IMG/VR virus record: IMGVR_UViG_3300027816_000069
Location: 32,001-96,000 of that record
DNA from: a virus
DNA length: 64,000 nucleotides
Strand: one strand, 5' to 3'
A program made the position numbers and the translations under genes. Positions 1 to 64,000 of this stretch are shown in pieces; within the stretch, counting starts at the first letter, position 1; every line of letters begins with the position of its first letter. The notes under the pieces are model-generated. The model was given only the letters and a program-made list of their open reading frames with translations, was not told the DNA's origin and made no database searches.

Positions 1-128
1 CTCTATAGTAGTTAATAATTACACTATACAAACATATAAAATGATATTATTTTTTCTGTCCTTGCCTTGATCGAATTGTGGTCTATAATATAAATGTGTT
101 GATTTTGAACTTTAACAAGGAATTACTT

Positions 129-338
129 ATGAGCAGAACATATAAAAAGTGGAATCAGAGCGATCTTCAATTTATTATGGACAATCAAAATATGCTAGAT
201 AAAGATGTGGCCTCTAAGCTGAGCGAACTGAGCGGATCGCTAGTTACTCCCAGCATGGTTAGGCGTCAACGACGCAAGAGTGGAATCTCTAAGAAAAGAG
301 GTCGCCCAAGCAAACAGGTATTATCTGTGCAACCATAA
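129..338 (+). CDS. small basic hypothetical protein, possible HTH
   Basis: ORF with AAGGA RBS before ATG129; W..DLQFI...VRRQRRK pattern. Confidence 0.6.
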   Translation: MSRTYKKWNQSDLQFIMDNQNMLDKDVASKLSELSGSLVTPSMVRRQRRKSGISKKRGRPSKQVLSVQP

Positions 339-363
339 TTTAAAACCAAAGGAACAGCTAATG

Positions 364-401
364 ATAAGCTACTATAAGAAATTGTAGTAGCTTATTTTTT
401 T
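364..401 (+). terminator. intrinsic terminator
   Basis: ATAAGCTACTATAA-gaaa-TTGTAGTAGCTTAT hairpin followed by a T run. Confidence 0.6.
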
Positions 402-1664
402 ATGAATAGTATATTTGTACAAATAGCCAGTTATCGAGATAAAGAATTATTGCCTACCTTAAGGGACTTGTTCTCTAAAAGCAGTGGAGAAAATCATATC
501 ACTGTGGGGCTGGTGTGGCAAAAAGATGATACTGAAACCATAGAAGAATTCAGTAATGATAGTCGTGTAAGAATCATTAGTTGTGATTGGGCAGAAAGTA
601 AAGGATTAGGGTGGGCTCGTAGTTTAACTCAAAGTTTATATCAAGATGAAGACTTTACACTACAGCTAGATAGTCACCATAGATTCATACCCAATTGGGA
701 TAAACTGTTAATAGAATGCTATAATTCTTTATTAGGCCAATCGTCCAAACCGTTTTTGACCTCGTATGCTGCTGGTTATGATCCAAATAATGACCAACAC
801 TTATTACAATATGCTTGTAAGGTTTTGCCCATAGACTTTAAAAGTAGTGGCACCATTTGGTTTAATCCTGTAAGATTAGATGCTTCTGAAACTAACAGAC
901 CCATCAGAGCACGATTAGTTAGTGGCCATTACTTTTTTACTGGTGGATCTCATTGTAAGGAGTATCTTTATGATCCTGATCTATATTTTGCAGGAGATGA
1001 GATATGTTTGAGTGCTAGAAGTTACACACTGGGCTATGATTTGTATCATCCTAATGTGAATTTTGTGTGGCATCATTATGGGAGATATGATAGAAATAAA
1101 CATTGGGGCGATCATACTGATAGTGTTAAAAATAAAGGAGTGGTGGAAAAAACGTGGAATGAGCGTGATGATTATAGCAAGCGTAGAATTAGACAGCTGC
1201 TGGGGGAGGAAGACTATGGTATAGATTTGGGAAAATATGGGTTAGGTAATGTGAGAACATTAAAAGATTATGAAACTTATTGTGGCTTTGATTTTAAGAA
1301 CAGAAGAATACACAAATGTGCTATTAGGGGGCTTGAGCCACCAATAACTTTTAGTGATCCTGTAACATACTCTAATGAATTTAAAAAATATATTAATGTC
1401 AATATTACTAGTTTAAATAAAGAAAAGTTTCTAGAATATTCATCTCGTATTTCTTCTATGAGCATAGAATTTTTTAATTTGCAAAGAAATATGATTCATA
1501 CTCAGCATATTAATCCTGTGAATTTTTTACAACAAAATACTTTTAGTACCATAGTGGTTAGCGATAACGAACCTATGAGATATCGCATTACCGCTATGGA
1601 CAAAATGCTAAATACTATTTATAGTTATGAAAATGATATGAGACCTAATATACACTGGAATTAG
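402..1664 (+). CDS. glycosyltransferase (GlcNAc-transferase/Gnt1-like, GT-A fold)
   Basis: IFVQIASYRD N-terminus, LQLDSHHRF, YDPDLYFAGDE motifs. Confidence 0.8.
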   Translation: MNSIFVQIASYRDKELLPTLRDLFSKSSGENHITVGLVWQKDDTETIEEFSNDSRVRIISCDWAESKGLGWARSLTQSLYQDEDFTLQLDSHHRFIPNWDKLLIECYNSLLGQSSKPFLTSYAAGYDPNNDQHLLQYACKVLPIDFKSSGTIWFNPVRLDASETNRPIRARLVSGHYFFTGGSHCKEYLYDPDLYFAGDEICLSARSYTLGYDLYHPNVNFVWHHYGRYDRNKHWGDHTDSVKNKGVVEKTWNERDDYSKRRIRQLLGEEDYGIDLGKYGLGNVRTLKDYETYCGFDFKNRRIHKCAIRGLEPPITFSDPVTYSNEFKKYINVNITSLNKEKFLEYSSRISSMSIEFFNLQRNMIHTQHINPVNFLQQNTFSTIVVSDNEPMRYRITAMDKMLNTIYSYENDMRPNIHWN

Positions 1665-2407
1665 GTTGCTTCTGAAAAACATATTGCTAAAAATCCATGA
1701 CAACATGCTCCAAAACTATCCACAGCACCCAACATGAATCCTGATTGAGAGGCGTTCAATATCGTAGAAGTATTAATGTATCCAGGCTGTTTGCAAGATC
1801 CAAATACAACACCATCGATTGATATACTATCATCAAACTGGCCTATAATATTTACGTTTGTAGATGATGTTAATAATGATGATGGTTTTGGTATAAAAAT
1901 TTCTGTTGCAATAGTATTGCATCCATACCAGCCAATGAAACTATTCCAACAATTACTACTTATATATGGAACATTACCTGTTGTCCATACTGGATGTTCA
2001 TATTTTGCATATATACAATTTTCACAATTTTCTATCCAAACAGACTCCCCACTAAGACTAGTACAAGTTCCAAAATATGGATCACATTCACTACAATCGT
2101 CTACTATTCTAATAGATTGACATTCTGGAGGATAACCAGGATAGGTTTGATATGTATATCCTGATGGACAGGTGATAGTTCCAGGACCAAAGAAATCAAT
2201 TGGAATCAGTTCTTCACAGAGCAGATAATTTAGACCACTGTTGCATGCTGCTTCAGAAGTTATATTAGGATTTAATACTCCTCCTATAAAACAACATCCA
2301 GAAGAACCAATATCTGGACAAGGTTCTAATGAACAAGTTTGTTGAGATAATAGATTATTATAATTTAATCTTTTAGTGTTTAAAATATTTGGTATATATA
2401 TTGCCAT
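1661..2407 (-). CDS. Cys-rich hypothetical protein (possible virion/surface)
   Basis: 248-aa ORF rich in Cys and Gly. Confidence 0.65.
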   Translation of the reverse strand: MAIYIPNILNTKRLNYNNLLSQQTCSLEPCPDIGSSGCCFIGGVLNPNITSEAACNSGLNYLLCEELIPIDFFGPGTITCPSGYTYQTYPGYPPECQSIRIVDDCSECDPYFGTCTSLSGESVWIENCENCIYAKYEHPVWTTGNVPYISSNCWNSFIGWYGCNTIATEIFIPKPSSLLTSSTNVNIIGQFDDSISIDGVVFGSCKQPGYINTSTILNASQSGFMLGAVDSFGACCHGFLAICFSEAT

Positions 2408-2421
2408 AATTATTTTGAATG

Positions 2422-4101
2422 CTATTTGGGGAAACTGTTACTATAAATTGATTGTTGAAATTGTGCATCTGTATTCTCAATAATATTAACTATAAAAATT
2501 TGTTTACTTTTGTTGATTTCTGGTTTAGGATAGCCATTGTTCTGTAAAACTATCGAATTGTCATTATTTTTTTCCACATTAATTTTATACTTAAATTGCA
2601 AAATAATATTATTGGTATCACCCAAAAATATAGATTTTGGAAAATCATTACTATATTCATACTGAGATAATGTAAATGCTCTATTATCATTATCTGTTTC
2701 AGTAGTTTCATTAGTCTCAGGATTAACCGTAAATGTTGTAAATGCTCTTTTGATACCTGTAACTTTTATGCTTGTTTTACAATTACCACCATCTAAAATA
2801 TCCGATGCTTTTTTTAAGGCTTTACCCTCGTTAGAATTTACGCCATAGAGCGACAGCATAAGCTCAATTTCTTTTTTTAAGTTATTTCCTCTGTTTAAAT
2901 AATGTATTCTGTCCTTAATGCATTTGTTAAAAGCTGCATTTAATGGTTTTTCATATAGGTTAACATTATCTAAATTTGGTATTGTGGTTGAGTCATAAGT
3001 GTATCTTTTTATGAGACCGTTGTTTAAGCCTGGAGATCCATCGTATGGTCCTAATATAACGGTTGTTGTATCAACTTGATTATTGTCTTCTCGATGATCA
3101 ATACTCCACACCGCATTAGCTGCTGATACAGAATGGCCCTCTATTCTTATTCTTTCCCACGCATTTGGAATATCTGATTGGGCAGTAACGTGCAAATATT
3201 GTTTATTATTAGGTCCCCACGGTCTTTTTTCACTACTAGCTATTCTTATTGGATCATCAGCATCTTCCATAAAATCAAATATATCTGAATATATAAAATC
3301 CCACTTAGTATAATAATTAGCGTCTCTATCATTTACTCTGACTCTATTATCTTCTAGTTTAGCAGTATTATTAGCATCAATACCATAGAGTCTATATTCT
3401 CGTGTGTTGGGTATGGGTTTGCTTTGTGCTTCTGGTAATTTGTTATTTAATTTTTGATCTTTTAATACTGATTTTGCTTTTATGGTAACAATATCATTAG
3501 ATGTTAATTTTTTAGGTTTTTTAACAAATAATATTTGACTAAATGGGGAGCCATCTGGTCTAATAAATGCTGGTACTTCAATAATAGCATTCTGACCACC
3601 ACAACTAATTGTTAATTCAATATTAGCAGTTACTGGATAGTATATTAAAAAGTCTTGTTGTAGATTGTTACTAAAATTGATATATACGTGTGGTTTCTTT
3701 GCGGGATTTACTTGATTGAAAAAATCTCTCTGAGGAACTGTTCCATTCGATTGTAAAGACCATCTTATATTATAATAAAATAAACTATTAGAATTATAGT
3801 ATGTATGCAGACCATTAATAGTATTTAGTCCTTTTAGACCTAAAGAATCTAAAGAATCGCCAGGAACTGCACCAGGCACATCCTTTAGAATAATATCAAA
3901 AAATTTGAAATTATCTTTATCGTTTTTATACAGATCAGACGTAAATTTATATTCTGATGTTGGTCCCAAATCATTTATGGAAAATCCTTTAAATCCTAAT
4001 CCATTTGATTCATATAGTGACGTGATATATGGTGAAAGATTAGCATATGGGGCTGATAAACTTAAGCCCGGAGTATTATTTAGTAGAATAATATCTGGCA
4101 T
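2422..4101 (-). CDS. hypothetical protein (possible structural)
   Basis: 559-aa Asn-rich ORF, co-oriented with 1661-2407. Confidence 0.7.
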   Translation of the reverse strand: MPDIILLNNTPGLSLSAPYANLSPYITSLYESNGLGFKGFSINDLGPTSEYKFTSDLYKNDKDNFKFFDIILKDVPGAVPGDSLDSLGLKGLNTINGLHTYYNSNSLFYYNIRWSLQSNGTVPQRDFFNQVNPAKKPHVYINFSNNLQQDFLIYYPVTANIELTISCGGQNAIIEVPAFIRPDGSPFSQILFVKKPKKLTSNDIVTIKAKSVLKDQKLNNKLPEAQSKPIPNTREYRLYGIDANNTAKLEDNRVRVNDRDANYYTKWDFIYSDIFDFMEDADDPIRIASSEKRPWGPNNKQYLHVTAQSDIPNAWERIRIEGHSVSAANAVWSIDHREDNNQVDTTTVILGPYDGSPGLNNGLIKRYTYDSTTIPNLDNVNLYEKPLNAAFNKCIKDRIHYLNRGNNLKKEIELMLSLYGVNSNEGKALKKASDILDGGNCKTSIKVTGIKRAFTTFTVNPETNETTETDNDNRAFTLSQYEYSNDFPKSIFLGDTNNIILQFKYKINVEKNNDNSIVLQNNGYPKPEINKSKQIFIVNIIENTDAQFQQSIYSNSFPK

Positions 4102-4270
4102 AATTATCTACCATATATGATATAAGATGGAGCGATAACTAGCTGTGGTTTATTGGGAACCAAAACTTTGGTAGTGGTGGCATTATTAATCTTAGTATTA
4201 TTTGATGTTTTAATTAGTTTGCTATTAAACATTATGATCATAAGAGCCTTTCAATAAAAGAATGTATCTG

Positions 4271-4280
4271 ATTATACACC
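4271..4280 (-). promoter_or_regulatory. GGTGTA-type putative late promoter
   Basis: GGTGTATAAT on the minus strand upstream of leftward genes; similar motifs at 44417(-), 52031(+), 62287(+). Confidence 0.4.
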
Positions 4281-4480
4281 ACAACTGGACGCTATGAAAC
4301 TCTGATTCTGTATAAAAATTATTTTGATAAAAAAAGAAAAGGATGGTGGATTGTGGCTGATAAACTGGCCAATTATTTGGTGAGGGTGCTTATTTTTTTT
4401 AGACCACCGCCACCTTTTTGGATATCCCCCTTCATTGTGGGGGAAATGAAAAAACCCCCCGTTGGTAGGGAAAGCATCTA

Positions 4481-4497
4481 TGCAAAATCTGTGCCAA
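4481..4497 (-). promoter_or_regulatory. sigma54 -24/-12-like box
   Basis: TTGGCACAGATTTTGCA, exact GG-N10-GC. Confidence 0.55.
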
Positions 4498-4540
4498 ATG
4501 CTCGAGAAAAATTCCAGAAAGATTCTCTGATTTTTTTTTC

Positions 4541-4599
4541 TTGCAATTGCCGATAACTAAGGTAGAATCAGGGAAACGAAAGGGAAAGAAAATGCAAAA
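4541..4599 (+). repeat. promoter-RBS-start direct repeat, copy 1
   Basis: TTGCAATTGCCGATAACTAAGGTAGAATCAGGGAAACGAAAGGGAAAGAAAATGCAAA, near-identical at 4922. Confidence 0.9.
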
Positions 4600-4846
4600 C
4601 TGGACTCCTATCAACAAACAACTTCCCCCCGTGGCAGAATGTCGCAAAGAATACTATGTTACTATTCTTAGCCATGAAGGGCGTCGATGCGTAAAGGAAG
4701 GTACATATTGTTATAAAAACTACAATCATCCTTCCGATAACTGGCAGTTTCATTCTTATGATGGAGAAGAATGCGATATAGAAGATTATGGTACAATCAT
4801 AGCATGGATGCCAGTACCAGAAACACCCGCACCATTTCAAGGCTAA
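4592..4846 (+). CDS. DUF551-like hypothetical protein
   Basis: W..I..QLP N-terminus and IIAWMPVPE.P C-terminus. Confidence 0.65.
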   Translation: MQNWTPINKQLPPVAECRKEYYVTILSHEGRRCVKEGTYCYKNYNHPSDNWQFHSYDGEECDIEDYGTIIAWMPVPETPAPFQG

Positions 4847-4854
4847 GTATTTGT

Positions 4855-4890
4855 TTGGCACAGTTTTTGCATATGCAACTATCATGCCAA
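4855..4890. promoter_or_regulatory. convergent pair of sigma54-like boxes
   Basis: TTGGCACAGTTTTTGCA (+) and TTGGCATGATAGTTGCA (-), both GG-N10-GC. Confidence 0.55.
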
Positions 4891-4921
4891 ACCAAAATAT
4901 TTTTCCTCTAATTTTTTCCGT

Positions 4922-4979
4922 TTGCAATTGTCGATAACTAAGGTAGAATCAGGGAAACGAAAGGGAAATAAAATGCAAA
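4922..4979 (+). repeat. promoter-RBS-start direct repeat, copy 2
   Basis: two mismatches versus the 4541 copy. Confidence 0.9.
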
Positions 4980-5203
4980 TGACAATCAAGCCGGTTAAGG
5001 GTATGTATTTCTCTGCTATTCGCAATCGTGACGATAAGGTTTTCGTCGGGACTATTGTCAACGTCAAGTCTATGGGCATGAAGGGTAAGATGATTACCGT
5101 TCTTACCGGCCATGCAAAGTATGCAAACGTCTATCTAGACGAGTGCTACGATTACGCTTGGAGCGACTTTCCCCTTCCTCCCCTCCCCGGCCGGGGGGAG
5201 TGA
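4973..5203 (+). CDS. hypothetical protein
   Basis: ORF starting inside the repeated promoter/RBS module. Confidence 0.7.
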   Translation: MQMTIKPVKGMYFSAIRNRDDKVFVGTIVNVKSMGMKGKMITVLTGHAKYANVYLDECYDYAWSDFPLPPLPGRGE

Positions 5204-5275
5204 ACGGGTATAGACGGGCCGTTATCGGGGTACTTTGAATCCTCCCCCATAGTGGGGGCTAACCTAGGAAAAATC

Positions 5276-5476
5276 ATGAGCGTATCAGAAATGATCGTGC
5301 GACTGCAATCGGAAGGTATGATCGTGTCGCGTATTCCGAATGATAGTCGGACATTACACGTTGACGGCTATCATCCCCCCCATGCGAAGGGGTTGCCCGA
5401 TTGGATTTATGGATGCCCCGGATGGGGGGTATCGTCCTGCGGATTCGCTCGCGTGTTTATATTCAAGGTGGGTTGA
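5276..5476 (+). CDS. hypothetical protein
   Basis: AGGA RBS plus ATG. Confidence 0.5.
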   Translation: MSVSEMIVRLQSEGMIVSRIPNDSRTLHVDGYHPPHAKGLPDWIYGCPGWGVSSCGFARVFIFKVG

Positions 5477-5541
5477 CCCCCTACTAGGGGGGTTGATTGT
5501 AGTCGGAACTTTGCTAGAATCTTTTGAACAGGAGAAACAAC

Positions 5542-5913
5542 ATGGCTAAGTATGCTATCATCGAAAACGCAAAGCGTACCGTTCGCATGGCCTTCAAGGG
5601 TATCGCTATCCCTCACCTTGTGAAGATTTCCGATAGTCAGGTGGTGGAGGGTGTCGAATATGTTTACGGCGTCAACGATCACGACCGCTATCTTGTGACC
5701 GAAAAGGTTATCAAGTTCAACCGCTCGGCTCTGCGGAATACCAGCAAAAGCAAGGCTGACAAGGTTAACCCCCGCGTGTTAGGGGATGACGACTCCATGA
5801 TCGTGAAGGTGGGCAAGCCGGGTAGTCGGGAGCGTGTAGAGGCTTTGGCATCCCAGTATGCTGCCGTCGAGGCGACCGGCGAGGAACTCTCCCCCTTTGG
5901 GTGGGATAAGTGA
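5542..5913 (+). CDS. hypothetical protein
   Basis: AGGAG RBS, 123 aa. Confidence 0.75.
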   Translation: MAKYAIIENAKRTVRMAFKGIAIPHLVKISDSQVVEGVEYVYGVNDHDRYLVTEKVIKFNRSALRNTSKSKADKVNPRVLGDDDSMIVKVGKPGSRERVEALASQYAAVEATGEELSPFGWDK

Positions 5914-5944
5914 ACACCGGTATACCCCCACTACGGTAGGGGAA

Positions 5945-5988
5945 CTGCCAAAATGGCAGGCCGGCCGGCCCATCTGCCAAAATGGCAG
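5945..5988. repeat. tandem dyad repeat, copy 1
   Basis: CTGCCAAAATGGCAG-gccggccggcccat-CTGCCAAAATGGCAG. Confidence 0.95.
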
Positions 5989-5991
5989 TCG

Positions 5992-6008
5992 AGCAAACCG
6001 TGTGCCAA
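5992..6008 (-). promoter_or_regulatory. sigma54-like box
   Basis: TTGGCACACGGTTTGCT, adjacent to dyad copy 1. Confidence 0.55.
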
Positions 6009-6040
6009 ATAAAAATATTTTTTCCGTTGATTTTTTTTGA

Positions 6041-6067
6041 TTGACAAGCCGATAATTCTGGTATAAT
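6041..6067 (+). promoter_or_regulatory. early promoter TTGACA..GCCGATAA..TATAAT
   Basis: ttgacaagccgataattctggtataat. Confidence 0.7.
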
Positions 6068-6092
6068 CAAGGCATCACAAGGGAGAAAAGTT

Positions 6093-6287
6093 ATGCTTCA
6101 CGATTTTGATGATGTGAATCGGATTCTGGCTGAGATGACGAGCGAGAACATGATCGAACCCATCGACGAGAGCGATTGTCACCCGATGGACTGGGCCGAA
6201 GTGACCGGGGTGCTGGACGATGTGCAGGATGAAATTTATCCCGAGCCCATGCTTGACGAAAACGGTGTTCTGTGGTATGTTAGTTGA
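6093..6287 (+). CDS. acidic hypothetical protein
   Basis: GGGAG RBS downstream of promoter. Confidence 0.7.
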   Translation: MLHDFDDVNRILAEMTSENMIEPIDESDCHPMDWAEVTGVLDDVQDEIYPEPMLDENGVLWYVS

Positions 6288-6300
6288 AAAGGAAAAAATA

Positions 6301-6552
6301 ATGAGCAAAGGTCATGATGAATTGGCCGAATATCTTTACAATAATAAAGAGGATACTGATATGTACTATCATGATGACACTACCGACCCTAACTATGATG
6401 ATCATGAGGATTTTTACAGTGATTCATTTGATGATGATATGGATGGCGATGTGGAAACTGGCCTCGCTTCCGCCGGATGGGGAACCGATGAGGACTACGG
6501 GTATTATGGTGATGATACCCCGATGAGCGACGATTACTATGGTGGAGAATAA
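6301..6552 (+). CDS. highly acidic hypothetical protein
   Basis: D/Y-rich with LASAGWGTDEDYG motif. Confidence 0.7.
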   Translation: MSKGHDELAEYLYNNKEDTDMYYHDDTTDPNYDDHEDFYSDSFDDDMDGDVETGLASAGWGTDEDYGYYGDDTPMSDDYYGGE

Positions 6553-6556
6553 TAAC

Positions 6557-6853
6557 ATGCCAAAGATTAGTGTTAAGGATTGGATTAAGTCTTATATGTC
6601 ACAACCAGAGGAAAAGAAAATGATGAACGTTATCGTAACTCACACGGATACTTTTGGTGGAGAGGCTAATTATGGATGGGTGAAGCGTCACGAGTTTACT
6701 ATTCACAAGCATGCGTCACAGCGTAATATTACTCGAAAGGTTAAGGCTTTGGCCGGAATGACCGGTGTTAAGAGTGATACGTTTGATTATGATGTTGGTC
6801 TTACTATTAAGCCTAGGGGTTATAATCAAGTTATTTTCGTAGATTTTGAATAG
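6557..6853 (+). CDS. hypothetical protein
   Basis: TDTFGGEANYGWV motif; start may be 6620. Confidence 0.7.
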   Translation: MPKISVKDWIKSYMSQPEEKKMMNVIVTHTDTFGGEANYGWVKRHEFTIHKHASQRNITRKVKALAGMTGVKSDTFDYDVGLTIKPRGYNQVIFVDFE

Positions 6854-6865
6854 GAGGAACCCGAT

Positions 6866-6909
6866 CTGCCAAAATGGCAGGCGGGCCGGCCGATCTGCCA
6901 AAATGACAC
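6866..6909. repeat. tandem dyad repeat, copy 2
   Basis: CTGCCAAAATGGCAG-14nt-CTGCCAAAATGACAC. Confidence 0.95.
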
Positions 6910-6980
6910 CCTAATTTTTTCTCTTGACTATTCAAGTTCGGCCTGTAGAATACCGATAACACTAGTAGGAGAAAAAGAAA

Positions 6981-7205
6981 ATGGTTGACGGATACCAGAA
7001 AATCTATAAGTTTGACAATGGTTTTGGGGCCAGTGTGGTTTCTCATAGTGGCTCATATGGAGGAAAAGAGGGTTTGTTTGAGATTGCTATTCTTGATAAG
7101 AATGATCAAATTAGTTATGATACCTTTATTACTGGTGATGTAATTGGATGGCTTGATTTTGCTGGCGTGGCCGATATTCTGGAAAGAATTAAGAATCTTG
7201 CTTGA
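6981..7205 (+). CDS. conserved phage hypothetical protein
   Basis: FDNGFGASVV..GLFEIAI..DVIGWL. Confidence 0.75.
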   Translation: MVDGYQKIYKFDNGFGASVVSHSGSYGGKEGLFEIAILDKNDQISYDTFITGDVIGWLDFAGVADILERIKNLA

Positions 7206-7257
7206 CAAGTGTCGATAAGTAGAGTAGACTTACACTATACCACTAAGGGAAAAGACA

Positions 7258-7575
7258 ATGAATCACGCCGAAGCAATTAAGATGGTTCGTGGCAAGAGGA
7301 ACGCTGATCGTCGCAAGGTTGGCAACAATACCTATGCTGAAATTCTGCCGAATGGTAGTGTGGGAATTATGCTTCACAGTACCTATGTTGTACAGATTCA
7401 TCCTGACAATACCTACACCCTCAATAGTGGGGGCTGGCAAACGCTAACCACTAAGGATAGAATTAACCAGTATAGCCCGCGTCGAGTGTACCAGCGGAAT
7501 TTTGAATGGTTCGTGAAGATTAACGATAAGGAATATCCTTTTATGGATGGGATGGTGGTGGGTTGTCCCACCTAA
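7258..7575 (+). CDS. conserved phage hypothetical protein
   Basis: LNSGGWQTLTTKDRIN motif; promoter at 7202. Confidence 0.75.
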   Translation: MNHAEAIKMVRGKRNADRRKVGNNTYAEILPNGSVGIMLHSTYVVQIHPDNTYTLNSGGWQTLTTKDRINQYSPRRVYQRNFEWFVKINDKEYPFMDGMVVGCPT

Positions 7576-7613
7576 CCCTTCGGGTTCGGCTGGGGTGGCT
7601 GTAGTCAGCCAAA
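7564..7613 (+). repeat. TGT...GTAGTCAGC motif, copy 1
   Basis: TGT-to-GTAG offset is 37 nt in all four copies. Confidence 0.7.
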
Positions 7614-7618
7614 AATAC

Positions 7619-7660
7619 TAAAGTTTGAAACGTTGACAAGCCGATAGATAAAGGTAGAAT
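7619..7660 (+). promoter_or_regulatory. overlapping sigma28-like and sigma70 promoter
   Basis: TAAAG..GCCGATAG overlapping TTGACA..TAGAAT. Confidence 0.65.
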
Positions 7661-7892
7661 GGTGCAGAAATGGAGGTTGTTATGGGTCATCTTGCTGGGC
7701 TTTTGATCTTGGTCATTTTTTGTGGGTTTATTGTGGGTATTATTGGGGTGGCTGCTGATCTTAATGATTGAATAAATAAAAGGAATTCAAGGATGAATTT
7801 TGACCCCTATAATTTTGTGTGTGGTTTTATTGTAGCCTTATTGTTGTGCTATAGTGTGGCCGATCTGGTTTTTTCCACTAAGGATAATAGTA

Positions 7893-8180
7893 ATGAAATT
7901 GACGACTAAGGAAATCGTTTTTCTTGCTTGCGTGTTTGTGGTTGGTTGTTTTTGTGCTTTTTATGCTAATACCAGCATTAAGCATGATACTCCCGCAGAG
8001 TTTTTGAACGAAAAGCCAATGGAGCCGCCGAAGGTAGAATTTGAACAGGAACCTAGTGGGGTTTCATATAATGATCCCGAATTGAAAATTGTTGAAGTTA
8101 TGTATACTAGTGAACAGGAAGGAATTCATACTGTTAAGGTGGCCTCATGCCGAGGATGTCACTGGAAATGCTGCCAATAA
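7893..8180 (+). CDS. hypothetical membrane-anchored protein
   Basis: N-terminal hydrophobic helix. Confidence 0.6.
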   Translation: MKLTTKEIVFLACVFVVGCFCAFYANTSIKHDTPAEFLNEKPMEPPKVEFEQEPSGVSYNDPELKIVEVMYTSEQEGIHTVKVASCRGCHWKCCQ

Positions 8181-8214
8181 GGCAGCTCGGCCGGCCAACA
8201 TGCCAAAATGGCAG
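8171..8214. repeat. tandem dyad repeat, copy 3
   Basis: CTGCCAATAAGGCAG-14nt-ATGCCAAAATGGCAG. Confidence 0.9.
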
Positions 8215-8290
8215 TCAAAAAAATTTTTAAGTATTGCTTGACAACTGCCGATATCTAGTGTAGAATCAGCAAACACGAAAGGAAAAGAAC

Positions 8291-8530
8291 ATGACCTACA
8301 ACGGCTTCAAGAATTACGAAACGTGGAATGTTGTGCTGTGGATCAATAACGATGAGGGTCTGTATAATCTGGCTCGCCAGTGCGTATCCTATGATGAGTT
8401 TGTGGATTGTATGAAAGATTTGGGTGGTGAGATTGGATATCAAACGCCCGATGGTGTGGCTTGGAATGATTCTGGCATCGACCGTGAAAGCGTGAATCGG
8501 GATTGGGTTCAGGATTTTGTTGAAGTGTAG
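8291..8530 (+). CDS. conserved phage hypothetical protein
   Basis: YNG.KNYETWNV.LWINNDEGLY..TPDGV. Confidence 0.75.
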   Translation: MTYNGFKNYETWNVVLWINNDEGLYNLARQCVSYDEFVDCMKDLGGEIGYQTPDGVAWNDSGIDRESVNRDWVQDFVEV

Positions 8531-8592
8531 GCTTGACTTTTGACGATCATGGGTTAGACTATGGAAAAGGTTTTTCAAAACGAAAGGGTTTC

Positions 8593-9003
8593 ATGATGAA
8601 TGAAGTGATTATTGGTGCTATTGCTGCTGTGGTATTGGTTGCTGGTCTTCTGTCGTTTGCTGGTTTTCATGTGTATGGTGGCGTTAAGGATAGTCTGACC
8701 AATGCACGGGTTGGTCGAGTATACAACTTTGAGTATATTCAGCCCGTGACGGGTGATCCTGAGCGATTTATGGCTAAGGTGCTGGATGTTCATGAGTTTT
8801 CCGCTGATTATCTGGCTAGACTGAATGCGGTGAGTAGGTATCGTAGGTATGATCCTAACTTTGAGCGTAGCCGCCATATGGTGACGGCCCAAACGCCAGA
8901 TGGTAAGATTAGGAACTTTTACGCTGAACGCACCCGCAATGTTCGTCGGCCACTCCTTGGTGGGGTAGCCTTCCGAACAGGGCTGGCTGAACTGCTGTCC
9001 TGA
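8593..9003 (+). CDS. hypothetical membrane-anchored protein
   Basis: N-terminal TM; promoter at 8533. Confidence 0.7.
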   Translation: MMNEVIIGAIAAVVLVAGLLSFAGFHVYGGVKDSLTNARVGRVYNFEYIQPVTGDPERFMAKVLDVHEFSADYLARLNAVSRYRRYDPNFERSRHMVTAQTPDGKIRNFYAERTRNVRRPLLGGVAFRTGLAELLS

Positions 9004-9020
9004 AAAGATGTTCCATCGCA

Positions 9021-9051
9021 AGCCCGTCCTAGGAAACCCCTAGGGCGGGCT
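9021..9051 (+). terminator. GC-rich hairpin after gene
   Basis: AGCCCGTCCTAGG-aaacc-CCTAGGGCGGGCT. Confidence 0.6.
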
Positions 9052-9061
9052 GATGGAGTTT

Positions 9062-9105
9062 CTGCCAAAACGGCAGGCGGGCCGGCCGATCTGCCATAAT
9101 GGCAG
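9062..9105. repeat. tandem dyad repeat, copy 4
   Basis: CTGCCAAAACGGCAG-14nt-CTGCCATAATGGCAG. Confidence 0.95.
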
Positions 9106-9234
9106 GAAATTTCTTGTGGATTTTGTCTCTTGACAAGCCGATACTAGAGTGTAGAATGATAGAGTCACCAACAAAAATCCGATTCATTCGGTGTTATACG
9201 CTTGACAAGTCGAGAACGTATGCTATATTGGTGA

Positions 9235-9827
9235 CACAAACTTTCGTGGGTCCATGCGGCGGGACTAGATTGGGATAACCTATTTCGATAAACTTTCTCT
9301 GAAAGACTGGGGGAGTTGCCAACGGGGTTATACGTTGGATAGAAGTACCAATCTATGGGGGATGGCGTCCTCACCACGACCAATACTTTATGGGTGACGG
9401 TTTTCCGTATGACGAGGCAAAGCACAGCGGAGCGAAGGGGAGTTACCGGTGACGAACCTTCCACGCGGCCTCCCAAACTGCGAAAGCAGGAGTAGAAATA
9501 GGTGACACCCATAAACAATATTATGGTTCCTAGATAATAGGTTAGGATTAAAAACGTTCGCCCTTCCCATCCTTTGTGATAGGCTAAAAACGTTGCCATA
9601 TACAATACAACCAGTAACCGTTTCTAAGAGCCAGACCAAATAGGGTTATATGCGCAATACCACCTTATTTGCAGGGAGGATTTCCGTGGACGGTTTTCAT
9701 AGAATCGGGGCGTAAAAGATTCGCTGGTTACAAATCTGCTGATAGTTTCCCTTAGATAAGGTAAAACCTTGAGGTTGAACGGATCAGTACCGAGAGGCTG
9801 TTCGTAAAACTATCGGCGGTCGGTACT
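9235..9827 (+). ncRNA. large structured ncRNA (~590 nt), family unassigned
   Basis: promoters at 9130 and 9202, no credible ORF, many long-range helices, GNRA hairpin, 3' pseudoknot. Confidence 0.75.
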
Positions 9828-9860
9828 TGACTTGATGATAAAGAATGGTAGAATAGTTTT

Positions 9861-10061
9861 ATGAAAATCATACCAAAACAAAACGCACGAAAGTGGACAA
9901 AAGAACGGCTGAAACGTCATCCGGGTCTTTGGAAGGTTGAGCAGGATGCTAAGAGTGTTCCTTGCTGGCCGGGCGAAGATGCTATTTTGATGAAAAATTT
10001 GACTGATGGTTGGAGTGGCTGGTTTCCGATAAAAGATATTGACATAGCCGGTCAGGAATGA
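9861..10061 (+). CDS. hypothetical protein
   Basis: ORF after promoter at 9827. Confidence 0.6.
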   Translation: MKIIPKQNARKWTKERLKRHPGLWKVEQDAKSVPCWPGEDAILMKNLTDGWSGWFPIKDIDIAGQE

Positions 10062-10277
10062 TAGAATACTGAAATGACACTGCAAGAGTTTCTGGATGAG
10101 TTTCTTGATCCAAAGTTTCAAGAGATGATGAAGATTGTGGAAAAAGTCTTAGAGAAAAAAAATGAGAGTATTTCGTAAAATAATTCTGTTTTTCCCATCT
10201 TTAACCATGTTCTTTTTGGCATACTTTACTTTTATTTGTGATAACGAGGCTACTAAATTTAGTTTTAGGTGGAAATA

Positions 10278-10505
10278 ATGACCGTTAATGAACTTATTGA
10301 GATGTTGAAGAATTATCCGGGCGATATGAGGGTATTGACTCTTGGGTATGAGGGTGGGTATAATGATATTAGATTGGACAATAATGATATTGTATTTGAT
10401 GTCCAACGCGGTGAAGGGGCTTGGTATTATGGGCCTCATGAGTGCGTGGAGTTTACAGATGAGAAAACTGGTACAAAGTGCTTAATTATTGCTAGGACGA
10501 AATGA
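10278..10505 (+). CDS. hypothetical protein
   Basis: MTVNELIEMLKNYPGDMRV..GYEGG, a common phage pattern. Confidence 0.7.
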   Translation: MTVNELIEMLKNYPGDMRVLTLGYEGGYNDIRLDNNDIVFDVQRGEGAWYYGPHECVEFTDEKTGTKCLIIARTK

Positions 10506-10565
10506 ACTGGCATTATGGACAACCTAATGTAATGAGATTGGTCTAAATCCTTATAAGAAATAACA

Positions 10566-10748
10566 ATGAAAACTGAAACTCTTGAACTGACTAAGACTGA
10601 ACTTGATTATCTTCTGAGTGTTGTTCATGAACATATTGACTCTGGTGTTTCATGGGGTAATTGGGGGGGTAGTCATGCTCAGTTTGTAAAGATGCAAAAT
10701 AGAGTTTTGGAAAAGATTGAGGAAGCCAAAACTGGTAGTGTGTCCTAA
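10566..10748 (+). CDS. hypothetical protein
   Basis: ORF in tiled run. Confidence 0.55.
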   Translation: MKTETLELTKTELDYLLSVVHEHIDSGVSWGNWGGSHAQFVKMQNRVLEKIEEAKTGSVS

Positions 10749-10793
10749 AAATGGTTCTATTATGCCAGAGTATTATCTGCAAAAGGAATAGGT

Positions 10794-11033
10794 ATGGAAT
10801 GGATTAGTTTTTTTGATCGTCAACCAGAAGACGGGCAAAAGATTTGGTATTATGGAAAATATATTGGTGTGTGGGTTGGTATATACCATTATTCTCCAAA
10901 TGATCCTGTAAGTCCTCATATTATTTTATGCGACGAGGCTCCCGGCGTTGTGGATCGTATGGATGCCCCGTATTGGCAACCTTACAGACCAGCAAAACCA
11001 GAGAAAGATTACCCAAAGGATTATCCATCATGA
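10794..11033 (+). CDS. DUF551-like hypothetical protein
   Basis: MEWIS..DRQPE..YWQPY. Confidence 0.6.
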   Translation: MEWISFFDRQPEDGQKIWYYGKYIGVWVGIYHYSPNDPVSPHIILCDEAPGVVDRMDAPYWQPYRPAKPEKDYPKDYPS

Positions 11034-11203
11034 TTGACAATAAAGATAAGGCGTTGATTTATGTGATTAACTTTTTTAACTCTCGTATGAGTGCCATGAA
11101 TAAGAATAATATAGAGAGAACTAAAGAATTAATCTCTACTCATAAAATTAGTGCTAGTGAACTTGTGGATAAGTATGTGAAATTAGTATATGAAAACTCT
11201 TAG
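11030..11203 (+). CDS. hypothetical protein
   Basis: ATGA overlap with upstream gene. Confidence 0.55.
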   Translation: MIDNKDKALIYVINFFNSRMSAMNKNNIERTKELISTHKISASELVDKYVKLVYENS

Positions 11204-11315
11204 TGATATTTGTCCATGTGGCGCTTGTGATGTGCTAGTATGGAAATATGATGATAATGGTTTAATCTGGTTATTTTGCCAGCAATGCCACTGGTGGTAT
11301 ATCGGAAACGATTAA

Positions 11316-11359
11316 CCGCCAAAATGGCAGGCTGGCCGGCCGATCTGCCAAAATGGCAT
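11316..11359. repeat. tandem dyad repeat, copy 5
   Basis: CCGCCAAAATGGCAG-14nt-CTGCCAAAATGGCAT. Confidence 0.9.
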
Positions 11360-11424
11360 TCTTTTTTTCTTAAGAATACTCTTGACAGACGCCGATCATA
11401 GGAGTATACTTAATACACAACCAT

Positions 11425-11507
11425 GCCGCTGTGGTGGAATTGGCATACACATGACACTTAAAATGTCACGCCTTATAGGCTTGCGAGTTCAAGTCTCGCC
11501 AGCGGTA
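11425..11507 (+). tRNA. tRNA-Leu(TAA)
   Basis: cloverleaf; anticodon arm TGACA-ctTAAaa-TGTCA; long variable arm. Confidence 0.92.
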
Positions 11508-11567
11508 TTCTTTTTAGTCCGAATTGTAAACGCTCTATATAGTAGACACCAAAGCGTTTGAAATATT

Positions 11568-11617
11568 TGTTTTTCCCAATCCTTCGGATTTGGCTGGTGT
11601 GGCTGTAGTCAGCGAAA
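11568..11617 (+). repeat. TGT...GTAGTCAGC motif, copy 2
   Basis: ccaatccttcggatttggctggtgtggctgtagtcagcg. Confidence 0.7.
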
Positions 11618-11690
11618 GTTTAAAGGTCTTGACAAGGTTTGGTCGATAAGGTATAATAGAAACAACAAGACGCATAACTAAAGCGAAATA

Positions 11691-11775
11691 CCCCGATGTT
11701 CCACACGACTGACTGTAAATCAGTTGACATATTATGTGTGGCGGCTGTCAAGTGGTTCAACTCCTCCATCGGGGA
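11691..11775 (+). tRNA. atypical D-armless tRNA-Tyr(GTA)-like RNA
   Basis: CCCCGAT/ATCGGGG acceptor, ACTGA-ctGTAaa-TCAGT, TTCAACT loop; own promoter at 11629. Confidence 0.6.
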
Positions 11776-11819
11776 TTAAAGGTCTTGACAAGCACTAGCC
11801 GATAAGATATACTACAAGC

Positions 11820-12233
11820 ATGAAACAGAAACCACTACATGCCGAAGTTCGATTCCATCTTGGTAAAGGTCAGTTTTTTAAGCATTGGCAAATCAAGATT
11901 GTACAAGGAAAAGAGAAGGTTGATGTTTACTATTGTGATCCTGCCTATTATCAATTAGAGATGATTGGGTGCAAATTAATCAATAAGGTTAATCAGGCTA
12001 AAAAGGTTCATGAGGCTGGCGTTAAGGATGTTACGGGGTGGGTTGAGTGTAGGGATGTTAGAATAAATAATGAAGTAGGGGTTGACAATCTTGAGAAATT
12101 ATACTACAATCCGTTGAGAGATCCGCACTGGCGTCGTGAAAGCGACAATAACGAGTTCATTTGGGATAATAGTGAATACGCTACTCTACTAACTAACGGC
12201 AAACAAGTTTATATTTTGGAAGAAAGGGTTTGA
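11820..12233 (+). CDS. hypothetical protein
   Basis: 137-aa ORF, apparently leaderless after promoter at 11785. Confidence 0.7.
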   Translation: MKQKPLHAEVRFHLGKGQFFKHWQIKIVQGKEKVDVYYCDPAYYQLEMIGCKLINKVNQAKKVHEAGVKDVTGWVECRDVRINNEVGVDNLEKLYYNPLRDPHWRRESDNNEFIWDNSEYATLLTNGKQVYILEERV

Positions 12234-12235
12234 AT

Positions 12236-12607
12236 ATGATCAAGTTGGAACTGACGGTTCGTGAGGCTATGAATCTGGCGACGAACTGCCACCTCGATAT
12301 CTATGAGCGGATTGTGGCCGCTTTTGAGGTTGCGTTGGGTGTGAACCAGCACAGGATGGTTACTATCACCGCTGGCATGACTCTTGATAACCGTGTTCCT
12401 TGTATCAAGGCTATCCGACTCCACGCCGGCTGGGGTTTTAAGGAGGCAAAGGAGTGGACGGATTTTCTGGTTGGCGGCTGGAAGTACGACAAGTGGCATC
12501 CTGCTTCTCCCAACGCCAAGCAGAGCATCACCCTCAAGACTCCGGAAGCGGCCGAGAATCTGCTGCGTGATCTGACCACTTTGGGTTGTGAGGGTTTTCT
12601 CTCATGA
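12236..12607 (+). CDS. ribosomal protein L7/L12 C-terminal-domain-like protein
   Basis: RVPCIKAIRLHAGWGFKEAKEW..EAAENLLRDLTTLG resembles KI.VIK.VR..TGLGLKEAK. Confidence 0.6.
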   Translation: MIKLELTVREAMNLATNCHLDIYERIVAAFEVALGVNQHRMVTITAGMTLDNRVPCIKAIRLHAGWGFKEAKEWTDFLVGGWKYDKWHPASPNAKQSITLKTPEAAENLLRDLTTLGCEGFLS

Positions 12608-12619
12608 TCCAAACCCTGT

Positions 12620-12663
12620 CTGCCAAAATGGCAGCGGGGCCGGGCGATCTGCCAAAATGACAG
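12620..12663. repeat. tandem dyad repeat, copy 6
   Basis: CTGCCAAAATGGCAG-14nt-CTGCCAAAATGACAG. Confidence 0.95.
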
Positions 12664-12846
12664 CATAAAAAATTCATGTATGATACTTGACAATGCCGAT
12701 GCTTAGTGTAGAATGATGTTATCACGAGACAAGACGCTGGTTGACTGCAACACAAAAAAGTTCAACCCAGCACTTGACAAGTGACGATAAGTGATGTATG
12801 ATTCGTTTATTGGTGGTTGATAACTCTTTTGGGAAAGGTTTTTACT

Positions 12847-13104
12847 ATGCGTACTTATGATTTTGCGGTTGCTGTTGCGTCGGACACTCTTGATACGGAA
12901 GTGGTTGAGGATACGATTCGTCAGGCTCTTGCCGATGGTCTGCCCGATGGTACTCTTGTGGTGGTCAAGGCCCAGGGTATCAAGGACTATAGCGAGCAGG
13001 GCTGGAAGGTTGCCCGTAATCGCAAGTTCGGTGTGAGTGTCAAGGAAGCCGGTGACGGTCACAAGGCTAAGACTACTAAGGTTGAGGCGGAGACTGTTGG
13101 CTGA
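12847..13104 (+). CDS. hypothetical protein
   Basis: promoter at 12774, AAAGG RBS. Confidence 0.7.
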   Translation: MRTYDFAVAVASDTLDTEVVEDTIRQALADGLPDGTLVVVKAQGIKDYSEQGWKVARNRKFGVSVKEAGDGHKAKTTKVEAETVG

Positions 13105-13170
13105 ACACGGTTCGGGAGTTATAATGTCCGATAGACCGCTGGTGGACGCACTGGCGGCTATCGGTATTTC

Positions 13171-13242
13171 GGCCCCATAGTTAAAAGGATATAACACGGG
13201 ATTTCTAATCCTGTATTAGAGGTTCGATTCCTCTTGGGGCTA
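13171..13242 (+). tRNA. tRNA-Arg(TCT)
   Basis: cloverleaf; CGGGA-ttTCTaa-TCCTG. Confidence 0.9.
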
Positions 13243-13246
13243 TTTA

Positions 13247-13320
13247 GGGAGCGTAGATCAATCGGTTAGATCGCCAGCCTGTCACGCTGGAGGTTGCGGG
13301 TTCGAGTCCCGTCGCTCTCG
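13247..13320 (+). tRNA. tRNA-Asp(GTC)
   Basis: cloverleaf; CCAGC-ctGTCac-GCTGG. Confidence 0.95.
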
Positions 13321-13323
13321 CTT

Positions 13324-13367
13324 CTGCCAAAATGGCAGGCTCCGCGGCCGAACTGCCAAAATGGCAG
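13324..13367. repeat. tandem dyad repeat, copy 7
   Basis: two perfect 15-mers with a 14-nt spacer. Confidence 0.95.
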
Positions 13368-13441
13368 TTAAAATTTTGTGGATTCTTTCTCTTGACAAGC
13401 CGATAACGTAGTGTAGAATCACTAGCACAAGGGAGATAACC

Positions 13442-14146
13442 ATGAAAACTGCTGATGGTAACGACAAGTTGGGTAAGGGTTGCATTGTGGTTTCGCGTCC
13501 TGTTGGCGACACTTGCCCGTCAACGTGCGACTTTCTCAATAATGGCTGCTATGCCGAAGCCACCGAGAATCAGTATAAGAACGCTCGCACCGCGGGCTTT
13601 GCTAATGTTATTACCGAAAAGCATAAGATTCGTGCTATGATTCTTGATGCTATCAAGCGTAATAAAAGCATCCGCTGGCATGAGCGTGGCGATTGGTTTC
13701 TCAACGGCGAACTTGATACCAACTATGTTGAGAATGTAACGTGGGCGTGTGAGAGTGTTCTGGCCGATGGTATTAGTCTGCCTAATATGTGGTTTTATAC
13801 TCATATCTACGATAGTCGGCTTGTTGTACTGGAAAAGTATATGGCCGTCTATGCTAGTATTCATAATGCAGAAGATAGGGCTGCTGCGGTGTCTGCCGGT
13901 TTTAAGTTGTTTGCGTGGTGCGATAGTGATACTAAGATTGCTCCCAAGCGTCCAAAGAGTAAGGCCAAGGCCGATGCGTGGCGTAAGGCTTTGCCTAAAC
14001 TGGTAATTATCGAAGATGTCAAGTATGTTGTTTGCCCCGAGATTCGTCGTGGTCGATCAGTTATTACTTGTACTGGTACTAAGGATAGTATTAGTTGTGA
14101 TATGTGCGTCAAGGGTTTGGCTAACGTACTATTTCCTGCCCACTAA
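13442..14146 (+). CDS. GP88-like (radical-SAM-related) phage protein
   Basis: TCP..C......CYA, IRWH..GD, C-terminal CP...CDMC. Confidence 0.6.
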   Translation: MKTADGNDKLGKGCIVVSRPVGDTCPSTCDFLNNGCYAEATENQYKNARTAGFANVITEKHKIRAMILDAIKRNKSIRWHERGDWFLNGELDTNYVENVTWACESVLADGISLPNMWFYTHIYDSRLVVLEKYMAVYASIHNAEDRAAAVSAGFKLFAWCDSDTKIAPKRPKSKAKADAWRKALPKLVIIEDVKYVVCPEIRRGRSVITCTGTKDSISCDMCVKGLANVLFPAH

Positions 14147-14158
14147 AAGGATATAACA

Positions 14159-14401
14159 ATGGCTAAGTATTATGTTAATAGTGGTACGCTTCAAGTGATT
14201 ATGGACCATAGTGATCCTCTTGAGGCTGGAGTGGCCGGATTCCTAATGACTAACAAGATGGATACAATAGATGAGTATTTTTATATTGATGAGCGTGGTT
14301 TTCGTGATTATGTCAGTGCTGATAATGGTACTAACGTAATTCCTACTTCTAGCATTATTCGTGCCGCCGAATCCGAATTGACGGATGACACTCTGCCATA
14401 A
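14159..14401 (+). CDS. hypothetical protein
   Basis: AAGGA RBS; stop lies within dyad copy 8. Confidence 0.7.
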   Translation: MAKYYVNSGTLQVIMDHSDPLEAGVAGFLMTNKMDTIDEYFYIDERGFRDYVSADNGTNVIPTSSIIRAAESELTDDTLP

Positions 14402-14436
14402 TGGCAGGGCGGCCGGGCGATCTGCCAAAACGGCAG
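14393..14436. repeat. tandem dyad repeat, copy 8
   Basis: CTGCCATAATGGCAG-14nt-CTGCCAAAACGGCAG. Confidence 0.95.
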
Positions 14437-14501
14437 TTAAGTTTCTGGTACGATTGGCCGATAATTCTTTCATGGACAAGGGTTTGACAAGGAGGGTTAA
14501 T

Positions 14502-14864
14502 ATGCTACAATGGATTGGCGTTGCGTTGACTGCTGCTGCTTTGGTGTATACGGGTGTTAAGGATTATCAAAAAGGGGATATAAAAATTCCTCCCCTAAAT
14601 AAAAATTTGACAACTCCTAAGTATCCTGTACAATATTGTTTAATGGCGTATGACCCTAACCTAGATAGGATTTTTTACCTTCACGAAAACGGACAATGGT
14701 ATGATCATCCCCCACAACAACGACGATATGCGGCCACGTCGCAAGTACAACAGTATCAAAATCAAAACCAAGCAGCGGTGGGAACTTCCTACGGGTCACA
14801 GGGAGGAGCGGTATACGGTTATGGACAATCGGCCCAAGCGTCAACGTACCCGCAGCGATATTGA
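14502..14864 (+). CDS. hypothetical membrane-anchored protein
   Basis: AGGAGG RBS, N-terminal TM, Q/Y-rich tail. Confidence 0.65.
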   Translation: MLQWIGVALTAAALVYTGVKDYQKGDIKIPPLNKNLTTPKYPVQYCLMAYDPNLDRIFYLHENGQWYDHPPQQRRYAATSQVQQYQNQNQAAVGTSYGSQGGAVYGYGQSAQASTYPQRY

Positions 14865-14895
14865 CAGGAAGTGGCGTAAGGAGTATGATATATAG
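14728..14895 (+). CDS. small basic protein (overlapping frame)
   Basis: MRPRRKY..DNRPKRQRTRSDIDRKW. Confidence 0.45.
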   Translation: MRPRRKYNSIKIKTKQRWELPTGHREERYTVMDNRPKRQRTRSDIDRKWRKEYDI

Positions 14896-14976
14896 GTTAT
14901 TCTTGGTTTGAGTCATGACAAATCGAGAAGATAGTTTATGAGGGTATTCTATCTTTAAATAAAAACTATCCTCTTT

Positions 14977-15049
14977 GCCGGTATAACTCAGTTAGCAGAG
15001 TGTCAAATTTGTAATTTGAATGTCGTGGGTGCAAATCCTACTACCGGCT
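14977..15049 (+). tRNA. tRNA-Thr(TGT)
   Basis: TCAAA-ttTGTaa-TTTGA. Confidence 0.9.
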
Positions 15050-15082
15050 CTAGGAATTGAAATAAAAAACGGTGAATAATGC

Positions 15083-15155
15083 TGCCCGGTAGCTTAACTG
15101 GTAAAGCTGTTGACTTTGGATCAACTGAGTCTAGGTTCGAATCCTAGCCGGGCAT
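15083..15155 (+). tRNA. tRNA-Gln(TTG)
   Basis: GTTGA-ctTTGga-TCAAC. Confidence 0.92.
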
Positions 15156-15164
15156 ATGATTTAT

Positions 15165-15236
15165 ACACGGGTAGCATAATGGTAATGCCCCAAACTGTTA
15201 ATTTGTCAGATGTAGGTTCGAATCCTACCCCGTGTG
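15165..15236 (+). tRNA. tRNA-Asn(GTT)
   Basis: CAAA-ctGTTaa-TTTG; acceptor ACACGGG/CCCGTGT. Confidence 0.85.
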
Positions 15237-15245
15237 CTTAGTTTG

Positions 15246-15316
15246 ATTGGCGTAGTTCAACGGTAGAACGACGGTCTCCAAAACCGTAGATGGGGGTTCG
15301 ATTCCCTCCGCCTTTG
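15246..15316 (+). tRNA. tRNA-Trp(CCA)
   Basis: ACGGT-ctCCAaa-ACCGT; two acceptor mismatches. Confidence 0.8.
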
Positions 15317-15318
15317 TT

Positions 15319-15405
15319 GGAATCTTGGCCGAGTGGTTTAAGGCAGCGGTTTACTAAGCCGCCGAGGGTTAAAATCCTCCACAGGTTCGAATCCTGTAGA
15401 TTCCG
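15319..15405 (+). tRNA. tRNA-Ser(ACT)
   Basis: GCGGT-ttACTaa-GCCGC, long variable arm, G73. Confidence 0.88.
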
Positions 15406-15407
15406 TT

Positions 15408-15487
15408 GGTGGATTTCCAGAGCGGCAAATGGGCCTGACTGTAGATCAGGTGCTTCGGCTTCGGGGGTTCGAGTCCCTCATCCACCA
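15408..15487 (+). tRNA. tRNA-Tyr(GTA)
   Basis: CCTGA-ctGTAga-TCAGG. Confidence 0.92.
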
Positions 15488-15537
15488 CTAAACTTTTACT
15501 TGACAACGGTCGATAACAAGGTATAATCCCACAACAC

Positions 15538-15613
15538 GGGGCGTAAGGTAAGCCGGTTGCATCCGTCACTCTTATAAGGTGATCTTAGGTACGTTCGACT
15601 CGTACACGCCCTA
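15538..15613 (+). tRNA. tRNA-Ile(TAT)
   Basis: TCACT-ctTATaa-GGTGA; atypical D arm; own promoter at 15500. Confidence 0.75.
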
Positions 15614-15652
15614 CTTATATGTTTCGGAGGCTGACGTTTGAGTTGCGAGTGT

Positions 15653-15725
15653 GGCCCTATCGTCTAACGGTTTAGGACTTCGGATTTTCGTTCCGAATAT
15701 CGGGGTTCGAATCCCCGTAGGGTCA
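15653..15725 (+). tRNA. tRNA-Glu(TTC)
   Basis: TCGGA-ttTTCgt-TCCGA. Confidence 0.9.
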
Positions 15726-15766
15726 CTTGACAAAACAATCTGGCGAGGTACAATAAGGCTAAATAC

Positions 15767-15839
15767 GGGTCATTAGCTCAATTGGCAGAGCAGCATCCTT
15801 TTAAGTTGTAGGTTGTAGGTTCGAGTCCTACATGACCCA
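15767..15839 (+). tRNA. tRNA-Lys(TTT)
   Basis: ctTTTaa loop; acceptor GGGTCAT/ATGACCC. Confidence 0.88.
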
Positions 15840-15887
15840 TTGACAGCGGACGGTGTTTGGTGTATAATGCGATTAAAGGAGAGTTTT

Positions 15888-16046
15888 ATGTTTCATGGCG
15901 AGTATGAGAATTATGAAGATATTGTAAAAGACTCAGACGAACTCTTTTCGTATGATGATGACCACAGTTATGAAACTAATCTCTACGATGAAAGAGAATG
16001 GGACAATTACTATCATATTTTGGCCGATGAAATAGTGGAAGAATAA
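15888..16046 (+). CDS. small acidic hypothetical protein
   Basis: AGGAG RBS; stop lies in the first attC-like R'' box. Confidence 0.6.
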   Translation: MFHGEYENYEDIVKDSDELFSYDDDHSYETNLYDEREWDNYYHILADEIVEE

Positions 16047-16134
16047 CACTCAGGACCAGGAGCGGCTCGCAGCCGCAGGAGGACGACATGATTTCAGACG
16101 TTGACGCGAGTCCGCTGCATCGTCTTGGTTCGCA
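16041..16134 (+). repeat. attC-like site 1 (degenerate or chimeric)
   Basis: GAATAAC...GCGGCTCGC / GCGAGTCCGCTGCATCG..GGTTCGC. Confidence 0.6.
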
Positions 16135-16459
16135 GAAGCAAAGGGGTAGCGAAATGCCGGTGTCTTGGAAGTTGGTAGAGAACTGCTCTGGTAAGGTTTT
16201 GCGGCGGTCAAAGAACCGCGTATTTGTTGCGGGCTGGCGTCGCGTCATTGGGGCAACGGTTGTGCCGGCGTGCATTCTCCCGTCAGTGGGCCAGCACGTG
16301 CGGTTCGGTTCTTTCGATTGGGAGGTAGTGCGTGTTGAGCAAGTTGAGTGCGACTACGACCCTTCTTATCTGTACCGCGTCGATCTTGTGATCCGCGACG
16401 AGAGCGGAAAGCCAGTAAACTTCGCGAGCGGAATATCAAACCTCTGCCTTGACGGCTGA
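16088..16459 (+). CDS. cassette protein 1, hypothetical
   Basis: AGGAGG RBS and ATG inside attC1; stop in attC2. Confidence 0.65.
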   Translation: MISDVDASPLHRLGSQKQRGSEMPVSWKLVENCSGKVLRRSKNRVFVAGWRRVIGATVVPACILPSVGQHVRFGSFDWEVVRVEQVECDYDPSYLYRVDLVIRDESGKPVNFASGISNLCLDG

Positions 16460-16505
16460 GAACGCCAGCGATCAGCGGCTCGTCCGCTGCGTCGCGTGGT
16501 TATGG
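16457..16505 (+). repeat. attC-like site 2
   Basis: TGAGAAC gcca GCGATCAGCGG ctcgt CCGCTG c GTCGC gtg GTTATGG. Confidence 0.85.
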
Positions 16506-16515
16506 AGACACACAC

Positions 16516-16683
16516 ATGACAATCACTCAAATAATCGGCGTTGCACTGACCTCATCCCCATTTGCGGGCGTTGCGGTGTTGTGCCACATGCACGGCGGCT
16601 GGCCCGCCGTTGCTGTAGTGTTTGGGGCGACCGGAGCCGTTGTTGCTGTTATCGCACTTGGGTGCCGACTTCTGGTTACATAA
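16516..16683 (+). CDS. cassette protein 2, 55-aa membrane protein
   Basis: GGAG RBS; MTITQIIGVALTSS..VVAVIALGCRLLVT; stop in attC3; below the ORF-track cutoff. Confidence 0.7.
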   Translation: MTITQIIGVALTSSPFAGVAVLCHMHGGWPAVAVVFGATGAVVAVIALGCRLLVT

Positions 16684-16766
16684 CGGCTGCGATCAGCGGC
16701 ATCGAACACAGGAGCGACCATGACGAAAGAGGTAGATGAGATGTCCGCTGCATCGCGTGGTTCTGC
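16678..16766 (+). repeat. attC-like site 3
   Basis: ACATAAC ggct GCGATCAGCGGCATC...GATGTCCGCTGCATCGC gtg GTTCTGC. Confidence 0.85.
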
Positions 16767-17019
16767 GGTGATGGCCTACGCCGTGATTGACGACGAGGGC
16801 GTGCAGCACTCGCTGTGGTTTCTGGAAAAGGACGCGACGAGCGAGGCCGCGATGGTCGGTGGGACTGTGGTGCGGCTTGGCCACCCCACGCTCACCGACG
16901 AGGAGCGGGAGGCGTTGGAGTACGGCATTAGGCAAGCCGACGAATACGACAGAGTAGGGCTTGAAGACGCAAAGCGCGCCGCAATTGTGTTTCGCGGCCT
17001 GCTGGAACGACTAGGCTGA
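16720..17019 (+). CDS. cassette protein 3 (LTDEERE family)
   Basis: start inside attC3 loop; stop in attC4. Confidence 0.75.
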   Translation: MTKEVDEMSAASRGSAVMAYAVIDDEGVQHSLWFLEKDATSEAAMVGGTVVRLGHPTLTDEEREALEYGIRQADEYDRVGLEDAKRAAIVFRGLLERLG

Positions 17020-17066
17020 GAACGCTTGCGATCTGCGGCGCAGTCCGCAGCATCGCGTGGTTCTCA
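17017..17066 (+). repeat. attC-like site 4
   Basis: TGAGAAC..GCGATCTGCGG cgcagt CCGCAG c ATCGC..GTTCTCA; compensatory change versus sites 2 and 3. Confidence 0.88.
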
Positions 17067-17083
17067 CAGGCATGGAGACAGAC

Positions 17084-17311
17084 ATGAGGCCGACACCAAT
17101 CGGACGGTTTGCTGACACGCCCTCATACGAGGAGTTGCAGCGAGAGGTTGCCCGCCTGCGGCTCACCGACGAGGAGCGGGAGGCGATTGAGCGGCTGTGC
17201 GAGGCCGCCAATGACATAATCTACGATGACAGGACGGCCGGTGGAAGCCACTGGCAAGAGGACGAGGCGGCGGTTGCTGTGGCTCGCGGCCTGCTGGAGC
17301 GGACGAAGTGA
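17084..17311 (+). CDS. cassette protein 4 (LTDEERE family)
   Basis: GGAG RBS; paralogous to cassette 3. Confidence 0.75.
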   Translation: MRPTPIGRFADTPSYEELQREVARLRLTDEEREAIERLCEAANDIIYDDRTAGGSHWQEDEAAVAVARGLLERTK

Positions 17312-17420
17312 GAACTCTTCTTCACGGATGCAACTTGGTGGGACAAGTATCTATTATAGGCAACTAGCCTTTCTTATTCCTTTCTTATACGTTCGAATCG
17401 TATCATCCGTGCTGTTATGA
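17309..17420 (+). repeat. attC-like site 5 (divergent)
   Basis: TGAGAAC..CACGGATG / CATCCGTG..GTTATGA. Confidence 0.45.
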
Positions 17421-17908
17421 ATATACTACATCAGAAACTAGAAGATCATCGAGTTACTCCAGACGGCCAATATATTAAGGGTTGTAGCCATACTACAAAA
17501 GTGCTAAATCATAAGCACAGAAATTCTATAATCATAAAGGCCATTTGTGATTTGCGTAAGATAACTGATGAGTTTGATAGTATAGCCTGCTGTGGTATTA
17601 GTGGTTTGATGGTTGTTCCACAAATTGCTGAACTGCTGAATAAACATATTATTGTTATTCGTAAGAAAAACGAGGAATGTTATTCAAATTTTTTTATGGA
17701 AGGTGTTACTCCTTGGAGGTACATAATAATTGACGACCTTATTTGTTCTGGCAATACTTTTAGGCATATCACAAGCACTATCTCAAATGACTACCGCAAG
17801 GCTCAGTGTGTAGGACTCTATTGCTATATGCCAGAAGAATGTTCATATAATAAAGATAATATTAAAGAATTTGAACGAAGATTCCGTACTCAACTATTAA
17901 ACGTCTAA
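17417..17908 (+). CDS. type I phosphoribosyltransferase
   Basis: PRPP-binding YIIIDDLICSGNT; IRK motif. Confidence 0.8.
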   Translation: MNILHQKLEDHRVTPDGQYIKGCSHTTKVLNHKHRNSIIIKAICDLRKITDEFDSIACCGISGLMVVPQIAELLNKHIIVIRKKNEECYSNFFMEGVTPWRYIIIDDLICSGNTFRHITSTISNDYRKAQCVGLYCYMPEECSYNKDNIKEFERRFRTQLLNV

Positions 17909-17925
17909 AAGGGGGTCCGCATATC

Positions 17926-17969
17926 CTGCCAAAACGGCAGGGCGGCCGGCCGATCTGCCAAAATGGCAG
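17926..17969. repeat. tandem dyad repeat, copy 9
   Basis: CTGCCAAAACGGCAG-14nt-CTGCCAAAATGGCAG. Confidence 0.95.
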
Positions 17970-18063
17970 AAAAAATTTCCTCAATTCTGGCTGTTGACAA
18001 GACGATATCATAGTGTAGAATCAGTGCATCGGAACGAAGAACGCTATCACGAAAGGGTTGACA

Positions 18064-19011
18064 ATGCCTGCTGCTGTTGAAAAGATGATGTTTGTTGGTG
18101 CTACGCCTTGGCACGGTCTGGGCAATCAGTTGGATGAGGCTCCGTCGATTGGCGAGGCGATTACCGCTGCTGGTTTGGATTGGGAAGTTGGATTGAAGGA
18201 CTTGCAGACTGTGGACGGTGTGCCGGTGTCGCATCGTGCAACGTACCGCAAGACTGATGGTAGCATCCTTGGAGTTGTGGGTCCGCGATATACTCCGCTC
18301 CAGAATCAGGATGCGTTTGATTGGTTCCAGCCTTTTCTGGATGCTGGCGAGTGCAATCTGCATACCGCCGGTTCGCTCCATAGTGGTCAAAAGGTTTGGG
18401 TGCTTGCTCAACTCAACCGCGACAATAGCGAAATTGTCAAGGGTGATGAGGTCTGCAAGTTTATTCTGCTGAGTAATAGTCACGATGGAACAACGGCTAT
18501 TCGTGTCGGATATACCCCGATCCGCGTGGTCTGCGTGAATACGCTGGCTGCTGCTCATCACAACAAGGCTAGCAAACTGATTCGGATTCGTCACACTCGC
18601 TCCAGCAAAAATAATCTGGATAATGTGCGTGATATTATGGACAATATCAACGCTGAGTTTGAGGCTACTGCCGATCAGTTCCGGTTTCTTGCTAGCAAGA
18701 GTTTCAACCAGAATGATGTTCGTCGATATGTCAAGACGGTGCTGGGCATCGAAGGTACGCCGGATGGCGATATCAAGACTCGCACCCGGAATATCATGGA
18801 CGAAATTCTTGCACTAATCGAAGGTCCGAAGCAGAGTGCTGCTGGGGTTCGTGGAACTTACTGGGCCGCTTATAACGGTTACAATGAGTACCTGAATTAT
18901 AACAAGGGTCGCACGACCGATAATCGGCTCGACTCTCTCTGGTTCGGTCAAAATGCTAATGATAATCTCAAGGCACTGAATGTGGCTATGGAGTTTGCTA
19001 ACGCGGTCTGA
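18064..19011 (+). CDS. DUF932/DUF945 phage-plasmid protein
   Basis: TPWHGLG, AGLDWEV, NSHDG, TPIRVVCVNTL, GTYWAAYN. Confidence 0.85.
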   Translation: MPAAVEKMMFVGATPWHGLGNQLDEAPSIGEAITAAGLDWEVGLKDLQTVDGVPVSHRATYRKTDGSILGVVGPRYTPLQNQDAFDWFQPFLDAGECNLHTAGSLHSGQKVWVLAQLNRDNSEIVKGDEVCKFILLSNSHDGTTAIRVGYTPIRVVCVNTLAAAHHNKASKLIRIRHTRSSKNNLDNVRDIMDNINAEFEATADQFRFLASKSFNQNDVRRYVKTVLGIEGTPDGDIKTRTRNIMDEILALIEGPKQSAAGVRGTYWAAYNGYNEYLNYNKGRTTDNRLDSLWFGQNANDNLKALNVAMEFANAV

Positions 19012-19036
19012 TTCTTCCTTTCGTGGCGTGATCGAA

Positions 19037-19070
19037 GCCGCCGTAGGGGCAACCCTGCGGCGGTTTTTTG
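19037..19070 (+). terminator. intrinsic terminator
   Basis: GCCGCCGTAGGG-gcaa-CCCTGCGGCGG-TTTTTT. Confidence 0.85.
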
Positions 19071-19078
19071 TCAATAGG

Positions 19079-19122
19079 CTGCCAAAATGGCAGGGCGGCC
19101 GGCCGGAATGCCAAAATGGCAG
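19079..19122. repeat. tandem dyad repeat, copy 10
   Basis: CTGCCAAAATGGCAG-14nt-ATGCCAAAATGGCAG. Confidence 0.95.
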
Positions 19123-19272
19123 TCGATAGAGCATAAGATAGTATCATATTGCCTACTATTGTGGCACACCCCCATGAGCCGATATAATGGGTACGATGGT
19201 GATGGATAGGGTGGATGGGAGGAATATGTAGGATAATATAAATATTAAACCTTATAGAGAATACAGTAAAAC

Positions 19273-19322
19273 TGTCTCACCTTATCTAGCCGATTTGCTG
19301 CCGTTGCTGGTAGTCAGCGGAA
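19273..19322 (+). repeat. TGT...GTAGTCAGC motif, copy 3
   Basis: tgtctcaccttatc...gtagtcagcg. Confidence 0.65.
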
Positions 19323-19411
19323 AAGTGGTGGTCTTTACTATAGAGATTGACTGTGATAGTCAGGTGTGATATACTGCAAGGTGCGTCTTGTTATGCAGGA
19401 AAGGAAAGAAT

Positions 19412-19964
19412 ATGAAACTGGTCAAAGTATCTATTGAATTGGCAATTACTGATGATGTTTTTACTCCTAGGTTTGATAATGAGAAGATTGCTGATTATCT
19501 GAATAATAAATTGTATAATGAACCTGAATTCTTTGGGGGATTTGAGCCAGAAAACATTGTGGAAGTGAGGGAACTCCAATGATTACTGTTACTGATAAAA
19601 ATCGTGAAGATATTATTCGATCATATGCCCATAGACTATTAGATGATATGGATTGGGACTCTTTATACTCTTTTGCTTATGAGCAATTGGTTGAGAGTAA
19701 AAGTCTTATGGATAATATTCCTTTGGAAGATGAGATTAAAGATTACTATCCTGAATTGTTGGAGGAGATTAAATGAGATATATTGGGTGGCTAGGATGTT
19801 TGGGTTTTGCTCTAGTAGGATTATATCAACAGAGTGTTATAAACTCTATGGAACATAATACTGTGATTAGTGCTAAATTAAATGAACCCATTATACTCCA
19901 AGAGGGCGAGAAACTTATTAGGGTCAAAGCATCTACTGATACTAAAAAAGAAATAGTTAAGTAA
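19412..19964 (+). CDS. three small coupled hypothetical genes (19412-19582, 19579-19776, 19773-19964)
   Basis: ATGA-overlapped ORFs after promoter at 19347. Confidence 0.6.
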
Positions 19965-20292
19965 ATCTGATCATTTTGTATAAACTGGAGCGTATAGTAA
20001 AAACCTTGAGTCTGCCGATACCTGTGGTATGATGAGAGCAGTCACCACCACAGTTTATCTTATCTTGTGGCCGTTTTTTGTCAAGTTTCACAACAGGAGA
20101 ATTTTCTTAATGGCAATATTAATTGTTTGTGGATTCATTGTGGGAGTTATTCAAAGTGTGGATGACTAAGTAGTATATATTGTATTTATACTCTTATATA
20201 TATATATAACTGACCGGCCTGCATAATATATAATACCTATTCGGTGGTTTGTCAAGTGGTAAATTTTTTATCTTAACTAAAGGAGTAAGTTG

Positions 20293-20445
20293 ATGAGATA
20301 TTTAGTAGCACTGATACTAGTGTTTGGAATGGCTCAGTTTAGTTTCGGTGGTAACTGTGCCAATGGGATTTGTAAAAAGCCTTCTGTGGTCAAACCTGTG
20401 CGTCCCAAGACCATAGTCAGACCATTCTCAGGAGTCAGGAAGTAA
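20293..20445 (+). CDS. small secreted peptide with CANGIC motif
   Basis: AGGAG RBS; signal-like MRYLVALILVFGMAQFSFG; terminator follows. Confidence 0.65.
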   Translation: MRYLVALILVFGMAQFSFGGNCANGICKKPSVVKPVRPKTIVRPFSGVRK

Positions 20446-20453
20446 CAATTCAG

Positions 20454-20490
20454 AAGGGTGGTGGATGAAAGTCTGCCACCCTTTTGTTTT
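20454..20490 (+). terminator. intrinsic terminator
   Basis: AAGGGTGGTGGAT-gaaa-GTCTGCCACCCTTTT. Confidence 0.8.
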
Positions 20491-20623
20491 TTCTAAACTA
20501 TCCCGTTTGCCCAAGGTGACCGTAGTTAGCGACATTAAGAAAAATATTTTTTGGTCTGATGGTGGTATCACCTAGTATATGTTGTACTGAGCAGAGTACA
20601 AAAATTTTAGTAAATAATGAGAC

Positions 20624-20673
20624 TGTCTCGCCCAATCTTTGCCATTTGGTTTTGTTGGTTGTAGTCAGCGAAA
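20624..20673 (+). repeat. TGT...GTAGTCAGC motif, copy 4
   Basis: tgtctcgcccaatc...gtagtcagcg. Confidence 0.65.
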
Positions 20674-20914
20674 AATTATGATCTATTGTAAAATTAATCA
20701 GGAGGATATTAATAATAATAACTACTGGAATAAATTAGTAAATAGTCTACGGGCGAAATTATCTCAACAAAAAGATTTAACTAATAAAATTATAGTTATT
20801 AGGCTGCAAGAAATAAACAGAGACGACGATGCTATGATTCCTAAGTTGGAATTCAAAAATTCATAAGTTGTAATTATCTTTAATATCTCATATTATATAT
20901 TATAATGATGGGAT

Positions 20915-21571
20915 TTGTCTGACCCGATCCTGTCTGTTTGTTCAGGATGTTCACAGTCAGTCAAAAAGATACTTCTTATGCCACCTCTCATAACTTTAGA
21001 TAATAAATTATTAGTCAAAGATAATAAATTAGCCAACAGTTTAGATTGTTGTTGTGGTTGTGATGGACCAGTAAGATTATATCAGTGTGGGGGATTATAT
21101 TATTTAGGAAGTAGTCAGGGTAGATTAGGCACCTATGTTTCAATGGAACTAGTGGCCTATGATTGTAATGATAAAAGAGTTTTTTCTTGGAAAAAATGTA
21201 ATAATGATGTTCCTGGGGGTGGGATTGAAGCGGGTTCAACACGTTATCAGAATTACCCAGCAGGACCAGGATGTGGATTTATTCTCAAAGGAACTTTTAG
21301 TCAAAAAGAAAATTCTCCACCTATTACTGTTTATTATGGTGGTCAATATGGACAAGGTAATACAACAGGAGCAAATGGTCCCTTTCCAGGAAATATTGGT
21401 TGGCATATGATCAGAACAGTTACATGGGCTGATCTTAACTTTAATGGAGTAGATTTTTGTAGTGTTAATAATCCTCCCATCTGTCCCAACACTGGTTTAC
21501 CTTTCGTTAGTTTTAAAACCGACTGTGTAGTGGATTGGTGTTCTGAAGCACTAAAACCCCCAAAACCATAA
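20915..21571 (+). CDS. Cys/Gly-rich hypothetical protein
   Basis: LVKDNKLANSLDCCCGC; start uncertain. Confidence 0.6.
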   Translation: MSDPILSVCSGCSQSVKKILLMPPLITLDNKLLVKDNKLANSLDCCCGCDGPVRLYQCGGLYYLGSSQGRLGTYVSMELVAYDCNDKRVFSWKKCNNDVPGGGIEAGSTRYQNYPAGPGCGFILKGTFSQKENSPPITVYYGGQYGQGNTTGANGPFPGNIGWHMIRTVTWADLNFNGVDFCSVNNPPICPNTGLPFVSFKTDCVVDWCSEALKPPKP

Positions 21572-24500
21572 TTATGTTATTAGTAATTTTATTGGGTCAA
21601 TATGCCAACAAAATAAATAAGCCACTTTTCCCACCATTAGTAACTGATCCCACAAGTCGATCAATAATAATTATAGCAGGATTAATAATCTCACTCATAG
21701 TTTTATACAAAATCTTAAGAAAATTCAATGAACCATGATGATTCTTTGTTGTTGTGTTTGGCCCTTTATGCTATCATTTTCGCTTTTGTGGAATATGATT
21801 TATATAACTATTAACTTTCCCCTGCATAATTAAGAGAAATAGAAATGAACGAATTTCATAAGCCTTTTATCAAAAGTCTAGTAACAATTGCTGCTGTGGC
21901 ACTAGTTTCATGGTATTTTAGTGGCTATTTTGTTCAAAAATTCTATTTTCACTACTATAAAACCCCCTCTTTTACATCTTCTGAATTTCCAAAATCACAT
22001 AATATAACCTCTGAAGCAGCATATAACGAATAATTCACGGTAATATCAAGATATTTTTACTTATTGAATATACCGGTGGTAAAAAGTGGGGAAAATTAGC
22101 CATAAAGTCTGAATCTTTACCCCTCCCCTTGACGATACTCTTTCTTGTGGTATACTGGATCATGGTAGTAGGAGGAAGAAGTTTAATAATATGCGGGGAA
22201 AATGAGATTTTATGTATAAGAATGTGTTGCTAACTGATAGAGAAATTGCTCTACTCAAAAGGGTTGTTGGTGATTATCTTCATAAAAAATTAACTCCAGA
22301 ACGTCAAAATTTGACCATTATTCTGAATCGTCTCAGGGGTATTAAACCCACCAAAACTTATAATCAAACTATCAATTAGTGGAAATGAACCCACAAATCA
22401 AAAGAAATCAAATCTAATGAATATTAATCTAAATAAGCATGAAGTTGGCCTAATTCTTGACTCTCTTGAAAGTTATCAACTTAATATTGAGCATGGGAAT
22501 GAGAATGGCCATGAATATGTTTGGACTGAAGATGAAGTGGGGAATTTGGTCGATTATTTGAATGATACTCTGGAGAAAACAAATGAACAGAATAAAAATG
22601 ATTAAATGGAAACGTATTTGTGAATCCCGTTGTGCGATAGATTCTTGTTATGATTGGATTAACAACAATCTAACGGACAATAAACTTATTAAGGTTATTT
22701 CGGGCTTAGGTTGTAAAGAAGATGCAGAAGAAATAAGAAAGCACACCATCAGATACAATCATCAAAAACTAAAAGAACTGATGCGTCGTGGATTGAAAAG
22801 AAATTATTGTTAAAAACTATCATTTATGCACGTTAGCATTTATAATGACCGAAATTATACTTGTGTGGGATATACTTGTAGTAGGGAAGAACTTAGGGGT
22901 TTAGCCGATTTTATCAATAACTGTCTAGAGAAAAATAATGAGTAATGATAAAACTATCAAAATCAGTAAAAATGCGATGGAAGAAGATATTACAATTATT
23001 CTGCCCGATAAAAGTGAAATCATTATACAATATCGTTGTTATGATGATGATGAAAACGAGGCAACTCTAGATATTTGTTTTGAAAATCATATGAATATCG
23101 TTAATTGGGAGGATGACGATATGACTCCAGCAAAAGCATCTAAAGATATTCCAGAATTAATGCAAAATGTTAAACAATTAAGTATAACAAAATCTCAGAA
23201 TAGTTTATGGGAGAAAAATAATGAATAAATTAGTATTGTATTTTGATCCTATTGATATTGCTAATCTTGGGTTCAATTTTACACCATTTCCAGAATGTTT
23301 AATCTTTAACAATTGGGCTGATGCTGCTGATTGGTTTAAGCGTCATGATTTTATTTATAAAGAAGATTTTAAGTTGACAATTTTTACTATTGAAAGATTT
23401 GGAAAAACTCTTAATGGTAAATATATGTGGGGAAAGGCTTTTATATGAAAGTTTATGCTATAGTTTGTGAATATGGTGCTGCTAGTATTTATGAAGGAAT
23501 TGAAATGATTTGTAAAACCAAAGAGATTGCAGAGTCTTACTATAATAATTACGATTTTACTGGGCGACCATACTATATTGAAGAAATGGAAATTGTTAAT
23601 AAAATGTGGGAAAAGCCTAAGCCTAAGAAGAAAAAGGTTAAGAAATGATAACTATTCCACGCTGGGAATATTATCTACTTTATTTTATTGCGATTATGCA
23701 ATGTCTATTATTTATAGATAGAATATTTGGAACATAAAATGTGGCATTATAATTTAATTCAAGAAATCATAATGAACAATAAGTGGATAGAGGAAAATGG
23801 AGATAATTGGGCGGCTGGGCGAGTAGAGTGTGGTTATTCTGAAAGAGAATATTGGCTAACAAAAACAGAATATTGGCTAATAATAGATAAAAAAGATTGG
23901 AATAAGTTTGATGATTATCTTATAGGCTTAAATACAGACTCTTTACAAAGTTTAGATCAACTGATACAATCCAGTAGGTTGCCAATAATTCAATTTGGAA
24001 TAAAAGGAGAAAAGAAATGAACAAAAACGAAATCACCATCCAGAGTGACTCGTTTGATCTGTGCGACTGATGAGCAAAAGACTTTGGAGCATAAATAATG
24101 ATACTAGACGTTAATATCTCTGACCATTATAATTATGAACTATTTGATGCAAATGGTAACAGATTAGATTATGTTGTTAGGGCGGATACGGAAACTGGTC
24201 AAATAGAAAGATATGTATTAGATGAGTCTGGTAAACCACCTCGCACTATAGAGGAAAAACTTCTAACAGAAATAGTATTTGTTCCTTATCCTTTAAAGAC
24301 TATTAAACGTGATAACTATTTGGAGAATAACTAATGAAGTGGAATTTCCAAATTGTCAAGGCCCAACATTATCGTGAGATAGGTAATATTCCCGGTGTTG
24401 AACACGTCAGAAATAATTATAGAAAGAATGGGTGGAGATAATGAATAAATATGAAGAAGTCTTGAAAAGACTAAATAACTCAGTATACCTTACCGATATA

Positions 24501-26443
24501 ATCAACTCTATGAGTCTTGCTCGTAAGTGGTATGATAGTGGCGAAATTAGTTATGATGATTTTGCTAATCTACAAAATATTGGCGAAACAATGAAAAATA
24601 AGTGGCCTAACTAATGGACGATTTTTTTGTAACAGTTGGGTGTTTTATAGTAGAATGAATGTGATTGTAAATAGTGGGCTAGACATAGCAAATAAAATTA
24701 AAGAGGCCGCTGGTATTGATGTTGATTTATCAGAGTGGAAACTTAGGTATGGAGAAAAGAAATGAACAAAAACGAAATCACTGATGATAAAAAGGCTTCT
24801 TTGGAGTATAAATGTTAGATCAATGACTAATAAAATGTTTACTTATTCAAGTGATAATATCATAGAGATACAATCTTTGCCTGTTTTAAATCAACAAATC
24901 AAAACAGATGTAGAAAATCTCAAAAAACTTATAGAAGAAGGCGAAAAGGCTAAAAGAAAATTAGAAGTTTTGCAAAATGCCTGTAAGCATGAATATTTTT
25001 ATGACGAATCAGGATATCCCTATTATTATAGATATTGTTTAAGTTGTGGCAAATTTATGTATGCTATATAAACACTCAAACTACTAAATAAAATTGAAAA
25101 TGTTTTTAATTGGATTACTTACTGGCTGTTATATAACCGTGAGTTTATTTACTTTTTTATATGTAACATCTAACTGTATACTGGCAGGACGAGGCACTGA
25201 TTTGTTGTGGCGACCTTTTATTTATGGTCTATTATGGCCCATATTTCTGTTATTATTTTTTTTATTAAAAGGAAAGAAATGAAAGTTTATATTGTTATTG
25301 GTACAAGAGAAAATGTTTATCAGGATGAAATTGGTGGGCCTTTTGTATCTCATCCAGATAAAGAAATTGTAAGAGTATTTTTAAATGATGATAATGCAAG
25401 AAAGTTTGTGGCCGATAATAAATTATCTAAAGGTAAAAGAGAACGCTATGGTGATACTTCATACTATCGTAATGGATATTATGATCTTGAAGTTGAAGGT
25501 TGGGAAGTAGAATAACTATGGATTCAAAACCAGCACAATATTATCTTGATAAAGATAAACTGATTGATATTCAGATTGAAAATTGGAGTAATGGCAACAT
25601 AGTTGTTAGTATTTATAATGATCGAAATGATAATTGTGTGACCTATATTTGTAATAAAAAAGAACTAAAAGGTTTGGCCGATTTTATTAACAACTATTTG
25701 GAGAAAAATATGGAGAAGTAAAATGAATGAACTATACGATTATCTGATCTTATTAACCAAAACAGAAAATTGTCCTATTCAATCTGTTCATTACATTTTT
25801 CAATTTGGACCATTTGGCGAAAACTTTATGCTAATTACTATGAAAAGTGGCGAAGAAATTAAGTGTGATTTTTATGAATAAAGAAGATATTGACGATATT
25901 AAAACTGTATTAAATGAACAACTTGCTCTTATTCAAAGGCTTGGTAAGATGCCTATGTCTAGTTTGGTTAATCAGACTATTTATAATGAGATTCTAGACT
26001 GTAACAAGGTAATGATGGAGATAGTTTGTGGCCCGATTGGCGGAATTGAGAAATTAGTGGAAAGAACAAACGAAATGAAATTTACATACGTTGATGGAAA
26101 TAGAATAAAGCCAATACCTTACGATTTTGATGAATAATAATTCCAACGAAGAGACAAACTAACTAGAGAATATCCAGAATTGTACGATCAATGAGTCATC
26201 AAAACTAGTGGATATTAAAAAAGGAACCACACCAATGTTAGCACCTATTGCAAAAGTGAATAAGATTTTTTCTTTGAATTACAAAGACCAAGTTTTTGAT
26301 GTAATGTACAGAACGGGAAAACTTATAGATGGTGGTGAACGTAAATTTACAAAGATAACCCTAAACAGAATGCCTTTTCCGTCTATTTATAAAGATGGTC
26401 ATCTTGATGAAAAAGAAATAACACTAGTTTGTGAGGAGTTTAA

Positions 26444-26785
26444 ATGAATCTTTTAAGTGAAACAATTGATGTTCTTAATAATAGTGGTAAAACCCGATCT
26501 GACGTTAGATGGATCGGTTCTACTCATTATGGTTATTTTGATTGGGAGCATTTTGTTAAAATTGCTAATGTTGAATATGATGATGATGGTTATGGAGCAG
26601 CAAAAGTTGCTAGTCATTTGGTTATTGTTGGAGATGATTGGTGGCTTGAAAGACAAGAATATGATGGTAGTGAATGGTGGAGTTATAAAAGTTTACCAAC
26701 GAAACCACTAAATAAAATAGAACCAAATCGAGTTACTTATGGATATGATAGAACTCTTAGAGAGATGAACGAAAAACGAGAATGA
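26444..26785 (+). CDS. conserved phage hypothetical protein
   Basis: MNLL.ET..YDD.GYG..WWLER.EYDGSEWW. Confidence 0.75.
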   Translation: MNLLSETIDVLNNSGKTRSDVRWIGSTHYGYFDWEHFVKIANVEYDDDGYGAAKVASHLVIVGDDWWLERQEYDGSEWWSYKSLPTKPLNKIEPNRVTYGYDRTLREMNEKRE

Positions 26786-27414
26786 AAGAACACCAAAAAT
26801 ATACTGGTCAACATTTTATATTTCATCTGATGAAAGACGATAATCTGACCACAATATCTCTTAGTAGTAATTATGTTAATGCTCCTGCGGATAAATTTGA
26901 ACTAAAGGAGTTGGCAGATTTTATCTATGCCTCATTAGAAAATGACCAGAATCAGAGTAATTGAACTAGAGTATGATCTAATAGAAATTCATTATAATCC
27001 TATTCTAAAAAACAATCCTTATTTAGTGAGAATTTTTAGTTATAATAGTGACGAGCCGCAGGAAATTAGGATAGGCCAAAAACAATTCGGTGATCTATAC
27101 AAGTTTCTCAAGGAGAATAAATACATATGAATCTTATTCAGTGTTTTAGTAGTGTTGTTGGTCATAAAGAGGCTCAAGAACTTATAACCGATCTTAATCA
27201 AATGAAGTCGTCAAAGTCTGAAGATTTTTACATTAAATATGATGAATATCAAGATTATTCTACTGACGACAATTATTTAGTGATAGGGAATGTTACAAAA
27301 GAAGATTGGGATGAACTTGATTTGGAGAGTGATTTTATTGAAGGATTTGTTTAATGATTGATTTTATTCTAAATGAGTCAAAATAGGTCAGACTAACCCT
27401 TTTACGGAGATTTT

Positions 27415-27663
27415 ATGAAGAAATTGATTTTTTTGCTGTGTTTGATTTTTATCGGTTGTGATTCGCCCACTACATCTAACTCTCAGATTGATAAGATTCT
27501 GAGGGCTAAGAGTATTGTTAAAAGCATGGTTAAACATCCTGATACTTTGGTTTTTAAGGAATTTGAAACCAATGTTGTGGGAGATAATGTTAGTCTTACT
27601 TTTTCTTGTAAGAATGGTTTTGGTGTTCCAGAAACCCATACTGTGAATGTGTTGGTGGATTGA
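27415..27663 (+). CDS. putative lipoprotein
   Basis: MKKLIFLLCLIFIGC lipobox-like; KNGFG. Confidence 0.65.
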   Translation: MKKLIFLLCLIFIGCDSPTTSNSQIDKILRAKSIVKSMVKHPDTLVFKEFETNVVGDNVSLTFSCKNGFGVPETHTVNVLVD

Positions 27664-27749
27664 TTTTTTGTGAACTGAGGTATTGACAACTGCCGATAGA
27701 GTGATATACTACCGTTATGAGTTCTAAGCCTTGGAGATTGGAGACAAAC

Positions 27750-28043
27750 ATGAACGATGTTAATATTCCAGAAAATACTCTGATTAGTTACTACCGTGAC
27801 AAGCATGGTAATCCCCGTGGAGTTTTGGTGGCTGTTAAAAAGGGTCGTCATGGGAATTTTAATGTGGGATATGCTCAGTGCCGTAAGGGCGATAAGTTTA
27901 GCAAAAAGATGGGGCTAAAGATTGCTCTTGGGCGATCTTATTATGAGCATATGGATGCTTTGGATAATATGCCTCATAACTTGCGTAAGATGCTTCCATC
28001 CTTTATTAAGAGATGTGAACGATATTATAAGGTGTTTGTATGA
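27750..28043 (+). CDS. hypothetical protein
   Basis: GYAQC..GDKFSK.MG.KIA.GR; promoter at 27683. Confidence 0.7.
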   Translation: MNDVNIPENTLISYYRDKHGNPRGVLVAVKKGRHGNFNVGYAQCRKGDKFSKKMGLKIALGRSYYEHMDALDNMPHNLRKMLPSFIKRCERYYKVFV

Positions 28044-28704
28044 AAACTATAGACTATCCTTCTGCTGCTATGGAGTGTGCCAGATATATTTTTGATAGTG
28101 ATTGTGAGCAGATTAGTTATCAAGAATATGTAAGAGATGGAAATGATCCAAGAGAACATATTCTATACTGTGCTGCTGTGGTTCTTGGCGAAACTGATGA
28201 TTTTCAACCCGATATTGACGATTACCTTCATATGGAGAATGATTGATGACTAAGGTTTATGATGTTAAGCAATATAATGGTAAGTTTGTTGTGACCAAGA
28301 ACGACGAACCCATTTTGCTGCCTAAAACCGATGGACAGTTTATTGTCACAGAGTTTGATAGTAAAGAAGATGCTGAGAAGTATTTAACTATTCTTGAAAG
28401 TCTTTTAAAGAAGCGAAAGGTTAGTCATGCCTAAATTTTTAGTTACTATGAATCTTGTTGAAGCAAAGACCACAACCTTTGTTATTGAAGCAAAGTCTAG
28501 TGATGATGTACATGATGCTTTGGGCGAACTAGAGGCTGATTATTTTGAGGAAAACTGTGAGTGGGTAACGGTAGATTATGAATCTCCCATTATTGAAAGT
28601 GTGGAAGTGACCAACAAGGGTCTTGGAGTTTGTGACGCTAAAGAGAATAAAAAGATTCAGACCAAATTTAATAAGATTATCAAAGAACTAGATAAAACAC
28701 AACA

Positions 28705-29463
28705 ATGATTCGCTCAAGATTACATCGCTGGACTTGTGGCAAAGTTGCTGACTTTATTCGTGGAGAAGAAAAGCCATTTCCTTTAGAGGGGGACGAATGG
28801 GATGATTGGCATAAGAATGCTAGGAAAAATCGTCCATTTAGATACTGGCTTGCAGAAAAGGGTTTAAAGAAACTGCAAAATATTTGCTACTTTCCATATG
28901 ATGTTTATCGTACAGTCTGGATTTATGTTCGTAACAGATGGATAGATCAAACTCATAAGATAGATACTGGATTAAAACCCGGTGGCTATTATGAATTTGA
29001 TACTAAACTATTGCATGGTCTTTTTAATGAATTGTGTGACTATGTTGAAGTAGAATTGGCCCACCTTAATTCTTATGACAATACAGCACAATATGTCTTT
29101 AAAAAGGGTCGCTGTCCACAAGCAGGACTAGACCATTTAGATTGGGCAGCAGAATTAACTATGGGCGAAAGTTTTAAGTTGGATAATGATGATCCCGACT
29201 ATAATAAGCCCACACCCCAAGCAGAATCGGCCGAAATTATTATAACATTATATTTGTGGTGGAAAAATATTCGACCACTACGATTTGACCCTCACCTATT
29301 ATATGACGCTGTAGATGATAATCAGATTTTTGGCCCAAATATTTTGCCAGCATCCACTAAGGAAATCTTTGACAAAGTTGAGGAAATGGAGCAGCAATAT
29401 AAGGAAGAAGATACGGATATGTTAATCTCTCTGGTTAAAGTTAGAGGCAGCGTATGGAGTTAA
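28705..29463 (+). CDS. conserved phage hypothetical protein
   Basis: 252-aa ORF; LLHGLFNEL.DYVEVE..LYLWWK. Confidence 0.8.
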   Translation: MIRSRLHRWTCGKVADFIRGEEKPFPLEGDEWDDWHKNARKNRPFRYWLAEKGLKKLQNICYFPYDVYRTVWIYVRNRWIDQTHKIDTGLKPGGYYEFDTKLLHGLFNELCDYVEVELAHLNSYDNTAQYVFKKGRCPQAGLDHLDWAAELTMGESFKLDNDDPDYNKPTPQAESAEIIITLYLWWKNIRPLRFDPHLLYDAVDDNQIFGPNILPASTKEIFDKVEEMEQQYKEEDTDMLISLVKVRGSVWS

Positions 29464-29618
29464 CTATGAAGGACAATTACTCATCTGCATCAGAAGCAGC
29501 ATCAGAAGGATACTCTGAACTAATTTATCACAATAAAAATAAAAACCTTAACCAATCACCCCCTAAAAAACTAAAGTGGTATGATTGGCTTTTACTATTA
29601 GTCTTTAGGAGATAACCA

Positions 29619-30918
29619 ATGTCTAAACAAATTTTTAATAGTTACGACGAAGCCCACAAGTATAGAATGAGTCACCCCATCCAGCAAGATTTGGATAACA
29701 TAAAGAGTATTGCTACGGCAATTAAAGATATGACTATTATGTTTGATCTTAGTTATAGCCAATCAGCAGTAAAGGAATTACTTGCTGATATTGATATGGG
29801 CATGAGAGCAATATTAGAGATTATTAATGGGTCTAGCGGAAAGAATAAATAATATGACAACGCAAAATATTCCAAATTGGAAAAAAGGAGACATAGTTGC
29901 TCTGCTACAGAATAGCGATAGAGTTATCCATATTTTTGAAGCAGAACATGATCCTTGGTATGGAAAATCCTTTTTTAGTTCAAAGGAAGATTGGTATTAT
30001 GGTTGCAGAAACTGCGAAGAATTAAGATTAGCCACTATGGAAGATATAGACCACAAAATAAAATACCAAAAAGAAAATGTAGAACGAGAAAAAGCAGTCT
30101 TAGATCAGTTACTTAATTTTAGGGGGCGTTTGTCACAATGAAAATACAAAATAAAACAGAGATAGACCTATCCGTAGAAGATGTGAAAGTCGCTATTGCC
30201 AAGTATCTTCAAGAGTCGCAAAATCTATCACTAAATAGTGAACTAATTATGCACTTTCATGTAATTAATAAACCAACTCAACACCCAATGTATATTTCTG
30301 ATACATTAGATAAGTTTGTTTTTGATGGTGCTACTGTTATAGCGTCAAAATGAATAAGATTTTTGACAATTATGACGAAGCCCACAAGTATAGTTTAACA
30401 ATACCTTGGAAACTAGAAACTTGTAATGTTGGAGAAGGTTGTTGGTGCAGAATTATTCTGCCGACAGAAAAGATACTTTATAAAAATAAGGTGGGAGATA
30501 CTGAAAGAGTTGATGAACTTGATTATATTATTCCAGATGGAAGCGTAGATAAAGAAACGGCTGAATATATGGTTACTATACATAATCAGTTAATAAACAT
30601 TTATAAGAATCAAAAGAAAAGATTAGAGACACTACAAAAATTGAATGATTTAGATCAAGAACTAGGAATAAAATAATGAGTTGGCAATATAGAGTAGTTA
30701 AAAAAACAACCAAGATTCCTCTTGGAGAAACTGATATTACTTATGAAATTCATGATGTATATCTTGATGAAAGTCTAGATATTGTGAGTATTGGTAGACT
30801 ATCATTTCCTATGGGTGATGATGTTGAGTCATTACAATGGAGCCTAGAAAGAATGATTGAGGCTTGTAAAAAGCCCGTCATCGACTATAATACTGGAGAA
30901 GAACAAGATCGGAATTAA
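29619..30918 (+). other. five small coupled hypothetical genes
   Basis: 29619-29852, 29827-30141, 30138-30353, 30350-30676, 30676-30918. Confidence 0.7.
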
Positions 30919-30920
30919 CC

Positions 30921-31029
30921 GACGCCACTGGGTTGATCGCCAGAGGGCAACGTCCTGTGCCTCTAGTTCCCGTATGATCCTGCTATATGCTGGTTCGCTA
31001 GGGTTCTAACGCACGATAATGGGGGCGTT
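30921..31029 (+). ncRNA. GC-rich multi-stem intergenic element
   Basis: closing GACGCC/GGCGTT with inner CTGG/CCAG and AGGGCA/TGCCTCT stems. Confidence 0.4.
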
Positions 31030-31049
31030 TTCAATACAAAGGAAAAAAT

Positions 31050-31340
31050 ATGGAAAATTTTGATTGGGATGCTTTTGTAGAGGAAAGTAAAAAATATAAA
31101 GCGTGTGCTTGTCTATGGATAGACGAAGAAAATGATAGAATAGAACTATTGTTGGATAGTTCTGCTGCTACTTATAGTCAATGGATACCGGGAGAAGGAG
31201 CAGATATTTGTTTGCTAAGATGCGATAAAAGTAGAAAAGTTATTGGAGTTAATCTTCCATTATATCAAACCGACTTTAGCGTATTTCATACTGATCGTAT
31301 AAGAGTTAAAATAAACGAAGGTTTCTTAAAAGAAGAATAA
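31050..31340 (+). CDS. hypothetical protein
   Basis: AAGGA RBS. Confidence 0.65.
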   Translation: MENFDWDAFVEESKKYKACACLWIDEENDRIELLLDSSAATYSQWIPGEGADICLLRCDKSRKVIGVNLPLYQTDFSVFHTDRIRVKINEGFLKEE

Positions 31341-31551
31341 TTATGATAGTTAACATACCAAAAGAATTAGAGAACCTAAACAGAAATGATATCGACAAAG
31401 TTTGTGAACTAGTAGATAAACTGGTCGATCATATTATGACAACTTATTATTTTACAGAAAAAGATGAGGAGGTTCTAGCCGCCCTAATTACAGACTATAT
31501 GATAGATTTGATTAATCCAGACTTACTAGATTTTGACAAGGAAAAAATAAA

Positions 31552-31974
31552 ATGAAAAAAGAAGTTGCTAAAAAGTGGGTTAAGGCTTTGCGTAGCGGAA
31601 AATATAAGCAAGGTAAAGGTTATCTAAAACAATTTAATAGTAAGAATCAACCAAGACATTGTTGTTTGGGTGTTCTTTGTGAGTTGTATAATGATACTAT
31701 GAAGAAAAATCATAAAAAAACATTGTTTGCTGAAGAAATGGAAGATAATGTATCAGGTACAAGTTTTGTTAGATTCGATCTAAAAGATGGGGGTCTACCA
31801 AAAGTGGTGAAAAAATGGGCTGGTATTAATGATGAGACAGGAGAATTTATTTGTAAGGTAAAGTATAAAAATTATGAATATGACGATAGTCAAAATCTGT
31901 CAGTCATGAATGATGATGGTAAAAAGTTTTCAACTATCGCTGATATTATAGAAAAAAATATAGAGAATCTATGA
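31552..31974 (+). CDS. conserved phage hypothetical protein
   Basis: WVKALRSGKYKQG..CCLGVLC..NDDG..FSTIAD. Confidence 0.8.
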   Translation: MKKEVAKKWVKALRSGKYKQGKGYLKQFNSKNQPRHCCLGVLCELYNDTMKKNHKKTLFAEEMEDNVSGTSFVRFDLKDGGLPKVVKKWAGINDETGEFICKVKYKNYEYDDSQNLSVMNDDGKKFSTIADIIEKNIENL

Positions 31975-32270
31975 AAGGTCCGTTAATTTACTACGAACTT
32001 AAAGATATGTACGGGACCAATTTGAGTGATTCTAAACTAGCCACTGAATTGCGTAAGAGCGTTCTAGAAGAAATTGATCTTGGATTTAATGTTGAGATTG
32101 ATTTTGATGGGGTAGATAGCATTAGTAAAAATTGGGCTAAAAACGCTTTTGGAACTATTGTGAAACAGAAGGGTGGCGATTTTTTCAAGAATCATATCTT
32201 ACTAACTAATCTTAATAAGAAGAATATGACGGTCATTCTGAAAGAAATTAAGGAGATACTGGAAGTTTAA
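31971..32270 (+). CDS. STAS-like (DUF4325-type) protein
   Basis: VEIDFDGVDSIS..WA..AFG. Confidence 0.55.
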   Translation: MKGPLIYYELKDMYGTNLSDSKLATELRKSVLEEIDLGFNVEIDFDGVDSISKNWAKNAFGTIVKQKGGDFFKNHILLTNLNKKNMTVILKEIKEILEV

Positions 32271-33637
32271 TGATAACAGGACAAACGCTCATAGATTTGG
32301 GATATAAACCATCGAAATGGTTTAAAAATGTTATTGATTATGCTAATGCTAATCAACTAGACAACAATGGTATCGTATCATATATTGAGTCTATTGTGCC
32401 TAAAACTATAGAACCCTATAATAATCCCATATCTTTTCATAAAAATATAGTTGCTAATAATAAGCAGGAACAGTCTAATATAGATAGTGTTTGTGCTGCA
32501 ATGAATAGTATATTAAGAATTCCTACTGCTGTTAATGCAGCAATTATGCCCGATGCCTGTCCTACTGGCAAGGGAGAAATTCCTGTTGGTGGAATAGTAG
32601 TCACAAAAAACGCTATTCATCCTAGTATGCACAGTGCTGATATTTGTTGTTCAGTAATGGCTACAGATTTAGGCTACGCTGACCCAAAGAGCGTATTAGA
32701 TGCTGCTTTTGAAACCACTCATTTTGGTATTGGCGGTCGAGATAGAGACAATCAATTAGTTAGATTGCCATCCGACCTTAAAGAAAAGATCATGAATAAT
32801 TACTATCTAAATAGTAATAAGAGTTTAAACTATGCTCATAGCCATCTTGGTACTCAAGGAGATGGAAATCATTTCTTGTTCGTGGGGAAAAGCAAGAGTA
32901 ATGGTCATACATATTTGGTGACTCATCATGGTAGCAGAGGGTTTGGGGCTAATCTTTATAAGGAAGGTATGTATAAGGCCCAAATGTTTCGTCAAGAAAT
33001 AGCACCCAATGTTGATCCTAAAAACGCATGGATTCCATATAATACAAAAGAGGGAAATGATTATTGGGAGGCTTTACAAATTGTAAGAGAGTGGACAAAA
33101 CTTAATCATGAGTCTCTGCATGATGCTATTAAGGTTAAAGTATCTAGATTTTTATATTCTGATAGATTTTGGAATGAGCATAATTTTGTCTTTAAGAAAG
33201 ACGATATTTTTTATCACGCAAAAGGCGCTACTCCAATGACCAATGATTTTGTTCCAGACTCAACAAGTGGACTCAGATTAGTTCCTCTTAATATGAGTGA
33301 GCCTATTTTGGTAATGAAAGAGTCACCCAACCTTACAGGATTGGGATTTGCCCCTCATGGAGCAGGCAGAGAATATAGCAGAACAGAGCATTGTAGAATT
33401 AAATTACAACATAAAAATGGCTATCAATTATTTGAAGAAGAAACACAGGGTCTTGACGTTAGGTTTTTTTCTGGTAAGATAGATATAAGCGAACTGCCAA
33501 GTGCTTACAAAAATGCCGACAAAATAAAAGAACAGATCAGACATTTTAATCTAGGCACTATAGTAGATGAAATAGAACCATACGGCTGTATAATGAGTGG
33601 TCATGCTGATAAGCCTTGGAGAAAAAAGAAATGTTAG
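32270..33637 (+). CDS. rtcB: RtcB-family RNA ligase
   Basis: MPDA, DICC, GTQGDGNHF, HHGSRG, HNF, KGA, HGAGR, E.PSAYK. Confidence 0.92.
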   Translation: MITGQTLIDLGYKPSKWFKNVIDYANANQLDNNGIVSYIESIVPKTIEPYNNPISFHKNIVANNKQEQSNIDSVCAAMNSILRIPTAVNAAIMPDACPTGKGEIPVGGIVVTKNAIHPSMHSADICCSVMATDLGYADPKSVLDAAFETTHFGIGGRDRDNQLVRLPSDLKEKIMNNYYLNSNKSLNYAHSHLGTQGDGNHFLFVGKSKSNGHTYLVTHHGSRGFGANLYKEGMYKAQMFRQEIAPNVDPKNAWIPYNTKEGNDYWEALQIVREWTKLNHESLHDAIKVKVSRFLYSDRFWNEHNFVFKKDDIFYHAKGATPMTNDFVPDSTSGLRLVPLNMSEPILVMKESPNLTGLGFAPHGAGREYSRTEHCRIKLQHKNGYQLFEEETQGLDVRFFSGKIDISELPSAYKNADKIKEQIRHFNLGTIVDEIEPYGCIMSGHADKPWRKKKC

Positions 33638-34802
33638 AGTTTATAGCGAGACTTTTCCTAAGCACAGTATTAGCGTGTGTAATATCTGTTGCGTGTTCTG
33701 TAGGTATAACATCGCTCTTATTTCATATTGTTCAGGTTTTTGATTTAAATCCCGGTCGTGATAATTATTGGGTGTTTAATGTAACTATAGTTTCACTAAT
33801 ATTTAGTTGGATAATTAGTTTTGGTTACTTGATGTGGCATTAAATCATGAGGATCATAAAATGATTACATTTGACGAATTTCTAAAAAAAGTAGACGATA
33901 CATTCTTGAATAATCACGCAGTAAGATCACGCGGAAAAATAAAAGCAGAAAATCAATGGAGATATGGTCAAACAGTAATTAATGTATTATACGATGTTTG
34001 GGGAGAAAAATGTAGGGAAATAACCAATACTCCCTTTGATTGTTTTTATAAAGATTCTGTGGTAAAATCTACGTTGGATAAACTAGAAAAGGAATGGATA
34101 GTATGAAAAAGAAAACTACAAAAAAGAAAAACAAACCAAAGAAACAAAAGATTGATGTTGTAATAGAATCATTAGTTCATCTTGAACAAAGGGTTAAGGA
34201 ACTAACTAAAAAGGTTGAACAACTACAATATTCTCAACCATATTATCCAAATCCCAATTACCAGTACCACAAAGTCCACCAAAATATTGGCCTAATACCG
34301 AACCCTCTTTTAAATATAAGATGTAACCTCACATTTGTTAGTTCTTATCAAGAAGCAGAACAAATAAAAAAAGAGCTAGTAAACCTTGGTGCTAATGAAA
34401 GCGATATTATTATAAAATTTGTATCGGGTCCAAACAAATATCTAGTACAAATGAATTCTACTTATTGCGATAATGAATTTCCTGAGCCATTAGACAAATT
34501 TTTGCATGATAATGAATGGGTTGCTTTTAGAAAAATTAAATACGATAAAGAAAAAAATGAATATTTGTAATGAATTAAAGAAAGTTCAAGAGATTACAGA
34601 TCCAAAAATTATAGCAGAAACAATCTGGATGGCAGATAGACCTCGTACTTGGTGGGAATGGTTTAGTTGGACATTTTATCGAAGGCTTAAATATTTTTAT
34701 TGTAGTTGTTTTCATTTAAAAAATCATCAAATAATTGCTTTTTATTCAAACTATACTCATAGATACAGATGTAATAAATGTGAAAGAGAATTTGATGAAT
34801 AA
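33631..34802 (+). other. four small hypothetical genes
   Basis: 33631-33843 (TM), 33861-34106, 34094-34570, 34557-34802. Confidence 0.6.
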
Positions 34803-35082
34803 ACTCACAATCGCTATAGATTATGACGATACATATACTGCTGATCCTCCATTTTGGAATAAGGTAATAGAATTAGCAAAAGATCATGGTCACGATATAA
34901 TTTGTATTACAGCACGAAGAAATATCTTAGAACATCGTCAAGAACTTATGAAACTTTTACCGGAAGGGATAGCAACTTATTTTTCTTATGATGAACCAAA
35001 AGCAGAGTTTATAAAAAGACAAAATATAGTGGTGGATATTTGGATAGATGATAGTCCCGGTTGGATTGTAGGAGTCACATAA
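34795..35082 (+). CDS. HAD-superfamily phosphatase
   Basis: IAIDYDDT, ITAR, WIDD motifs. Confidence 0.75.
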   Translation: MNKLTIAIDYDDTYTADPPFWNKVIELAKDHGHDIICITARRNILEHRQELMKLLPEGIATYFSYDEPKAEFIKRQNIVVDIWIDDSPGWIVGVT

Positions 35083-35083
35083 A

Positions 35084-36109
35084 ATGAGAAAACTAGCAAG
35101 CATACAAACAGTCAAGTATGTTAAACCCATACCAGATGCCGATAGTATAGAAACTGTGGGCGTTTTGGGCTGGGAAGTTGTAAGCAAGAAGGGTGAATTT
35201 CAAACCGGCGATACTTGTTTGTTTATAGAGATTGATAGTTTACTTCCAGAAATTCCAGAGTTTGAATTTCTTCGCAAGGTTTGTTGGAATGATAATCTAA
35301 AAAAGTATAGACTCAAAACAGTAAAATTGCGTAAACAACTATCTCAAGGATTAGCATTACCCACAAGTGTCTTTCCTATACTAGCAGGATTAACCGCTGG
35401 GGCTGATGTTACTGATCTATTAGGTATTGAGAAATATGAACCCCCAATTCCTGCACAGATAGTGGGAGATGCAAGAAGTTTTAGTTGGCCTATAAGTAAG
35501 ACTGATGAAACGCGAGTACAATTAGATGATGAGTATGGATTTATCGAAAGATTAACCGGACAACCATACTATATCAGTTTGAAATTAGATGGAACTTCTA
35601 GTACATTTTTAATTGATCCTAAAGATGAAACTTTTCATGTTTGTGGAAGAAATTATAGTTACAAAAGAAATGATACTCATACCTTCTGGAAGATAGCACA
35701 AAGATATAATATTGAGCAGAAGTTGAGGTATTTTTGGGATAAGGGCAATAATAGAATAGCAATACAAGGCGAAATCGTAGGGCCAGGAATTCAGAAAAAT
35801 CCTCTTGGACTTAGCGTTCCAGATTTATACATATTTAATGTTATTGATATAGCCGATAATACTAGATTTTCTTTAGGTATGTCTATGTTTATTGTTCAAG
35901 AACTTGGTCTGAAATTTGTACCAATAGTTGACAAAGGCTCAAGTTTCGCTTATACTAAGACCGATCTACTAGAGATGGCGAAGGGCAAATATAAAACCCA
36001 CTTCTCTTCTGCTAAAGACTCTCAGAATCGTGAGGGAATAGTAATTCGTAGCATTTGCGGAGAGATTAGTTTTAAGGCTATAAATAATGACTTCTTACTG
36101 AAAGAGTAA
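35084..36109 (+). CDS. ATP-dependent RNA ligase (Rnl2/DRB0094 family)
   Basis: MRKLASIQ, SQGL, KTDETRVQ, KLDGTS, QGEI.G.GIQ.N, EGIV, SFKAINN.FL. Confidence 0.92.
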   Translation: MRKLASIQTVKYVKPIPDADSIETVGVLGWEVVSKKGEFQTGDTCLFIEIDSLLPEIPEFEFLRKVCWNDNLKKYRLKTVKLRKQLSQGLALPTSVFPILAGLTAGADVTDLLGIEKYEPPIPAQIVGDARSFSWPISKTDETRVQLDDEYGFIERLTGQPYYISLKLDGTSSTFLIDPKDETFHVCGRNYSYKRNDTHTFWKIAQRYNIEQKLRYFWDKGNNRIAIQGEIVGPGIQKNPLGLSVPDLYIFNVIDIADNTRFSLGMSMFIVQELGLKFVPIVDKGSSFAYTKTDLLEMAKGKYKTHFSSAKDSQNREGIVIRSICGEISFKAINNDFLLKE

Positions 36110-36110
36110 A

Positions 36111-36939
36111 ATGATTGATTTAAAGTGGTTTCATCCGTTCAATTTCGTATTGTATAAAAGACCCAAAATTGATGCTGCTTGGGAACCTAGTGACGACTTA
36201 TATCAGTGGGGCTTTAGTCTTGACTTGACCACCGAGATTTATTACTATACATACGATTGGGGAGTTGGTTTTAATTTCCGGTTGCTAGGATTTGGATTTG
36301 AAATAACAAAGGTGGGAGTATAAGATGAAAACCTGTCATGGTCCTCAGCCTGTTTTTCTTATATTCTTAATGATATTAGGAGTATCAGTAGCAGTCCCAT
36401 TACTATCCATACAATTTGATAGTATAGATCCTCAAAAAATATATGTTGTTATTGATGTTACCGACAGTAACGGAAAAACTTATAGAAACTTAACAAGATC
36501 GGGTGTGGGTAATTTTATAGACTATCATCGAAACTCTTATAAATTCCATGGAAATTTTACAGAAATAACAAGAAAAGTTTCTGGAGAACAATTTTTAAAA
36601 GAAGTTCAACAGCCAGAAAAGTCTGACAATTTAGAAAGATAAAAAATGAATATACTAATTAGCGTACTAGGAATAGTGAATATCTTATTAGGAGTGGCCA
36701 GCATACCCCCATGTTTAATGGCCGGATTAATGGTTTTTGATGCTCCTGGCTCAACAGAAAGCATAACACATCATATAGTATCTTTTTTGTTCTTGACTTT
36801 CCCGCTAATTTGTTTAATTTGTGGAATAACAGTTTTGTGGAGTAGTAATTGGTGGTCAATTTATCTAGCCTTATTTCCTATAAGTGAGGCATCTTTAGTT
36901 ATATTTATATTTTGGGTATTTTCAGGTACTTCAATATGA
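36111..36939 (+). other. three small hypothetical/membrane genes
   Basis: 36111-36323, 36325-36642, 36646-36939. Confidence 0.6.
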
Positions 36940-37087
36940 AACTAACCAATCAAGATTTAGATATACTAAGAGAATTACTAGAGGATAAACTCAAGAAAAT
37001 AAATAACGGGCCAGAAGGAATTGAAATTCATCAGCGACCAGAAGTTTATATTAACATCATCAAGAAGATAGATGGTCTATATTTCTC

Positions 37088-37663
37088 ATGATATATTTTA
37101 GTGCGGATCAGCATTTGGGGCATGGACGAATTATACAATATTGTAATCGTCCATTTAATGATGTTCACGAAATGAACAAGACTATTCTTGACAATATAAA
37201 CGAAGTTGTCAAGAGTGATGATACTCTATATATACTGGGGGATTTTTGTTTTAAAGGCAAAAAGTCATTAGATTACAGATTACGAATAAATTGTCTAGAT
37301 GTTCACTTAATATTAGGTAATCATGATCGAAGAAAAGATTTTTATCCAGACGAACAGACTGTGGATATGCAGGGATTTACTTCAGTACAAGAAGTAAAAG
37401 AGATAACATATTGTAATCAAAGAATATATCTTAGCCATTATGCCCATAGAACTTGGCCCGCTAGTCATAAAGGATCGTGGATGCTTTATGGACATACCCA
37501 CTCTAAATTAGATCATGAGGATAGAACATCCAACAAATTAACTCTTGATATTGGTGTGGATAATTGTGCTAATTATGGCAAACCCTTTGGTCAACCGTTT
37601 AGTTTTAAGGAAATACAACAACTATTTAATCAGAAAATGAGGATGTTAAATGAGCGACTATGA
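37088..37663 (+). CDS. calcineurin-like metallophosphoesterase
   Basis: D.HLGH, LGD, GNHD, GHTH. Confidence 0.9.
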   Translation: MIYFSADQHLGHGRIIQYCNRPFNDVHEMNKTILDNINEVVKSDDTLYILGDFCFKGKKSLDYRLRINCLDVHLILGNHDRRKDFYPDEQTVDMQGFTSVQEVKEITYCNQRIYLSHYAHRTWPASHKGSWMLYGHTHSKLDHEDRTSNKLTLDIGVDNCANYGKPFGQPFSFKEIQQLFNQKMRMLNERL

Positions 37664-40600
37664 CTATTTAAGTAGAGCTGAATTAATTGAAAAAATTATC
37701 ACATTAAAACAAATTATTAGTGTTAAAAATAAAGAACAAGAAGAATATGAAAAATGCGTAGCCAGAGTAAATCCTCCAATACAAAAGAAAGTTGAAGAGC
37801 AAGATATTAAATTAAGCGATGCGTTTAAGTCTGATCTTAATAGTTTCCAGAGGATCAAAGAGTTAGAACGAACTATTGAAAAACAAAATGCAATTATCTC
37901 TATGGCTGCTGGTTATATTTCTGCTTCTAAAAGATTTAGTAGTAGTCATCCTATGGATGTTATGAAATGGTTAATGGGAGGTATGTAATGAAATATATTT
38001 ATTCACTAATACTATTACTTGTTCCTCTTGGTCAACACTATACTTTAGAACCAAATACTCCAGTATGGTTTTGCATACCGGATGAACTTGGTTGGACAAG
38101 AGGAAATGTGGTACATCTATGGGGCTATTATCCTATGGTGAGTAGCGATAAGGGATTAAAAGATTTTAAAGATATTAACTGGGAGATAGGATATGAGTAA
38201 ATATAAGATCTGTAAATTCGTTAATGGCAATAACAAAGAATGGTATCAGATACAAAAAAAAGGATGGTTGTTTTGGAGTTATTTATGTACATATGAATGG
38301 TTTAGGAATGTAGAAGTACCTCCTTTAAGAAAAATATTAACATTTGAATCCATAGAAAAAGCATCAGAACACATTGAAATGATTAAGAACATTAAAAGAA
38401 GTAATATCATTAAGAAAGTAGAGTGTATTGATTATGAACCTAAATGATAAATTATACTATTGGGTAGCAATATTTGCATCTATTGGTTCAGTCTTGTGTT
38501 GGTTTGTTTTAAACCCTATTCATAAAGCAAATCTACAAAAAATAAACAAACCTCCACTATTAACCTGTATCTATTGCAAAGGTACTGGAGAAAGAATTGA
38601 AGATGTAAATAAACTCATGTTTATGGCAAAGATACAACTTTATTTTAATAAACATATGGTGGTTGACAAATGCGAAAAGTGTGTTAAACTACCCAACGGT
38701 GAATATGATTATTGCGACGAAGTAAAAGAAAAATATGATAGTTTTTTCAAAGACTACGAAAAAGAAGGATCAAAATTTGAGAAAACAATGTGCGGAAAAT
38801 GTATGGGGGCTGGTCAATTTCAAATATTAAGTAAAAACCCCAAAACAAATAAATGGTACACTCAAGAAGATTATGAAGAAGATGAACGAGCAAAAATTAG
38901 GGTATTACAAGAACGCAATAACAAACAATTAACTAAGGAGAAAAAACATGACAACAACAAAGATGAATAATCTAACAAAAGAACAAAAGTTTGTAATCTT
39001 CTGGCTTTATAATAGAGTGGCCCAACAGATTCCATCCAACCCTATTGATTTTGGAGACAATGATATTATTGTTAATGGAATTAATGTAACGGAAATGGTT
39101 AGAGACTTACTACAGGATAGATTGTTTGTATGAATCAAATGAATAACTTTGTAGAGCATATAAAAAATCTTAAATCTTTCTTATTAAAGCAAGAAGATCG
39201 TGAAAGACAAACAGGAAGATCAACTAGAATTATAAATCAAGCAAAACATCAAAGATCGACCGTAGTGTGTGCTAACTATAGACAAAAATTGGAATTTGAA
39301 CATTTGGGGATTGAGACTATAACTCTAGAACAATACCACAAAGAAAAATGCGGATCATCAAAAACTTATTTATTTGATCACCTTACGATCTACTACATAA
39401 TGGATAAGCACTATTCTCAACTGATTGAGGAATACGGAAATTAAAAGATAAAAACCGTGAATGTAAAATTACAGGAGTTTAAGTTTATTCTTATGTTCTT
39501 GGTCCTTCTCGACAGCATTATTTTGACAGTCTTGACAAAGAACTAGACGCTGTGGTACAATGGCACAAGGACGAAATGAATACACACTACAATGAATATG
39601 GAGAGCCAGTATGAAAGACCGATTTGATCTTGAAACTGAAATAACTTTTCTATATAACTTTTCTACTAATCTTAGAACTATTAGTGAAGGAGTTCTTGAG
39701 CATAATTTAAGTCACGATGAAATTGTTAATGCTCTTGAAGGAGTAGCAGTTATGCTAGATTTGCAAGTTAATAAATTAAGTGATACTATGGCTCAGTGTT
39801 TTAAACTGGATCAATATTATGAGGGTAAGAATGAATTCTAAACTACAAAGTGATATTGAAAATTTTATTCATAGTGTTGGACAATATATTTTAATGGAGT
39901 ATGAAAACTTTTACTCTCTATTTCAGCAGTCAGATATGTTCGATTTTATCGGTAGTTATTATTTGGGTGGTAGTAATGTGCCAGATACAGCAAGGTGTGT
40001 TATTGAACTAATCCTTATGAATCATAGAGCAAACAATGATTAAGCACTTTCCAATTACAAATACAGACAAAGTTATTGAGCATTATTCACAACGGGATGG
40101 TGTTCCTATTAGTTATGTGTGTACCACAGACTTAAAGTGGCATGATTCTCCAGAAGATATTTTTTATAGAGCAACTCCCCATCCACAATTTGGTAATAAA
40201 TATTTTGCCCTAAGAGCAACTGATGATGGTTTTTATATATCTAATGCTGATAAGGTTGAGGATTTTACTTTTGGGTGTGTGAAAGATGATGATGGTAATC
40301 TACAGTATAGTCGATCTAGGCATGAATATAAAGCATTTAATAACGGCCATATGATTGATGGTGGCAGACACTATATTAGACATAGTGGTGATATTGACGT
40401 TTATGTTGTGCGTAATGGTCAAATGGTAAAAGAGAGTAGTAATGGAACCTAATCTAGAATATGATTTGCTAAAAACCGATTGGATTGTACAGAAGTGTAG
40501 GGGTAGTACAGTTTACAGTCAAAATTTATACGCCGCACTATGCAATAACGATTTTTACTATGGCGATGATGGGTGGGGTTGTTCGTGGAGAATGAGCGGT

Positions 40601-41199
40601 GGAATAGTAGCAGATATACGAGATTGTGGGGAAACTTATATTGATTGGTATTGTTCTGGTATGAGTAATAAGGATGGTTTTGTGGGCGAAAGTTTTATAA
40701 CAGATGAAATTAGACTAGATTTACTCAAAATTGGTTGGACTATTAAAGAGGAAAAAAATGCCCAAAGTAACGATAACCTTTGATTTACCAGAAGAACAGT
40801 CTGAATTTGATTGTGCTATTAATGCTGGTAAGTTTAAAAATGCAGTATGGAATTTTGAACAACAACTACGATCTTTTTATAAATATCATCACGATTTTAA
40901 AACCGCCCACGATGCTGTTCAAGGAATTAGAGCCTGTTTTTATCAGTGTTTGAAGGAACACAATGTATCAACAGACTGAAGTGGTATGATATAGAATGAA
41001 ATTTCTAGAATTTCTAAATCTAGTTGATAGAACATACCATCTATTTAATTGGAGGTATGGACAAAGTTTAATGAATGTGCTATACTCAGTTAGTCCCAGT
41101 AAGTACGACAATTTGGTTGCTGCTGGTGAAGATTGCTACTATGATGATAGTAAGGTTCACCAAGTTATATCTAAGTTAGAAAACGAATGGAAAAATTAG
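37650..41199 (+). other. tiled block of ~12 small hypothetical genes
   Basis: includes 38434-38970 (TM + CxxCxGxG zinc finger), 40036-40452, 40442-40783, 40996-41199. Confidence 0.7.
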
Positions 41200-41696
41200 G
41201 ATTAAAATTTGTTGCAGACTATATCTCTGTTGAAGAAGAAATTCAACTTATTACTGATATAGAGAATTTTCGTAAAACTAATCCTAAATTGGTAGCAAAT
41301 TATGGAGATAATAATTATGATAGTATTTACTTTGGAGACAGATATAAAAAGCCCATTGATGATGCTTTTGAGTCACTAAAAAATGTTTATACTAGATTAA
41401 TTAAGGATAATTATATACAAGATGTTCCATTTGGGATTGCTATCAATAAATATAAAAAGGGACAAAAAATAGCAGCACACATAGATAAACCCATTAGTGG
41501 GCCTATTGTTACGATTCTTAGTTTAGGATCAGTATCAACAATGGTTTTTAAAAAATCTAATCACTCTGCTGTTGATATAGAATTATTTCCACGCAGTATC
41601 ATAAGAATGATGGGTGATATTAGAGATAATTGGACTCATGAAATTTTACCAGTAATAGATACTAGATATTCAGTAGTATTTCGGTCACTTAACTAA
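41187..41696 (+). CDS. alkB: AlkB-family 2OG-Fe(II) dioxygenase
   Basis: INKY..GQ.I..HID, LSLG, WTHEI, RYSVVFR. Confidence 0.85.
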   Translation: MEKLGLKFVADYISVEEEIQLITDIENFRKTNPKLVANYGDNNYDSIYFGDRYKKPIDDAFESLKNVYTRLIKDNYIQDVPFGIAINKYKKGQKIAAHIDKPISGPIVTILSLGSVSTMVFKKSNHSAVDIELFPRSIIRMMGDIRDNWTHEILPVIDTRYSVVFRSLN

Positions 41697-41703
41697 TATA
41701 GTC

Positions 41704-42324
41704 ATGCTAATAGTCAAAAAACAACCCTATAATAGTGTTTGGGTGAGCGCATCAACACAAGATGAACTAGGATTAACTTTCATGCGTTTTCAAGAACACT
41801 ATGAAAGTGCTAATCCTAGATTTCGTAATAATATTTTTACACTAGGAGAATTAAGACACTGGTATTCTGAAACATATGGCTCAAATAGTTATCATGCTCA
41901 TTGGATAGGGTTCAATTTTCCCAGTAAAGTATTGGTTCCCTTTAAAGATGGATTATTTGACCCGTTAACAACTGAAGAAAATAATCTTATACAACTATTA
42001 GGCTATCGTAAAGATCATTTCTATATTATAGGCGCTCAAACCAACGAGATACTGCGTCATGAATTAAGTCATGCACTATACGCCTCTAATGCTAAATATA
42101 AACTAGAAATAGACTCTTTTATTTCCAAACACAAAAATAAACTTAAAAAGTCTTTATCTTATATCTTAGATAAAGGATATTGTAAAGAGGTTCTAAACGA
42201 TGAACTTCAAGCATACATAACAGATAATGACGACAATGAACTGATTAATATTACTTGTCCAACAGTAATTGCTGGTATCAACAAGATTTTTCAAAAGTAT
42301 AACACAGCAGGAATAAAGAAATGA
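41704..42324 (+). CDS. HExxH-containing hypothetical protein
   Basis: FMRFQEHYES..GFNFP..HELSH..DELQAY. Confidence 0.7.
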   Translation: MLIVKKQPYNSVWVSASTQDELGLTFMRFQEHYESANPRFRNNIFTLGELRHWYSETYGSNSYHAHWIGFNFPSKVLVPFKDGLFDPLTTEENNLIQLLGYRKDHFYIIGAQTNEILRHELSHALYASNAKYKLEIDSFISKHKNKLKKSLSYILDKGYCKEVLNDELQAYITDNDDNELINITCPTVIAGINKIFQKYNTAGIKK

Positions 42325-42496
42325 AAGAAGAATTATCTGATGAGGAAAAGTTTTATTACGAATGGGTCAAAAATAATCTAGAGTATATTAATCAGCATAA
42401 AAACTCTATTGAGGTTATGAAAAAATTGTATATGATTGGTTTTTCAGACGGTTTTACCTATCAAAGAAAACTCCGAGCAGAAGAAGAATTACAAAA

Positions 42497-43060
42497 ATGA
42501 GTCCTATGTATAATCCAGATGACTGGAGTGAAGAATTTAATATCGTATTAAAATACGAACCAATGAGTAGTAGCACAGTAAATAAAATATTAACACAATA
42601 TAAACATGATGATATTTTAAATTATATCAAAGAACTCTGGAATCTAATTGATTATCAGAGAAAACTTATAAATGAACAAAATCAACATATTGTTGCTTTT
42701 AAACATAAAGAAGCGTGGAAAAGATACGATCTTCCCGAACAATCTTTTAAAGTTTCTGTTGACAAACCGCCGAAAGATGGTAATATGAGTTGCTAGGAGG
42801 CTATCTATATGCTGTGGACAGAGGTTCGTTTTTGGGCAAAATCTCATGGGTACGAAGTTTTAAAAGATAAGGGCGATGAAGAAAAGGACGAGCCAGTAAC
42901 ATACTACTGGTCTAAAATTGACGACCCTAGTGTTAGTGGAGTTAGTCCAAGTGTTAGCAAACTTGCCAGGGATATTTACAACAATATTACAAATAATGCT
43001 TGGGTAGATCATCAAAAAGAATACAAGGAAAAACACATCAATGAACGTAAAACTAATTAG
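42497..43060 (+). other. two hypothetical genes
   Basis: 42497-42796, 42809-43060. Confidence 0.65.
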
Positions 43061-43148
43061 TTTAACTCCAGACGCAGAAAAAAACATAGCATATTGTGCT
43101 AGAGTGTCCAACCCAAACAATCAAGGTTTAGATAATTATGCTAAATAA
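43041..43148 (+). pseudogene. thyX: truncated N-terminus of a second thyX
   Basis: MNVKLISLTPDAEKNIAYCARVSNPNNQGLDNYAK*, a typical ThyX start. Confidence 0.75.
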
Positions 43149-43764
43149 AGTTGAACTACTAGGATATTATGGAAATGATAAAATTCATGCTTGTTCTGCA
43201 TGGACTAGTACATCTAGAGACTTATCGGAAGATAAGATTGATCGAATACCTAAACTATTAAAAATGTTAGCGGATGAAGGTCATCATACTCCTTTTGAAA
43301 AAAGTTATTTACATTTTTTAGTAACAACAGATATAGCATCGCACATTCATATAATTAAACACAGAATAGGAGTAAGTGTTAATGGCGAATCTGCAAGATA
43401 TAAAGAGATTAAGGAAGATCAATATTTAATTCCTGAAGATTGGCCTTTAATTTGGCAAGAACAACTTAAATCTTATACTCAACTAGGTTTGGATAAATAC
43501 CATAATTGTATAGAAAGTTTAGTTAATGATTATGGTTTCGATAGAAAAAGAGCCAAAGAAAGTGCTAGATTTTTTAGACCATACAATACCCAGATTACTT
43601 CTGATGTAAGTTTTAATTGGAGAAGTTTTTATCATTTTCAATCATTACGCAATAAACCTAATGCTCAGTTAGAAATTAGAGAAATTGCACAAACTATGTT
43701 AGATTTAGTAAAAAATATTGATAATAATCCATTTAAATATACAATAGAGGCATTTGGATTATAA
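43138..43764 (+). CDS. thyX: flavin-dependent thymidylate synthase
   Basis: H.TPFE, KHR..S.NGESARY, ESARF, NWRS..HF..LR..AQLEIR. Confidence 0.92.
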   Translation: MLNKVELLGYYGNDKIHACSAWTSTSRDLSEDKIDRIPKLLKMLADEGHHTPFEKSYLHFLVTTDIASHIHIIKHRIGVSVNGESARYKEIKEDQYLIPEDWPLIWQEQLKSYTQLGLDKYHNCIESLVNDYGFDRKRAKESARFFRPYNTQITSDVSFNWRSFYHFQSLRNKPNAQLEIREIAQTMLDLVKNIDNNPFKYTIEAFGL

Positions 43765-44397
43765 GATTTTATCTGATTTACTAATATTATCTTTAGCCCA
43801 TAATGGCTGTAAATTTGTATAGTGAAAACACTTTCTCTGTTGTTCAGGATCGCTCATGTCAAAACTGGAACATGGAATTATATGGTCTATATGCCAACCA
43901 TATTTTCCATAATTTTCCCAAGTCATGCCTTCTTGAAACTTATTTGCTAAATATGTTTTTAAATATTCAATATCACAGCCAATTAGTTCTTTAGTTTTTT
44001 CTTGTTTTATATTATTCTTAACTGCCAATCTTAATCTGCTTCTTAAACTACTTAATATTCTATATGATAAATTATTTTGATATTTATTTCTTTCATATTC
44101 TCTCTGTAATTTTCTATATTCTAAACTGGCTTTATGTCTAAGAATTTCTTTTTTATTTTTTTCATAGTAATTTTTATTATATTTTGAAGTATAGTTTTTA
44201 TTATTTTTTCTATACTCATTCATATATTTTGATCTACTTTGTAAGATTGAGGTCTTGTTTTTTTGAAAATGCTGTTTATGATAAAGAGAAACGCAAGACT
44301 TACATTTTGCGTCCAATCCAAATTTTCCGCCCTTTTTCTTGTAAAAAGAAGTTAACTTTTTATTTTTGAGGCAAACGGTACATTTTTTAGTTTTCAT
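43759..44397 (-). CDS. free-standing HNH endonuclease
   Basis: N-terminal CxxC..CKxC; MTWENYG..WHIDHIIP..CFHYTNLQPLWAKDN. Confidence 0.85.
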   Translation of the reverse strand: MKTKKCTVCLKNKKLTSFYKKKGGKFGLDAKCKSCVSLYHKQHFQKNKTSILQSRSKYMNEYRKNNKNYTSKYNKNYYEKNKKEILRHKASLEYRKLQREYERNKYQNNLSYRILSSLRSRLRLAVKNNIKQEKTKELIGCDIEYLKTYLANKFQEGMTWENYGKYGWHIDHIIPCSSFDMSDPEQQRKCFHYTNLQPLWAKDNISKSDKIL

Positions 44398-44446
44398 ATA
44401 TTTCCTTTTAATATCAAATACACCAAAATTCAAGAATTTACTCAAA

Positions 44447-44641
44447 ATGAAAACATTTAATATCACGGCACAGGTATTTAAAAACAGCGATTTGTCAAAA
44501 CAAAATCTATTAATTAATCAGGTATTTGATGGTTCTACTTCTGAAAATGCTCTTTCTAATTTTAAATTACATTTTCCTTCTATAGAATATTCTTTAGTAA
44601 AAATTCTATCTGTTGAAGAAATTCCTCAAGAAGCGGCTTGA
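44447..44641 (+). CDS. hypothetical protein
   Basis: ORF from MKTFNIT. Confidence 0.5.
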   Translation: MKTFNITAQVFKNSDLSKQNLLINQVFDGSTSENALSNFKLHFPSIEYSLVKILSVEEIPQEAA

Positions 44642-44686
44642 CTTCTGCCGATAATGCTGTATACTGTGACCAAGGAGACTCTATTT

Positions 44687-45598
44687 ATGCGTTATGGCCT
44701 CTGCTGCATCTCATTAAAACTTAAAGATCAAGGTGTTGGTCATCAGACCATGACCTTCAAGAGATTTAATAGTTTGCCAAGACAAGAAGCACTAACTATT
44801 CTTGGCGACCGTATTCTTAACAATCTTATCACTACACGAAAAACTATTGAATTTTGTGCTGAGAATAATTATGTCTATCGTGTTAGTAGCGATATTTTTC
44901 CACTAATTACATATGATGAGGCTAATGTATCTTTAGAAAATTTGCCTAATCATGATGATATTCAAGATGAATTTGATAATATTGCTCTAACAATCACCGA
45001 CAATAATGTTCGTGTGAGTTGTCATCCAAGTGAGTATAATTCACTCTCTAGTCTTTCAGAAAAAGTTGTTGATAAAACTATTACAGAACTGAATTTTTAC
45101 AGTAGTTTTTTTGACAGAATTGGTTTGTCCGCAGATACTAATTCTCCCATGAATCTTCATGTTCATAACAATAATGGGACTAGAGAAGAAATATCTCATA
45201 GGTTTTATCAAAACTTCAAACGTCTCGACGAAAATTGTCAAAGTCGCTTAACGATAGAAAATGACGACAAACTTAATTGTTGGAGTGTGCGTGAATTAGT
45301 AGATATTTTTCATCCTATTACACGCATCCCTATTTGTTTTGACTATTTACATCACAAGTGTCACCCAAATAATTTATCAGAATGTGAAGCCATCAATATG
45401 TGCTATGATACATGGCAGACCACTCCACTATTTCATTATAGTGAAAGTCGAGAGGGTAATAATCCTCGCGCTCATGCTGAGTACGCATATAATAAATTTG
45501 AGACATATGGGTTAGAGTTTGATGTTGATATGGAACTCAAAGGAAAAGATATCGCCATTGAAAAATATGATGAGATTCTAAAGGAGACTATTGTATGA
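44687..45598 (+). CDS. uvsE: UV damage endonuclease
   Basis: YRVSSDIFP, HP, IENDD, FDYLHH, HYSES, AH, ELKGKD. Confidence 0.9.
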   Translation: MRYGLCCISLKLKDQGVGHQTMTFKRFNSLPRQEALTILGDRILNNLITTRKTIEFCAENNYVYRVSSDIFPLITYDEANVSLENLPNHDDIQDEFDNIALTITDNNVRVSCHPSEYNSLSSLSEKVVDKTITELNFYSSFFDRIGLSADTNSPMNLHVHNNNGTREEISHRFYQNFKRLDENCQSRLTIENDDKLNCWSVRELVDIFHPITRIPICFDYLHHKCHPNNLSECEAINMCYDTWQTTPLFHYSESREGNNPRAHAEYAYNKFETYGLEFDVDMELKGKDIAIEKYDEILKETIV

Positions 45599-45866
45599 GT
45601 GGATGGCTAATAGCATTTACAGGATGTATATATGCTTATGTAGCAGCAGAGCAAGCATACAAAGGCAATATGGGTTTATTTATAGCATATACAGGTTACG
45701 CTTTTGCCAATATCGGTTTATATATGTTAGCAAGTAAATAGGAGATATTCGATGAGCGATCTCAAAAATAGGCCCGAACCAAAAAAAATAAAGATGCCCC
45801 CACTAGTTGACCGATCACAGGAATACGATATAATGGAGGGATACGAGCCAGCCGATCACAACACTA

Positions 45867-46325
45867 ATGAAACAGATAGCCAAGACAATACGCAGAGCAT
45901 ATCAGAATTGGGTTCCTTGTAAGGAAATTCGTTGTTGGCATTATTGTTCTGCTTTTGATGGAACAAAAATGATAGGTTTTGCTCAAAATAATCCTATTAA
46001 AACTCATGCTGGTGCTTATAGAATTGGTGAAAATTTTAATCTTCCCAAATATAAAGAGCATCCGTTTTACCATGCGGAAAGTCATCTGATTTCTAAGTTA
46101 CTGGATCAGTATAACTATATTGATCCTTCTTGGAATATTGTAGTGATGAGAATTAATCGCAAGGGTTTGATTCTTGGTAGTAAGCCTTGTGAAAATTGTG
46201 ATAAACTTTTACAATCTGTTGGTTTAACTGCCGTGTTTTATAGTAATGATGATGGTAGTTTTAGTGATAGTTTTGGTGATATGGTTTATCGCCCTGACTT
46301 GACAAATTCTTTGGCTAGTGTATAA
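45867..46325 (+). CDS. zinc-dependent (CMP/dCMP-type) deaminase
   Basis: HAE..SKPC..C. Confidence 0.75.
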   Translation: MKQIAKTIRRAYQNWVPCKEIRCWHYCSAFDGTKMIGFAQNNPIKTHAGAYRIGENFNLPKYKEHPFYHAESHLISKLLDQYNYIDPSWNIVVMRINRKGLILGSKPCENCDKLLQSVGLTAVFYSNDDGSFSDSFGDMVYRPDLTNSLASV

Positions 46326-46345
46326 TTCCGCTATTGGAGGAACCT

Positions 46346-46564
46346 ATGAATTGTATTTATTGTTATCGTTCTATTCCAGATGAAAGATTAGAGTTTCTGA
46401 TAGAGAATAATCGTCCTAAAACTTGCATTAATTGTTCTACCGAACAACGTGCTGTGGGTTTTATGGATTGGGAACACAAAACCGCTCCACAGTTGGTGTT
46501 AGTTCCCGCTAATGCTAAAGAGAGTATTCGTATCCTAAATAGGGCTAATAGGAGATCAAGATGA
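46346..46564 (+). CDS. DksA/TraR-type C4 zinc-finger protein
   Basis: C..C...IP.ERLE......C..C. Confidence 0.6.
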   Translation: MNCIYCYRSIPDERLEFLIENNRPKTCINCSTEQRAVGFMDWEHKTAPQLVLVPANAKESIRILNRANRRSR

Positions 46565-48662
46565 CTTGGCTAGACTTATATGACTATCTTAACAAACAAG
46601 CAAATCTTACACAAAATGTAGGAGAATTTAACTGGCAAGATCAAGTGATAGTTTATGATAGTTGGAACATGAAAGAATATAATTGTAATGGATTAAGTTG
46701 GATGATATCACTAAATAATCAAGACCATCATTGCCTAAATATTAATACCTCATTGGAGAATTCTTAATGGATATAGAAATTGAGAGTCTTTTATTCAAGC
46801 AAGTAGAATGTCCTAAGAATCACCTAATGACCAAAATTATTAATCTATGGAGTAATCGATATCGTATTAATGTGTACATAGAAATCGAAGAAGATAATCT
46901 GATCAAGAAACGTATACATAGCAGTTATTTTTGTCACTATAGTCCCGGTAAACTAACTATTATTCCAGATAAAGACAAAGGACGTTATAATGAATCCAGA
47001 ACTCAGTGGTAAACTAATCTCAAAGTATCCAGAACAATTTTCTAATTATCAATACATTGAATGCGACGATGGATGGTATGATCTTCTAGATAAATTATGC
47101 TCTTCTATCCAATCTCATCTGGATCACAGAAAAAAAACAGAAGAACCTCTTTCCTACTTTAGTTGGTCACAAATCAAAGAAAAGTTTGGTGGATTAAGAG
47201 CCTATTCTTATGGTGCAGATTCTTATATCAATGGATTAATTGCTATGGCAGAAAGTATGAGTTACAGCATTTGTGAAATTTCTGGAGAAAAAGGAAAGTT
47301 GCGTAAACAAAGAATTGGAGAAAATGGAGAGCCTATTCCTGCATGGATGAAAACCCTGTCAGATAGTGAGGCACAAAAGGCGGGATACGTTCTCTAAAGA
47401 ATCCCTCTTGACAATGCCGATACCTGTGCTATACTTAGGACATAACACCTAACACAAGGAGATTCAAAATGCCTCGCGGCCAGAAAATTTGTCCAAGTTG
47501 TTCTGCTATCAATGGTCCCCGTGCATACACTTGTAAGAGTTGTGGTTCAGATTTTGCTTTCAAGCCCAAAAGCAAGGAAGTTAAAAACACCAAGATCATT
47601 AAGGATGTTAATTGGAAAGAATTGGTTAAGGGTGATCGTATAAAAGTTCGCGGTGGCCCCTATTATGTTCATAAGGGTGAATTTATCCCTATGGGTTATC
47701 GTGGACGCTTTGTGGTAGACTGTATTGATGACAAGGGCATTAGGGCTTATGGTATTGATAAGCACGGTGGATTTGCTCATATTTATATGGGTGGAGACTT
47801 TCAAAACAAGGAAACCGGCGTATGGAAGATTGCTCACGAAATTGTCAAACTGAAAAACAGAGAAGTGGTATAATGAGTTTGGTTCCTCAACAACAAGAAC
47901 AATTAGAAAAACTGTTAGAACATAGAGACTCTATAGTTAGCCACTTATATCAGATTGAGCATATTTTAAAGGAATATTTTCCTGAGCAATTTGAACTAGC
48001 ATATCAACATTGGATTCCTCAAATTACTACTGCTCTTTATGAACAACCTAAGTGGCTTCCTAGAGGACAATATTCTATGGAAGATACAGTAAAGAATATT
48101 ACAGATAAGGACGATGGTTCTGGTGTATTTAAATATTTGAGGTAATATATGGACGAAAAACTCTATTCTATTGTTGATCTTGAAGGATACGCTAAACAGG
48201 TTAGAGAAGCGGCTGCTCAAACCTTATCAGAAAATAACAACGATAATCTTGATGATTATATCACCATCACACAACTAGTCCAGATGGTGCGTAAAAACTG
48301 TTGTGGTTTTGATGATGATAACAGACCTCTCTTAAATGAAGATATTAACGAGCAAATTTATGACTGTACTATAACTTGGATACATAATGTCGCATTAGCA
48401 AAATTGGCTGCTAAAGACTTACTAGAATGTGCTTGGGATGATAAGGCTAATGAAATGGTATTTTGGCCTAAAGAGACTGAAAATGATAAATCCGTCAAAC
48501 GAAGAAATAAGAAAAAGAATAAAGAGTCTTGAAGAAGAAATACATAATTACGAAACATATCTACTGTCAGAAAGTTGCAGTAGGTGTGCTGATGCTTATG
48601 CTAAGATAGAGCAATACAAGACAGAAATTGGTGAACTGATACAACTATATCATAATGATTAA
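46561..48662 (+). other. block of hypothetical genes
   Basis: 46561-46767, 46767-47012, 46990-47397 (QIKEKFGGLR), 47469-47873 (Zn ribbon), 47873-48145, 48149-48532. Confidence 0.7.
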
Positions 48663-48665
48663 TAA

Positions 48666-49020
48666 GGGGGTATAACGGTATCGATTGGATAATAGCAATT
48701 ATGTTAGCAAGTAGTGGTTGATCGACCGGCCACTTTAAAAAGTCGATTAAACGCTTTAACTAGCGAAACTCAGTTAGCCCTTGCTGCCTAATAAATAAGT
48801 AGCAACAATCTTAGAAAGCGATGAAGGTAGCGTTCAAAAGATTGATGTAAAATCCTTCGGCTGCTAGAATAGCCAACGGGTTCTAGCCTGAGATTAGTTG
48901 GTACGGAAAGATGAATGTTGTTTGTTCTTTAGTCTTTCTTAAAATTTATGAATAAACTAAACTTGTAGAATATATAATGAAAATTATCGCAACACATGGG
49001 TTCGACTCCCATTACCTCCA
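48666..49020 (+). ncRNA. ssrA: tmRNA
   Basis: GGGGGTA/TACCTCCA acceptor with G3-U70, GGTATCGA D loop, T arm, tag ORF SETQLALAA*. Confidence 0.92.
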
Positions 49021-49022
49021 CT

Positions 49023-49367
49023 ATGCCTAGAAAAATTTGTACTTATTGTGGTAAAAGAAAAAACCGTAAAAGTTTTCCTAAACATAGTTTGTACAAAGAT
49101 AAACTAGATACAAGATGTAAAAAATGCGTTAAAGAACATTCAAAGGTAAGAAATAAACTTCATAAAAAAGCACCAGATAAACCAGAAGTTTGTGAGTGTT
49201 GTAAAAAGATCCCCATTAAATGGGTATTAGATCATAACCATGATGATGATACTTTTCGTGGATGGCTTTGTGATAGATGCAATACCGGCATAGGAAAATT
49301 AGGAGATAATTTAGGTGGTATTGTCAATGCGATGAATTATTTTCTCTCAAGACCCAATCGCAAATAG
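49023..49367 (+). CDS. endonuclease VII-family nuclease
   Basis: CECC..LDHNH...FRGWLCDRCNTGIG. Confidence 0.85.
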   Translation: MPRKICTYCGKRKNRKSFPKHSLYKDKLDTRCKKCVKEHSKVRNKLHKKAPDKPEVCECCKKIPIKWVLDHNHDDDTFRGWLCDRCNTGIGKLGDNLGGIVNAMNYFLSRPNRK

Positions 49368-49428
49368 TCGATACTTGACAGCAGCATGAGCGTCTGGTAC
49401 GATACCATCAACACAGGAGACTAAACGG

Positions 49429-50745
49429 ATGACTCACGATTTTGATTATGTTTGGAAGATGGTAACTGCTCTTAGAAATACAAGCAGCACAAAAGAAAAA
49501 GAAGATATTATCAAGATTAATTGTGGAATTTTCAATAATTCATCTGCAAATTTTGCTAAGAAAATTCTACTCTATACTTATCATCCACTTTGGCAATATC
49601 ATGTAACCAGTGATAATTTAAAGAAGAAAAATTATTTGGTCGCCAGAAAGAATGAATACAAAAATTTCTTTGATCTGCTTGATGCTCTAAAGAGTCGTAA
49701 AATTACTGGGCATGATGCTATATCTGCTGTGAATAGTTTTGTCGAACATTACGCTGACTATGAGGAACTTATTCATTGTGTTTTGGATAAAGACTTGAAA
49801 ACCCGTGCTGGCGATAAGATCATTAATAAGGCTATTCCAGATCATATTCCAGAATTTAGTGTAGCCTTGGCCGATAAATATAGTCCAGATATTGTAGATT
49901 GGAAAGATGAATGGTATGTTAGTCGTAAGATCGATGGTGCTAGATGTATCGCTATTGTTGATAGTAATGGGGAGTCTACTTTTTATTCCCGCACGGGAAA
50001 AGAGTTTGATACTCTTGGTGTTGTTGCTGGTGGCATTAAGAGTTTGGGTGTTACTAATGTAGTATTTGATGGTGAACTTTGTCTTGTGGATGATGAGGGT
50101 AATGAAGATTTTCAGGGGATCATGAAACAACTCAAAAAGAAGGATCATACCATCCCTAATCCTTCATATAAGATTTTTGATATGATTTCTCACGACGAAT
50201 TTTATAGTAAGAAGGGCGAGAAGAACAAGCCTTATTCTATTCGCTATAATAATCTACGAGAAGTTATGAAAAATAATACTTGTACTTGTCTTAGTGTGCT
50301 TGGTCAAGAACTTATTAAAGATGATGATCATTTTCAGGAGTGGATTAAAAAAAGTAAAGATTACAAGTATGAAGGACTTATGCTACGAGCAGACGAACCA
50401 TATAAAGGGAAGCGTAGTAAAGATCTGCTGAAAGTTAAGAAGTTTTTTGACGATGAGTATGAAGTTATTGATGTGGAAATGGGTCCATTTCGTTATGTAT
50501 TGAATGGTAAAGAGCATGAGGAAACCATGCTTTCTTGCGTAATGATTAAGCATAAAGATCATGTTGTTAGAGTTGGTAGTGGATTTGCTATTGACCAAAG
50601 ACAAGAGTTTTATCAAGACCCCAAAAAGATTCTTGGTAAAATTATTACGGTTCAATATTTTGAGGAAACTAAAAACCAAGAAGGCGGAATTAGTTTGCGT
50701 TTCCCAACATTTAAGTTTTTGCATGGGTCTGCTAGAACCGTTTAA
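49429..50745 (+). CDS. ATP-dependent DNA ligase
   Basis: KIDGAR, FDGE, EGLMLR, KRS..LLKVK, VGSGF, SLRFP. Confidence 0.93.
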   Translation: MTHDFDYVWKMVTALRNTSSTKEKEDIIKINCGIFNNSSANFAKKILLYTYHPLWQYHVTSDNLKKKNYLVARKNEYKNFFDLLDALKSRKITGHDAISAVNSFVEHYADYEELIHCVLDKDLKTRAGDKIINKAIPDHIPEFSVALADKYSPDIVDWKDEWYVSRKIDGARCIAIVDSNGESTFYSRTGKEFDTLGVVAGGIKSLGVTNVVFDGELCLVDDEGNEDFQGIMKQLKKKDHTIPNPSYKIFDMISHDEFYSKKGEKNKPYSIRYNNLREVMKNNTCTCLSVLGQELIKDDDHFQEWIKKSKDYKYEGLMLRADEPYKGKRSKDLLKVKKFFDDEYEVIDVEMGPFRYVLNGKEHEETMLSCVMIKHKDHVVRVGSGFAIDQRQEFYQDPKKILGKIITVQYFEETKNQEGGISLRFPTFKFLHGSARTV

Positions 50746-50814
50746 GAAACGAGTCTTGACAAGACGATACCAGTAGTGTAGAATCGTAGCATACACGCTA
50801 ACATTGGAGTTTTT

Positions 50815-51516
50815 ATGATTGTTGAGAACACTGTGGTCGATACCAATAAAGTTGAAATGAGCAAGACGAAGGCTGATATTTTCTTTGAGACTTTTCCTAA
50901 AGATAAGGTTGTCAAGTATAAGGAATATTGGGAGAGTGTTCGTCCTCAGAATGTTGAGGATATTTTTCGTCGCTATCTTTTCAGTTTTATGAGCGTTCAT
51001 ACAACATGGAAGTCTAATGTTAGTGGCTATAACGCAATCAAAGACTTTAATGATTGGATTGATAATAAAGAACTGCTGAGAGATAAGATTAAAAGTAGTG
51101 GTTGTGGGCTATACAACAATCGCACAAAGTTTATTTGGGATTTTAAGGATAAATTTTGGTCTAATCCGAAAGACTTTTATCTAACAAACAAAAAGTATCA
51201 TGTAAAAAAGAGAGATCAGATTGTCAATAATATTTCTGGACTAGGTACTGCAAAAGTTTCGTTTGCATTAGAGCAATGCCACCCTAATGAGTGTAGGGTA
51301 TTTTGTGGTGATACTCATATGCTGGAATTGTATGGCATGAAAACTCTTACTTATCAGTCTAAAAGGGGTCTTGAACAATATAAGAAAATGGAAAGACATT
51401 GGAGTATTAATTGTGGCAAATTAGGCGTTCCTCCTTATATTGCTAGATGTATTTTTTGGGATGCAAAACAGAACAAGACCGATTCTCGTTATTGGTCGTA
51501 TGTATTTGAAGAATAA
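50815..51516 (+). CDS. HhH-type DNA glycosylase-like protein
   Basis: ISGLGTAKVSF hairpin followed by D.H. Confidence 0.55.
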   Translation: MIVENTVVDTNKVEMSKTKADIFFETFPKDKVVKYKEYWESVRPQNVEDIFRRYLFSFMSVHTTWKSNVSGYNAIKDFNDWIDNKELLRDKIKSSGCGLYNNRTKFIWDFKDKFWSNPKDFYLTNKKYHVKKRDQIVNNISGLGTAKVSFALEQCHPNECRVFCGDTHMLELYGMKTLTYQSKRGLEQYKKMERHWSINCGKLGVPPYIARCIFWDAKQNKTDSRYWSYVFEE

Positions 51517-51521
51517 AGATT

Positions 51522-51668
51522 TTTGGAGAGTGGCATATAGACCATATCAAACCATGTTGTAGTTTTGATCTCACAGATACACAACAGCAAAAATTATGTT
51601 TTCACTATACCAACCTACAACCGTTATGGGCTATTGATACTCTAAAAAAGTCTGGAAAATTATTATGA
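51522..51668 (+). pseudogene. HNH endonuclease C-terminal relic
   Basis: EWHIDHIKPCCSFDLTDTQQQKLCFHYTNLQPLWAIDT; no start, upstream in-frame stop. Confidence 0.8.
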
Positions 51669-51775
51669 GCCAAAACGGTAAAGGAAGTAAACCAAGACCT
51701 AAAAGCGTAGATTATAAAACATGGGAGAAAAACTATGAGCGAATTTTTAGAAAAAAAGCCAAGAAAAAAATTTAA
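51665..51775 (+). CDS. small conserved phage protein
   Basis: MSQNGKGSKPRP..WEKNYERIF. Confidence 0.6.
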   Translation: MSQNGKGSKPRPKSVDYKTWEKNYERIFRKKAKKKI

Positions 51776-52019
51776 TTGTAGTCTTTTTCTGAGATGCGGT
51801 TGTCAGAGCGAAATGCTGGTTCTAGACTATGATCCAGAATTAGACATGGTGGATATATCAATATATGAGATATTAACTTCCTATAAATATAGAATGTCTT
51901 GGTGGCAAAAATTACGATATATTTATCAGACGCTAAGGCATGGACAACCATATAACGATCAAATAGTCTTAAATAGGACTCAGATAGATCAACTGAAAGA
52001 GTACATTAATTCATTATAA
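51735..52019 (+). CDS. hypothetical protein
   Basis: FLRCGC.SE..SWWQKLRY. Confidence 0.6.
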   Translation: MSEFLEKKPRKKFNCSLFLRCGCQSEMLVLDYDPELDMVDISIYEILTSYKYRMSWWQKLRYIYQTLRHGQPYNDQIVLNRTQIDQLKEYINSL

Positions 52020-52065
52020 ATATCCGTTTTGGTGTTATTATATTAATGGCAACGGAGTTTATAAT

Positions 52066-53412
52066 GTGAAAATATCCAGAAGATCACTTATTCAAAGTGG
52101 CCTATTAGGCTACTCATCATTATCTGCAACTGAGGTTATAGCAGAATCTAAAACTGATAATTCAGTCATACTGGTTTGGTTGCCGGGCGGGCTTTCTCAA
52201 TTAGAAAGTTATGATCCTAAATCACAAGCCAAAAGCGATGTAAAGGGATTATTTAATAGTATTCCTACTAATGTGGTTGGAACTCATATTAGTGAACTAT
52301 TTCCTTTACAGGCACAAATAGCAGATAAATTTACTCTTATACGATCTATGACCCACAGATTCACCGATCATGGTGGAGGGTCCAAAAGAGTAATGACAGG
52401 AAAAGAACCCAAAGTTCCTACAGGTACTATTAACGATACTCCATCTATAGCATCAGTAGTTTCAAAACATAACCATAATAATGGTTGTATTATTCCATCT
52501 AATATTTTATTAGCGGATGGTGGCACTAATTCTGTTGATGAATTTGCACTAGGGTCTGCATTTTTGGGATCGTCATATGATGCCTTTATTGTTGATGGCG
52601 ACCCTTCTGCTAAAAATTTTAAAGTAAACAATATTACTATGTCAGATAGTCTTAAAGGCAGAATTGATGATAGATTACAATTGCTATCTCAAATAGATAA
52701 AATAGATAGACAATTAGATTATTCGCAATCTATGAGTGCTATGGATAATTTTCATAAAAAGGCTTATGATTTATTAACTTCTCATGAAGTTAAAGGAATT
52801 TTTGATGTAGTCTCTGAGCCGTTATCTGTTAGAGAGAGTTATGGATTAAATGCTTGGGGTCAAAGATGTCTTATGGCAAGAAAACTAGCAGAAGCAGGCA
52901 GTAATTTCGTAACTGTAACATTAAGAAATCCGCCAGGATCACCACCAGATCATTCGTATTATAATTGGGATTGTCATGCTGTTAATTGCGATATATTTAT
53001 AGATATGAAATATAAAGCAAATTTTTATGATCAGGCTGTTAGTGGATTAATTAATGATATCTATAATAGAGGATTAGATAAAAATATTTTAGTTGTAGTA
53101 ATGGGAGAATTTGGACATACTCCTAAATTAGAATATAAAGAAGCAAGAGGTAAAATAAGAAATGGTAGAGATCATTGGTCTAAAGCATTTTCTATATTAG
53201 TATCTGGTGGTGGATTAAAAATGGGTCAGGTTATTGGCAAAACAGATGACAATGCTGCATTTGTAATTGATCGTCCTGTGACTCCAGAGGACTTGTGGGC
53301 CACGATTTATAGGCACTTGGGTATTGATGCGTCTAAAGTTATTTATGACCTCAGTGGTCGGCCAATTCCTATTTTAGCAGATGGCAGACCCATAAAAGAA
53401 CTGGTGATTTAA
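52066..53412 (+). CDS. DUF1501 family protein (Tat-type N-terminus)
   Basis: SRRSL, WL.GG.SQLESYDPK, ARKL.EAG, WD.H, GEFG.TP, GRDHW, GGG.K.G.VIG.TD. Confidence 0.9.
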   Translation: MKISRRSLIQSGLLGYSSLSATEVIAESKTDNSVILVWLPGGLSQLESYDPKSQAKSDVKGLFNSIPTNVVGTHISELFPLQAQIADKFTLIRSMTHRFTDHGGGSKRVMTGKEPKVPTGTINDTPSIASVVSKHNHNNGCIIPSNILLADGGTNSVDEFALGSAFLGSSYDAFIVDGDPSAKNFKVNNITMSDSLKGRIDDRLQLLSQIDKIDRQLDYSQSMSAMDNFHKKAYDLLTSHEVKGIFDVVSEPLSVRESYGLNAWGQRCLMARKLAEAGSNFVTVTLRNPPGSPPDHSYYNWDCHAVNCDIFIDMKYKANFYDQAVSGLINDIYNRGLDKNILVVVMGEFGHTPKLEYKEARGKIRNGRDHWSKAFSILVSGGGLKMGQVIGKTDDNAAFVIDRPVTPEDLWATIYRHLGIDASKVIYDLSGRPIPILADGRPIKELVI

Positions 53413-54980
53413 ATGAATATGATACAATATCTGGCTCATGAATTAAATAATAAGGTGTTTCATCTACAAAAACTGCTCAAAGAAACAGAACTTGCTCTGG
53501 ATGAATCAAAAAAAGAAAATATGAAACTATTATCTCTTTTAGAAGCACGGAAAATTTCTCCCAATACGGAAACTGAAACAGCAGACTGTTGCTGAAAAAT
53601 AAAAAATCTCAAGTTGTGCTATTGACAAGCCGATACTGTGAGATAGAATGAGTTAGTCGCTGTGAGAGATTTGATCATGCGATCAACTCACAAAAGACAA
53701 ATTTGGATATGTTTGGAGGTTGATTATGGCTGAAGTTAATGTGCTTGAGAAGCAGAAGAGGATTCGTTGCTCTGACGAGGCTTTTCTTGAGGCGGTTTTT
53801 AGCAGTAAGACTTATGCTGAAGTTTCTGCTAAGACTGGGCAGAAGATTGCCACTACTATGGCTAGGTATGCCCGTGCTAAGGCGGCATTAAAGGCCAAGG
53901 GTGAGGATCTTCCTAAGATGGAAAGAGCAAAGCCTGTTAAGAGTGTGGATAATATTGAGGCTATGGCGGATTTTGTCCGTCGCCTCAAGGCTCACAAGGC
54001 TTGAACATAAATAGCAGCCAACTACAATCGTCCAGAGATAAAGGAACAGCATTTAATCAACCTCTTATCAACGGATATTGTAGTTGGTTGTTTTTATATC
54101 TTGTATTACTAAAAAGGAATAACTTATGAAAAAGACAGAAAGTTTTTTTGAATTAAACGCCATAGGAACTAAGGTACGTTTAGAAGATGATGTGTTTGGT
54201 ACTATAGTTGGGATACATATCTCTCAGAATAATGCTATAGCCTATGAAATTGGATGGTGGAATGGACGATCTTACTCTAAGGATGCTTTCCTTCCTCATC
54301 AATTAGTTATAACTAGTGACGAAAAAATTCGTATAGGTTTTGCATGAATAAGAACGCTAATCCTTTGGATTATGTGCTTAAATGTTCTGAGCAAGGACTT
54401 GTGCCGTATGACTTTGATATATTAAACGCTAAAGACGAACTGAAAAAACTTCGGGATTGTCAAAAAGAACTATCTGAACTAAAACAAATTATGTCTAATA
54501 CTGTAGCATGGGGTTTGGTGAATGATCGTAAAGATATTTATGATCTAAGAACTCAACCTAATCCTTATTATGATCAAACTAAAGTAGTTTCATTATGTTG
54601 CGATCAAAACTCATTTAATAAGATTAACAATGGTAACATATCCTAATAGATTCTTTTATGGTTTTTCTGTGAATGATGGCAATCATAATTCACATTTTAT
54701 TCACTATATTATAGAAACCGTACATGATATATCTGATTATAATGGAGATACTATAATTGAAAGAGTATCTCGTATGGAAGATTATTATCTGAATACCGAC
54801 AGAATAGATGAACCATATTATATTGTATATGGATCACTAAAACCAGAATTTAATGAATCTTCCAAATTTATAGCCTCTTTTGAAAATCTTAGTCAGGCTA
54901 TCTGTTTGGTCGAACATTTAACTGGTAACAAAATAGTTGAATCTGATTTACCTATTTATAGACAAAAGCATGAAAACTAA
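53413..54980 (+). other. hypothetical genes
   Basis: 53413-53595, 53726-54004, 54126-54347, 54344-54646, 54630-54980. Confidence 0.65.
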
Positions 54981-55461
54981 ATATATAGTAGAAATACTTA
55001 GAAGCGAAGGTGCGAGCGCCCAATTTTATTCTATTAAAGGCTCAAAAACTTTAGGCTTTAAAGAATTCTGTTCAAAAAAGACCGCACTCTATGCTTATAA
55101 GGTTCAGAAAAAATTATCTAAACTAGGTTTAGCCCCTAAAGTTTATGTTAAAATTAAACGAGTTCCCATTCATAATCATAATGAGTCTACTAATTGGGGA
55201 TTCGTTACTCAAAAGGCAAGAATTCTAGGGCATAAATATTCTAGAGAAAAAATACAAACTCTTGTTGATAAAATATTCGACAAAACAAATTTAAAGTTTT
55301 GGGACTGCCATTCTTGGAATATTGGCAGATTAAATAACAAGTATGTTTGCATAGATACTGGTAGGGAAAGTTTTGATAGCAATTGTAACGCTTGGGGAAA
55401 TGTTGACCCAGGTCCAAAATGTGACTATTGTTTAAAATATAAATGTAAATGCGAGGAATAA
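54970..55461 (+). CDS. protein-kinase-like fold protein
   Basis: GLAPKVY, D.H..NIG, CIDTG. Confidence 0.55.
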   Translation: MKTKYIVEILRSEGASAQFYSIKGSKTLGFKEFCSKKTALYAYKVQKKLSKLGLAPKVYVKIKRVPIHNHNESTNWGFVTQKARILGHKYSREKIQTLVDKIFDKTNLKFWDCHSWNIGRLNNKYVCIDTGRESFDSNCNAWGNVDPGPKCDYCLKYKCKCEE

Positions 55462-55464
55462 TAT

Positions 55465-55776
55465 ATGCCTTATGTAGATGAAGATGATAGAGAAGAATTA
55501 GATTTTTGTATTGACCAATTAACTAATTGTTTACGCGTTATGAAACACCCCCTGAATAATCCTCATGATTTTAGCATATATCTAGGTAGAATAAACTATT
55601 GTTTTTCTAGAATAATTAGCGGGTTGATGGGTAATCCATCTTATGCTAAGATAGCAATGATTACTGGTGTATTAGAGAATATTAAACAAGAATTTTATCG
55701 TCGCGTAGCATCACCATATGAAGATAAAAAGATTTTGGAATATGGAGATATAAAAGAATATAAAAAACTTAGTTAG
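55465..55776 (+). CDS. conserved phage protein (DUF6899-like)
   Basis: MPYV..G.INY..EFYRR..PYEDKKI...GD. Confidence 0.7.
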   Translation: MPYVDEDDREELDFCIDQLTNCLRVMKHPLNNPHDFSIYLGRINYCFSRIISGLMGNPSYAKIAMITGVLENIKQEFYRRVASPYEDKKILEYGDIKEYKKLS

Positions 55777-55785
55777 GAGATTATT

Positions 55786-56387
55786 ATGTCTAGAGATTAT
55801 GATGATATTATTAAAGAGATAACTAAAAGTAATAAAGAAATTCATAATATGGATAAGAGTTTTTCTAAAGATATAGACTCTCTTCAAAAGAATATTAAGA
55901 CGATAGAGACTAAGTTAGCCAAAATAGATGCTACTCTTGAAAAAGTATACGATCTTTTAACTGCTATAACTGTTTTTATAGAAGAAGCAGAAGAAGATGA
56001 AGAGGTTGACGAAGATTCAGAAGATTGGACCCCTTATGATGAAAGAAATTTTTCATATGAGGACGATGAAGAAGAAAATACAGATAGTGATTATGGTCTA
56101 GAAAATGATTGGGAAGATCATAATGATGATAACTAATGGCTAGTTTAGCGTTAATAGTGGCATTTATATTTTTAGGAATGATATTCTGTGGCCCATTAGT
56201 GCTGCTGTTAAATAGAGTAAATATATTACCTAGAATAATTATTCAATTATTATCTACTGTTTGTATAGTTTATGGATTTTGGTGGATAATCACTCTTGTT
56301 ACCCCTATTCGCTGGCTAGGATTATTGCCCATATATTGTGGGTGGTTAGCCATAAAAACTAAAGAGAGGACACTTGACAGTCGATAG
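55786..56387 (+). other. coiled-coil acidic gene and membrane gene
   Basis: 55786-56136, 56136-56387. Confidence 0.65.
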
Positions 56388-56444
56388 CAGTATGGTACGA
56401 TAGGAGCATCACAGGAACCTTGGTTAAACACTTGGAGACAAACG

Positions 56445-59111
56445 ATGAAGTTGGCAGACAGGACAGTTGAGACTCATAGCACTGGCATTAAGAGTGAGTC
56501 TGGTTTCACTATTGCACAAACCAGCAAAATGTTTAAAATCTTGTCAGACTCGCTGTATTCTGATAAGGTTATGGCCGTTATTCGTGAACTATCAACCAAT
56601 GCTTATGATAGTCATATCGCTTCTGGCAATAAGAATCCATTCAAGGTGATTCTGCCGAATGCTGCTAATCCTAACTTTGTAGTGCGTGATTATGGTACTG
56701 GTCTTAGTCAGGCCGATATGGAGAACCTGTATACAACATACGGGGCTAGTAACAAGAATACTAGTAACGATTTTGTTGGTTGTCTTGGTCTTGGTAGTAA
56801 GAGTCCTTTTGCTTATACCAAGAGTTTTACCACCAGTTCTTATTTTAACGGCCAAAAATATACTTATGTAGCCGCTATTGATGACTCTGGAGTGCCAACG
56901 CTGAATCTGTTTAATATCTCAGAAACAGATGAGCCTAATGGTCTAGAGATTAGTTTTGCTGTAAAGCAATATGACTTTGCTGAATTTAGCAGTAAGTCTA
57001 TGCGTATTTTTCACTATTTTAAGATGAAGCCAATTATTGAGGGTGGCGTACTCAATAATCTAAAAGATCACAAGTACAGTAATCGTAGTATTGTTTTGAG
57101 TGGTGATGGATGGAGAGTTTGTCGTCTAAATAACGATGCTAATTATTATCCCAATGTTCATCATCATATTGATAGTGGTATTGTGGCACTTATGGGTAAT
57201 ATTGCATACCCTGTTAAGGCTAGTCAGATTATTGGTGAGGATAAGCAGACCACTAATGATGCTATTCAGCGTTGGAATCGTGCTTTTCAAAAGGCCGATA
57301 TCGACAGTTGGAAAAGTTTTGTTAATGAAATTATCAATCAGAACCTTTATCTGGAACTTGACTTTAGTATTGGCGAATTGGAAATGGATGTTTCCAGAGA
57401 AGGCTTACAGTATACTAAAGACGTAATTAAGACCTTGCGTGAAAAGACTCAAGAGATTTATCTTGAGATGAAGGAAGAATTTAGCAAGAAAATTTCTGCC
57501 GCTAAAACTAAGGTAGAAGCAATTACACTATATTATACCCTTAATGATCTTGCTGGAGGATGGGGTGTTGGTGCTGAGTGGACCGATAGTAATGGTAAGA
57601 AGCATAATATTAATTCTGGAACAGATCTAGAATATAAGATTGCTGCCGGAAAGAGTATGTACGTTTTTAACTATCGTACTGCTGGCTATCGTTCTCGCCG
57701 CATGGTTTATCAGACAAATAGTATTCATCACAATACTCTTACTGGTAAGGGAGAATACTATTGGAATAGCCAGAAAAAGACAGGCGAACTATCCTTCTTT
57801 GTTTGCGACATTAAAACAGAAGAAACAGCAAAGAAGATTGTTACTAGATATTGCAACGAGAAGAATTGCTTTGCATATCTAATGATTGATACCAAAGATC
57901 ATACTAAAGTTGGTGAAGGTTTTGATGATCTTATTACTGATGTTGGTTCTCATAATATCAAGAAGGTTTCAGATTACAAAGACCTTATTAAGAATAATGG
58001 TCCTCGTAAGTCTAGCAATAGAGGTTCTACTGGCGTTATTAGTGATCAAGATGTATTCTTTATTTATGGTCAATCTAAGAATAGTGGAACAATTTCTTCT
58101 GTTTATAACGATGCGACATATCTGCGTACTCTCACAGAATCTGAACTAGAAGATTTTGAAGATAGTACGGATATTGTTTATGTGCCCATTACGCGATATA
58201 GTAGCGATAGTGGCTATCCATCATTAATGGGCTTAAACAAGATTATCTCTGATAGTTCTTTGTCTACTATGGTCAAAGAATTGTTTGGATCAGTCAAAAT
58301 ATATGCTATTAAGAGTAACTTTGTTAAGAAGTTGCAGAACAGTGGATATAATATGATTGATTTTAATAAGTTTTTCAAGACTCAACTAAAGAAATTGGCA
58401 AGCGGCACATTTGGTCAAATGGCCGAATACAATAGTCTGGTTCAGTTTTGCAAAAACGAAGATGCTAAGATGAGCAAAGACAGTGGATATGGATATGGGT
58501 CTATGGAGAAACAGTTTGTGTTCCATATGCTAAATATTTTTGGTCTAGATTATAGTAAGCATCTAAATAACAAAGATTTGACCGATGCTATAGATCATTG
58601 TCTGGTCATAGAGTTTTTTGCTGATACTGTTCATCGTTCTAATTTTGATATTGCTCGATTTACTCAGAAAGAGTATTTTGATCATATTACCAAACTACTA
58701 AATAAGATCGGTATCACCAGTATTGATAGTAAAAAGATCAAAGATAGTAATATTGCATACAATACTCTGAGTCGTGCAATTGAACACACTATGTACAATT
58801 CGCTAGATCATGATGTTGTTTCTGAATGTCTGGAAATTATTAAGCCAGATATGACCAAGAAGCATACTCTGCCAAAGATTAGTGATATTAAAAATCTAAT
58901 CAAGATCGGGCTTGACAACAACCCGATACTGAAGTATATTGTTGGTAGTCACAGCGTTAGTGGTAATCTTAGGGATTTGCAATTGTCTAACGATCCTGTT
59001 TCTCAACTGCAAGAACGAAATTACTATTATAGAAATAGCAACAAGCCTTGGCTGGCAACTCTAAGTGATGTGGATTCTCTTAGAAAGCAAATTGGTAGTT
59101 TGGTTAAGTAA
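56445..59111 (+). CDS. rIIA: rIIA-like protein (GHKL ATPase)
   Basis: LYSDK..IRELSTNAYD, RDYGTG, GLGSKSPFAY, SREGL.Y. Confidence 0.88.
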   Translation: MKLADRTVETHSTGIKSESGFTIAQTSKMFKILSDSLYSDKVMAVIRELSTNAYDSHIASGNKNPFKVILPNAANPNFVVRDYGTGLSQADMENLYTTYGASNKNTSNDFVGCLGLGSKSPFAYTKSFTTSSYFNGQKYTYVAAIDDSGVPTLNLFNISETDEPNGLEISFAVKQYDFAEFSSKSMRIFHYFKMKPIIEGGVLNNLKDHKYSNRSIVLSGDGWRVCRLNNDANYYPNVHHHIDSGIVALMGNIAYPVKASQIIGEDKQTTNDAIQRWNRAFQKADIDSWKSFVNEIINQNLYLELDFSIGELEMDVSREGLQYTKDVIKTLREKTQEIYLEMKEEFSKKISAAKTKVEAITLYYTLNDLAGGWGVGAEWTDSNGKKHNINSGTDLEYKIAAGKSMYVFNYRTAGYRSRRMVYQTNSIHHNTLTGKGEYYWNSQKKTGELSFFVCDIKTEETAKKIVTRYCNEKNCFAYLMIDTKDHTKVGEGFDDLITDVGSHNIKKVSDYKDLIKNNGPRKSSNRGSTGVISDQDVFFIYGQSKNSGTISSVYNDATYLRTLTESELEDFEDSTDIVYVPITRYSSDSGYPSLMGLNKIISDSSLSTMVKELFGSVKIYAIKSNFVKKLQNSGYNMIDFNKFFKTQLKKLASGTFGQMAEYNSLVQFCKNEDAKMSKDSGYGYGSMEKQFVFHMLNIFGLDYSKHLNNKDLTDAIDHCLVIEFFADTVHRSNFDIARFTQKEYFDHITKLLNKIGITSIDSKKIKDSNIAYNTLSRAIEHTMYNSLDHDVVSECLEIIKPDMTKKHTLPKISDIKNLIKIGLDNNPILKYIVGSHSVSGNLRDLQLSNDPVSQLQERNYYYRNSNKPWLATLSDVDSLRKQIGSLVK

Positions 59112-59136
59112 TCACAGGAAACTAAGGAGATTTATA

Positions 59137-60009
59137 ATGAGTGTTCCATTTATGTTTGTTGACGGTAATTTGACTCTTGTTCTTAACAATAAGAGTTATC
59201 AGGTGTTGCCAGATCATCTAAACTATAAGATGATTCTGGAAGTTCTACCTACTGCTAGTGCAGATGAACTGCTAGAGATGGTGGATATTCAAAAGGCCGT
59301 GACAGTTTATAGTCAGGGTCTTGTGGAGATCAAGGAAGGTCGTGTTCTTTATGATAACGAAGAAGTACATGGTAGTATCAGTAAGCGTATTCTTGAGTTT
59401 ATGAGCAAGGGTCTGCCATTTCAGCCTCTTGTTAATTTCTTGAATAACTTGATGGATAATCCTAGTATGCAGAGTCAGCAGGAACTATATGATTTCCTAG
59501 AGCATGAGCATCTGCCAATTACTGAAGATGGTCATTTTCTAGCATATAAGGCTGTTCGGTCAGATTATATGGACAAGTATGCTGGCAAGTTTCGTAACAA
59601 GGTTGGCGATATTTGTAAGATGACTCGTTCAAAGGTTGATGATAATCGTAGTGTGGGATGTTCTCAGGGACTTCATGCTGGGGCATTGAATTATGTTGCG
59701 TCTTATGGTAATGTAGATGCTGGTGATAAGATCGTGATTGTTAAGATCAATCCTAAAGATGTAGTGAGTGTTCCTAGTGATTGTAATCATGAGAAACTTC
59801 GCACCTGCCAATATGAAGTTGTTGGAGAGTATCAGGGCGAATTGCTCAAGCCTCTTTACTCTGCTAATTTTAATGAAGATGATTATAATGATGATGAAGA
59901 CGAGTATGATAATGACTATGATTGGGGATGGAATGACGATGAAGAAGATATAGATGATGATTTTTATGCTGAACAAGAGGATGAAGAGGACTACGACGAT
60001 CAATATTGA
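59137..60009 (+). CDS. rIIB: rIIB-like protein
   Basis: ITEDG.FLAYK, CS.GLH, P.DVVSVP.D...KLR.C.Y.V. Confidence 0.88.
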   Translation: MSVPFMFVDGNLTLVLNNKSYQVLPDHLNYKMILEVLPTASADELLEMVDIQKAVTVYSQGLVEIKEGRVLYDNEEVHGSISKRILEFMSKGLPFQPLVNFLNNLMDNPSMQSQQELYDFLEHEHLPITEDGHFLAYKAVRSDYMDKYAGKFRNKVGDICKMTRSKVDDNRSVGCSQGLHAGALNYVASYGNVDAGDKIVIVKINPKDVVSVPSDCNHEKLRTCQYEVVGEYQGELLKPLYSANFNEDDYNDDEDEYDNDYDWGWNDDEEDIDDDFYAEQEDEEDYDDQY

Positions 60010-60018
60010 TCGTTGGAG

Positions 60019-60077
60019 GAAGATGGTCCGCTGGGCGGATACTAGTTAAAGAGCGGTTCGATTCCGTTACCATCTTT
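60019..60077 (+). ncRNA. minimal tRNA-like element (acceptor + T arm, no anticodon arm)
   Basis: AAGATGGT/ACCATCTT stem and AGCGG-TTCGATT-CCGTT. Confidence 0.45.
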
Positions 60078-60093
60078 TAAGGACTTATATACA

Positions 60094-60528
60094 ATGCACG
60101 AAGATTATGATGATCATGACTATGATGATGAGGACTACTATGATTATGATGATAATGACCAGTATGATCCTTACAAGTTTTATTTCAAGTTTGATGTGGG
60201 TGCAGACTCACCAATATCAGATATGATTAATAAATGGTTTAATCTTAGTCAAGACTCTTTCAATGGATTACACTGGTATAGTTTTCCAACAAATATTGAT
60301 GGTTGGCCTGTAATTAAGTTTCCTGTGAGTAGTTGGAATCCCAATACTGGCAAGGATAATTCCTTCCAGTATTTGGGGTCCAATTATCAAGGATCACCCA
60401 TATGGAAAAAAAAGTATTTCGTATATAATCCTCTAAATATAGAGTATAAATTACATTTACAGCAACACGCTACACATTTTATACAACAACCGACATATTA
60501 CAAAGGAATGTTTGATATACTCAACTAA
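60094..60528 (+). CDS. hypothetical protein
   Basis: 144-aa ORF with acidic N-terminus. Confidence 0.65.
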   Translation: MHEDYDDHDYDDEDYYDYDDNDQYDPYKFYFKFDVGADSPISDMINKWFNLSQDSFNGLHWYSFPTNIDGWPVIKFPVSSWNPNTGKDNSFQYLGSNYQGSPIWKKKYFVYNPLNIEYKLHLQQHATHFIQQPTYYKGMFDILN

Positions 60529-60537
60529 GGAAAAATT

Positions 60538-60957
60538 ATGAGCGAATGGTTTGTAGTTAAAGACAAAGATCATTTAATAGAATCAACCAGAATATTAGTA
60601 TTTAATAGTTTTGGTAATACAGAATCTAATGTTAAACTAAGTATTAATTCACAAGACCAAGAAGAATTAGATACTATATTATCTTTCAATGAAACTGAAA
60701 ATATTATGATGCCACATTTGCGTAAGCAAAGAAATAAACGCACCAACGCAGAAAGATATCTATTAGAAGATAAGCAATATCAAGAAATCATTCAATTACT
60801 TGGATCTCGTATGGTTAGTAATATTCTACATGGTCTAGTAAAGAAGGGACTAGTAGAATCAGCATTTGATACTGAATGTAATGATTTTATTTTTTGGGTG
60901 CCAGACTTGGAAAAGGGCTTAGAGTCAAATGAAGAAAACAAACCAGAAACCGATTGA
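60538..60957 (+). CDS. hypothetical protein (paralog of 48149-48532)
   Basis: L..LVKKGLVESAFD...NDFIFW. Confidence 0.7.
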   Translation: MSEWFVVKDKDHLIESTRILVFNSFGNTESNVKLSINSQDQEELDTILSFNETENIMMPHLRKQRNKRTNAERYLLEDKQYQEIIQLLGSRMVSNILHGLVKKGLVESAFDTECNDFIFWVPDLEKGLESNEENKPETD

Positions 60958-61327
60958 ACACGATGTACACCTAAAATATTTGTGTAAGAAGTGTGGTCAA
61001 ATTCATTGGCTATCTCTTAAAGAGTCGTCTACCAAACACTTTAAAATTGTTTGTGACTGTGGTAATATTTTTGGAGTAAAGCGAACATCCAGAATCAAGA
61101 TTCTGTATTCTAAAGTTTCCAAAACTTCTACAACCACTAAATCACCACCTACTTCAACTCCACAACCTATTCCCGACTCTTTATTGTCACAAGGAATTGG
61201 TGTGTTGTTGCCCTATGGCTTTACAAAAAAAGAAGCCAGTGAACTGTTAGAGAAAACGTATATGCTGCATCCTACACAGGATATAGCGTCTTTGGTTAAA
61301 GAATCATTATCTTCATTAAGGAACTAA
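60929..61327 (+). CDS. Zn-ribbon plus RuvA C-terminal-like domain protein
   Basis: CKKC..CDC; LLPYGFTKKEASELL..DIASLVKESL; adjacent to ruvB. Confidence 0.55.
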   Translation: MKKTNQKPIEHDVHLKYLCKKCGQIHWLSLKESSTKHFKIVCDCGNIFGVKRTSRIKILYSKVSKTSTTTKSPPTSTPQPIPDSLLSQGIGVLLPYGFTKKEASELLEKTYMLHPTQDIASLVKESLSSLRN

Positions 61328-61329
61328 TT

Positions 61330-62235
61330 ATGGCAAACTATCTTAGACCATCATCTTTTGACGAAGTAATCGGCCAAGGCGATACTATCAACCGTCTAAA
61401 AATCATGGTGAGAGGCTGTTTAAAATCTGGAGGGGTGCTACCTCATGTTTTAATTGACGGGCCTCCTGGCCTTGGTAAAACGACAATAGCGGGTGCTATA
61501 GCGAACGAGTTGGGGGTCAACTTGTATACGCTCAATGCGGCCAATATCCGTAGCATCAAGAACATCCTTCCGTATTTAATGAGCATATCTCCACGATCAG
61601 TATTGTTTATTGATGAGATTCATAGACTGCCTAAGATTGTAGAAGAATTTCTATATCCAATCATGGAGGATTTTGTTCTTAGTATTACTGTGAAAGATGA
61701 TAATGATAAAGAACAACCAACAACTATTGATCTTCCGGCCTTTACATTGGTAGGAGCAACAACTAGCGGTGGCAGTTTGAGCCAGCCTTTCTATGATCGT
61801 TTTATCATTAAAGAACATCTATCTTTTTATAACCTGAGTGAGTTAGCCAAACTAGCAGGATTGACAGCAAACAAACTCGGACTAATGATAGACGACTATA
61901 GTCTTGAGCAAATTGCTATGAGGAGTAAAGGTACTCCTAGAATTTTGCAAAGTAGGTTGCACTGGTATAGGAATTATATCATGTGTGAAAAAGATACTAA
62001 GAATGATATTGATGCTATTTTTCAACTACAGGGTATAGATAGTCAGGGATTAGATGTATATGATAGATTGTACCTAGATATTTTGCGTAAGGCTAAAGGA
62101 AATCCTTTAGGATTGAAAACCATATCTTCTATGACAGGAATAGCCATAGAGACTATTGAAAATAGTATTGAGCCTTATCTTGTAAGAGCTGGATTTATTC
62201 AGCGCACACCAAAAGGAAGAATTATAGTAAAATAG
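61330..62235 (+). CDS. ruvB: Holliday junction branch-migration ATPase RuvB
   Basis: LRP..F...IGQ, GPPGLGKTT, FIDEIHRL, GATT, GTPR, EPYL...G.I.RTP.GR. Confidence 0.93.
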   Translation: MANYLRPSSFDEVIGQGDTINRLKIMVRGCLKSGGVLPHVLIDGPPGLGKTTIAGAIANELGVNLYTLNAANIRSIKNILPYLMSISPRSVLFIDEIHRLPKIVEEFLYPIMEDFVLSITVKDDNDKEQPTTIDLPAFTLVGATTSGGSLSQPFYDRFIIKEHLSFYNLSELAKLAGLTANKLGLMIDDYSLEQIAMRSKGTPRILQSRLHWYRNYIMCEKDTKNDIDAIFQLQGIDSQGLDVYDRLYLDILRKAKGNPLGLKTISSMTGIAIETIENSIEPYLVRAGFIQRTPKGRIIVK

Positions 62236-62336
62236 AGACTATATAATAGTATTAATAATTCAAAGAATAGCTAAATATAACATATCGGTGTATTATATTA
62301 TGCGATTTTTGTTTCACGATAATGGAGTATTCCACC

Positions 62337-63079
62337 ATGAAACGCATAATATTACTATGGTTATTTTTGATATGCTCAATTTCTTATGGTGGTACTGGTA
62401 GTCCCGACACGCCAGATGATAAATATGTAGATTATGGCAAAAAATTTACATCAGTAGTAAGAATTTGTGGTTCATATAAAAATAATCCACAAGAACAATA
62501 CTGTGGATCAGCGGTGATTATTAGTCCTCACTATATTGTGACTGCTGCTCATGTTGTCAGGGGTTCTAGGTCTTGTCATATAGTATTAAATAATAAAAAC
62601 TATGAAATTACTCAAGTTGTCGCCCACCAAGACTTTGAAAAAGATACTTTAGATAGTGCTGATATTGCAGTAGGGTATAGTAAGGAACCTATGAACCTAG
62701 ACTCTTATCCTGAACTTTATACTGAACAAGACGAAAAAAATAAGTCATGTGCATTATCTGGATTTGGTTTTGCTGGTAATTTTAATAGTGGTGCAACATT
62801 TAGTGACGGTGAAAGAAGAGCTGGTACTAATGTAATAGATTATGTAAATAAGGGGCTATTATTTTGCTCTCCATCAAAACCCCAAGAAAAAAACACAACT
62901 AGATTAGAATTTCTAATTGCTAGTGGAGATAGTGGTGGTGGTCTTTTTATAGGTAATAAATTAGCTGGTATTCATTCATTTATTTTTGCAGATAAAAACC
63001 TAAGTCAGATTATCTTACTGAATCAGCACACACTAGAATTAGTAAGTATGCGGATTGGATTAAGGAAAACATGAAATGA
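62337..63079 (+). CDS. trypsin-like (S1) serine protease with C-terminal frameshift
   Basis: signal peptide, TAAH, DIA, GDSGGGL; HTRISKYADWI tail lies in another frame. Confidence 0.8.
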
Positions 63080-64000
63080 AACGCAATGATTATTCTCTAT
63101 TACCATATACTAGACAAGATATATATGGATTATCTCCAAAAGTTAGTCAAATTTTAGGGTGGGAAATTATTCAGTTTGATATTGTTGAGCAATGGAAGTA
63201 TTGTAGTGGTGATGATGTTATTGTGGCGGTGATAGATACTGGTTGTGATTTAGATCATCCAGATTTATCTAAAAATTTATTACAAGGAATTAATCTTATA
63301 GACTCTAAAAAAGACCCAATAGACGATAATGGTCATGGCACTCATGTGTGTGGCACTATAGGAGCATCTCATAATAGTATAGGCATGGTTGGTGTAGCGC
63401 CAAATACCAAAATTTTACCTATAAAAGCATTAGATGGTGCTGGATCTGGTAGTAATAAAGATATTGCAAGAGGTATAGTTTATGCTGCTGATAGGGGATC
63501 GAATTTGATTGCTATGTCTTTAGGTTCTCCAAATTTTTCTCAAGCTCTGTATGATGCAATAATTTATGCTACTAAGAAAAATAGTATTATTTTTTGTGCT
63601 GCTGGTAATGCTGGAGAAAATACTCCAATCATGTATCCAGCAAAACATAAAGAGACCATAGCAATAGGCTCTATTGATCGTAACCTGAATAGATCAACAT
63701 TTACTTGTAAGGGTGAAGAATTAGATTTTTTATGTCCAGGACAAGATATATTTAGTTGTGTACCAAATAATACATATGCTATTATGAGTGGAACTAGCAT
63801 GGCTAATCCATTCGCTGTTGGTTGTGCCTCATTAGTATTGTCTTTTTATAAATCACAAAAGCAAGAACATAAACTTTCTTCTAAAGAAGACTATATTAAT
63901 TTATTCAAACAAATGAGTAAGAGTCTGAAAAATAGCAAATATGCGGGAAAGAAAGAGTATGAAGGATATGGTATAATATACCCAAGTATAGGTAATATTA
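63076..64000 (+). CDS. subtilisin-like (S8) serine protease, runs off window end
   Basis: VAVIDTG, DDNGHGTHV, AAGN, MSGTSMA; absent from the ORF track because no stop is in the window. Confidence 0.9.
   Translation, partial: MKRNDYSLLPYTRQDIYGLSPKVSQILGWEIIQFDIVEQWKYCSGDDVIVAVIDTGCDLDHPDLSKNLLQGINLIDSKKDPIDDNGHGTHVCGTIGASHNSIGMVGVAPNTKILPIKALDGAGSGSNKDIARGIVYAADRGSNLIAMSLGSPNFSQALYDAIIYATKKNSIIFCAAGNAGENTPIMYPAKHKETIAIGSIDRNLNRSTFTCKGEELDFLCPGQDIFSCVPNNTYAIMSGTSMANPFAVGCASLVLSFYKSQKQEHKLSSKEDYINLFKQMSKSLKNSKYAGKKEYEGYGIIYPSIGNI

Follow-up and report, generated by a model that had tools for sequence, protein, structure and literature searches.

Sites for upstream regulators of strong promoters are known from rrnB P1 (Fis sites and a UP element), from CRP class I promoters and from phi29 p4. 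The KorB OB sites of RK2 form a global operator regulon whose protein is encoded by the plasmid itself, and REP/BIME elements are sequence-conserved extragenic palindromes, lying past stop codons and in pairs, which show no covariation and are associated with RAYT transposases. The PeSL (promoter-early stem-loop) elements of T4-type phages are described as ~100-bp repeated intergenic cassettes of the plastic early region (Arbiol et al. 2010, PMC2839356; Comeau et al. 2014, PMC4122927), and the 2010 paper reports that their stem-loop terminates transcription effectively.

Architecture of the element and its promoter cassette

The window analysed here is a 64,000-nt stretch, bases 32001-96000 of a 122,350-bp virus record; the phage is abundant, uncultured and of freshwater origin. 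Two 15-bp palindromes, CTGCCAAAATGGCAG first, flank a 14-bp GC-rich core to give a 44-bp element (n=10). When the window was searched for CTGCCAAAATGGCAG at up to 2 mismatches, 22 matches were found against 0.12 expected from shuffles; 20 of these are plus-strand halves forming ten pairs, and the remaining two arise where two near-perfect palindromes are read on the minus strand. The initial annotation had claimed ten 44-bp tandem dyads with an invariant 29-bp period and no copy beyond 19.2 kb, and both claims were confirmed: the pairs start at 5945, 6866, 8171, 9062, 11316, 12620, 13324, 14393, 17926 and 19079, all ten lie 29 bp start-to-start with a 14-nt spacer and read forward (+ strand), and the entire record holds exactly ten, with no lone half-site across its 122,350 bp even at 3 mismatches. 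The spacer had also been described as usually centred on GGCC(GGCC); 7/10 spacers contain GGCCGGCC. Mean spacer GC is 75%, and that of the central 8 nt 92%, across six genomes, with a genome GC of about 35%. The features are as follows.

4480-4498: half copy of type C, upstream of promoter 4541-4568
4854..4891 (no strand): type C, a 38-bp palindrome with the same TGGCA/TGCCA words as the dyad; ~30 nt upstream of promoter 4922-4949
5945..5988 (+): dyad 1; both palindromes perfect; spacer GCCGGCCGGCCCAT
5992..6009 (-): extra module after dyad 1; + strand reads AGCAA-N5-GTGCCAAA
6041..6067 (+): promoter, cassette 1; TTGACA, 15-nt spacer containing CCGATA, TATAAT; 52 nt past dyad 1
6866..6909 (+): dyad 2
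6924..6951 (+): promoter, cassette 2; TTGACT-16-TAGAAT; 14 nt past dyad 2
8171..8214 (+): dyad 3; distal palindrome variant CTGCCAATAAGGCAG contains the TAA stop of ORF 7854-8180
8238..8266 (+): promoter, cassette 3; TTGACA-17-TAGAAT; 23 nt past dyad 3
9062..9105 (+): dyad 4; separate GC-rich terminator-like hairpin upstream, about 9024-9050
9130..9157 (+): promoter, cassette 4; TTGACA-16-TAGAAT; 24 nt past dyad 4
11316..11359 (+): dyad 5
11382..11410 (+): promoter, cassette 5; TTGACA-17-TATACT; 22 nt past dyad 5; serves tRNA-Leu (11424-11508)
12620..12663 (+): dyad 6
12687..12714 (+): promoter, cassette 6; TTGACA-16-TAGAAT; 23 nt past dyad 6
13324..13367 (+): dyad 7; both palindromes perfect; begins 3 nt past tRNA-Asp
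13392..13419 (+): promoter, cassette 7; TTGACA-16-TAGAAT; 24 nt past dyad 7
14393..14436 (+): dyad 8; distal palindrome variant CTGCCATAATGGCAG contains the TAA stop of ORF 14159-14401
14484..14511 (+): promoter-like site; TTGACA-16-TACAAT; 47 nt past dyad 8
17926..17969 (+): dyad 9
17994..18021 (+): promoter, cassette 9; TTGACA-16-TAGAAT; 24 nt past dyad 9; serves DUF932 gene (18064-19011)
19040-19070 (approximate): intrinsic-terminator-like hairpin and T-run upstream of dyad 10
19079..19122 (+): dyad 10, the final one of the cluster
19161-19188: weak promoter-like site only, downstream of dyad 10

Each dyad is the 5' part of a repeated ~100-bp cassette in which it is followed by a 23-25 bp A/T-rich linker and a near-consensus sigma70-type promoter; when non-orthologous cassettes were aligned by blastn, homology ran from element base 0 (+/-2) to near +95. 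The -35 hexamer had been placed mostly ~15-55 bp downstream; measured from the element end, it starts at 22-24 nt in 6/10 copies and at 14, 47 and 52 nt for 6866, 14393 and 5945; the copy at 19079 has the weak site only. Related viral contigs supplied 198 distinct element copies; in 59 of them a promoter with a score of 10 or more begins 22-26 nt past the element, compared with 2 of 594 random anchors, and minor peaks occur at 12-15 nt (n=11) and 50-55 nt (n=25), the latter class containing an extra module of ~29 nt. The cassettes head gene and tRNA modules where the rightward (presumed early) region begins. A position just after a stop codon, terminator or tRNA, as originally noted, is seen in a gap of -9 to 113 nt from the end of the preceding ORF or tRNA: the distal palindrome holds the TAA of two upstream ORFs, tRNA-Asp precedes the copy at 13324, and hairpins precede those at 9062 and 19079.

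Distribution and arm types among related phages

Five complete relatives carry 13, 14, 18, 8 and 14 dyads, in each case on one strand and in one cluster; across relatives, there are 7-18 per genome in a cluster spanning 13-20 kb, and viral contigs overall hold more than 200 copies. A core-pattern search returned 115 matching stretches in viral contigs and a single one, on a 1.8-kb MAG contig, in 185,579 cellular species genomes; the dyad is thus restricted to phages and essentially absent from cellular genomes. Equally close relatives carry type B, a different palindrome pair around the same GC core, and other inverted repeats found at the same place in relatives include, besides type B, CCTTACG-N5-GTAAGG. 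Among phages whose capsid proteins are 87-93% identical, the dyad types form a mosaic, and relative G006 contains hybrids with one type A arm and one type B arm around the same core, indicating that each arm acts on its own and does not have to pair with the other.

Conservation of arms and spacing

Arm conservation was assessed across six genomes, between which protein identity is mostly about 35-85%; together they supplied 79 copies. In the distal palindrome G2, C4, G10 and C12 are invariant; in the proximal palindrome three of the four matching positions are invariant, and the fourth is kept in 78/79. Neighbouring halves lie exactly 29 bp apart in 74/86 cases and never 28 or 30 bp apart, single halves are almost never found, and genome G004 retains the arms despite far-diverged spacers and proteins. 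Among 84 altered stem pairs there was no compensatory change (0/84), and 31 were plain mismatches. Self-complementarity of the spacer was absent, with Watson-Crick fractions of 0.14-0.36 versus a null of 0.25-0.49 at six of seven positions. Variation is asymmetric between mirror positions (position 9 varies 17 times and position 34 never; position 43 varies 21 times and position 0 four times), which a perfectly symmetric tetramer would not predict. The invariant arms, exact spacing and lack of compensation favour a putative protein docking site on duplex DNA over a simple hairpin.

The most likely reading, which we put forward tentatively, is that the paired palindromes are docking sites through which a protein tunes early promoters, and that the cassettes serve also as recombination seams. 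The palindromes would dock a sequence-specific protein on duplex DNA; it would bind as two dimers exactly 29 bp apart, reading the invariant GCC/GGC triplets, and would occupy positions near -67 and -96, immediately before a UP-like tract (distances that assume a start site 7 nt past the -10 hexamer and put the element centre near -81). Because 29 bp corresponds to 2.76 helical turns, the two palindromes would not share a helix face. The 14-bp GC-rich core would act as a stiff spacer and the 23-25 bp linker as a UP-like tract; since the linker has the length of a UP element, close packing, and not helical phasing with the bound protein, may account for the fixed distance to the -35 hexamer. 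Once docked, the protein would place these strong promoters in a single regulon, tuning them, shutting them off or insulating them. The dimer of dimers first suggested for these sites is retained to the extent that the elements are promoter-coupled, strictly spaced and conserved in sequence, not just in pairing, which fits cooperative binding; the protein families named for it do not fit.

Search for a cognate protein

No ORF of G000/G001 was shared by every dyad-bearing genome while missing from five dyad-free relatives, and no core protein was closer among the dyad-bearing genomes. Shadow ORFs overlying the dyads themselves were the exception in the ORF comparison. The sole conserved HTH-like protein, at window positions 53720-54004, has a match to Sigma70_r4_2 that falls short of the family cut-off (E = 0.0016), and its helix-turn-helix is identical in type A and type B phages. 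The earlier remark that no cognate protein is evident in the window therefore extends to the whole genome and ten relatives, and the candidate binder would be either host-encoded or a phage protein common to relatives without this dyad.

The same result is accommodated by an alternative that we consider unlikely though worth weighing, namely that the dyad is a nucleic-acid structure resembling the PeSL stem-loop (an attenuator, insulator, 3'-end stabiliser or RNase processing site), its palindromes folding either in RNA that reads through from the module before it or as extruded DNA, with arm sequences uniform because the copies correct each other by concerted evolution. Each arm can form a hairpin (6-bp stem, 3-nt loop), while the 44-mer as a whole is predicted to fold at -22 to -27 kcal/mol on either strand (z-scores -2.0 to -3.8). 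Like the PeSL stem-loop, the dyad directly follows stop codons and tRNAs and precedes a promoter; the other inverted repeats at the same site in relatives would make palindromy the feature common to all; and altered pairs yield G.U 44 times on the bottom strand and 9 times on the top. Against a structural role stand the uncompensated stem changes, the lack of covariation above shuffles in type B (where pairing is 76.6%), and the exact 29-bp period and non-complementary GC-rich spacer, which have no role in a hairpin. Nor do the elements look like intrinsic terminators: only 4/10 are flagged terminator-like, such sites are not enriched (19 observed, 14.5 expected), and dyads 4 and 10 each follow a distinct terminator-like hairpin, so that termination there does not need the dyad. 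The retention of the arms in the diverged G004 also argues against folding as the role, and no Rfam family matches the element.

Module exchange at the cassettes

The docking proposal includes a second role for the cassettes. Modules bounded by dyads differ in order between G000 and each of G001, G002 and G005, and 9/9 adjacency breaks among protein-gene markers fall at dyad junctions; junctions are broken in 9/27 cases with a dyad and 8/38 without, a weak statistic from three non-independent genome comparisons. Homology blocks end at 0/0 or +42/+42 from the element start. Among the contig joints >1 kb listed, 7/7 have one end in a cassette; these came from four freshwater runs in four studies, and repeats can give rise to spurious joints during assembly or alignment. 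The initial annotation had suggested looking for breakpoints at the elements in related phages, and gene-order breaks and contig joints do coincide with the cassettes. Comparison of the genomes directly supports the cassette as a seam where modules are acquired, lost and rearranged among related phages via homologous recombination. None of five dyad-bearing genomes encodes an integrase, a resolvase or a Y1 transposase, so any shuffling would be homology-driven; the recombination sites originally envisaged thus hold as seams and not as substrates of a site-specific recombinase.

These seams, together with the mosaic types, the hybrids and the failure to find a cognate protein, are also what would be expected if the dyad had no function of its own apart from supplying conserved homology and travelled, selfishly or as a hitch-hiker, with a mobile promoter cassette spread by homologous recombination among co-infecting phages. 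We regard this as improbable: position-specific invariance and exact spacer length, kept over diverged spacers and genomes, point to purifying selection, and thirteen strong promoters without a dyad in the same region share the promoter consensus, so that recombination homology does not need the dyad.

Sigma54-like boxes

Perfect copies of TGGCAC-N5-TTGCT occur three times in the window (4481, 4856 and 5992), and at up to 1 mismatch the motif is found 86 times in 11 related genomes compared with 8 for the backwards pattern, with 58 of the 86 opposing the early-gene strand; relatives carry the module seen after dyad 1 at +46 to +49 from the dyad start (14 copies). That these boxes and the TGGCA/TGCCA words of the dyad dock host sigma54 or its holoenzyme is very doubtful, rather than baseless; sitting as a closed complex, the holoenzyme would act as a roadblock or insulator, or as a decoy that draws sigma54 away from stress operons of the host. 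Within each arm, the invariant GGC falls on what we take to be the core of the sigma54 -24 element, but the arms lack a -12 element, and a box adjoins only 1/10 dyads here, the other nine preceding sigma70-type promoters. Boxes in both orientations, and two of them face to face in the type C palindrome, look more operator-like than promoter-like; moreover, the host may lack sigma54, and the five dyad-bearing phages examined are without sigma54 or activator domains. The box reported beside dyad 1 is real, being a perfect copy of an enriched motif at 5992-6007, but it lies on the minus strand; boxes 3-5 nt past a dyad on the opposite strand put the dyad on the transcribed side, not 80-150 bp upstream, and hence misplaced as an enhancer.

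That the dyads serve an activator of the NtrC family or of Fis type as enhancers, or a site-specific recombinase as its targets, is highly improbable despite tandem dyads at about -67 and -96 and a box beside dyad 1, since 5/5 dyad-bearing genomes gave no match to the NtrC-type AAA+ activator domain or the sigma54 DNA-binding domain (PF00158, PF04552) and encode none of the recombinases sought, the box faces away from the downstream gene, the promoters are sigma70-type, and the half-site does not match what we take to be the Fis consensus.

Comparison with known systems

With NtrC-type enhancers of sigma54 promoters the locus shares tandem dyads and nearby sigma54-like boxes, but here the dyad is downstream of an opposite-strand box and no activator is encoded. 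REP/BIME elements are likewise conserved paired palindromes past stop codons without covariation; the dyad differs in having no Y1 transposase (5/5 genomes), in its near-absence from cells and in a promoter at fixed distance. Like the KorB OB sites, it is one palindrome present in roughly a dozen copies within a single replicon, ahead of many of its promoters, an arrangement suited to coordinated control, although no element-specific protein was found in the phage. The order of core promoter, A/T-rich tract at about -40 to -60 and dimer-sized palindromes further upstream is shared with rrnB P1, CRP class I promoters and phi29 p4, whose consensus sites, as we take them to be, the dyad does not match.

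The PeSL cassettes share the succession of a palindromic or GC-rich element, an A/T-rich tract and a sigma70-consensus promoter; they too lie beside small uncharacterised genes, and the indels and reordering that separate relatives are explained by recombination between copies. The present phage belongs to another lineage, with a long tape-measure protein and no close cultured relative, and its near relatives have alternative arm families and hybrids. Where the PeSL has a generic polyG/polyC stem-loop, we find a strict pair of 15-bp palindromes with a 29-bp period around a non-pairing GC core, and a dyad unlike an intrinsic terminator. Judged from sequence, the element is a PeSL-like promoter cassette variant, distinguished by its strictly conserved paired palindromes.

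Tandem dyads of invariant period lie in a single cluster

A search of the window for CTGCCAAAATGGCAG, allowing up to two mismatches, returned 22 matches where 0.12 were expected, and 20 of these were forward-strand halves that join into ten pairs, starting at 5945, 6866, 8171, 9062, 11316, 12620, 13324, 14393, 17926 and 19079. Each pair constitutes a 44-bp element (the dyad, or type A element), in which a distal 15-bp palindrome, a 14-nt spacer (the core) and a proximal palindrome follow one another; the two palindromes (arms, or halves) are 29 bp apart, start to start, in all ten. The initial annotation had described precisely these ten tandem dyads and their fixed period, and had placed none beyond the early cluster. 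Both statements are borne out by the entire 122,350-bp record, rated 88% complete and covered by the window at bases 32001-96000, which holds only these ten elements, all forward and confined to 13.2 kb, and in which no lone half was found even with three mismatches allowed.

The spacer carries GGCCGGCC in 7 of the 10 elements. Across 76 copies from six genomes of approximately 35% GC, it is 75% GC overall and 92% in its central 8 nt, and its A/T-rich end is 3' in 44 copies, 5' in 25 and equal in 7. The spacer is not self-complementary, which rules out that it forms a hairpin by itself. Two upstream ORFs terminate inside a distal palindrome:

8178-8180: TAA stop of an upstream ORF, within the distal palindrome
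14399-14401: TAA stop of an upstream ORF, within the distal palindrome

The stop codon that the variant centre supplies in these two cases accounts for the most frequent A-to-T changes at the centre of the palindrome.

The core pattern was present in 115 stretches of viral contigs, and five complete relatives (138-224 kb) contain 13, 14, 18, 8 and 14 copies, in each genome on a single strand and within 13-20 kb. When a 24-base version of the pattern was searched against 185,579 species genomes of cellular organisms, there was one match, on a 1.8-kb MAG contig; the dyad is restricted to phages. A full-text search of the literature found the 15-mer in no paper.

Dyads are the upstream half of a promoter cassette

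Each dyad heads a cassette of about 100 bp; an A/T-rich tract lies 3' of it and leads into a near-consensus promoter, TTGACA-16/17-TAGAAT, the spacer of which usually contains CCGATA. The distance from the element to the start of the -35 hexamer is 22-24 nt in six of the ten window cases and 14, 47 and 52 nt in three others, dyad 10 having a weak site only. The coupling extends to related viral contigs, where a good promoter lies 22-26 nt past the element in 59 of 198 distinct copies, as against 2 of 594 random anchors; minor classes are found at 12-15 nt (11 copies) and at 50-55 nt (25 copies, characterized by an extra ~29-nt module that separates dyad and linker), and in 51 copies there is no such promoter. 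Blastn alignments of non-orthologous cassettes from different genomes run from element base 0 (+/-2) to about +95. If transcription is assumed to start 7 nt past the -10 hexamer, the palindrome centres would fall near -67 and -96; since the linker has the length of an UP element, the fixed promoter spacing may be mere packing.

The region contains 79 promoter-like sites (35 expected), and 7 of the 20 forward-strand sites that match at least 11 of 12 positions are preceded by a dyad. The word CGATA, mostly as CCGATA, sits just past the -35 hexamer in the spacer of seventeen forward-strand promoters between 4541 and 56374, well past the dyad region, and might be recognized by a phage factor. That the dyad region is expressed early is suggested by its promoters of host type, its small genes and its tRNAs. 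Few ORFs of this stretch match a family in a Pfam scan of the 135 window ORFs, and its gene content differs among relatives. In a cluster of 12 tRNA genes, ARAGORN predicts a tRNA-Ser (anticodon ACT, 15318-15406) and a tRNA-Ile (TAT, 15538-15614), both with unusual anticodons.

Relatives carry a second arm family and hybrids

The type A dyad is lacking in 12 of 14 long records with 87-91% identical capsid proteins, five of the 12 being complete genomes. In the relative G013 the orthologous early genes are present, and their promoters are preceded by a different element (type B), in which a left arm with ACTTAGGG at its end is followed by a GC-rich core closely resembling the type A core and by the inverted repeat GACGTAAGT-N15-ACTTACGTC. 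A relaxed pattern recovered 41 type B copies in four genomes (10, 11, 12 and 8):

G013 (L253-L254), G009, G014 and G007: type B carriers, with capsid proteins 87-90% identical (as in G006)

In 38 aligned copies, 76.6% of type B cells are paired, compared with 25-40% when the partner is slid. Compensatory change was rejected as the source of this pairing, as 11 cells changed on both sides versus 10.0 in shuffles, and the paired fraction was 76.6% versus 76.8%.

The relative G006 contains hybrids, in which a type A palindrome and core are joined to a type B arm, as well as the reverse arrangement. Together with type B, these hybrids point to a common layout, with two palindromes flanking a GC core upstream of an A/T tract and a promoter, in which the arms are exchangeable, and imply that single arms work on their own. 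A separate hairpin, CCTTACG-N5-GTAAGG, lies ~10 nt 5' of some -35 boxes in G006 and G013.

The sequence of the arms is conserved rather than their pairing

In 79 copies from six genomes, collected by a position-symmetric search, G2, C4, G10 and C12 of the distal palindrome were invariant, as were three of the four matching positions of the proximal palindrome, the fourth being kept in 78 of 79; a 202-copy profile, biased by its seed pattern, agrees. When spacing was not imposed, 74 of 86 neighbouring halves were exactly 29 bp apart and none 28 or 30 bp, the remainder being third halves after a dyad. Not one of 84 altered stem pairs was compensated; the alterations left a G.U pair on the top strand in 9 cases and on the bottom strand only in 44, and a plain mismatch in 31. 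The elements consequently display what characterizes an operator pair for a dimer of dimers, namely two dyad-symmetric sites at fixed spacing, of which the sequence and not the pairing is kept.

The main rival to protein binding is a structural role of the element as RNA or DNA, and the elements could indeed fold, at -22 to -27 kcal/mol. We consider this role rather unlikely, because the arms are invariant without compensation, the 29-bp period is kept exactly, pairing is absent from the GC-rich core, and terminator-like hairpins of their own lie upstream of dyads 4 and 10. The same four features point to sequence recognition in a fixed geometry, and we argue for a protein on duplex DNA as the simplest form that such recognition would take. 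The arms may thus quite possibly dock a protein, a reading drawn from sequence that we hold tentatively; variation in the arms is not mirror-symmetric, and this, along with the possible packing effect on promoter spacing and the absence of a found binder, counts against leaning on it hard.

An intrinsic terminator, in which a GC-rich hairpin leads directly into a T-run, does not fit, since the first run downstream of most dyads is of A rather than T and terminator-like sites are not enriched (19 versus 14.5 expected), 4 of the 10 elements being flagged as such. No Rfam family matched the dyads.

No phage gene tracks the dyad

None of the 135 window ORFs matched a DNA-binding Pfam family at E <= 0.001. 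In order to score presence and absence, phage-encoded ORFs of 40 aa or more from the studied phage (G000) and from a complete dyad-bearing relative (G001) were searched in ten complete relatives, five with and five without the dyad. In neither set of queries did a real gene track the dyad, in agreement with the earlier remark that no cognate protein is evident. With the G000 queries, no ORF was present in all five of the former and absent from all five of the latter, and those that scored four present and none absent proved to be shadow ORFs over dyads. With the G001 queries, the only real gene limited to dyad-bearing complete genomes encodes a SpoU-type RNA methyltransferase (Pfam E = 1.8e-21), which was rejected as binder because G000 lacks it at the syntenic place. 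That place is occupied in G000 by a tmRNA gene:

48666-49023, + strand: tmRNA gene (Rfam RF00023, 97 bits, E = 1.7e-38)

The tmRNA gene is absent from the ARAGORN output and runs at its 3' end into the annotated start of an endonuclease VII-like ORF (48996-49367).

Core protein alleles were likewise compared by dyad type, and none was closer among the dyad-bearing genomes. One further protein has a helix-turn-helix (HTH) match:

53720-54004, + strand: HTH-like protein of 94 aa, with a weak sigma70 region 4-like HTH (E = 0.0016, below the cut-off)

This protein is found at 69-76% identity in all ten relatives examined, and its HTH is the same in type A and type B phages, which speaks against it as the dyad binder; it may instead be a general transcription factor for the whole phage group. 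Two conserved early proteins encoded within the dyad cluster were also set aside as binders, one (8533-9003) having a membrane helix and the other (12817-13104) no family match.

Sigma54-like boxes accompany some dyads

Three perfect sigma54-like boxes, TGGCAC-N5-TTGC(A/T), and a palindrome built from such boxes are present in the window:

4481-4496, - strand: perfect box
4856-4871, + strand: perfect box
5992-6007, - strand: perfect box
4854-4891: 38-bp palindrome of two face-to-face sigma54-like boxes
4480-4498: half copy of this palindrome

The palindrome and its half copy lie ~30 nt 5' of near-identical units of promoter, leader and start codon (4541-4600 and 4922-4980). In 11 related genomes there are 86 boxes with at most one mismatch compared with 8 for the reversed pattern, an enrichment of about ten times; 58 of the 86 are on the strand opposite the early genes, and 14 are at +46 to +49 from a dyad start, the boxes next to dyads being located 3-5 nt past the dyad on the opposite strand. 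The motif is real, and it has the word TGGCA/TGCCA in common with the dyad arms. In the window, nine of the ten dyads are without a box and have sigma70-type promoters instead.

In the NtrC-type enhancer geometry, a sigma54 (-24/-12) promoter is situated ~80-150 bp downstream of the sites and reads away from them. The initial annotation had likened the dyads to such enhancers, a reading that is not supported: the box has the dyad on its transcribed side, and neither an activator (PF00158, Sigma54_activat, in 0 of 5 phage genomes among phage-encoded proteins; positive controls 14 of 14) nor a sigma54 domain is encoded by the phages. A Fis site is a degenerate 15-bp sequence whose +/-7 positions are G and C and whose centre, Y-A/T-R, is rich in A/T. 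Compared by eye with that consensus, the arms have C/G reversed at +/-7 and GCC/GGC in place of Y-A/T-R, and do not fit a Fis-type site.

Sigma54 holoenzyme sits on its promoters as an inactive closed complex. It is conceivable, if very improbable, that the dyads, the face-to-face palindrome and the antisense sigma54-type boxes dock the host holoenzyme as an insulator or sponge, with the arm families marking factors. If this were true, immediate-early control regions would be built from interchangeable TGGCA-type words; the holoenzyme would insulate cassettes from each other in a programmable manner, or act as a sponge disabling sigma54-dependent host responses; and type A, type B and the hybrids would mark different host factors or specificity groups.

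Cassettes are points of exchange between relatives

Gene-order maps revealed that modules bounded by dyads are reordered among relatives; the modules after dyads 1 and 2 differ in order from those of G002 and G005, and module 13324-14393 from that of G001, all three being relatives. Relative to element starts, the blocks of homology terminate at 0/0 or +42/+42. A check proposed in the initial annotation, whether breakpoints in related phages fall at the elements, was run, and all nine breaks between protein-gene markers were at dyad junctions, though the association is weak overall, with 9 of 27 adjacent-marker junctions broken where a dyad is present and 8 of 38 where it is not, in three non-independent comparisons. 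All eight broken dyad-free junctions involve two tRNA genes.

Among the contig joints displayed from four freshwater runs (four studies), all seven that span more than 1 kb had an end in a cassette, in a setting where repeats invite artefacts, and two joints begin exactly at element starts 13324 and 14393. Contig ends at dyads (e.g. 5953) were discounted as nick sites, because repeats do that to assemblies.

Y1 transposase, tyrosine integrase and serine recombinase domains (PF01797, PF00589 and PF00239) were each found in 0 of 5 genomes; given this lack of integrase, resolvase and Y1 transposase, exchange at the cassettes is presumably homologous. The proposal that the dyads are recombination sites for module shuffling is accordingly retained as regards the seams, and loses its site-specific enzyme.

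A PeSL-like cassette in an abundant phage lineage

The record encodes rIIA/rIIB, RtcB, RNA and DNA ligases, a RuvB-like ATPase, ThyX, a sigma-factor-like protein and a terminase; most structural proteins match no PHROG family. Megablast of 15 kb found no close relative in an annotated phage collection, and tblastn against that collection gave rIIA matches below 60% identity and, for TerL, Bacillus and Clostridium siphophages at 22-26% identity. The tape-measure-like protein is encoded as follows:

Genome 7734-15257, - strand: L124, tape-measure-like protein of 2507 aa, the first ~500 residues of which match tape-measure families

Its homologues in G001, G002, G004 and G005 are 3949-5389 aa long. 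Relatives of the capsid protein occur in at least 596 viral contigs, and 5530 of 8000 scored capsid protein clusters matched at E <= 1e-20; among the 120 listed, none carries more than the label "hypothetical protein" or a similar placeholder. The stretch was found in freshwater metagenome runs of 12 studies, and none of the 23 runs listed with the stretch is an RNA run.

This lineage is very common in freshwater metagenomes, without a cultured member and with early genes that are almost unannotated. A 44-bp element kept letter for letter, while proteins are ~35-85% identical, offers a handle on the start of infection: it defines a set of putatively co-regulated immediate-early promoters, and could be used as bait toward the regulator and perhaps the host.

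We conclude that the unit is an early-promoter cassette in a new, very abundant phage lineage, resembling the promoter-early stem-loop cassettes (PeSLs) of T4-type phages, and that the double palindrome making up its upstream half is conserved in sequence and strictly spaced. As with PeSLs, a repeated intergenic motif combines a palindromic element, an A/T-rich tract and a sigma70-consensus promoter, is clustered in a plastic stretch whose genes are small and poorly conserved, and marks sites of indels, replacements and reordering between relatives; according to two reports, PeSLs likewise act as exchange seams (PMC2839356; PMC4122927). The stem-loop of a PeSL acts as a transcription terminator or attenuator, which the dyads may or may not do, given that they could fold at -22 to -27 kcal/mol but that four of the ten were flagged as terminator-like. 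The phage described here differs in that, despite rIIA/rIIB, it is not a T4-type myovirus, its structural genes, TerL and 2507-aa tape measure being different. Cassettes of the PeSL kind that double as recombination seams therefore exist beyond T4-type phages, here with exchangeable palindrome "tags", which is relevant to the natural shuffling of phage accessory genes.

Follow-up and report, generated by a model that had tools for sequence, protein, structure and literature searches.

Introduction

Is the promoter-led, apparently gene-free stretch at positions 9235-9827 of a phage genome window one large structured RNA, or something else? The window, i.e. the whole 64,000-nt stretch of DNA that was analyzed, corresponds to bases 32001-96000 of an IMG/VR virus record that is 122,350 bases long and has an estimated completeness of 88%. 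Structured RNAs encoded next to phage tRNA genes have long been puzzling: rnaC and rnaD of T4 were described decades ago, and structures are now available for ROOL and GOLLD, yet no role has been assigned to any of them. A preliminary description took the stretch for a single RNA of ~590 nt, the size of ROOL or GOLLD. Folding energy alone fails to tell the region from chance (minimum free energy of -175.3 kcal/mol, z = -0.59, with 25 of 100 shuffled sequences folding at least as well). Comparison with related phages shows that the region is a promoter-led, non-coding row of four self-contained structured modules, denoted here D1, M1, D2 and E.

Results

The source phage and its tRNA region

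The window DNA occurs in 20 sequencing runs of freshwater or lake samples (9 studies), with no RNA run on record among them, and the source is an uncultured, recurrent freshwater phage. It appears to have no relation to any cultured phage: blastn of positions 9100-9900 against 50,697 GenBank phage records returned no match, and the DNA ligase of the phage is at most 31% identical to its best GenBank phage matches. An RNA ligase is encoded as well. Rfam and ARAGORN searches identified 12 tRNA genes and one tmRNA within the window; CCA is not encoded in the 12 true tRNA genes, and no CCA-adding enzyme was found in the phage record. Two further features bear on the interpretation below:

32270-33637: RtcB ligase, 22.5 kb from the RNA array
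48666-49023: tmRNA of the regular type (Rfam model, 97 bits), the sole tmRNA in the window

The array is situated in the tRNA region of the phage. Among 53 representative loci, a tRNA was present in the retrieved flank at 33, on the same strand in all 33 cases, and in one locus (L147) a tRNA-Gly ends 5 nt upstream of D1.

Promoters and limits of the array

The sites that frame the array are the following:

9090-9106, plus strand: terminator-like hairpin (7-bp stem, 4 G-C pairs) with the T-rich tail AAATTTCTTG, a consensus match only
9130-9157, plus strand: promoter-like site P1, TTGACA-16-TAGAAT (11 of 12 positions)
9202-9229, plus strand: promoter-like site P2, TTGACA-16-TATATT with an upstream TG (11 of 12 positions)
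9827-9854, plus strand: next promoter-like site, TTGACT-16-TAGAAT (10 of 12 positions), leading ORF 9861-10061

The tandem promoters originally placed at 9130 and 9202 are thus both present as consensus matches, and promoter-like sites are more numerous between 8500 and 10600 than in shuffled sequence (8 vs. 3.9 +/- 1.9). The hairpin at 9090-9106 would end the upstream gene (ORF 8533-9003), so that a separate transcription unit starts after it. The block conserved among relatives opens at 9236, 7 nt past the second -10 hexamer, and site P2 predicts a transcript start near this position. On the other side, the site at 9827-9854 is the 3' limit of the array, and relatives of ORF 9861-10061 lie directly 3' of the array in 12 loci. 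A sequence scan found no terminator-like sites between the four modules in the window.

A similar organization is seen in relatives, where D1 is preceded by a TTGACA/TAGAAT promoter, which in many cases is directly upstream, or by another module or a tRNA. Downstream of D2, a T run and then the next promoter follow in 23 of 57 versions, and E, another module or a gene in the others. In one locus (L146), D2 starts 3 nt past a TAGAAT hexamer, without D1.

The region has no conserved ORF, in line with the original annotation: a stop-free frame covering at least 80% of the length was present in only 8 of 53 distinct homologues, and the frames in these 8 differ in strand and in reading frame. The initial view of a structured, non-coding and promoter-led element is borne out by covarying helices, the promoter consensus and the lack of a conserved ORF.

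Relatives of the region and the D1-D2 pair

Relatives were collected through the flanking ORFs (49 and 12 viral loci) and through motif scans, which added 86 viral and 92 metagenome stretches. When compared by blastn with the flanking-ORF loci, the region is not kept as a single block; window positions 9236-9386 and 9603-9729 recur together, and the intervening and following sequence varies. In profile searches, both D1 and D2 were found in 169 viral or metagenome loci, and in all 169 D1 precedes D2 on the same strand. The 96 distinct complete D1-D2 versions are 229-783 nt long, with a D1-D2 spacer of 0-507 nt (at most 5 nt in 37 of the 96); where nothing is inserted, the D1-D2 core measures 229-350 nt, and the window copy has a 217-nt insert (9385-9601). 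M1 and E are optional: most of the 96 versions lack M1, many lack E, and each of the two modules is also found elsewhere on its own.

The pairing of D1 with D2 is not universal. Three loci have D1 and no D2, and several have D2 with no detectable D1. When the records behind four loci were searched whole for D1 and D2, two complete genomes with terminal repeats (138 kb and 200 kb) proved to have D1 without D2 anywhere, and in these two genomes other structured-looking modules follow D1. Covariance models of D1 and D2, denoted R1 and R2, were built, and R1 finds divergent D1 upstream of D2 in loci that the sequence profile had missed. No covarying helix between D1 and D2 was detected, the only candidates being G-U-rich and overlapping established helices. 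The D1-only genomes, the D2-only loci and the lack of a joining covarying helix together indicate two RNAs, or two autonomous domains, that usually occur together. On this comparative evidence, D1 and D2 appear to form the almost invariably paired core of an RNA family not catalogued before, to which M1 and E are accessory.

Scanning 185,579 prokaryote genomes with an 18-base motif gave at least 120 stretches; among the matches listed (at least 120), none fit the D1 or D2 profile, and these stretches are therefore regarded as chance matches.

Domain D1

D1 consists of the following elements, all on the plus strand:

9236-9384: domain D1, a four-way junction of ~150 nt (R1 score 158.9 bits, E = 1e-44), single copy in the window
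9245-9249 / 9374-9378: P1, the closing stem
9250-9253 / 9262-9265: P2 hairpin, GTCC with GGAC
9266-9273 / 9348-9355: P3, the long arm
9281-9286 / 9342-9347: P3b
9291-9295 / 9313-9317: P3c
9319-9324 / 9333-9338: P4 hairpin
9358-9363 / 9367-9372: P5, a T-arm-like hairpin beside the 3' strand of P1
9275-9331: pseudoknot of the long-arm bulge AUAACC (9275-9280) with GGUUAU in the P4 loop (9326-9331)

Pairing in D1 and D2 was counted on MAFFT alignments that were not fitted to the fold, and strong covariation, which the preliminary description had named as a check, was found in both domains. Across 50 distinct D1 sequences, 94.0% of the cells of 46 pairs are paired, compared to 86.3% in shuffled alignments and 33-44% in controls with slid partners, and 24 pairs have changed on both sides; none of 500 shuffles scored as high on any measure. 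The long arm (P3/P3b) ends in a three-way junction. All 300 cells of the pseudoknot are paired, with one pair being C-G in 27 and G-C in 23 of the 50 sequences, and in alignments of divergent copies the same pseudoknot reads AUAGUC/GACUAU or AUAGCC/GGCUAU. G-U pairs are frequent on the plus strand and alternate with G-C or A-U (columns 157/170, GU in 34 and GC in 9 sequences; columns 161/166, UG in 29 and UA in 14), which places the RNA on this strand.

Domain D2

The elements of D2, likewise on the plus strand, are:

9602-9729: domain D2, ~110-185 nt across the family (R2 score 119.7 bits, E = 1.4e-31), single copy in the window
9609-9615 / 9723-9729: Q1, acceptor-like closing stem, 7 bp
9616-9622 / 9689-9695: Q2, 7 bp, enclosing the variable hairpin Q3
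9628-9632 / 9678-9684: Q2b
9637-9642 / 9666-9671: Q3, variable hairpin
9702-9706 / 9718-9722: Q5 hairpin, 5 bp, with the 11-nt loop GGGGCGUAAAA

The window copy is without the variable arm Q4. In 57 distinct sequences, 90.6% of the cells of 34 pairs are paired (83.1% in shuffles, 31-48% in slid controls) and 18 pairs have changed on both sides, with none of 500 shuffles as high. Of the 57 aligned sequences, 49 have the Q5 loop GGGGCGUAAAA without any change. A likeness of the D2 loop to an rRNA motif was dropped; blastn of the 36-base hairpin against E. coli genomes was empty, the query being of uninformative length. D1 and D2 are each a four-way junction with a stack resembling that of the acceptor and T arms.

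Module M1, the linker and module E

The remaining parts of the array, also on the plus strand, are:

9385-9519: 135-nt module M1, optionally present between D1 and D2, with a self-contained fold
9387-9396 / 9506-9515: closing stem of M1
9397-9408; 9414-9418 / 9468-9472; 9478-9489 (GAAA loop): inner hairpins of M1
9520-9601: linker, common in full only to locus L133 and in part to L011
9730-9827: module E, ~98 nt, a three-way junction with a pseudoknot
9736-9748 / 9807-9819: E1, the closing stem of E
9749-9752 / 9772-9774: E2
9777-9782 / 9798-9803: E3
9786-9793 / 9820-9827: pseudoknot of the E3 loop with the 3' tail

M1 was found in 5 distinct loci besides truncated copies; its consensus fold has 5 compensatory pairs among 5 sequences, and in one locus (L025) it lies ~4 kb away from D1. 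In the 10 distinct sequences of E, 98.0% of cells are paired, compared to 31-47% in slid controls. E is located directly 3' of D2 in some phages and apart, behind its own promoter block, in others; in two loci (L004 and L006) ~220 nt separate it from D2, and a copy of the promoter block of site P2 in the window precedes it. For E, too, a likeness of a loop to an rRNA motif was dropped, the motif not being conserved in L004 and L006.

Of the seven helices that the preliminary description had named, the five local ones, including the pseudoknot of E, agree with the relatives and the two long-range ones do not. TAGATTGG at 9266 with CCAATCTA at 9348 corresponds to P3 of D1, where 97.9% of cells are paired and 3 pairs show changes on both sides. 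TTTATGGGTG at 9387 with CACCCATAAA at 9506 closes M1, with 2 compensatory pairs in the 5 sequences compared, and CTGC-GAAA-GCAG at 9478 is a hairpin within M1, backed by the relatives of that module. The helix CTGCTGATAGTTT at 9736 with AAACTATCGGCGG at 9807, similarly backed, closes E, and the crossing pairing of AGTACCGA at 9786 with TCGGTACT at 9820 is 95.9% paired, with a single compensatory change, A-U to G-C, in 2 of 10 sequences. In contrast, relatives lend no support to ACCTATTTC at 9278 with GAAATAGGT at 9495 (D1 to M1), which is rejected because its 5' strand is used by the D1 pseudoknot and P3b, both strongly covarying, and its 3' strand belongs to M1, which is missing from most homologues and, in L025, is ~4 kb off. 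The same applies to GTCCATG at 9250 with CGTGGAC at 9685 (D1 to D2), given that GTCC pairs locally with GGAC in P2 and GACGG pairs with CCGTT within D2 (Q2, 99.5% paired).

Comparison with known RNAs

The Rfam search, carried out with the 4227 models of Rfam 15, gave no match in 9235-9827 at gathering scores and, at E<=10, only a fluoride riboswitch (11.4 bits vs. a gathering score of 34), taken as chance; on three related loci, nothing matched D1 or D2 at E<=1. The absence of RNase P and group I/II hallmarks noted at the outset agrees with the lack of any such Rfam match. No description of these RNAs turned up in full-text literature searches; the 8,495 candidate structured RNAs from IMG/VR catalogued in PMC10690425, which go by anonymous numbers, may include parts of them. 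The suggestion of a new class holds for new RNA families and fails for a new giant RNA.

D1 and D2 share with tRNA the four-way junction and a closing stem stacked on a hairpin, which has 5 bp in tRNA, but are without the 7-nt anticodon loop and the usual GG of the D loop. In D2, the 7-bp stem Q1 and the 5-bp hairpin Q5 directly adjoin each other on the 3' side, which gives a 7+5 acceptor/T-arm stack, with an 11-nt loop where tRNA has the 7-nt T loop. The common type of D1, including the window copy, has a stack of 5-6 bp plus 6 bp, a 3-nt hairpin loop and no conserved CCA. Two subtypes of D1 (e.g. L114, L062 and L102) combine a 5-bp stem and a 7-nt loop that differs at one base from the T-loop consensus, and directly after this hairpin comes the 7-nt 3' strand of the closing stem. 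A few copies of these subtypes show one further base and CCA 3' of the closing stem, but the encoded CCA carries little weight for a tRNA origin because the family does not conserve it. The true tRNAs were recognized by ARAGORN and the Rfam tRNA model (RF00005), but neither these nor the tmRNA models recognized D1 or D2, even at E<=1. In place of the anticodon arm, these RNAs have a long helix with a pseudoknot, as tmRNA does; unlike tmRNA, they have no tag reading frame, and they match no tmRNA model. D1 and D2 are tRNA-shaped RNAs, not tRNAs, and are probably tRNA-derived.

Other tRNA-like features were seen near the array. ARAGORN reported odd tRNAs with 2- or 4-base 'anticodons' ~90 nt past D2 in three loci, and two more loci are likewise. 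From the alignment, the spacer in L003 and L019 seems to end in a T-arm-like hairpin, which is followed by CCA in L019.

In layout, the array resembles a locus of T4. In the T4 record, rnaD (species 2, 119 nt) and rnaC (species 1, 139 nt) are in tandem after tRNA-Arg at the end of the cluster, and the T4 sequence shows a canonical T arm and then an acceptor-like strand at the end of rnaC, and CCA at the end of rnaD. PMC9697503 describes them as Northern-validated 'RNAs of yet unknown functions' and assigns them to the late class. D1 and D2 have in common with them the layout of two tandem RNAs of ~120-150 nt by a tRNA cluster with tRNA-like 3' parts, and the usual co-occurrence of D1 and D2 resembles the pairing of rnaD with rnaC. 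However, D1 differs by its pseudoknotted, expanded arm, the promoters of the array resemble the host sigma-70 early type whereas the T4 RNAs are late, and R1 and R2, run with filters off on the T4 tRNA region, reached at best 6.8 and 8.0 bits, respectively, outside rnaC and rnaD. The resemblance concerns layout and kind and does not extend to family membership.

The ROOL and GOLLD models of Rfam gave no match even at E<=10. ROOL and GOLLD are RNAs of ~580-800 nt with one fold that sit near tRNA genes, and GOLLD was first seen in lake metagenomes. Both form homo-oligomeric complexes, according to PMC12286853. The phage and tRNA-gene setting is common to them and the array, as a matter of context and not of defining structure, but they are several times larger than the units described here (100-185 nt each; 98-149 nt for the window modules).

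Bacterial Y RNAs (YrlA) are tRNA-mimicking partners of Ro/Rsr, often encoded near rtcB, in which the RNA ends form the Ro-binding stem, a topology unlike that of D1 and D2. The likeness lies in tRNA-like non-coding RNAs in a genome with RtcB; on the other hand, RtcB is 22.5 kb off, the array has no Rfam Y RNA match, and Ro/TROVE (PF05731) gave 0 matches across the 122,350-base record (88% complete), with control genomes matching as expected.

Discussion

A proposed origin and function

The explanation that we favor is an early array of four RNAs that contains a tRNA-derived D1/D2 family, is processed by RNase P and acts through tRNA mimicry. Taken as a whole, this statement is evenly poised between right and wrong; its structural part is held with high confidence, and the tRNA-mimic (decoy) function is a tentative choice, if the preferred one.

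Positions 9236-9827 would be transcribed as a single early unit from promoters of the sigma-70 type. D1 and D2 most likely descend from tRNA genes of the tRNA cluster of the phage. In both, a 5-7-bp closing stem stacked on a 5-6-bp hairpin gives the acceptor/T-arm geometry, and the arm at the anticodon position is expanded, in D1 into a three-way junction locked by a pseudoknot. Host tRNA-processing enzymes may cut the array into separate stable RNAs, with RNase P presumably cutting at the base of each acceptor-like stem. As tRNA mimics working in trans, the products could then tie up a host protein that reads the tRNA shape, possible targets being a tRNA-targeting defence nuclease or a factor of tRNA maturation or translation. 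A decoy or titration role is favored because the modules are swapped among close relatives like accessory counter-defence genes, because they sit with the phage's own tRNAs and because the phage carries RtcB, an RNA ligase and a tmRNA. A decoy for an anticodon nuclease is unlikely, given that no anticodon loop is kept.

Alternative explanations

Three other readings are each improbable in our estimation. The first is an RNA-only assembly of the ROOL/GOLLD/OLE type, whereby D2 or D1 would form a homo-oligomer through self-complementary loops and serve as a scaffold or container. Apart from the phage and tRNA context, as for ROOL and GOLLD, this reading draws on perfect 6-10-nt palindromes at the apex of Q3 (UGCUAGCA, UGCGCA, GUCAUGAC, UGAUCA, GGUACC, UUCCGGAA and UCCUAGGA), which two Q3 variants alter only to the G-U-compatible GGUGCC and UGAUUA. 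However, a loop-apex palindrome is present in 4 of 12 lineages vs. 2.4 expected from a lineage-wise shuffle (p = 0.20), a palindrome of at least 8 nt anywhere in 4 of 12 vs. 2.1 (p = 0.13) and one of at least 6 nt anywhere in 8 of 12 vs. 6.3 (p = 0.25); six lineages are without a palindrome, single-base variants break it, and the RNAs are several times smaller than ROOL and GOLLD and match neither model. As kissing sites, the palindromic Q3 loops were rejected, not being significant by lineage.

No greater probability attaches to new self-cleaving or otherwise catalytic RNAs that process polycistronic tRNA and RNA transcripts. Junction and loop nucleotides are very strongly conserved, as in the D2 loop GGGGCGUAAAA, D1 has a pseudoknot, and a pistol ribozyme is present in a related contig (L068:5102-5164, 51 bits vs. 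a gathering score of 34.5); yet no known ribozyme model matches, no conserved candidate cleavage site was identified, and D1 and D2 exceed the known small self-cleavers in size. Equally doubtful is a purely cis-acting role, in which the modules would be punctuation, i.e. RNase P/Z processing and stability signals like the t-elements of plant mitochondria, with no function in trans. The acceptor/T-like stacks would fit this role, as would the position of the array amid tRNAs and short early genes with individual promoters, but in many versions the promoter, D1, D2 and the T run make up a self-contained unit with no mRNA attached, and the invariant loops and the pseudoknotted arm exceed the needs of a processing signal.

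Far less probable is the single ornate RNA of ~590 nt with which the inquiry started, in which D1, M1, D2 and E would be domains tied together by long-range helices. All four are indeed framed by one promoter pair and the following promoter, without an intervening terminator-like site, and the window copy does contain exact complementary 9-mers and 7-mers in distant parts. Nevertheless, both long-range helices need strands that are engaged in covarying local helices, M1 is missing from most and E from many of the 96 versions with their spacing of 0-507 nt, D1 is alone in two complete genomes, and no covarying helix joins the domains. The comparison, which shows four modules combined differently in related phages, thus largely refutes this reading, and with it the ROOL/GOLLD-like size first attributed to the RNA.

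The least credible reading, in which either strand would encode a protein or the DNA itself would be the functional element (origin, packaging site or recombination hot spot), could point to a 146-aa ORF with a TTG start that overlaps the region on the minus strand (9165-9605), to the shuffling of modules among phages and to recurrent short junction sequences of the ACAA type, but a coding role is ruled out by the non-conservation of the ORF (the long open frames in 8 of 53 versions being inconsistent in strand and frame) and by the lack of a family match of the overlapping ORFs in Pfam and PHROG, and the compensatory changes and the G-U pairs specific to the plus strand indicate selection on RNA, with which a DNA-level role could coexist.

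Implications

D1 and D2, for which Rfam has no match, appear to represent new families among RNAs of the 'phage tRNA-cluster stable RNA' type. To the puzzle of structured RNAs beside phage tRNA genes, the locus adds two well-supported families, each with 50 or more distinct aligned sequences and dense covariation, and at least two accessory modules. Closely related phages differ in how they combine the modules, much as they do for accessory anti-defence genes, and D1 can occur by itself. Because the RNAs are short and the promoters seemingly of the E. coli type, RNase P assays, probing, pull-down and structure work are feasible even though phage and host are uncultured.

The reading of the array as tRNA mimics can be carried further, to an 'RNA island' of shuffling, tRNA-derived, pseudoknotted decoys comprising D1, D2, E, M1 and further modules, each of which would neutralize or redirect a different host factor that reads the tRNA shape. 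We regard this extension as speculative and rather unlikely. If it is true, tRNA mimicry would be a modular strategy of phages for counter-defence or host takeover, and the array would provide a model for the unexplained rnaC and rnaD of T4.

Module exchange among related phages

Short structured RNAs are combined differently around D1 and D2, the tRNA-shaped four-way-junction RNAs of the array, in related viral and metagenome loci. About 90 nt 3′ of D2, three of these loci carry tRNA-like genes called by ARAGORN, each with a 2- or 4-base "anticodon":

L037:6992-7069, tRNA-like gene
L064:6894-6968, minus strand, tRNA-like gene
L101:6648-6725, minus strand, tRNA-like gene

In all three, these genes are preceded by an additional conserved module that starts with ACAAACAGGGGTCGG; in locus L048, this very module comes after D1. 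The complete 138-kb genome L025, which has no D2, carries after D1 a different element of ~100 nt (L025:3760-3870) closed by an ATGAGG/CCTCAT stem; this element possibly also belongs to the module set. From reading of the alignment, the D1-D2 spacer of two further loci (L003:6406-6556 and L019:5199-5410) apparently ends in a T-arm-like hairpin and then an acceptor-like strand, followed in L019 by CCA; ARAGORN does not classify this structure as a tRNA. A related phage contig also encodes a pistol self-cleaving ribozyme (L068:5102-5164; 51 bits vs. the Rfam gathering score of 34.5), ~3.4 kb 3′ of the D1-D2 pair on that contig.

Every module and promoter-led tRNA is preceded by a short ACAA-type leader (ACAAAC, ACAAC, ACAAAT or CACAAC):

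Window 9236-9241, 9606-9610 and 9730-9735, leaders of array modules
Window 11411-11423 and 15525-15537, leaders of tRNAs

The same words are found at module-swap junctions between phages and may therefore represent recombination or processing points.

At the apex of Q3, the variable hairpin of D2, the window and some of its relatives have perfect palindromes of 6-10 nt that differ in sequence by lineage (UGCGCA at window 9652-9657). These palindromes are suggestive of loop-loop self-pairing, with no significance in a lineage-wise shuffle test (P = 0.13-0.25).

Genomic setting of the array

The phage window encodes two RNA ligases and a tmRNA:

32270-33637, RtcB-type RNA ligase (113 bits)
35084-36109, another RNA ligase, which contains an OB-fold domain
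48666-49023, full tmRNA (97 bits)

Together with 12 tRNAs, these genes make up a sizeable toolkit for RNA repair and translation. The early region around the array (window 4100-17500) is densely packed with short plus-strand ORFs, many of them without a family match, and, within the scanned part (8500-10600), promoter-like sites occur every few hundred bases. This is the kind of region in which accessory genes and RNAs are exchanged.

Follow-up and report, generated by a model that had tools for sequence, protein, structure and literature searches.

The window analysed here is a stretch of 64,000 nucleotides from the record of a large T4-like lake phage, which is 122,350 bp long with 34.9% GC and is estimated to be 88% complete. 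Window positions 16047-17315 form an island of 1269 bp with 60.2% GC, flanked by DNA of 43.7% and 45.2% GC, and no other long stretch of the 122,350-bp record exceeds 56% GC. The island contains four co-oriented small ORFs on the + strand, four hairpin sites and one lone R box, and its repeat halves (families D1 and D2) are confined to it across the whole record when 0-1 mismatch is allowed. The first-pass annotation of this DNA had described an abrupt GC-rich island, four co-oriented single-gene units and repeat halves in the sites, and all three were confirmed. Neither the island, the neighbouring 4 kb nor the 55-nt repeat gave a blastn match in INPHARED phages or PLSDB plasmids, and the cyanophage marker psbA (PF00124) was not found in the record.

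The surroundings of the island are native to the phage. A sigma-70-type promoter at 15840-15868 (+ strand; TTGACA, 17 nt, TATAAT), already noted in the earlier annotation, matches the consensus at 12 of 12 positions. It is oriented into a small acidic ORF of 52 aa (15888-16046, +), then the island, and then a PRTase-like gene (17417-17908, +). Relatives carry the same promoter ahead of a comparable acidic ORF, located between tRNA-Lys and the PRTase-like gene. The stop codon TAA of the small acidic ORF together with the next base forms the AAC of the left junction.

ORF1 (16154-16459, +) encodes 101 aa, or 123 aa if it starts at the ATG at 16088 inside site 1; it has 96.5% nucleotide identity to L120 and a homologue in L020. 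ORF2 (16516-16683, +) encodes a hydrophobic protein of 55 aa, and site 2 plus ORF2 are 90.7% identical to L022, L070 and L112. ORF3 (16720-17019, +; 99 aa) and ORF4 (17084-17311, +; 75 aa from the ATG at 17084, with a GTG at 17057 also open) are paralogous members of one family marked by LTDEERE ... LLERLG. ORF3 has 51 further homologue clusters, every one of which is named hypothetical or unnamed, and ORF4 is 79% identical to L100. The best DNA match of each cassette is a different GC-rich contig, at 79-96% identity. Searches of Pfam, PHROGs and the protein atlas yielded no usable information on the function of ORF1-ORF4, and ORF1 matched no family in Pfam or PHROGs. Synonymous changes gave like scores for the ORF frame and one antisense frame; the coding strand call rests on protein-family conservation and codon-position skew. 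As first reported, the stop codons of all four ORFs overlap an R''-like box ending in AAC (TGAGAAC in three cases and CATAAC in one).

The conserved hairpins described earlier correspond to sites 2-4, to which a fourth site at about 16040-16134 has to be added. Site 1 (16040-16134, +) is a long-loop site with a model match at 16050-16128 (23.3 bits, E 2e-5) and a 3' arm at 16110-16132. It is a hybrid of a 5' arm from a second subfamily (AGGAY-CAGGAG) and a 3' arm from the main one, and its L boxes pair poorly; the former arm is 92% identical to L084 and L040, and 16061-16121 is 95% identical to L009. Its arms are unpaired in the minimum-energy fold. Judged from this pairing, site 1 is probably not recombinable. 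Site 2 (16457-16505, +; 37.2 bits, E 2e-10) is compact with 49 nt, and site 3 (16678-16766, +; 52 bits, E 1e-15) is again a long-loop site. Site 4 (17017-17066, +) is compact with 50 nt, carries a compensatory T-A pair, and scores 48.2 bits on the + strand versus 14.4 bits on the - strand. At the right junction there is a lone R box, TGAGAAC (17309-17315, +), with no further site behind it; native TCTTCTTC..ACGGATGCAACTTGG follows, as in empty sites. Compared with shuffled sequences, single-stranded DNA folding was clearly better for site 4 only (-16.6 kcal/mol, z -3.4, 0 of 200 shuffles), with z of -1.4 on the + strand and -2.3 on the - strand for site 2, and -0.7 for site 3.

Two of the sites overlap translation starts. 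The loop of site 1 contains a Shine-Dalgarno sequence and the ATG at 16088, and the loop of site 3 contains AGGAG and the ATG of ORF3, which continues through the 3' arm of the site. A loop-encoded leader as in site 3 is common to 13 distinct ORFs that diverge thereafter. These arrangements suggest that the attC loop of sites 1 and 3 would supply a Shine-Dalgarno sequence, a start codon and a short leader peptide to the gene behind it.

Rfam is not known to have an attC family. We built a covariance model (R1) from 18 Pirellulales chromosomal integron sites alone, four of them next to intI. On the 64-kb window R1 found exactly four sites, all on the + strand, with 23-52 bits and E values of 1e-15 to 2e-5; the next matches were the reverse strand of site 4, at E 0.03, and one at E 0.039. 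Inward from its AAC/GTT R boxes, the family has a 4/3-nt spacer and a stem of 5 bp, then a bulged C, a stem of 6 bp, a bulged T and finally the variable loop. In the alignment, 91.2% of cells are paired, compared with 26-43% when the partner columns are slid, and the covariation score is 0.101 versus 0.072 +/- 0.010 in shuffles (reached by 1 of 500). The compensatory change reported for site 4 was confirmed and is systematic across the family: 94 distinct sites have A-T in 72, T-A in 19 and an A.A mismatch in 3. AAC and GTT are paired in 16-17 of the 18 sites of the bacterial alignment; they are present in 94 of 94 family sites, but the pattern used for collecting demanded them. Extended R-box complementarity (2.38) was no better than in shuffles (2.30 +/- 0.09), which, like the different best match of each cassette, speaks for cassette behaviour.

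The link of this family to integrons comes from bacterial genomes. Of 5 genomes with the repeat, 3 have a match above cut-off to the integron integrase model TIGR02249, compared with none of 14 controls and 35 of 201 genomes of the same order. In intI-bearing stretches R1 gave 57 matches at E up to 0.001, spread over 18 of 24 stretches. At each locus the matches are on one strand and one side of intI, with the exception of one weaker reverse-strand match in L268. At L268 and L269 a distance of 1-2.6 kb separates intI from the sites, which are on its array side and have ORFs stopping right at them. The bacterial sites measure about 88 nt, and one of 58 nt adjoins intI. In the chromosomal integrons of Pirellulales (Planctomycetota), the R boxes, the spacers, the L boxes (GCGAT-CAGCGG / CCGCTG-C-ATCGC) and the bulged C and T are those of the phage sites. 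The window sites thus belong to a genuine attC family, that of Pirellulales-type chromosomal integrons. The Pirellulales arrays lie beside intI and have top-strand genes and loops about 40 nt long, whereas the phage array has no intI or attI, genes on the opposite strand, and loops of 5-6 nt or loops that hold a translation start. An early idea of REP/RAYT or IS200-type transposition was dropped upon finding the link of the site family to intI. As a separate observation, an assembly labelled 'Cyanobium sp.' (L217) contains intI and a phage-type site.

The window sites also depart from textbook attC sites. All four have the AAC ... GTT outer repeats R'' and R', and the 3' arm on the + strand reads T, a 6-bp stem and C, giving two extrahelical bases; PMC5027507 gives two or three extrahelical bases opposite AAC, the first and last 6 bp apart, as the norm. 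The unpaired base T is additional to the unpaired C of the first-pass annotation and lies 6 bp further in. As their first extrahelical base, these sites have C in place of the usual G. The same source gives an unpaired central spacer of 5-6 nt per arm and a length of 57-141 bp. The central spacers are 4/3 nt in the window sites, the phage family and the bacterial family alike; sites 1 and 3 measure about 79-89 nt, and sites 2 and 4, as first reported at about 50 nt, measure 49-50 nt and fall under the published range.

Two extrahelical bases 6 bp apart opposite AAC are the layout of an attC bottom strand (PMC5027507). The phage + (coding) strand is thus the attC bottom strand, so that the extrahelical base on the recombining strand is C and not G. 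The phage genes consequently run opposite to bacterial cassette genes, with each attC upstream of its gene. Codon usage showed the same reversal: among 74 phage inter-site segments, 66 have a G1-C1 codon skew in favour of the model-sense strand, and among 36 bacterial segments, 28 have one in favour of the opposite strand, which also bears the longer ORF in 31 of the 36. The earlier strand assignment (G on the bottom strand) was wrong in detail: unlike those of canonical cassettes, the genes here are on the bottom-strand side.

We examined the spread of the site family in viruses. It occurs in about 102 GC-rich uncultured viral contigs of IMG/VR, in one-strand arrays of up to 10 copies, and in 0 INPHARED records. 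This count sets aside 16 of 118 loci as chance GC-rich matches without R boxes (L001, L017, L021, L026, L029, L043, L046, L050, L052, L053, L073, L079, L082, L097, L101 and L103). In L070, a different large phage, the far end of the array is not at an AAC box. A search of 47 viral records with such sites found no integron integrase. Of 5 contigs with arrays, 4 encode a Xer-like tyrosine recombinase, about 300 aa long. It lies 9-44 kb away from the arrays, scored far below every NCBIfam cut-off with no TIGR02249 match listed, and was rejected as the integrase of the array. In the phage itself no tyrosine recombinase (PF00589) was found in the 122-kb record, estimated 88% complete. The array has neither integrase nor attI, as the first-pass annotation had said of the window; it begins directly at the stop codon of a phage ORF.

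The locus was compared with relatives, which were found with the PRTase-like gene as query. The gap between tRNA-Lys and this gene is 299-354 nt in 13 relatives and 1577 nt here. Of 18 loci scanned, 13 were measured; L130 and L137 were left out of the count because the gene start is not at 4001, L156 because its last tRNA-Lys ends about 800 nt before the gene, and L174 and L208 because they have no tRNA-Lys upstream. Neither repeat arm was found in any of 80 related loci. The island is therefore absent from these relatives, and the empty-site loci that the first-pass annotation proposed to look for do exist. Two scans of viral contigs found no closer empty or occupied site, and two matches from a metagenome scan for a closer site were rejected as chance matches in unrelated genes.

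The left junction reads gaaTAA|C-ACTC.. and the right junction ..GTGAGAA|C-TCTTCTTC, so that both ends of the island are at the AAC of an R box, and the insert is a whole number of cassette units. Integron integrases are described as cutting the bottom strand at the A/C step and as inserting cassettes into genomes at GWT-type sites (10.1101/2022.09.11.507474). Four ORFs, four sites and a lone R box are what is expected from A/C bottom-strand cleavage and GWT-type insertion. The target C is putative, since the state before insertion can be read only from relatives, which share 51-67% protein identity, and TAAC is present at the target position in 1 of the 13 relatives (L146). Short matches were also found at the junctions, namely AATAA, and TCTT as in L038.

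A CALIN, as defined by Cury et al. (2016, PMC4889954), consists of two or more attC sites on one strand, spaced by less than 4 kb, and has no nearby intI. The island has four sites within 1.1 kb, all on the + strand, and the 122-kb record has no PF00589 match; it is not a complete integron, which would have an intI gene with an adjoining attI and the Pc promoter. We consider it probable that the island at 16047-17315 is such an integrase-less four-cassette array with Pirellulales-type attC sites, inserted by an integron integrase that the host supplied. The host integrase would act in trans and put cassettes at a secondary site just after the stop codon of the small phage ORF. In + strand terms, a cassette would consist of C, spacer, attC, ribosome-binding site and ORF, followed by ..GAGAA. 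From its position and direction, the phage promoter at 15840 probably reads the cassettes. The data show that the sites belong to the attC family, that relatives have an empty site, where the junctions lie, which way the genes run and that an integrase is lacking; the making of the insertion by an integrase, the identity of the host and the expression of the genes are what we infer from these features.

The first-pass annotation had proposed that the phage acquires and shuffles genes by means of a host or remote IntI-like recombinase. Capture in trans fits the empty site and the AAC ends, but shuffling was not seen. The phage stretch is present in 20 runs of 11 studies; in contigs of four lake metagenomes (four studies, 2017-2025) the junctions are the same, and neither shuffling nor clean excision was observed. 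This evidence consists of Logan contigs, which are broken at attC sites, so that excision and circular cassettes are beyond its reach. Joints listed in the contigs (e.g., 16479 to 16743) were rejected as excisions, as they come from contigs of other family members. We also sought crossovers across the family in 100 sites, the set that remained after removal of sites lying 160 nt or less from the end of a locus. No linkage of internal features to either flank was seen: they agreed at background rates both in the 41 pairs with just the downstream flank in common and in the 6 pairs with just the upstream flank in common. These pairs are not mutually independent, and the comparison does not demonstrate one fixed crossover point.

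Could the insertion have been made without an integrase? The 1.27-kb block may have been copied from a co-infecting GC-rich phage by microhomology-mediated illegitimate recombination, the hairpins being passengers. The matches AATAA (left) and TCTT (right) at the junctions would serve such an event, every cassette has its closest relatives in viral contigs rich in GC rather than in bacterial chromosomes, and site 1, too, is a hybrid, with the join at a short stretch common to both parts. [quoted passage not shown] Nevertheless, the block consists of whole cassette units of about 220-410 nt, and two random breaks are unlikely to fall at AAC; the four ORFs, four sites and lone R box have the form that an integrase insertion at a secondary site produces. 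We therefore regard this explanation as unlikely. The hairpins might instead be kept in phages mainly as RNA or DNA signals, such as processing sites, mRNA stabilisers or translation starts, with mosaicism arising by homologous recombination, either general or driven by phage recombinases, between the conserved repeats of about 50 nt, as has been proposed for the promoter stem-loop repeats of T4-type phages. Fifty nucleotides of near-identity suffice for single-strand-annealing recombinases. That the sites are upstream of each gene on the transcribed strand, two of them with a Shine-Dalgarno sequence and start codon, agrees with such a role, as do the missing linkage of site features to the flanks and the missing integrase in phage records. 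However, the same family adjoins bacterial intI with the genes on the other strand, so that the hairpin is conserved independently of mRNA sense. No site is terminator-like, since a terminator scan listed none of the four and the hairpins are followed by GTGGTTCT.. with no T run. The window insertion also has no flanking homology in relatives. A signal function is compatible with integron capture; as an explanation in its own right it appears quite improbable to us.

Capture by a host integron integrase, which we prefer, has parallels in known systems. Integrase-less attC clusters in phages, virulent phages included, have been published by Qi et al. (2023, PMC9892861), who found 17 CALINs in 10,705 NCBI phage genomes and recombination of 5 of 6 phage attC sites with IntI1 x attI1. 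The array described here resembles these, as far as the available text describes them, in its co-oriented small cassettes, mostly of unknown function, and in the proposed reliance on a bacterial IntI. Within the same limits, it differs in that the carrier is an uncultured T4-like lake phage with Pirellulales-type attC, the genes are on the bottom-strand side, sites can be as short as 49-50 nt and some contain a start codon, the empty site is documented in relatives, and one family extends over about 102 IMG/VR contigs with no INPHARED record. IntI insertions at attG (GWT) sites, described by Loot et al. (10.1101/2022.09.11.507474), share the GWT/AWC motif, the bottom-strand cleavage and an attC complete at one end; they were shown in E. 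coli with IntI1-3, whereas the present insertion is read from the anatomy of phage junctions with a putative target C.

The promoter-early stem-loop (PeSL) elements of T4-type phages, mobile regulatory cassettes, are likewise conserved hairpin repeats between small early genes, located where shuffled gene modules meet. They combine a promoter with a stem-loop and are proposed to recombine by homology. The island differs from PeSL elements in its attC anatomy, in belonging to a family found beside intI, and in being foreign GC-rich DNA.

Together, the empty site of the relatives and the junctions at the predicted cut point give a before-and-after view of cassettes entering a virulent-type T4-like phage. 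Integrons are known as a means of bacterial gene capture, and phage-borne attC clusters have been reported only recently and are rare in the survey cited above (17 in 10,705; PMC9892861). The link to a defined bacterial attC family makes a testable prediction, a host with a Pirellulales-type IntI. A natural attC-type site of 49 nt offers a minimal substrate for mechanistic work, and a reversed cassette pool with start codons in its sites raises new questions on how cassettes are made and how the strand is chosen. As a more speculative idea, of which we are less than convinced, lake phages may keep a mirror-image cassette pool, in which genes on the attC bottom-strand side would be expressed in a phage and stay silent when in a bacterial integron, with loops trimmed to a minimum or turned into portable translation starts, and unrelated phages (GC-rich ones of 40-100 kb and AT-rich T4-like ones) would swap cassettes via a planctomycete-type host integrase. 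If this is true, viruses as well as bacteria would share genes by way of the integron.

The record is a single viral sequence of 122,350 bp with 34.9% GC, of which the window comprises bases 32001-96000. It carries RIIA, RIIB, clamp loader, DNA and RNA ligase and RtcB-type ligase genes, and we read the phage from its sequence as T4-like and virulent. With relatives of up to 243 kb, the record is possibly a fragment. Twelve tRNA genes (11424-15839), the last of them tRNA-Lys, are followed by a sigma-70-type promoter of perfect consensus (15840-15868), an acidic ORF of 52 aa (15888-16046) and the island (16047-17315; 1269 bp, 60.2% GC), the only long part of the 122,350-bp record to exceed 56% GC. 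The first-pass annotation had described a GC-rich island after the tRNA cluster with four co-oriented units whose stops fall in AAC boxes, and this was confirmed: four ORFs lie on the + strand, every stop codon being within a box ending in AAC. The inter-ORF repeats read GAGAAC-N4-GCGATC(A/T)GCGG ... CCGC(T/A)G-C-(A/G)TCGC-N3-GTT, and a search of the whole record found no repeat halves outside the island at 0-1 mismatch.

Several other features mark the surrounding region. A promoter scan found 10 promoter-like sites versus 2.6 expected; sigma-70 promoters with 11-12 of 12 consensus positions (15500-15527, 15727-15754, 15840-15868 and 17994-18021) sit among the tRNA genes and ahead of small genes. 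The tRNA-Ser at 15318-15406 has the unusual anticodon ACT, which is conserved in most related phages and is GCT in a few. The 15-nt palindrome-like repeat CTGCCAAAAYGGCAG has 18 copies at 5945-19122, all on the + strand, against an expectation of 0. Eight pairs spaced exactly 29 nt (e.g. 17926-17940 with 17955-17969) account for sixteen of the copies and are located intergenically in the tRNA/early region. The repeat has the appearance of a paired operator or RNA signal that is native to the phage and has no relation to the attC sites.

A loose two-inner-arm pattern of the repeat matched at least 118 viral contigs. By reading of the loci among the matches listed, 102 of 118 have a full site with R boxes, and the other 16 were rejected as chance GC-rich matches. 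Loci bearing the family have 53-70% GC. In five records the copies (10, 6, 8, 4 and 4) form one cluster on one strand, and a reversed-pattern control gave 0. The 94 distinct sites span 48-51 nt; 72 of them have A-T as the variable pair and 19 have T-A, and in 3 the pair is mismatched. No copy was found in named phages or plasmids (INPHARED, PLSDB). A search of 185,579 species genomes gave only six contigs with the repeat, all of them short contigs or from metagenome bins.

TIGR02249, a curated model of integron integrases, scored above cut-off in 3 of 5 repeat-holding genomes versus 0 of 14 control genomes; in a sample of 201 genomes from the same order, it did so in 35. We took 20 intI loci, each with two flanks of about 10 kb. 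At two of them (L268 and L269) the same L boxes adjoin intI on the array side, and cassette ORFs terminate right at the L boxes. Eighteen aligned bacterial sites have a mean column identity of 82%. In their consensus the R stem (7 bp) is outermost; inward of it come a spacer of 4/3 nt, stems of 5 bp and then 6 bp separated by a bulged C, a bulged T, and a final 7-bp stem with a loop of about 30 nt. Paired cells make up 91.2%, sliding the partner columns reduces this share to 26-43%, and the covariation score was equalled by 1 of 500 shuffles. In the attC bottom strand described by Nivina et al. 2016 (PMC5027507), the arm facing AAC has two extrahelical bases separated by 6 bp, and the bulges of the bacterial consensus show the same layout.

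The covariance model R1, built from these 18 Pirellulales chromosomal-integron sites, gave 57 matches in 18 of 24 intI-bearing stretches. Matches at each locus lie on a single strand and a single side of intI, except for a weaker reverse-strand match on an L268 site. On the 64-kb window R1 found exactly sites 1-4, all on the + strand: site 3 with 52 bits (E = 1e-15), site 4 with 48.2 bits (E = 2.2e-14; 14.4 bits on the - strand), site 2 with 37.2 bits (E = 2e-10) and site 1 with 23.3 bits (E = 2e-5). The top unrelated match had E = 0.039. Judged by sequence and layout, the repeat family is an integron attC family. The proposed integron-like attC array in a phage is thus upheld by a model of bacterial sites that picks exactly these four. 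The strand assignment had to be corrected, as the coding + strand is the attC bottom strand and the first extrahelical base is C, whereas G is usual in textbook attC sites. The spacers, of 4/3 nt, also differ from the textbook ones, and sites 2 and 4 fall below the minimum length of 57 bp given in PMC5027507.

Nine of the 18 site-bearing intI loci (L256, L258, L259, L270, L217, L260, L272, L273 and L274) have the array past the 3' end of intI and co-directional with it; these may be of the 'inverted integrase' type described in the literature. The remaining nine have the usual divergent layout. L217 (G010:C39), a 15.8-kb contig from an assembly labelled Cyanobium sp. that may be of bacterial, phage or contaminant origin, has a true integron integrase at 10050-10982 (457 bits), a compact phage-type 49-nt site at 13782-13830, about 2.8 kb beyond the intI 3' end, and a second site.

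The sites had also been proposed to match a folded single-strand substrate. The layout of extrahelical bases 6 bp apart is that of the attC bottom strand; folding as single-stranded DNA clearly beat shuffles for site 4 only (z -3.4), site 2 being weaker and the long sites 1 and 3 not significant. Site 1 is a hybrid, with a 3' arm of the main type and a 5' arm of a second subfamily (AGGAY-CAGGAG paired with CTCCTG-C-ATCC) found in L040, L070 and L084. Its arms pair poorly, and it is probably inactive.

In the bacterial arrays, genes run against the model orientation: on that opposite strand the ORF is longer in 31 of 36 segments and the G1-C1 skew higher in 28 of 36. Genes of the phage arrays are in the model (bottom-strand) orientation, so each attC is upstream of its own gene. 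The G1-C1 skew is higher in this orientation in 66 of 74 phage segments, and the sense ORF is longer in all four window cassettes. The loop of site 3 contains AGGAG and the ATG of ORF3. The leader encoded in this loop, M-x-x-E-V-D/N-E-M-S-A-A-S-R-G-S/Y, starts 13 distinct ORFs, which by our reading continue beyond it as at least eight unrelated proteins. The loop of site 1 is of a second type with its own ATG (95% identity to L009).

The first-pass annotation called for empty-site relatives, and these were found. Viral contigs contain 91 relatives (51-67% identity) of the PRTase-like gene downstream of the island (17417-17908), and none of the 80 loci retained for analysis has a repeat arm. 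The distance from tRNA-Lys to this gene is 299-354 nt in 13 relative loci versus 1577 nt in the window. The empty site consists of the acidic-ORF stop codon, 0-3 bases, a TCTTCTTC-like run and then ACGGATGCAACTTGGTGGGACAAG. At the left junction, C-ACTC and the 5' arm of site 1 (an arm shared with L084, L040 and L070) come after the native TAA; at the right, the last cassette terminates in GTGAGAAC with the native TCTTCTTC directly after. The TAA-C and GTGAGAAC ends thus place AAC at both junctions.

IntI cleaves the attC bottom strand between A and C of this triplet, and Loot et al. (10.1101/2022.09.11.507474) describe insertion of cassettes by IntI at genomic GWT sites with cleavage of the bottom strand only. 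The junction anatomy here matches such insertion, with the target C being predicted, and the insert amounts to an integral number of units, with four sites, four ORFs and a lone R box. There is still room for illegitimate recombination as the source of the island, as short matches occur at both junctions. Read from its junctions, the island is an insertion ending at the integrase cut point.

The closest DNA relative of each cassette is on a different contig: L120 for ORF1 (96.5% identity), L022/L070/L112 for site 2 with ORF2 (90.7%), L014 for ORF3 (86.7%) and L100 for ORF4 (79%). In paired R boxes, the outer parts show no greater complementarity than in shuffled pairs, as expected if the two boxes come from different cassettes. 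Family-wide crossover mapping linked internal site features with neither flank. In run X1, summed contig depth was 233-266 over 16886-16962 and 17117-17193, the conserved parts of ORF3 and ORF4, versus 11-14 over the flanks; their protein family, LTDEERE, is therefore very abundant in this lake metagenome. L070, a phage contig of 205 kb and about 50% GC, has three tandem LTDEERE-family genes with no attC between them (2266-3107) just upstream of a five-site array, whose far end is not at an AAC box.

The reported lack of an integrase in the window was borne out, and the IntI sought in the rest of the record was not there either: no tyrosine recombinase was found in the whole record. No integron integrase was found in 47 site-bearing viral records, five of which are at least 90% complete. 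Related Xer-like tyrosine recombinases of about 300 aa, 9-44 kb from the arrays, are encoded by four of the five GC-rich viral contigs with arrays (L125-L128; G001, G003, G004 and G005). They are not IntI and were rejected as the arrays' own integrase. The stretch 15700-17600 is present nearly whole in 20 runs from 11 freshwater studies (2017-2025). Contigs from four runs span both junctions without difference. Contigs of these runs end at attC sites, where summed depth is several-fold higher, from other family members. No movement of the island was seen in these contigs, which are blind to rare excisions.

Phage attC clusters without an integrase are already published: Qi et al. 2023 (PMC9892861) report 17 CALINs (attC clusters without an integron integrase), 3 complete integrons and 1 In0 among 10,705 NCBI phage genomes, and recombination of 5 of 6 phage attC sites by IntI1. 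The literature searched gave no report of this attC family in viral contigs, of phage cassettes with reversed gene polarity or of start codons within attC loops. We file the island as a CALIN that is carried by a T4-like phage and whose attC family is of the Pirellulales type.
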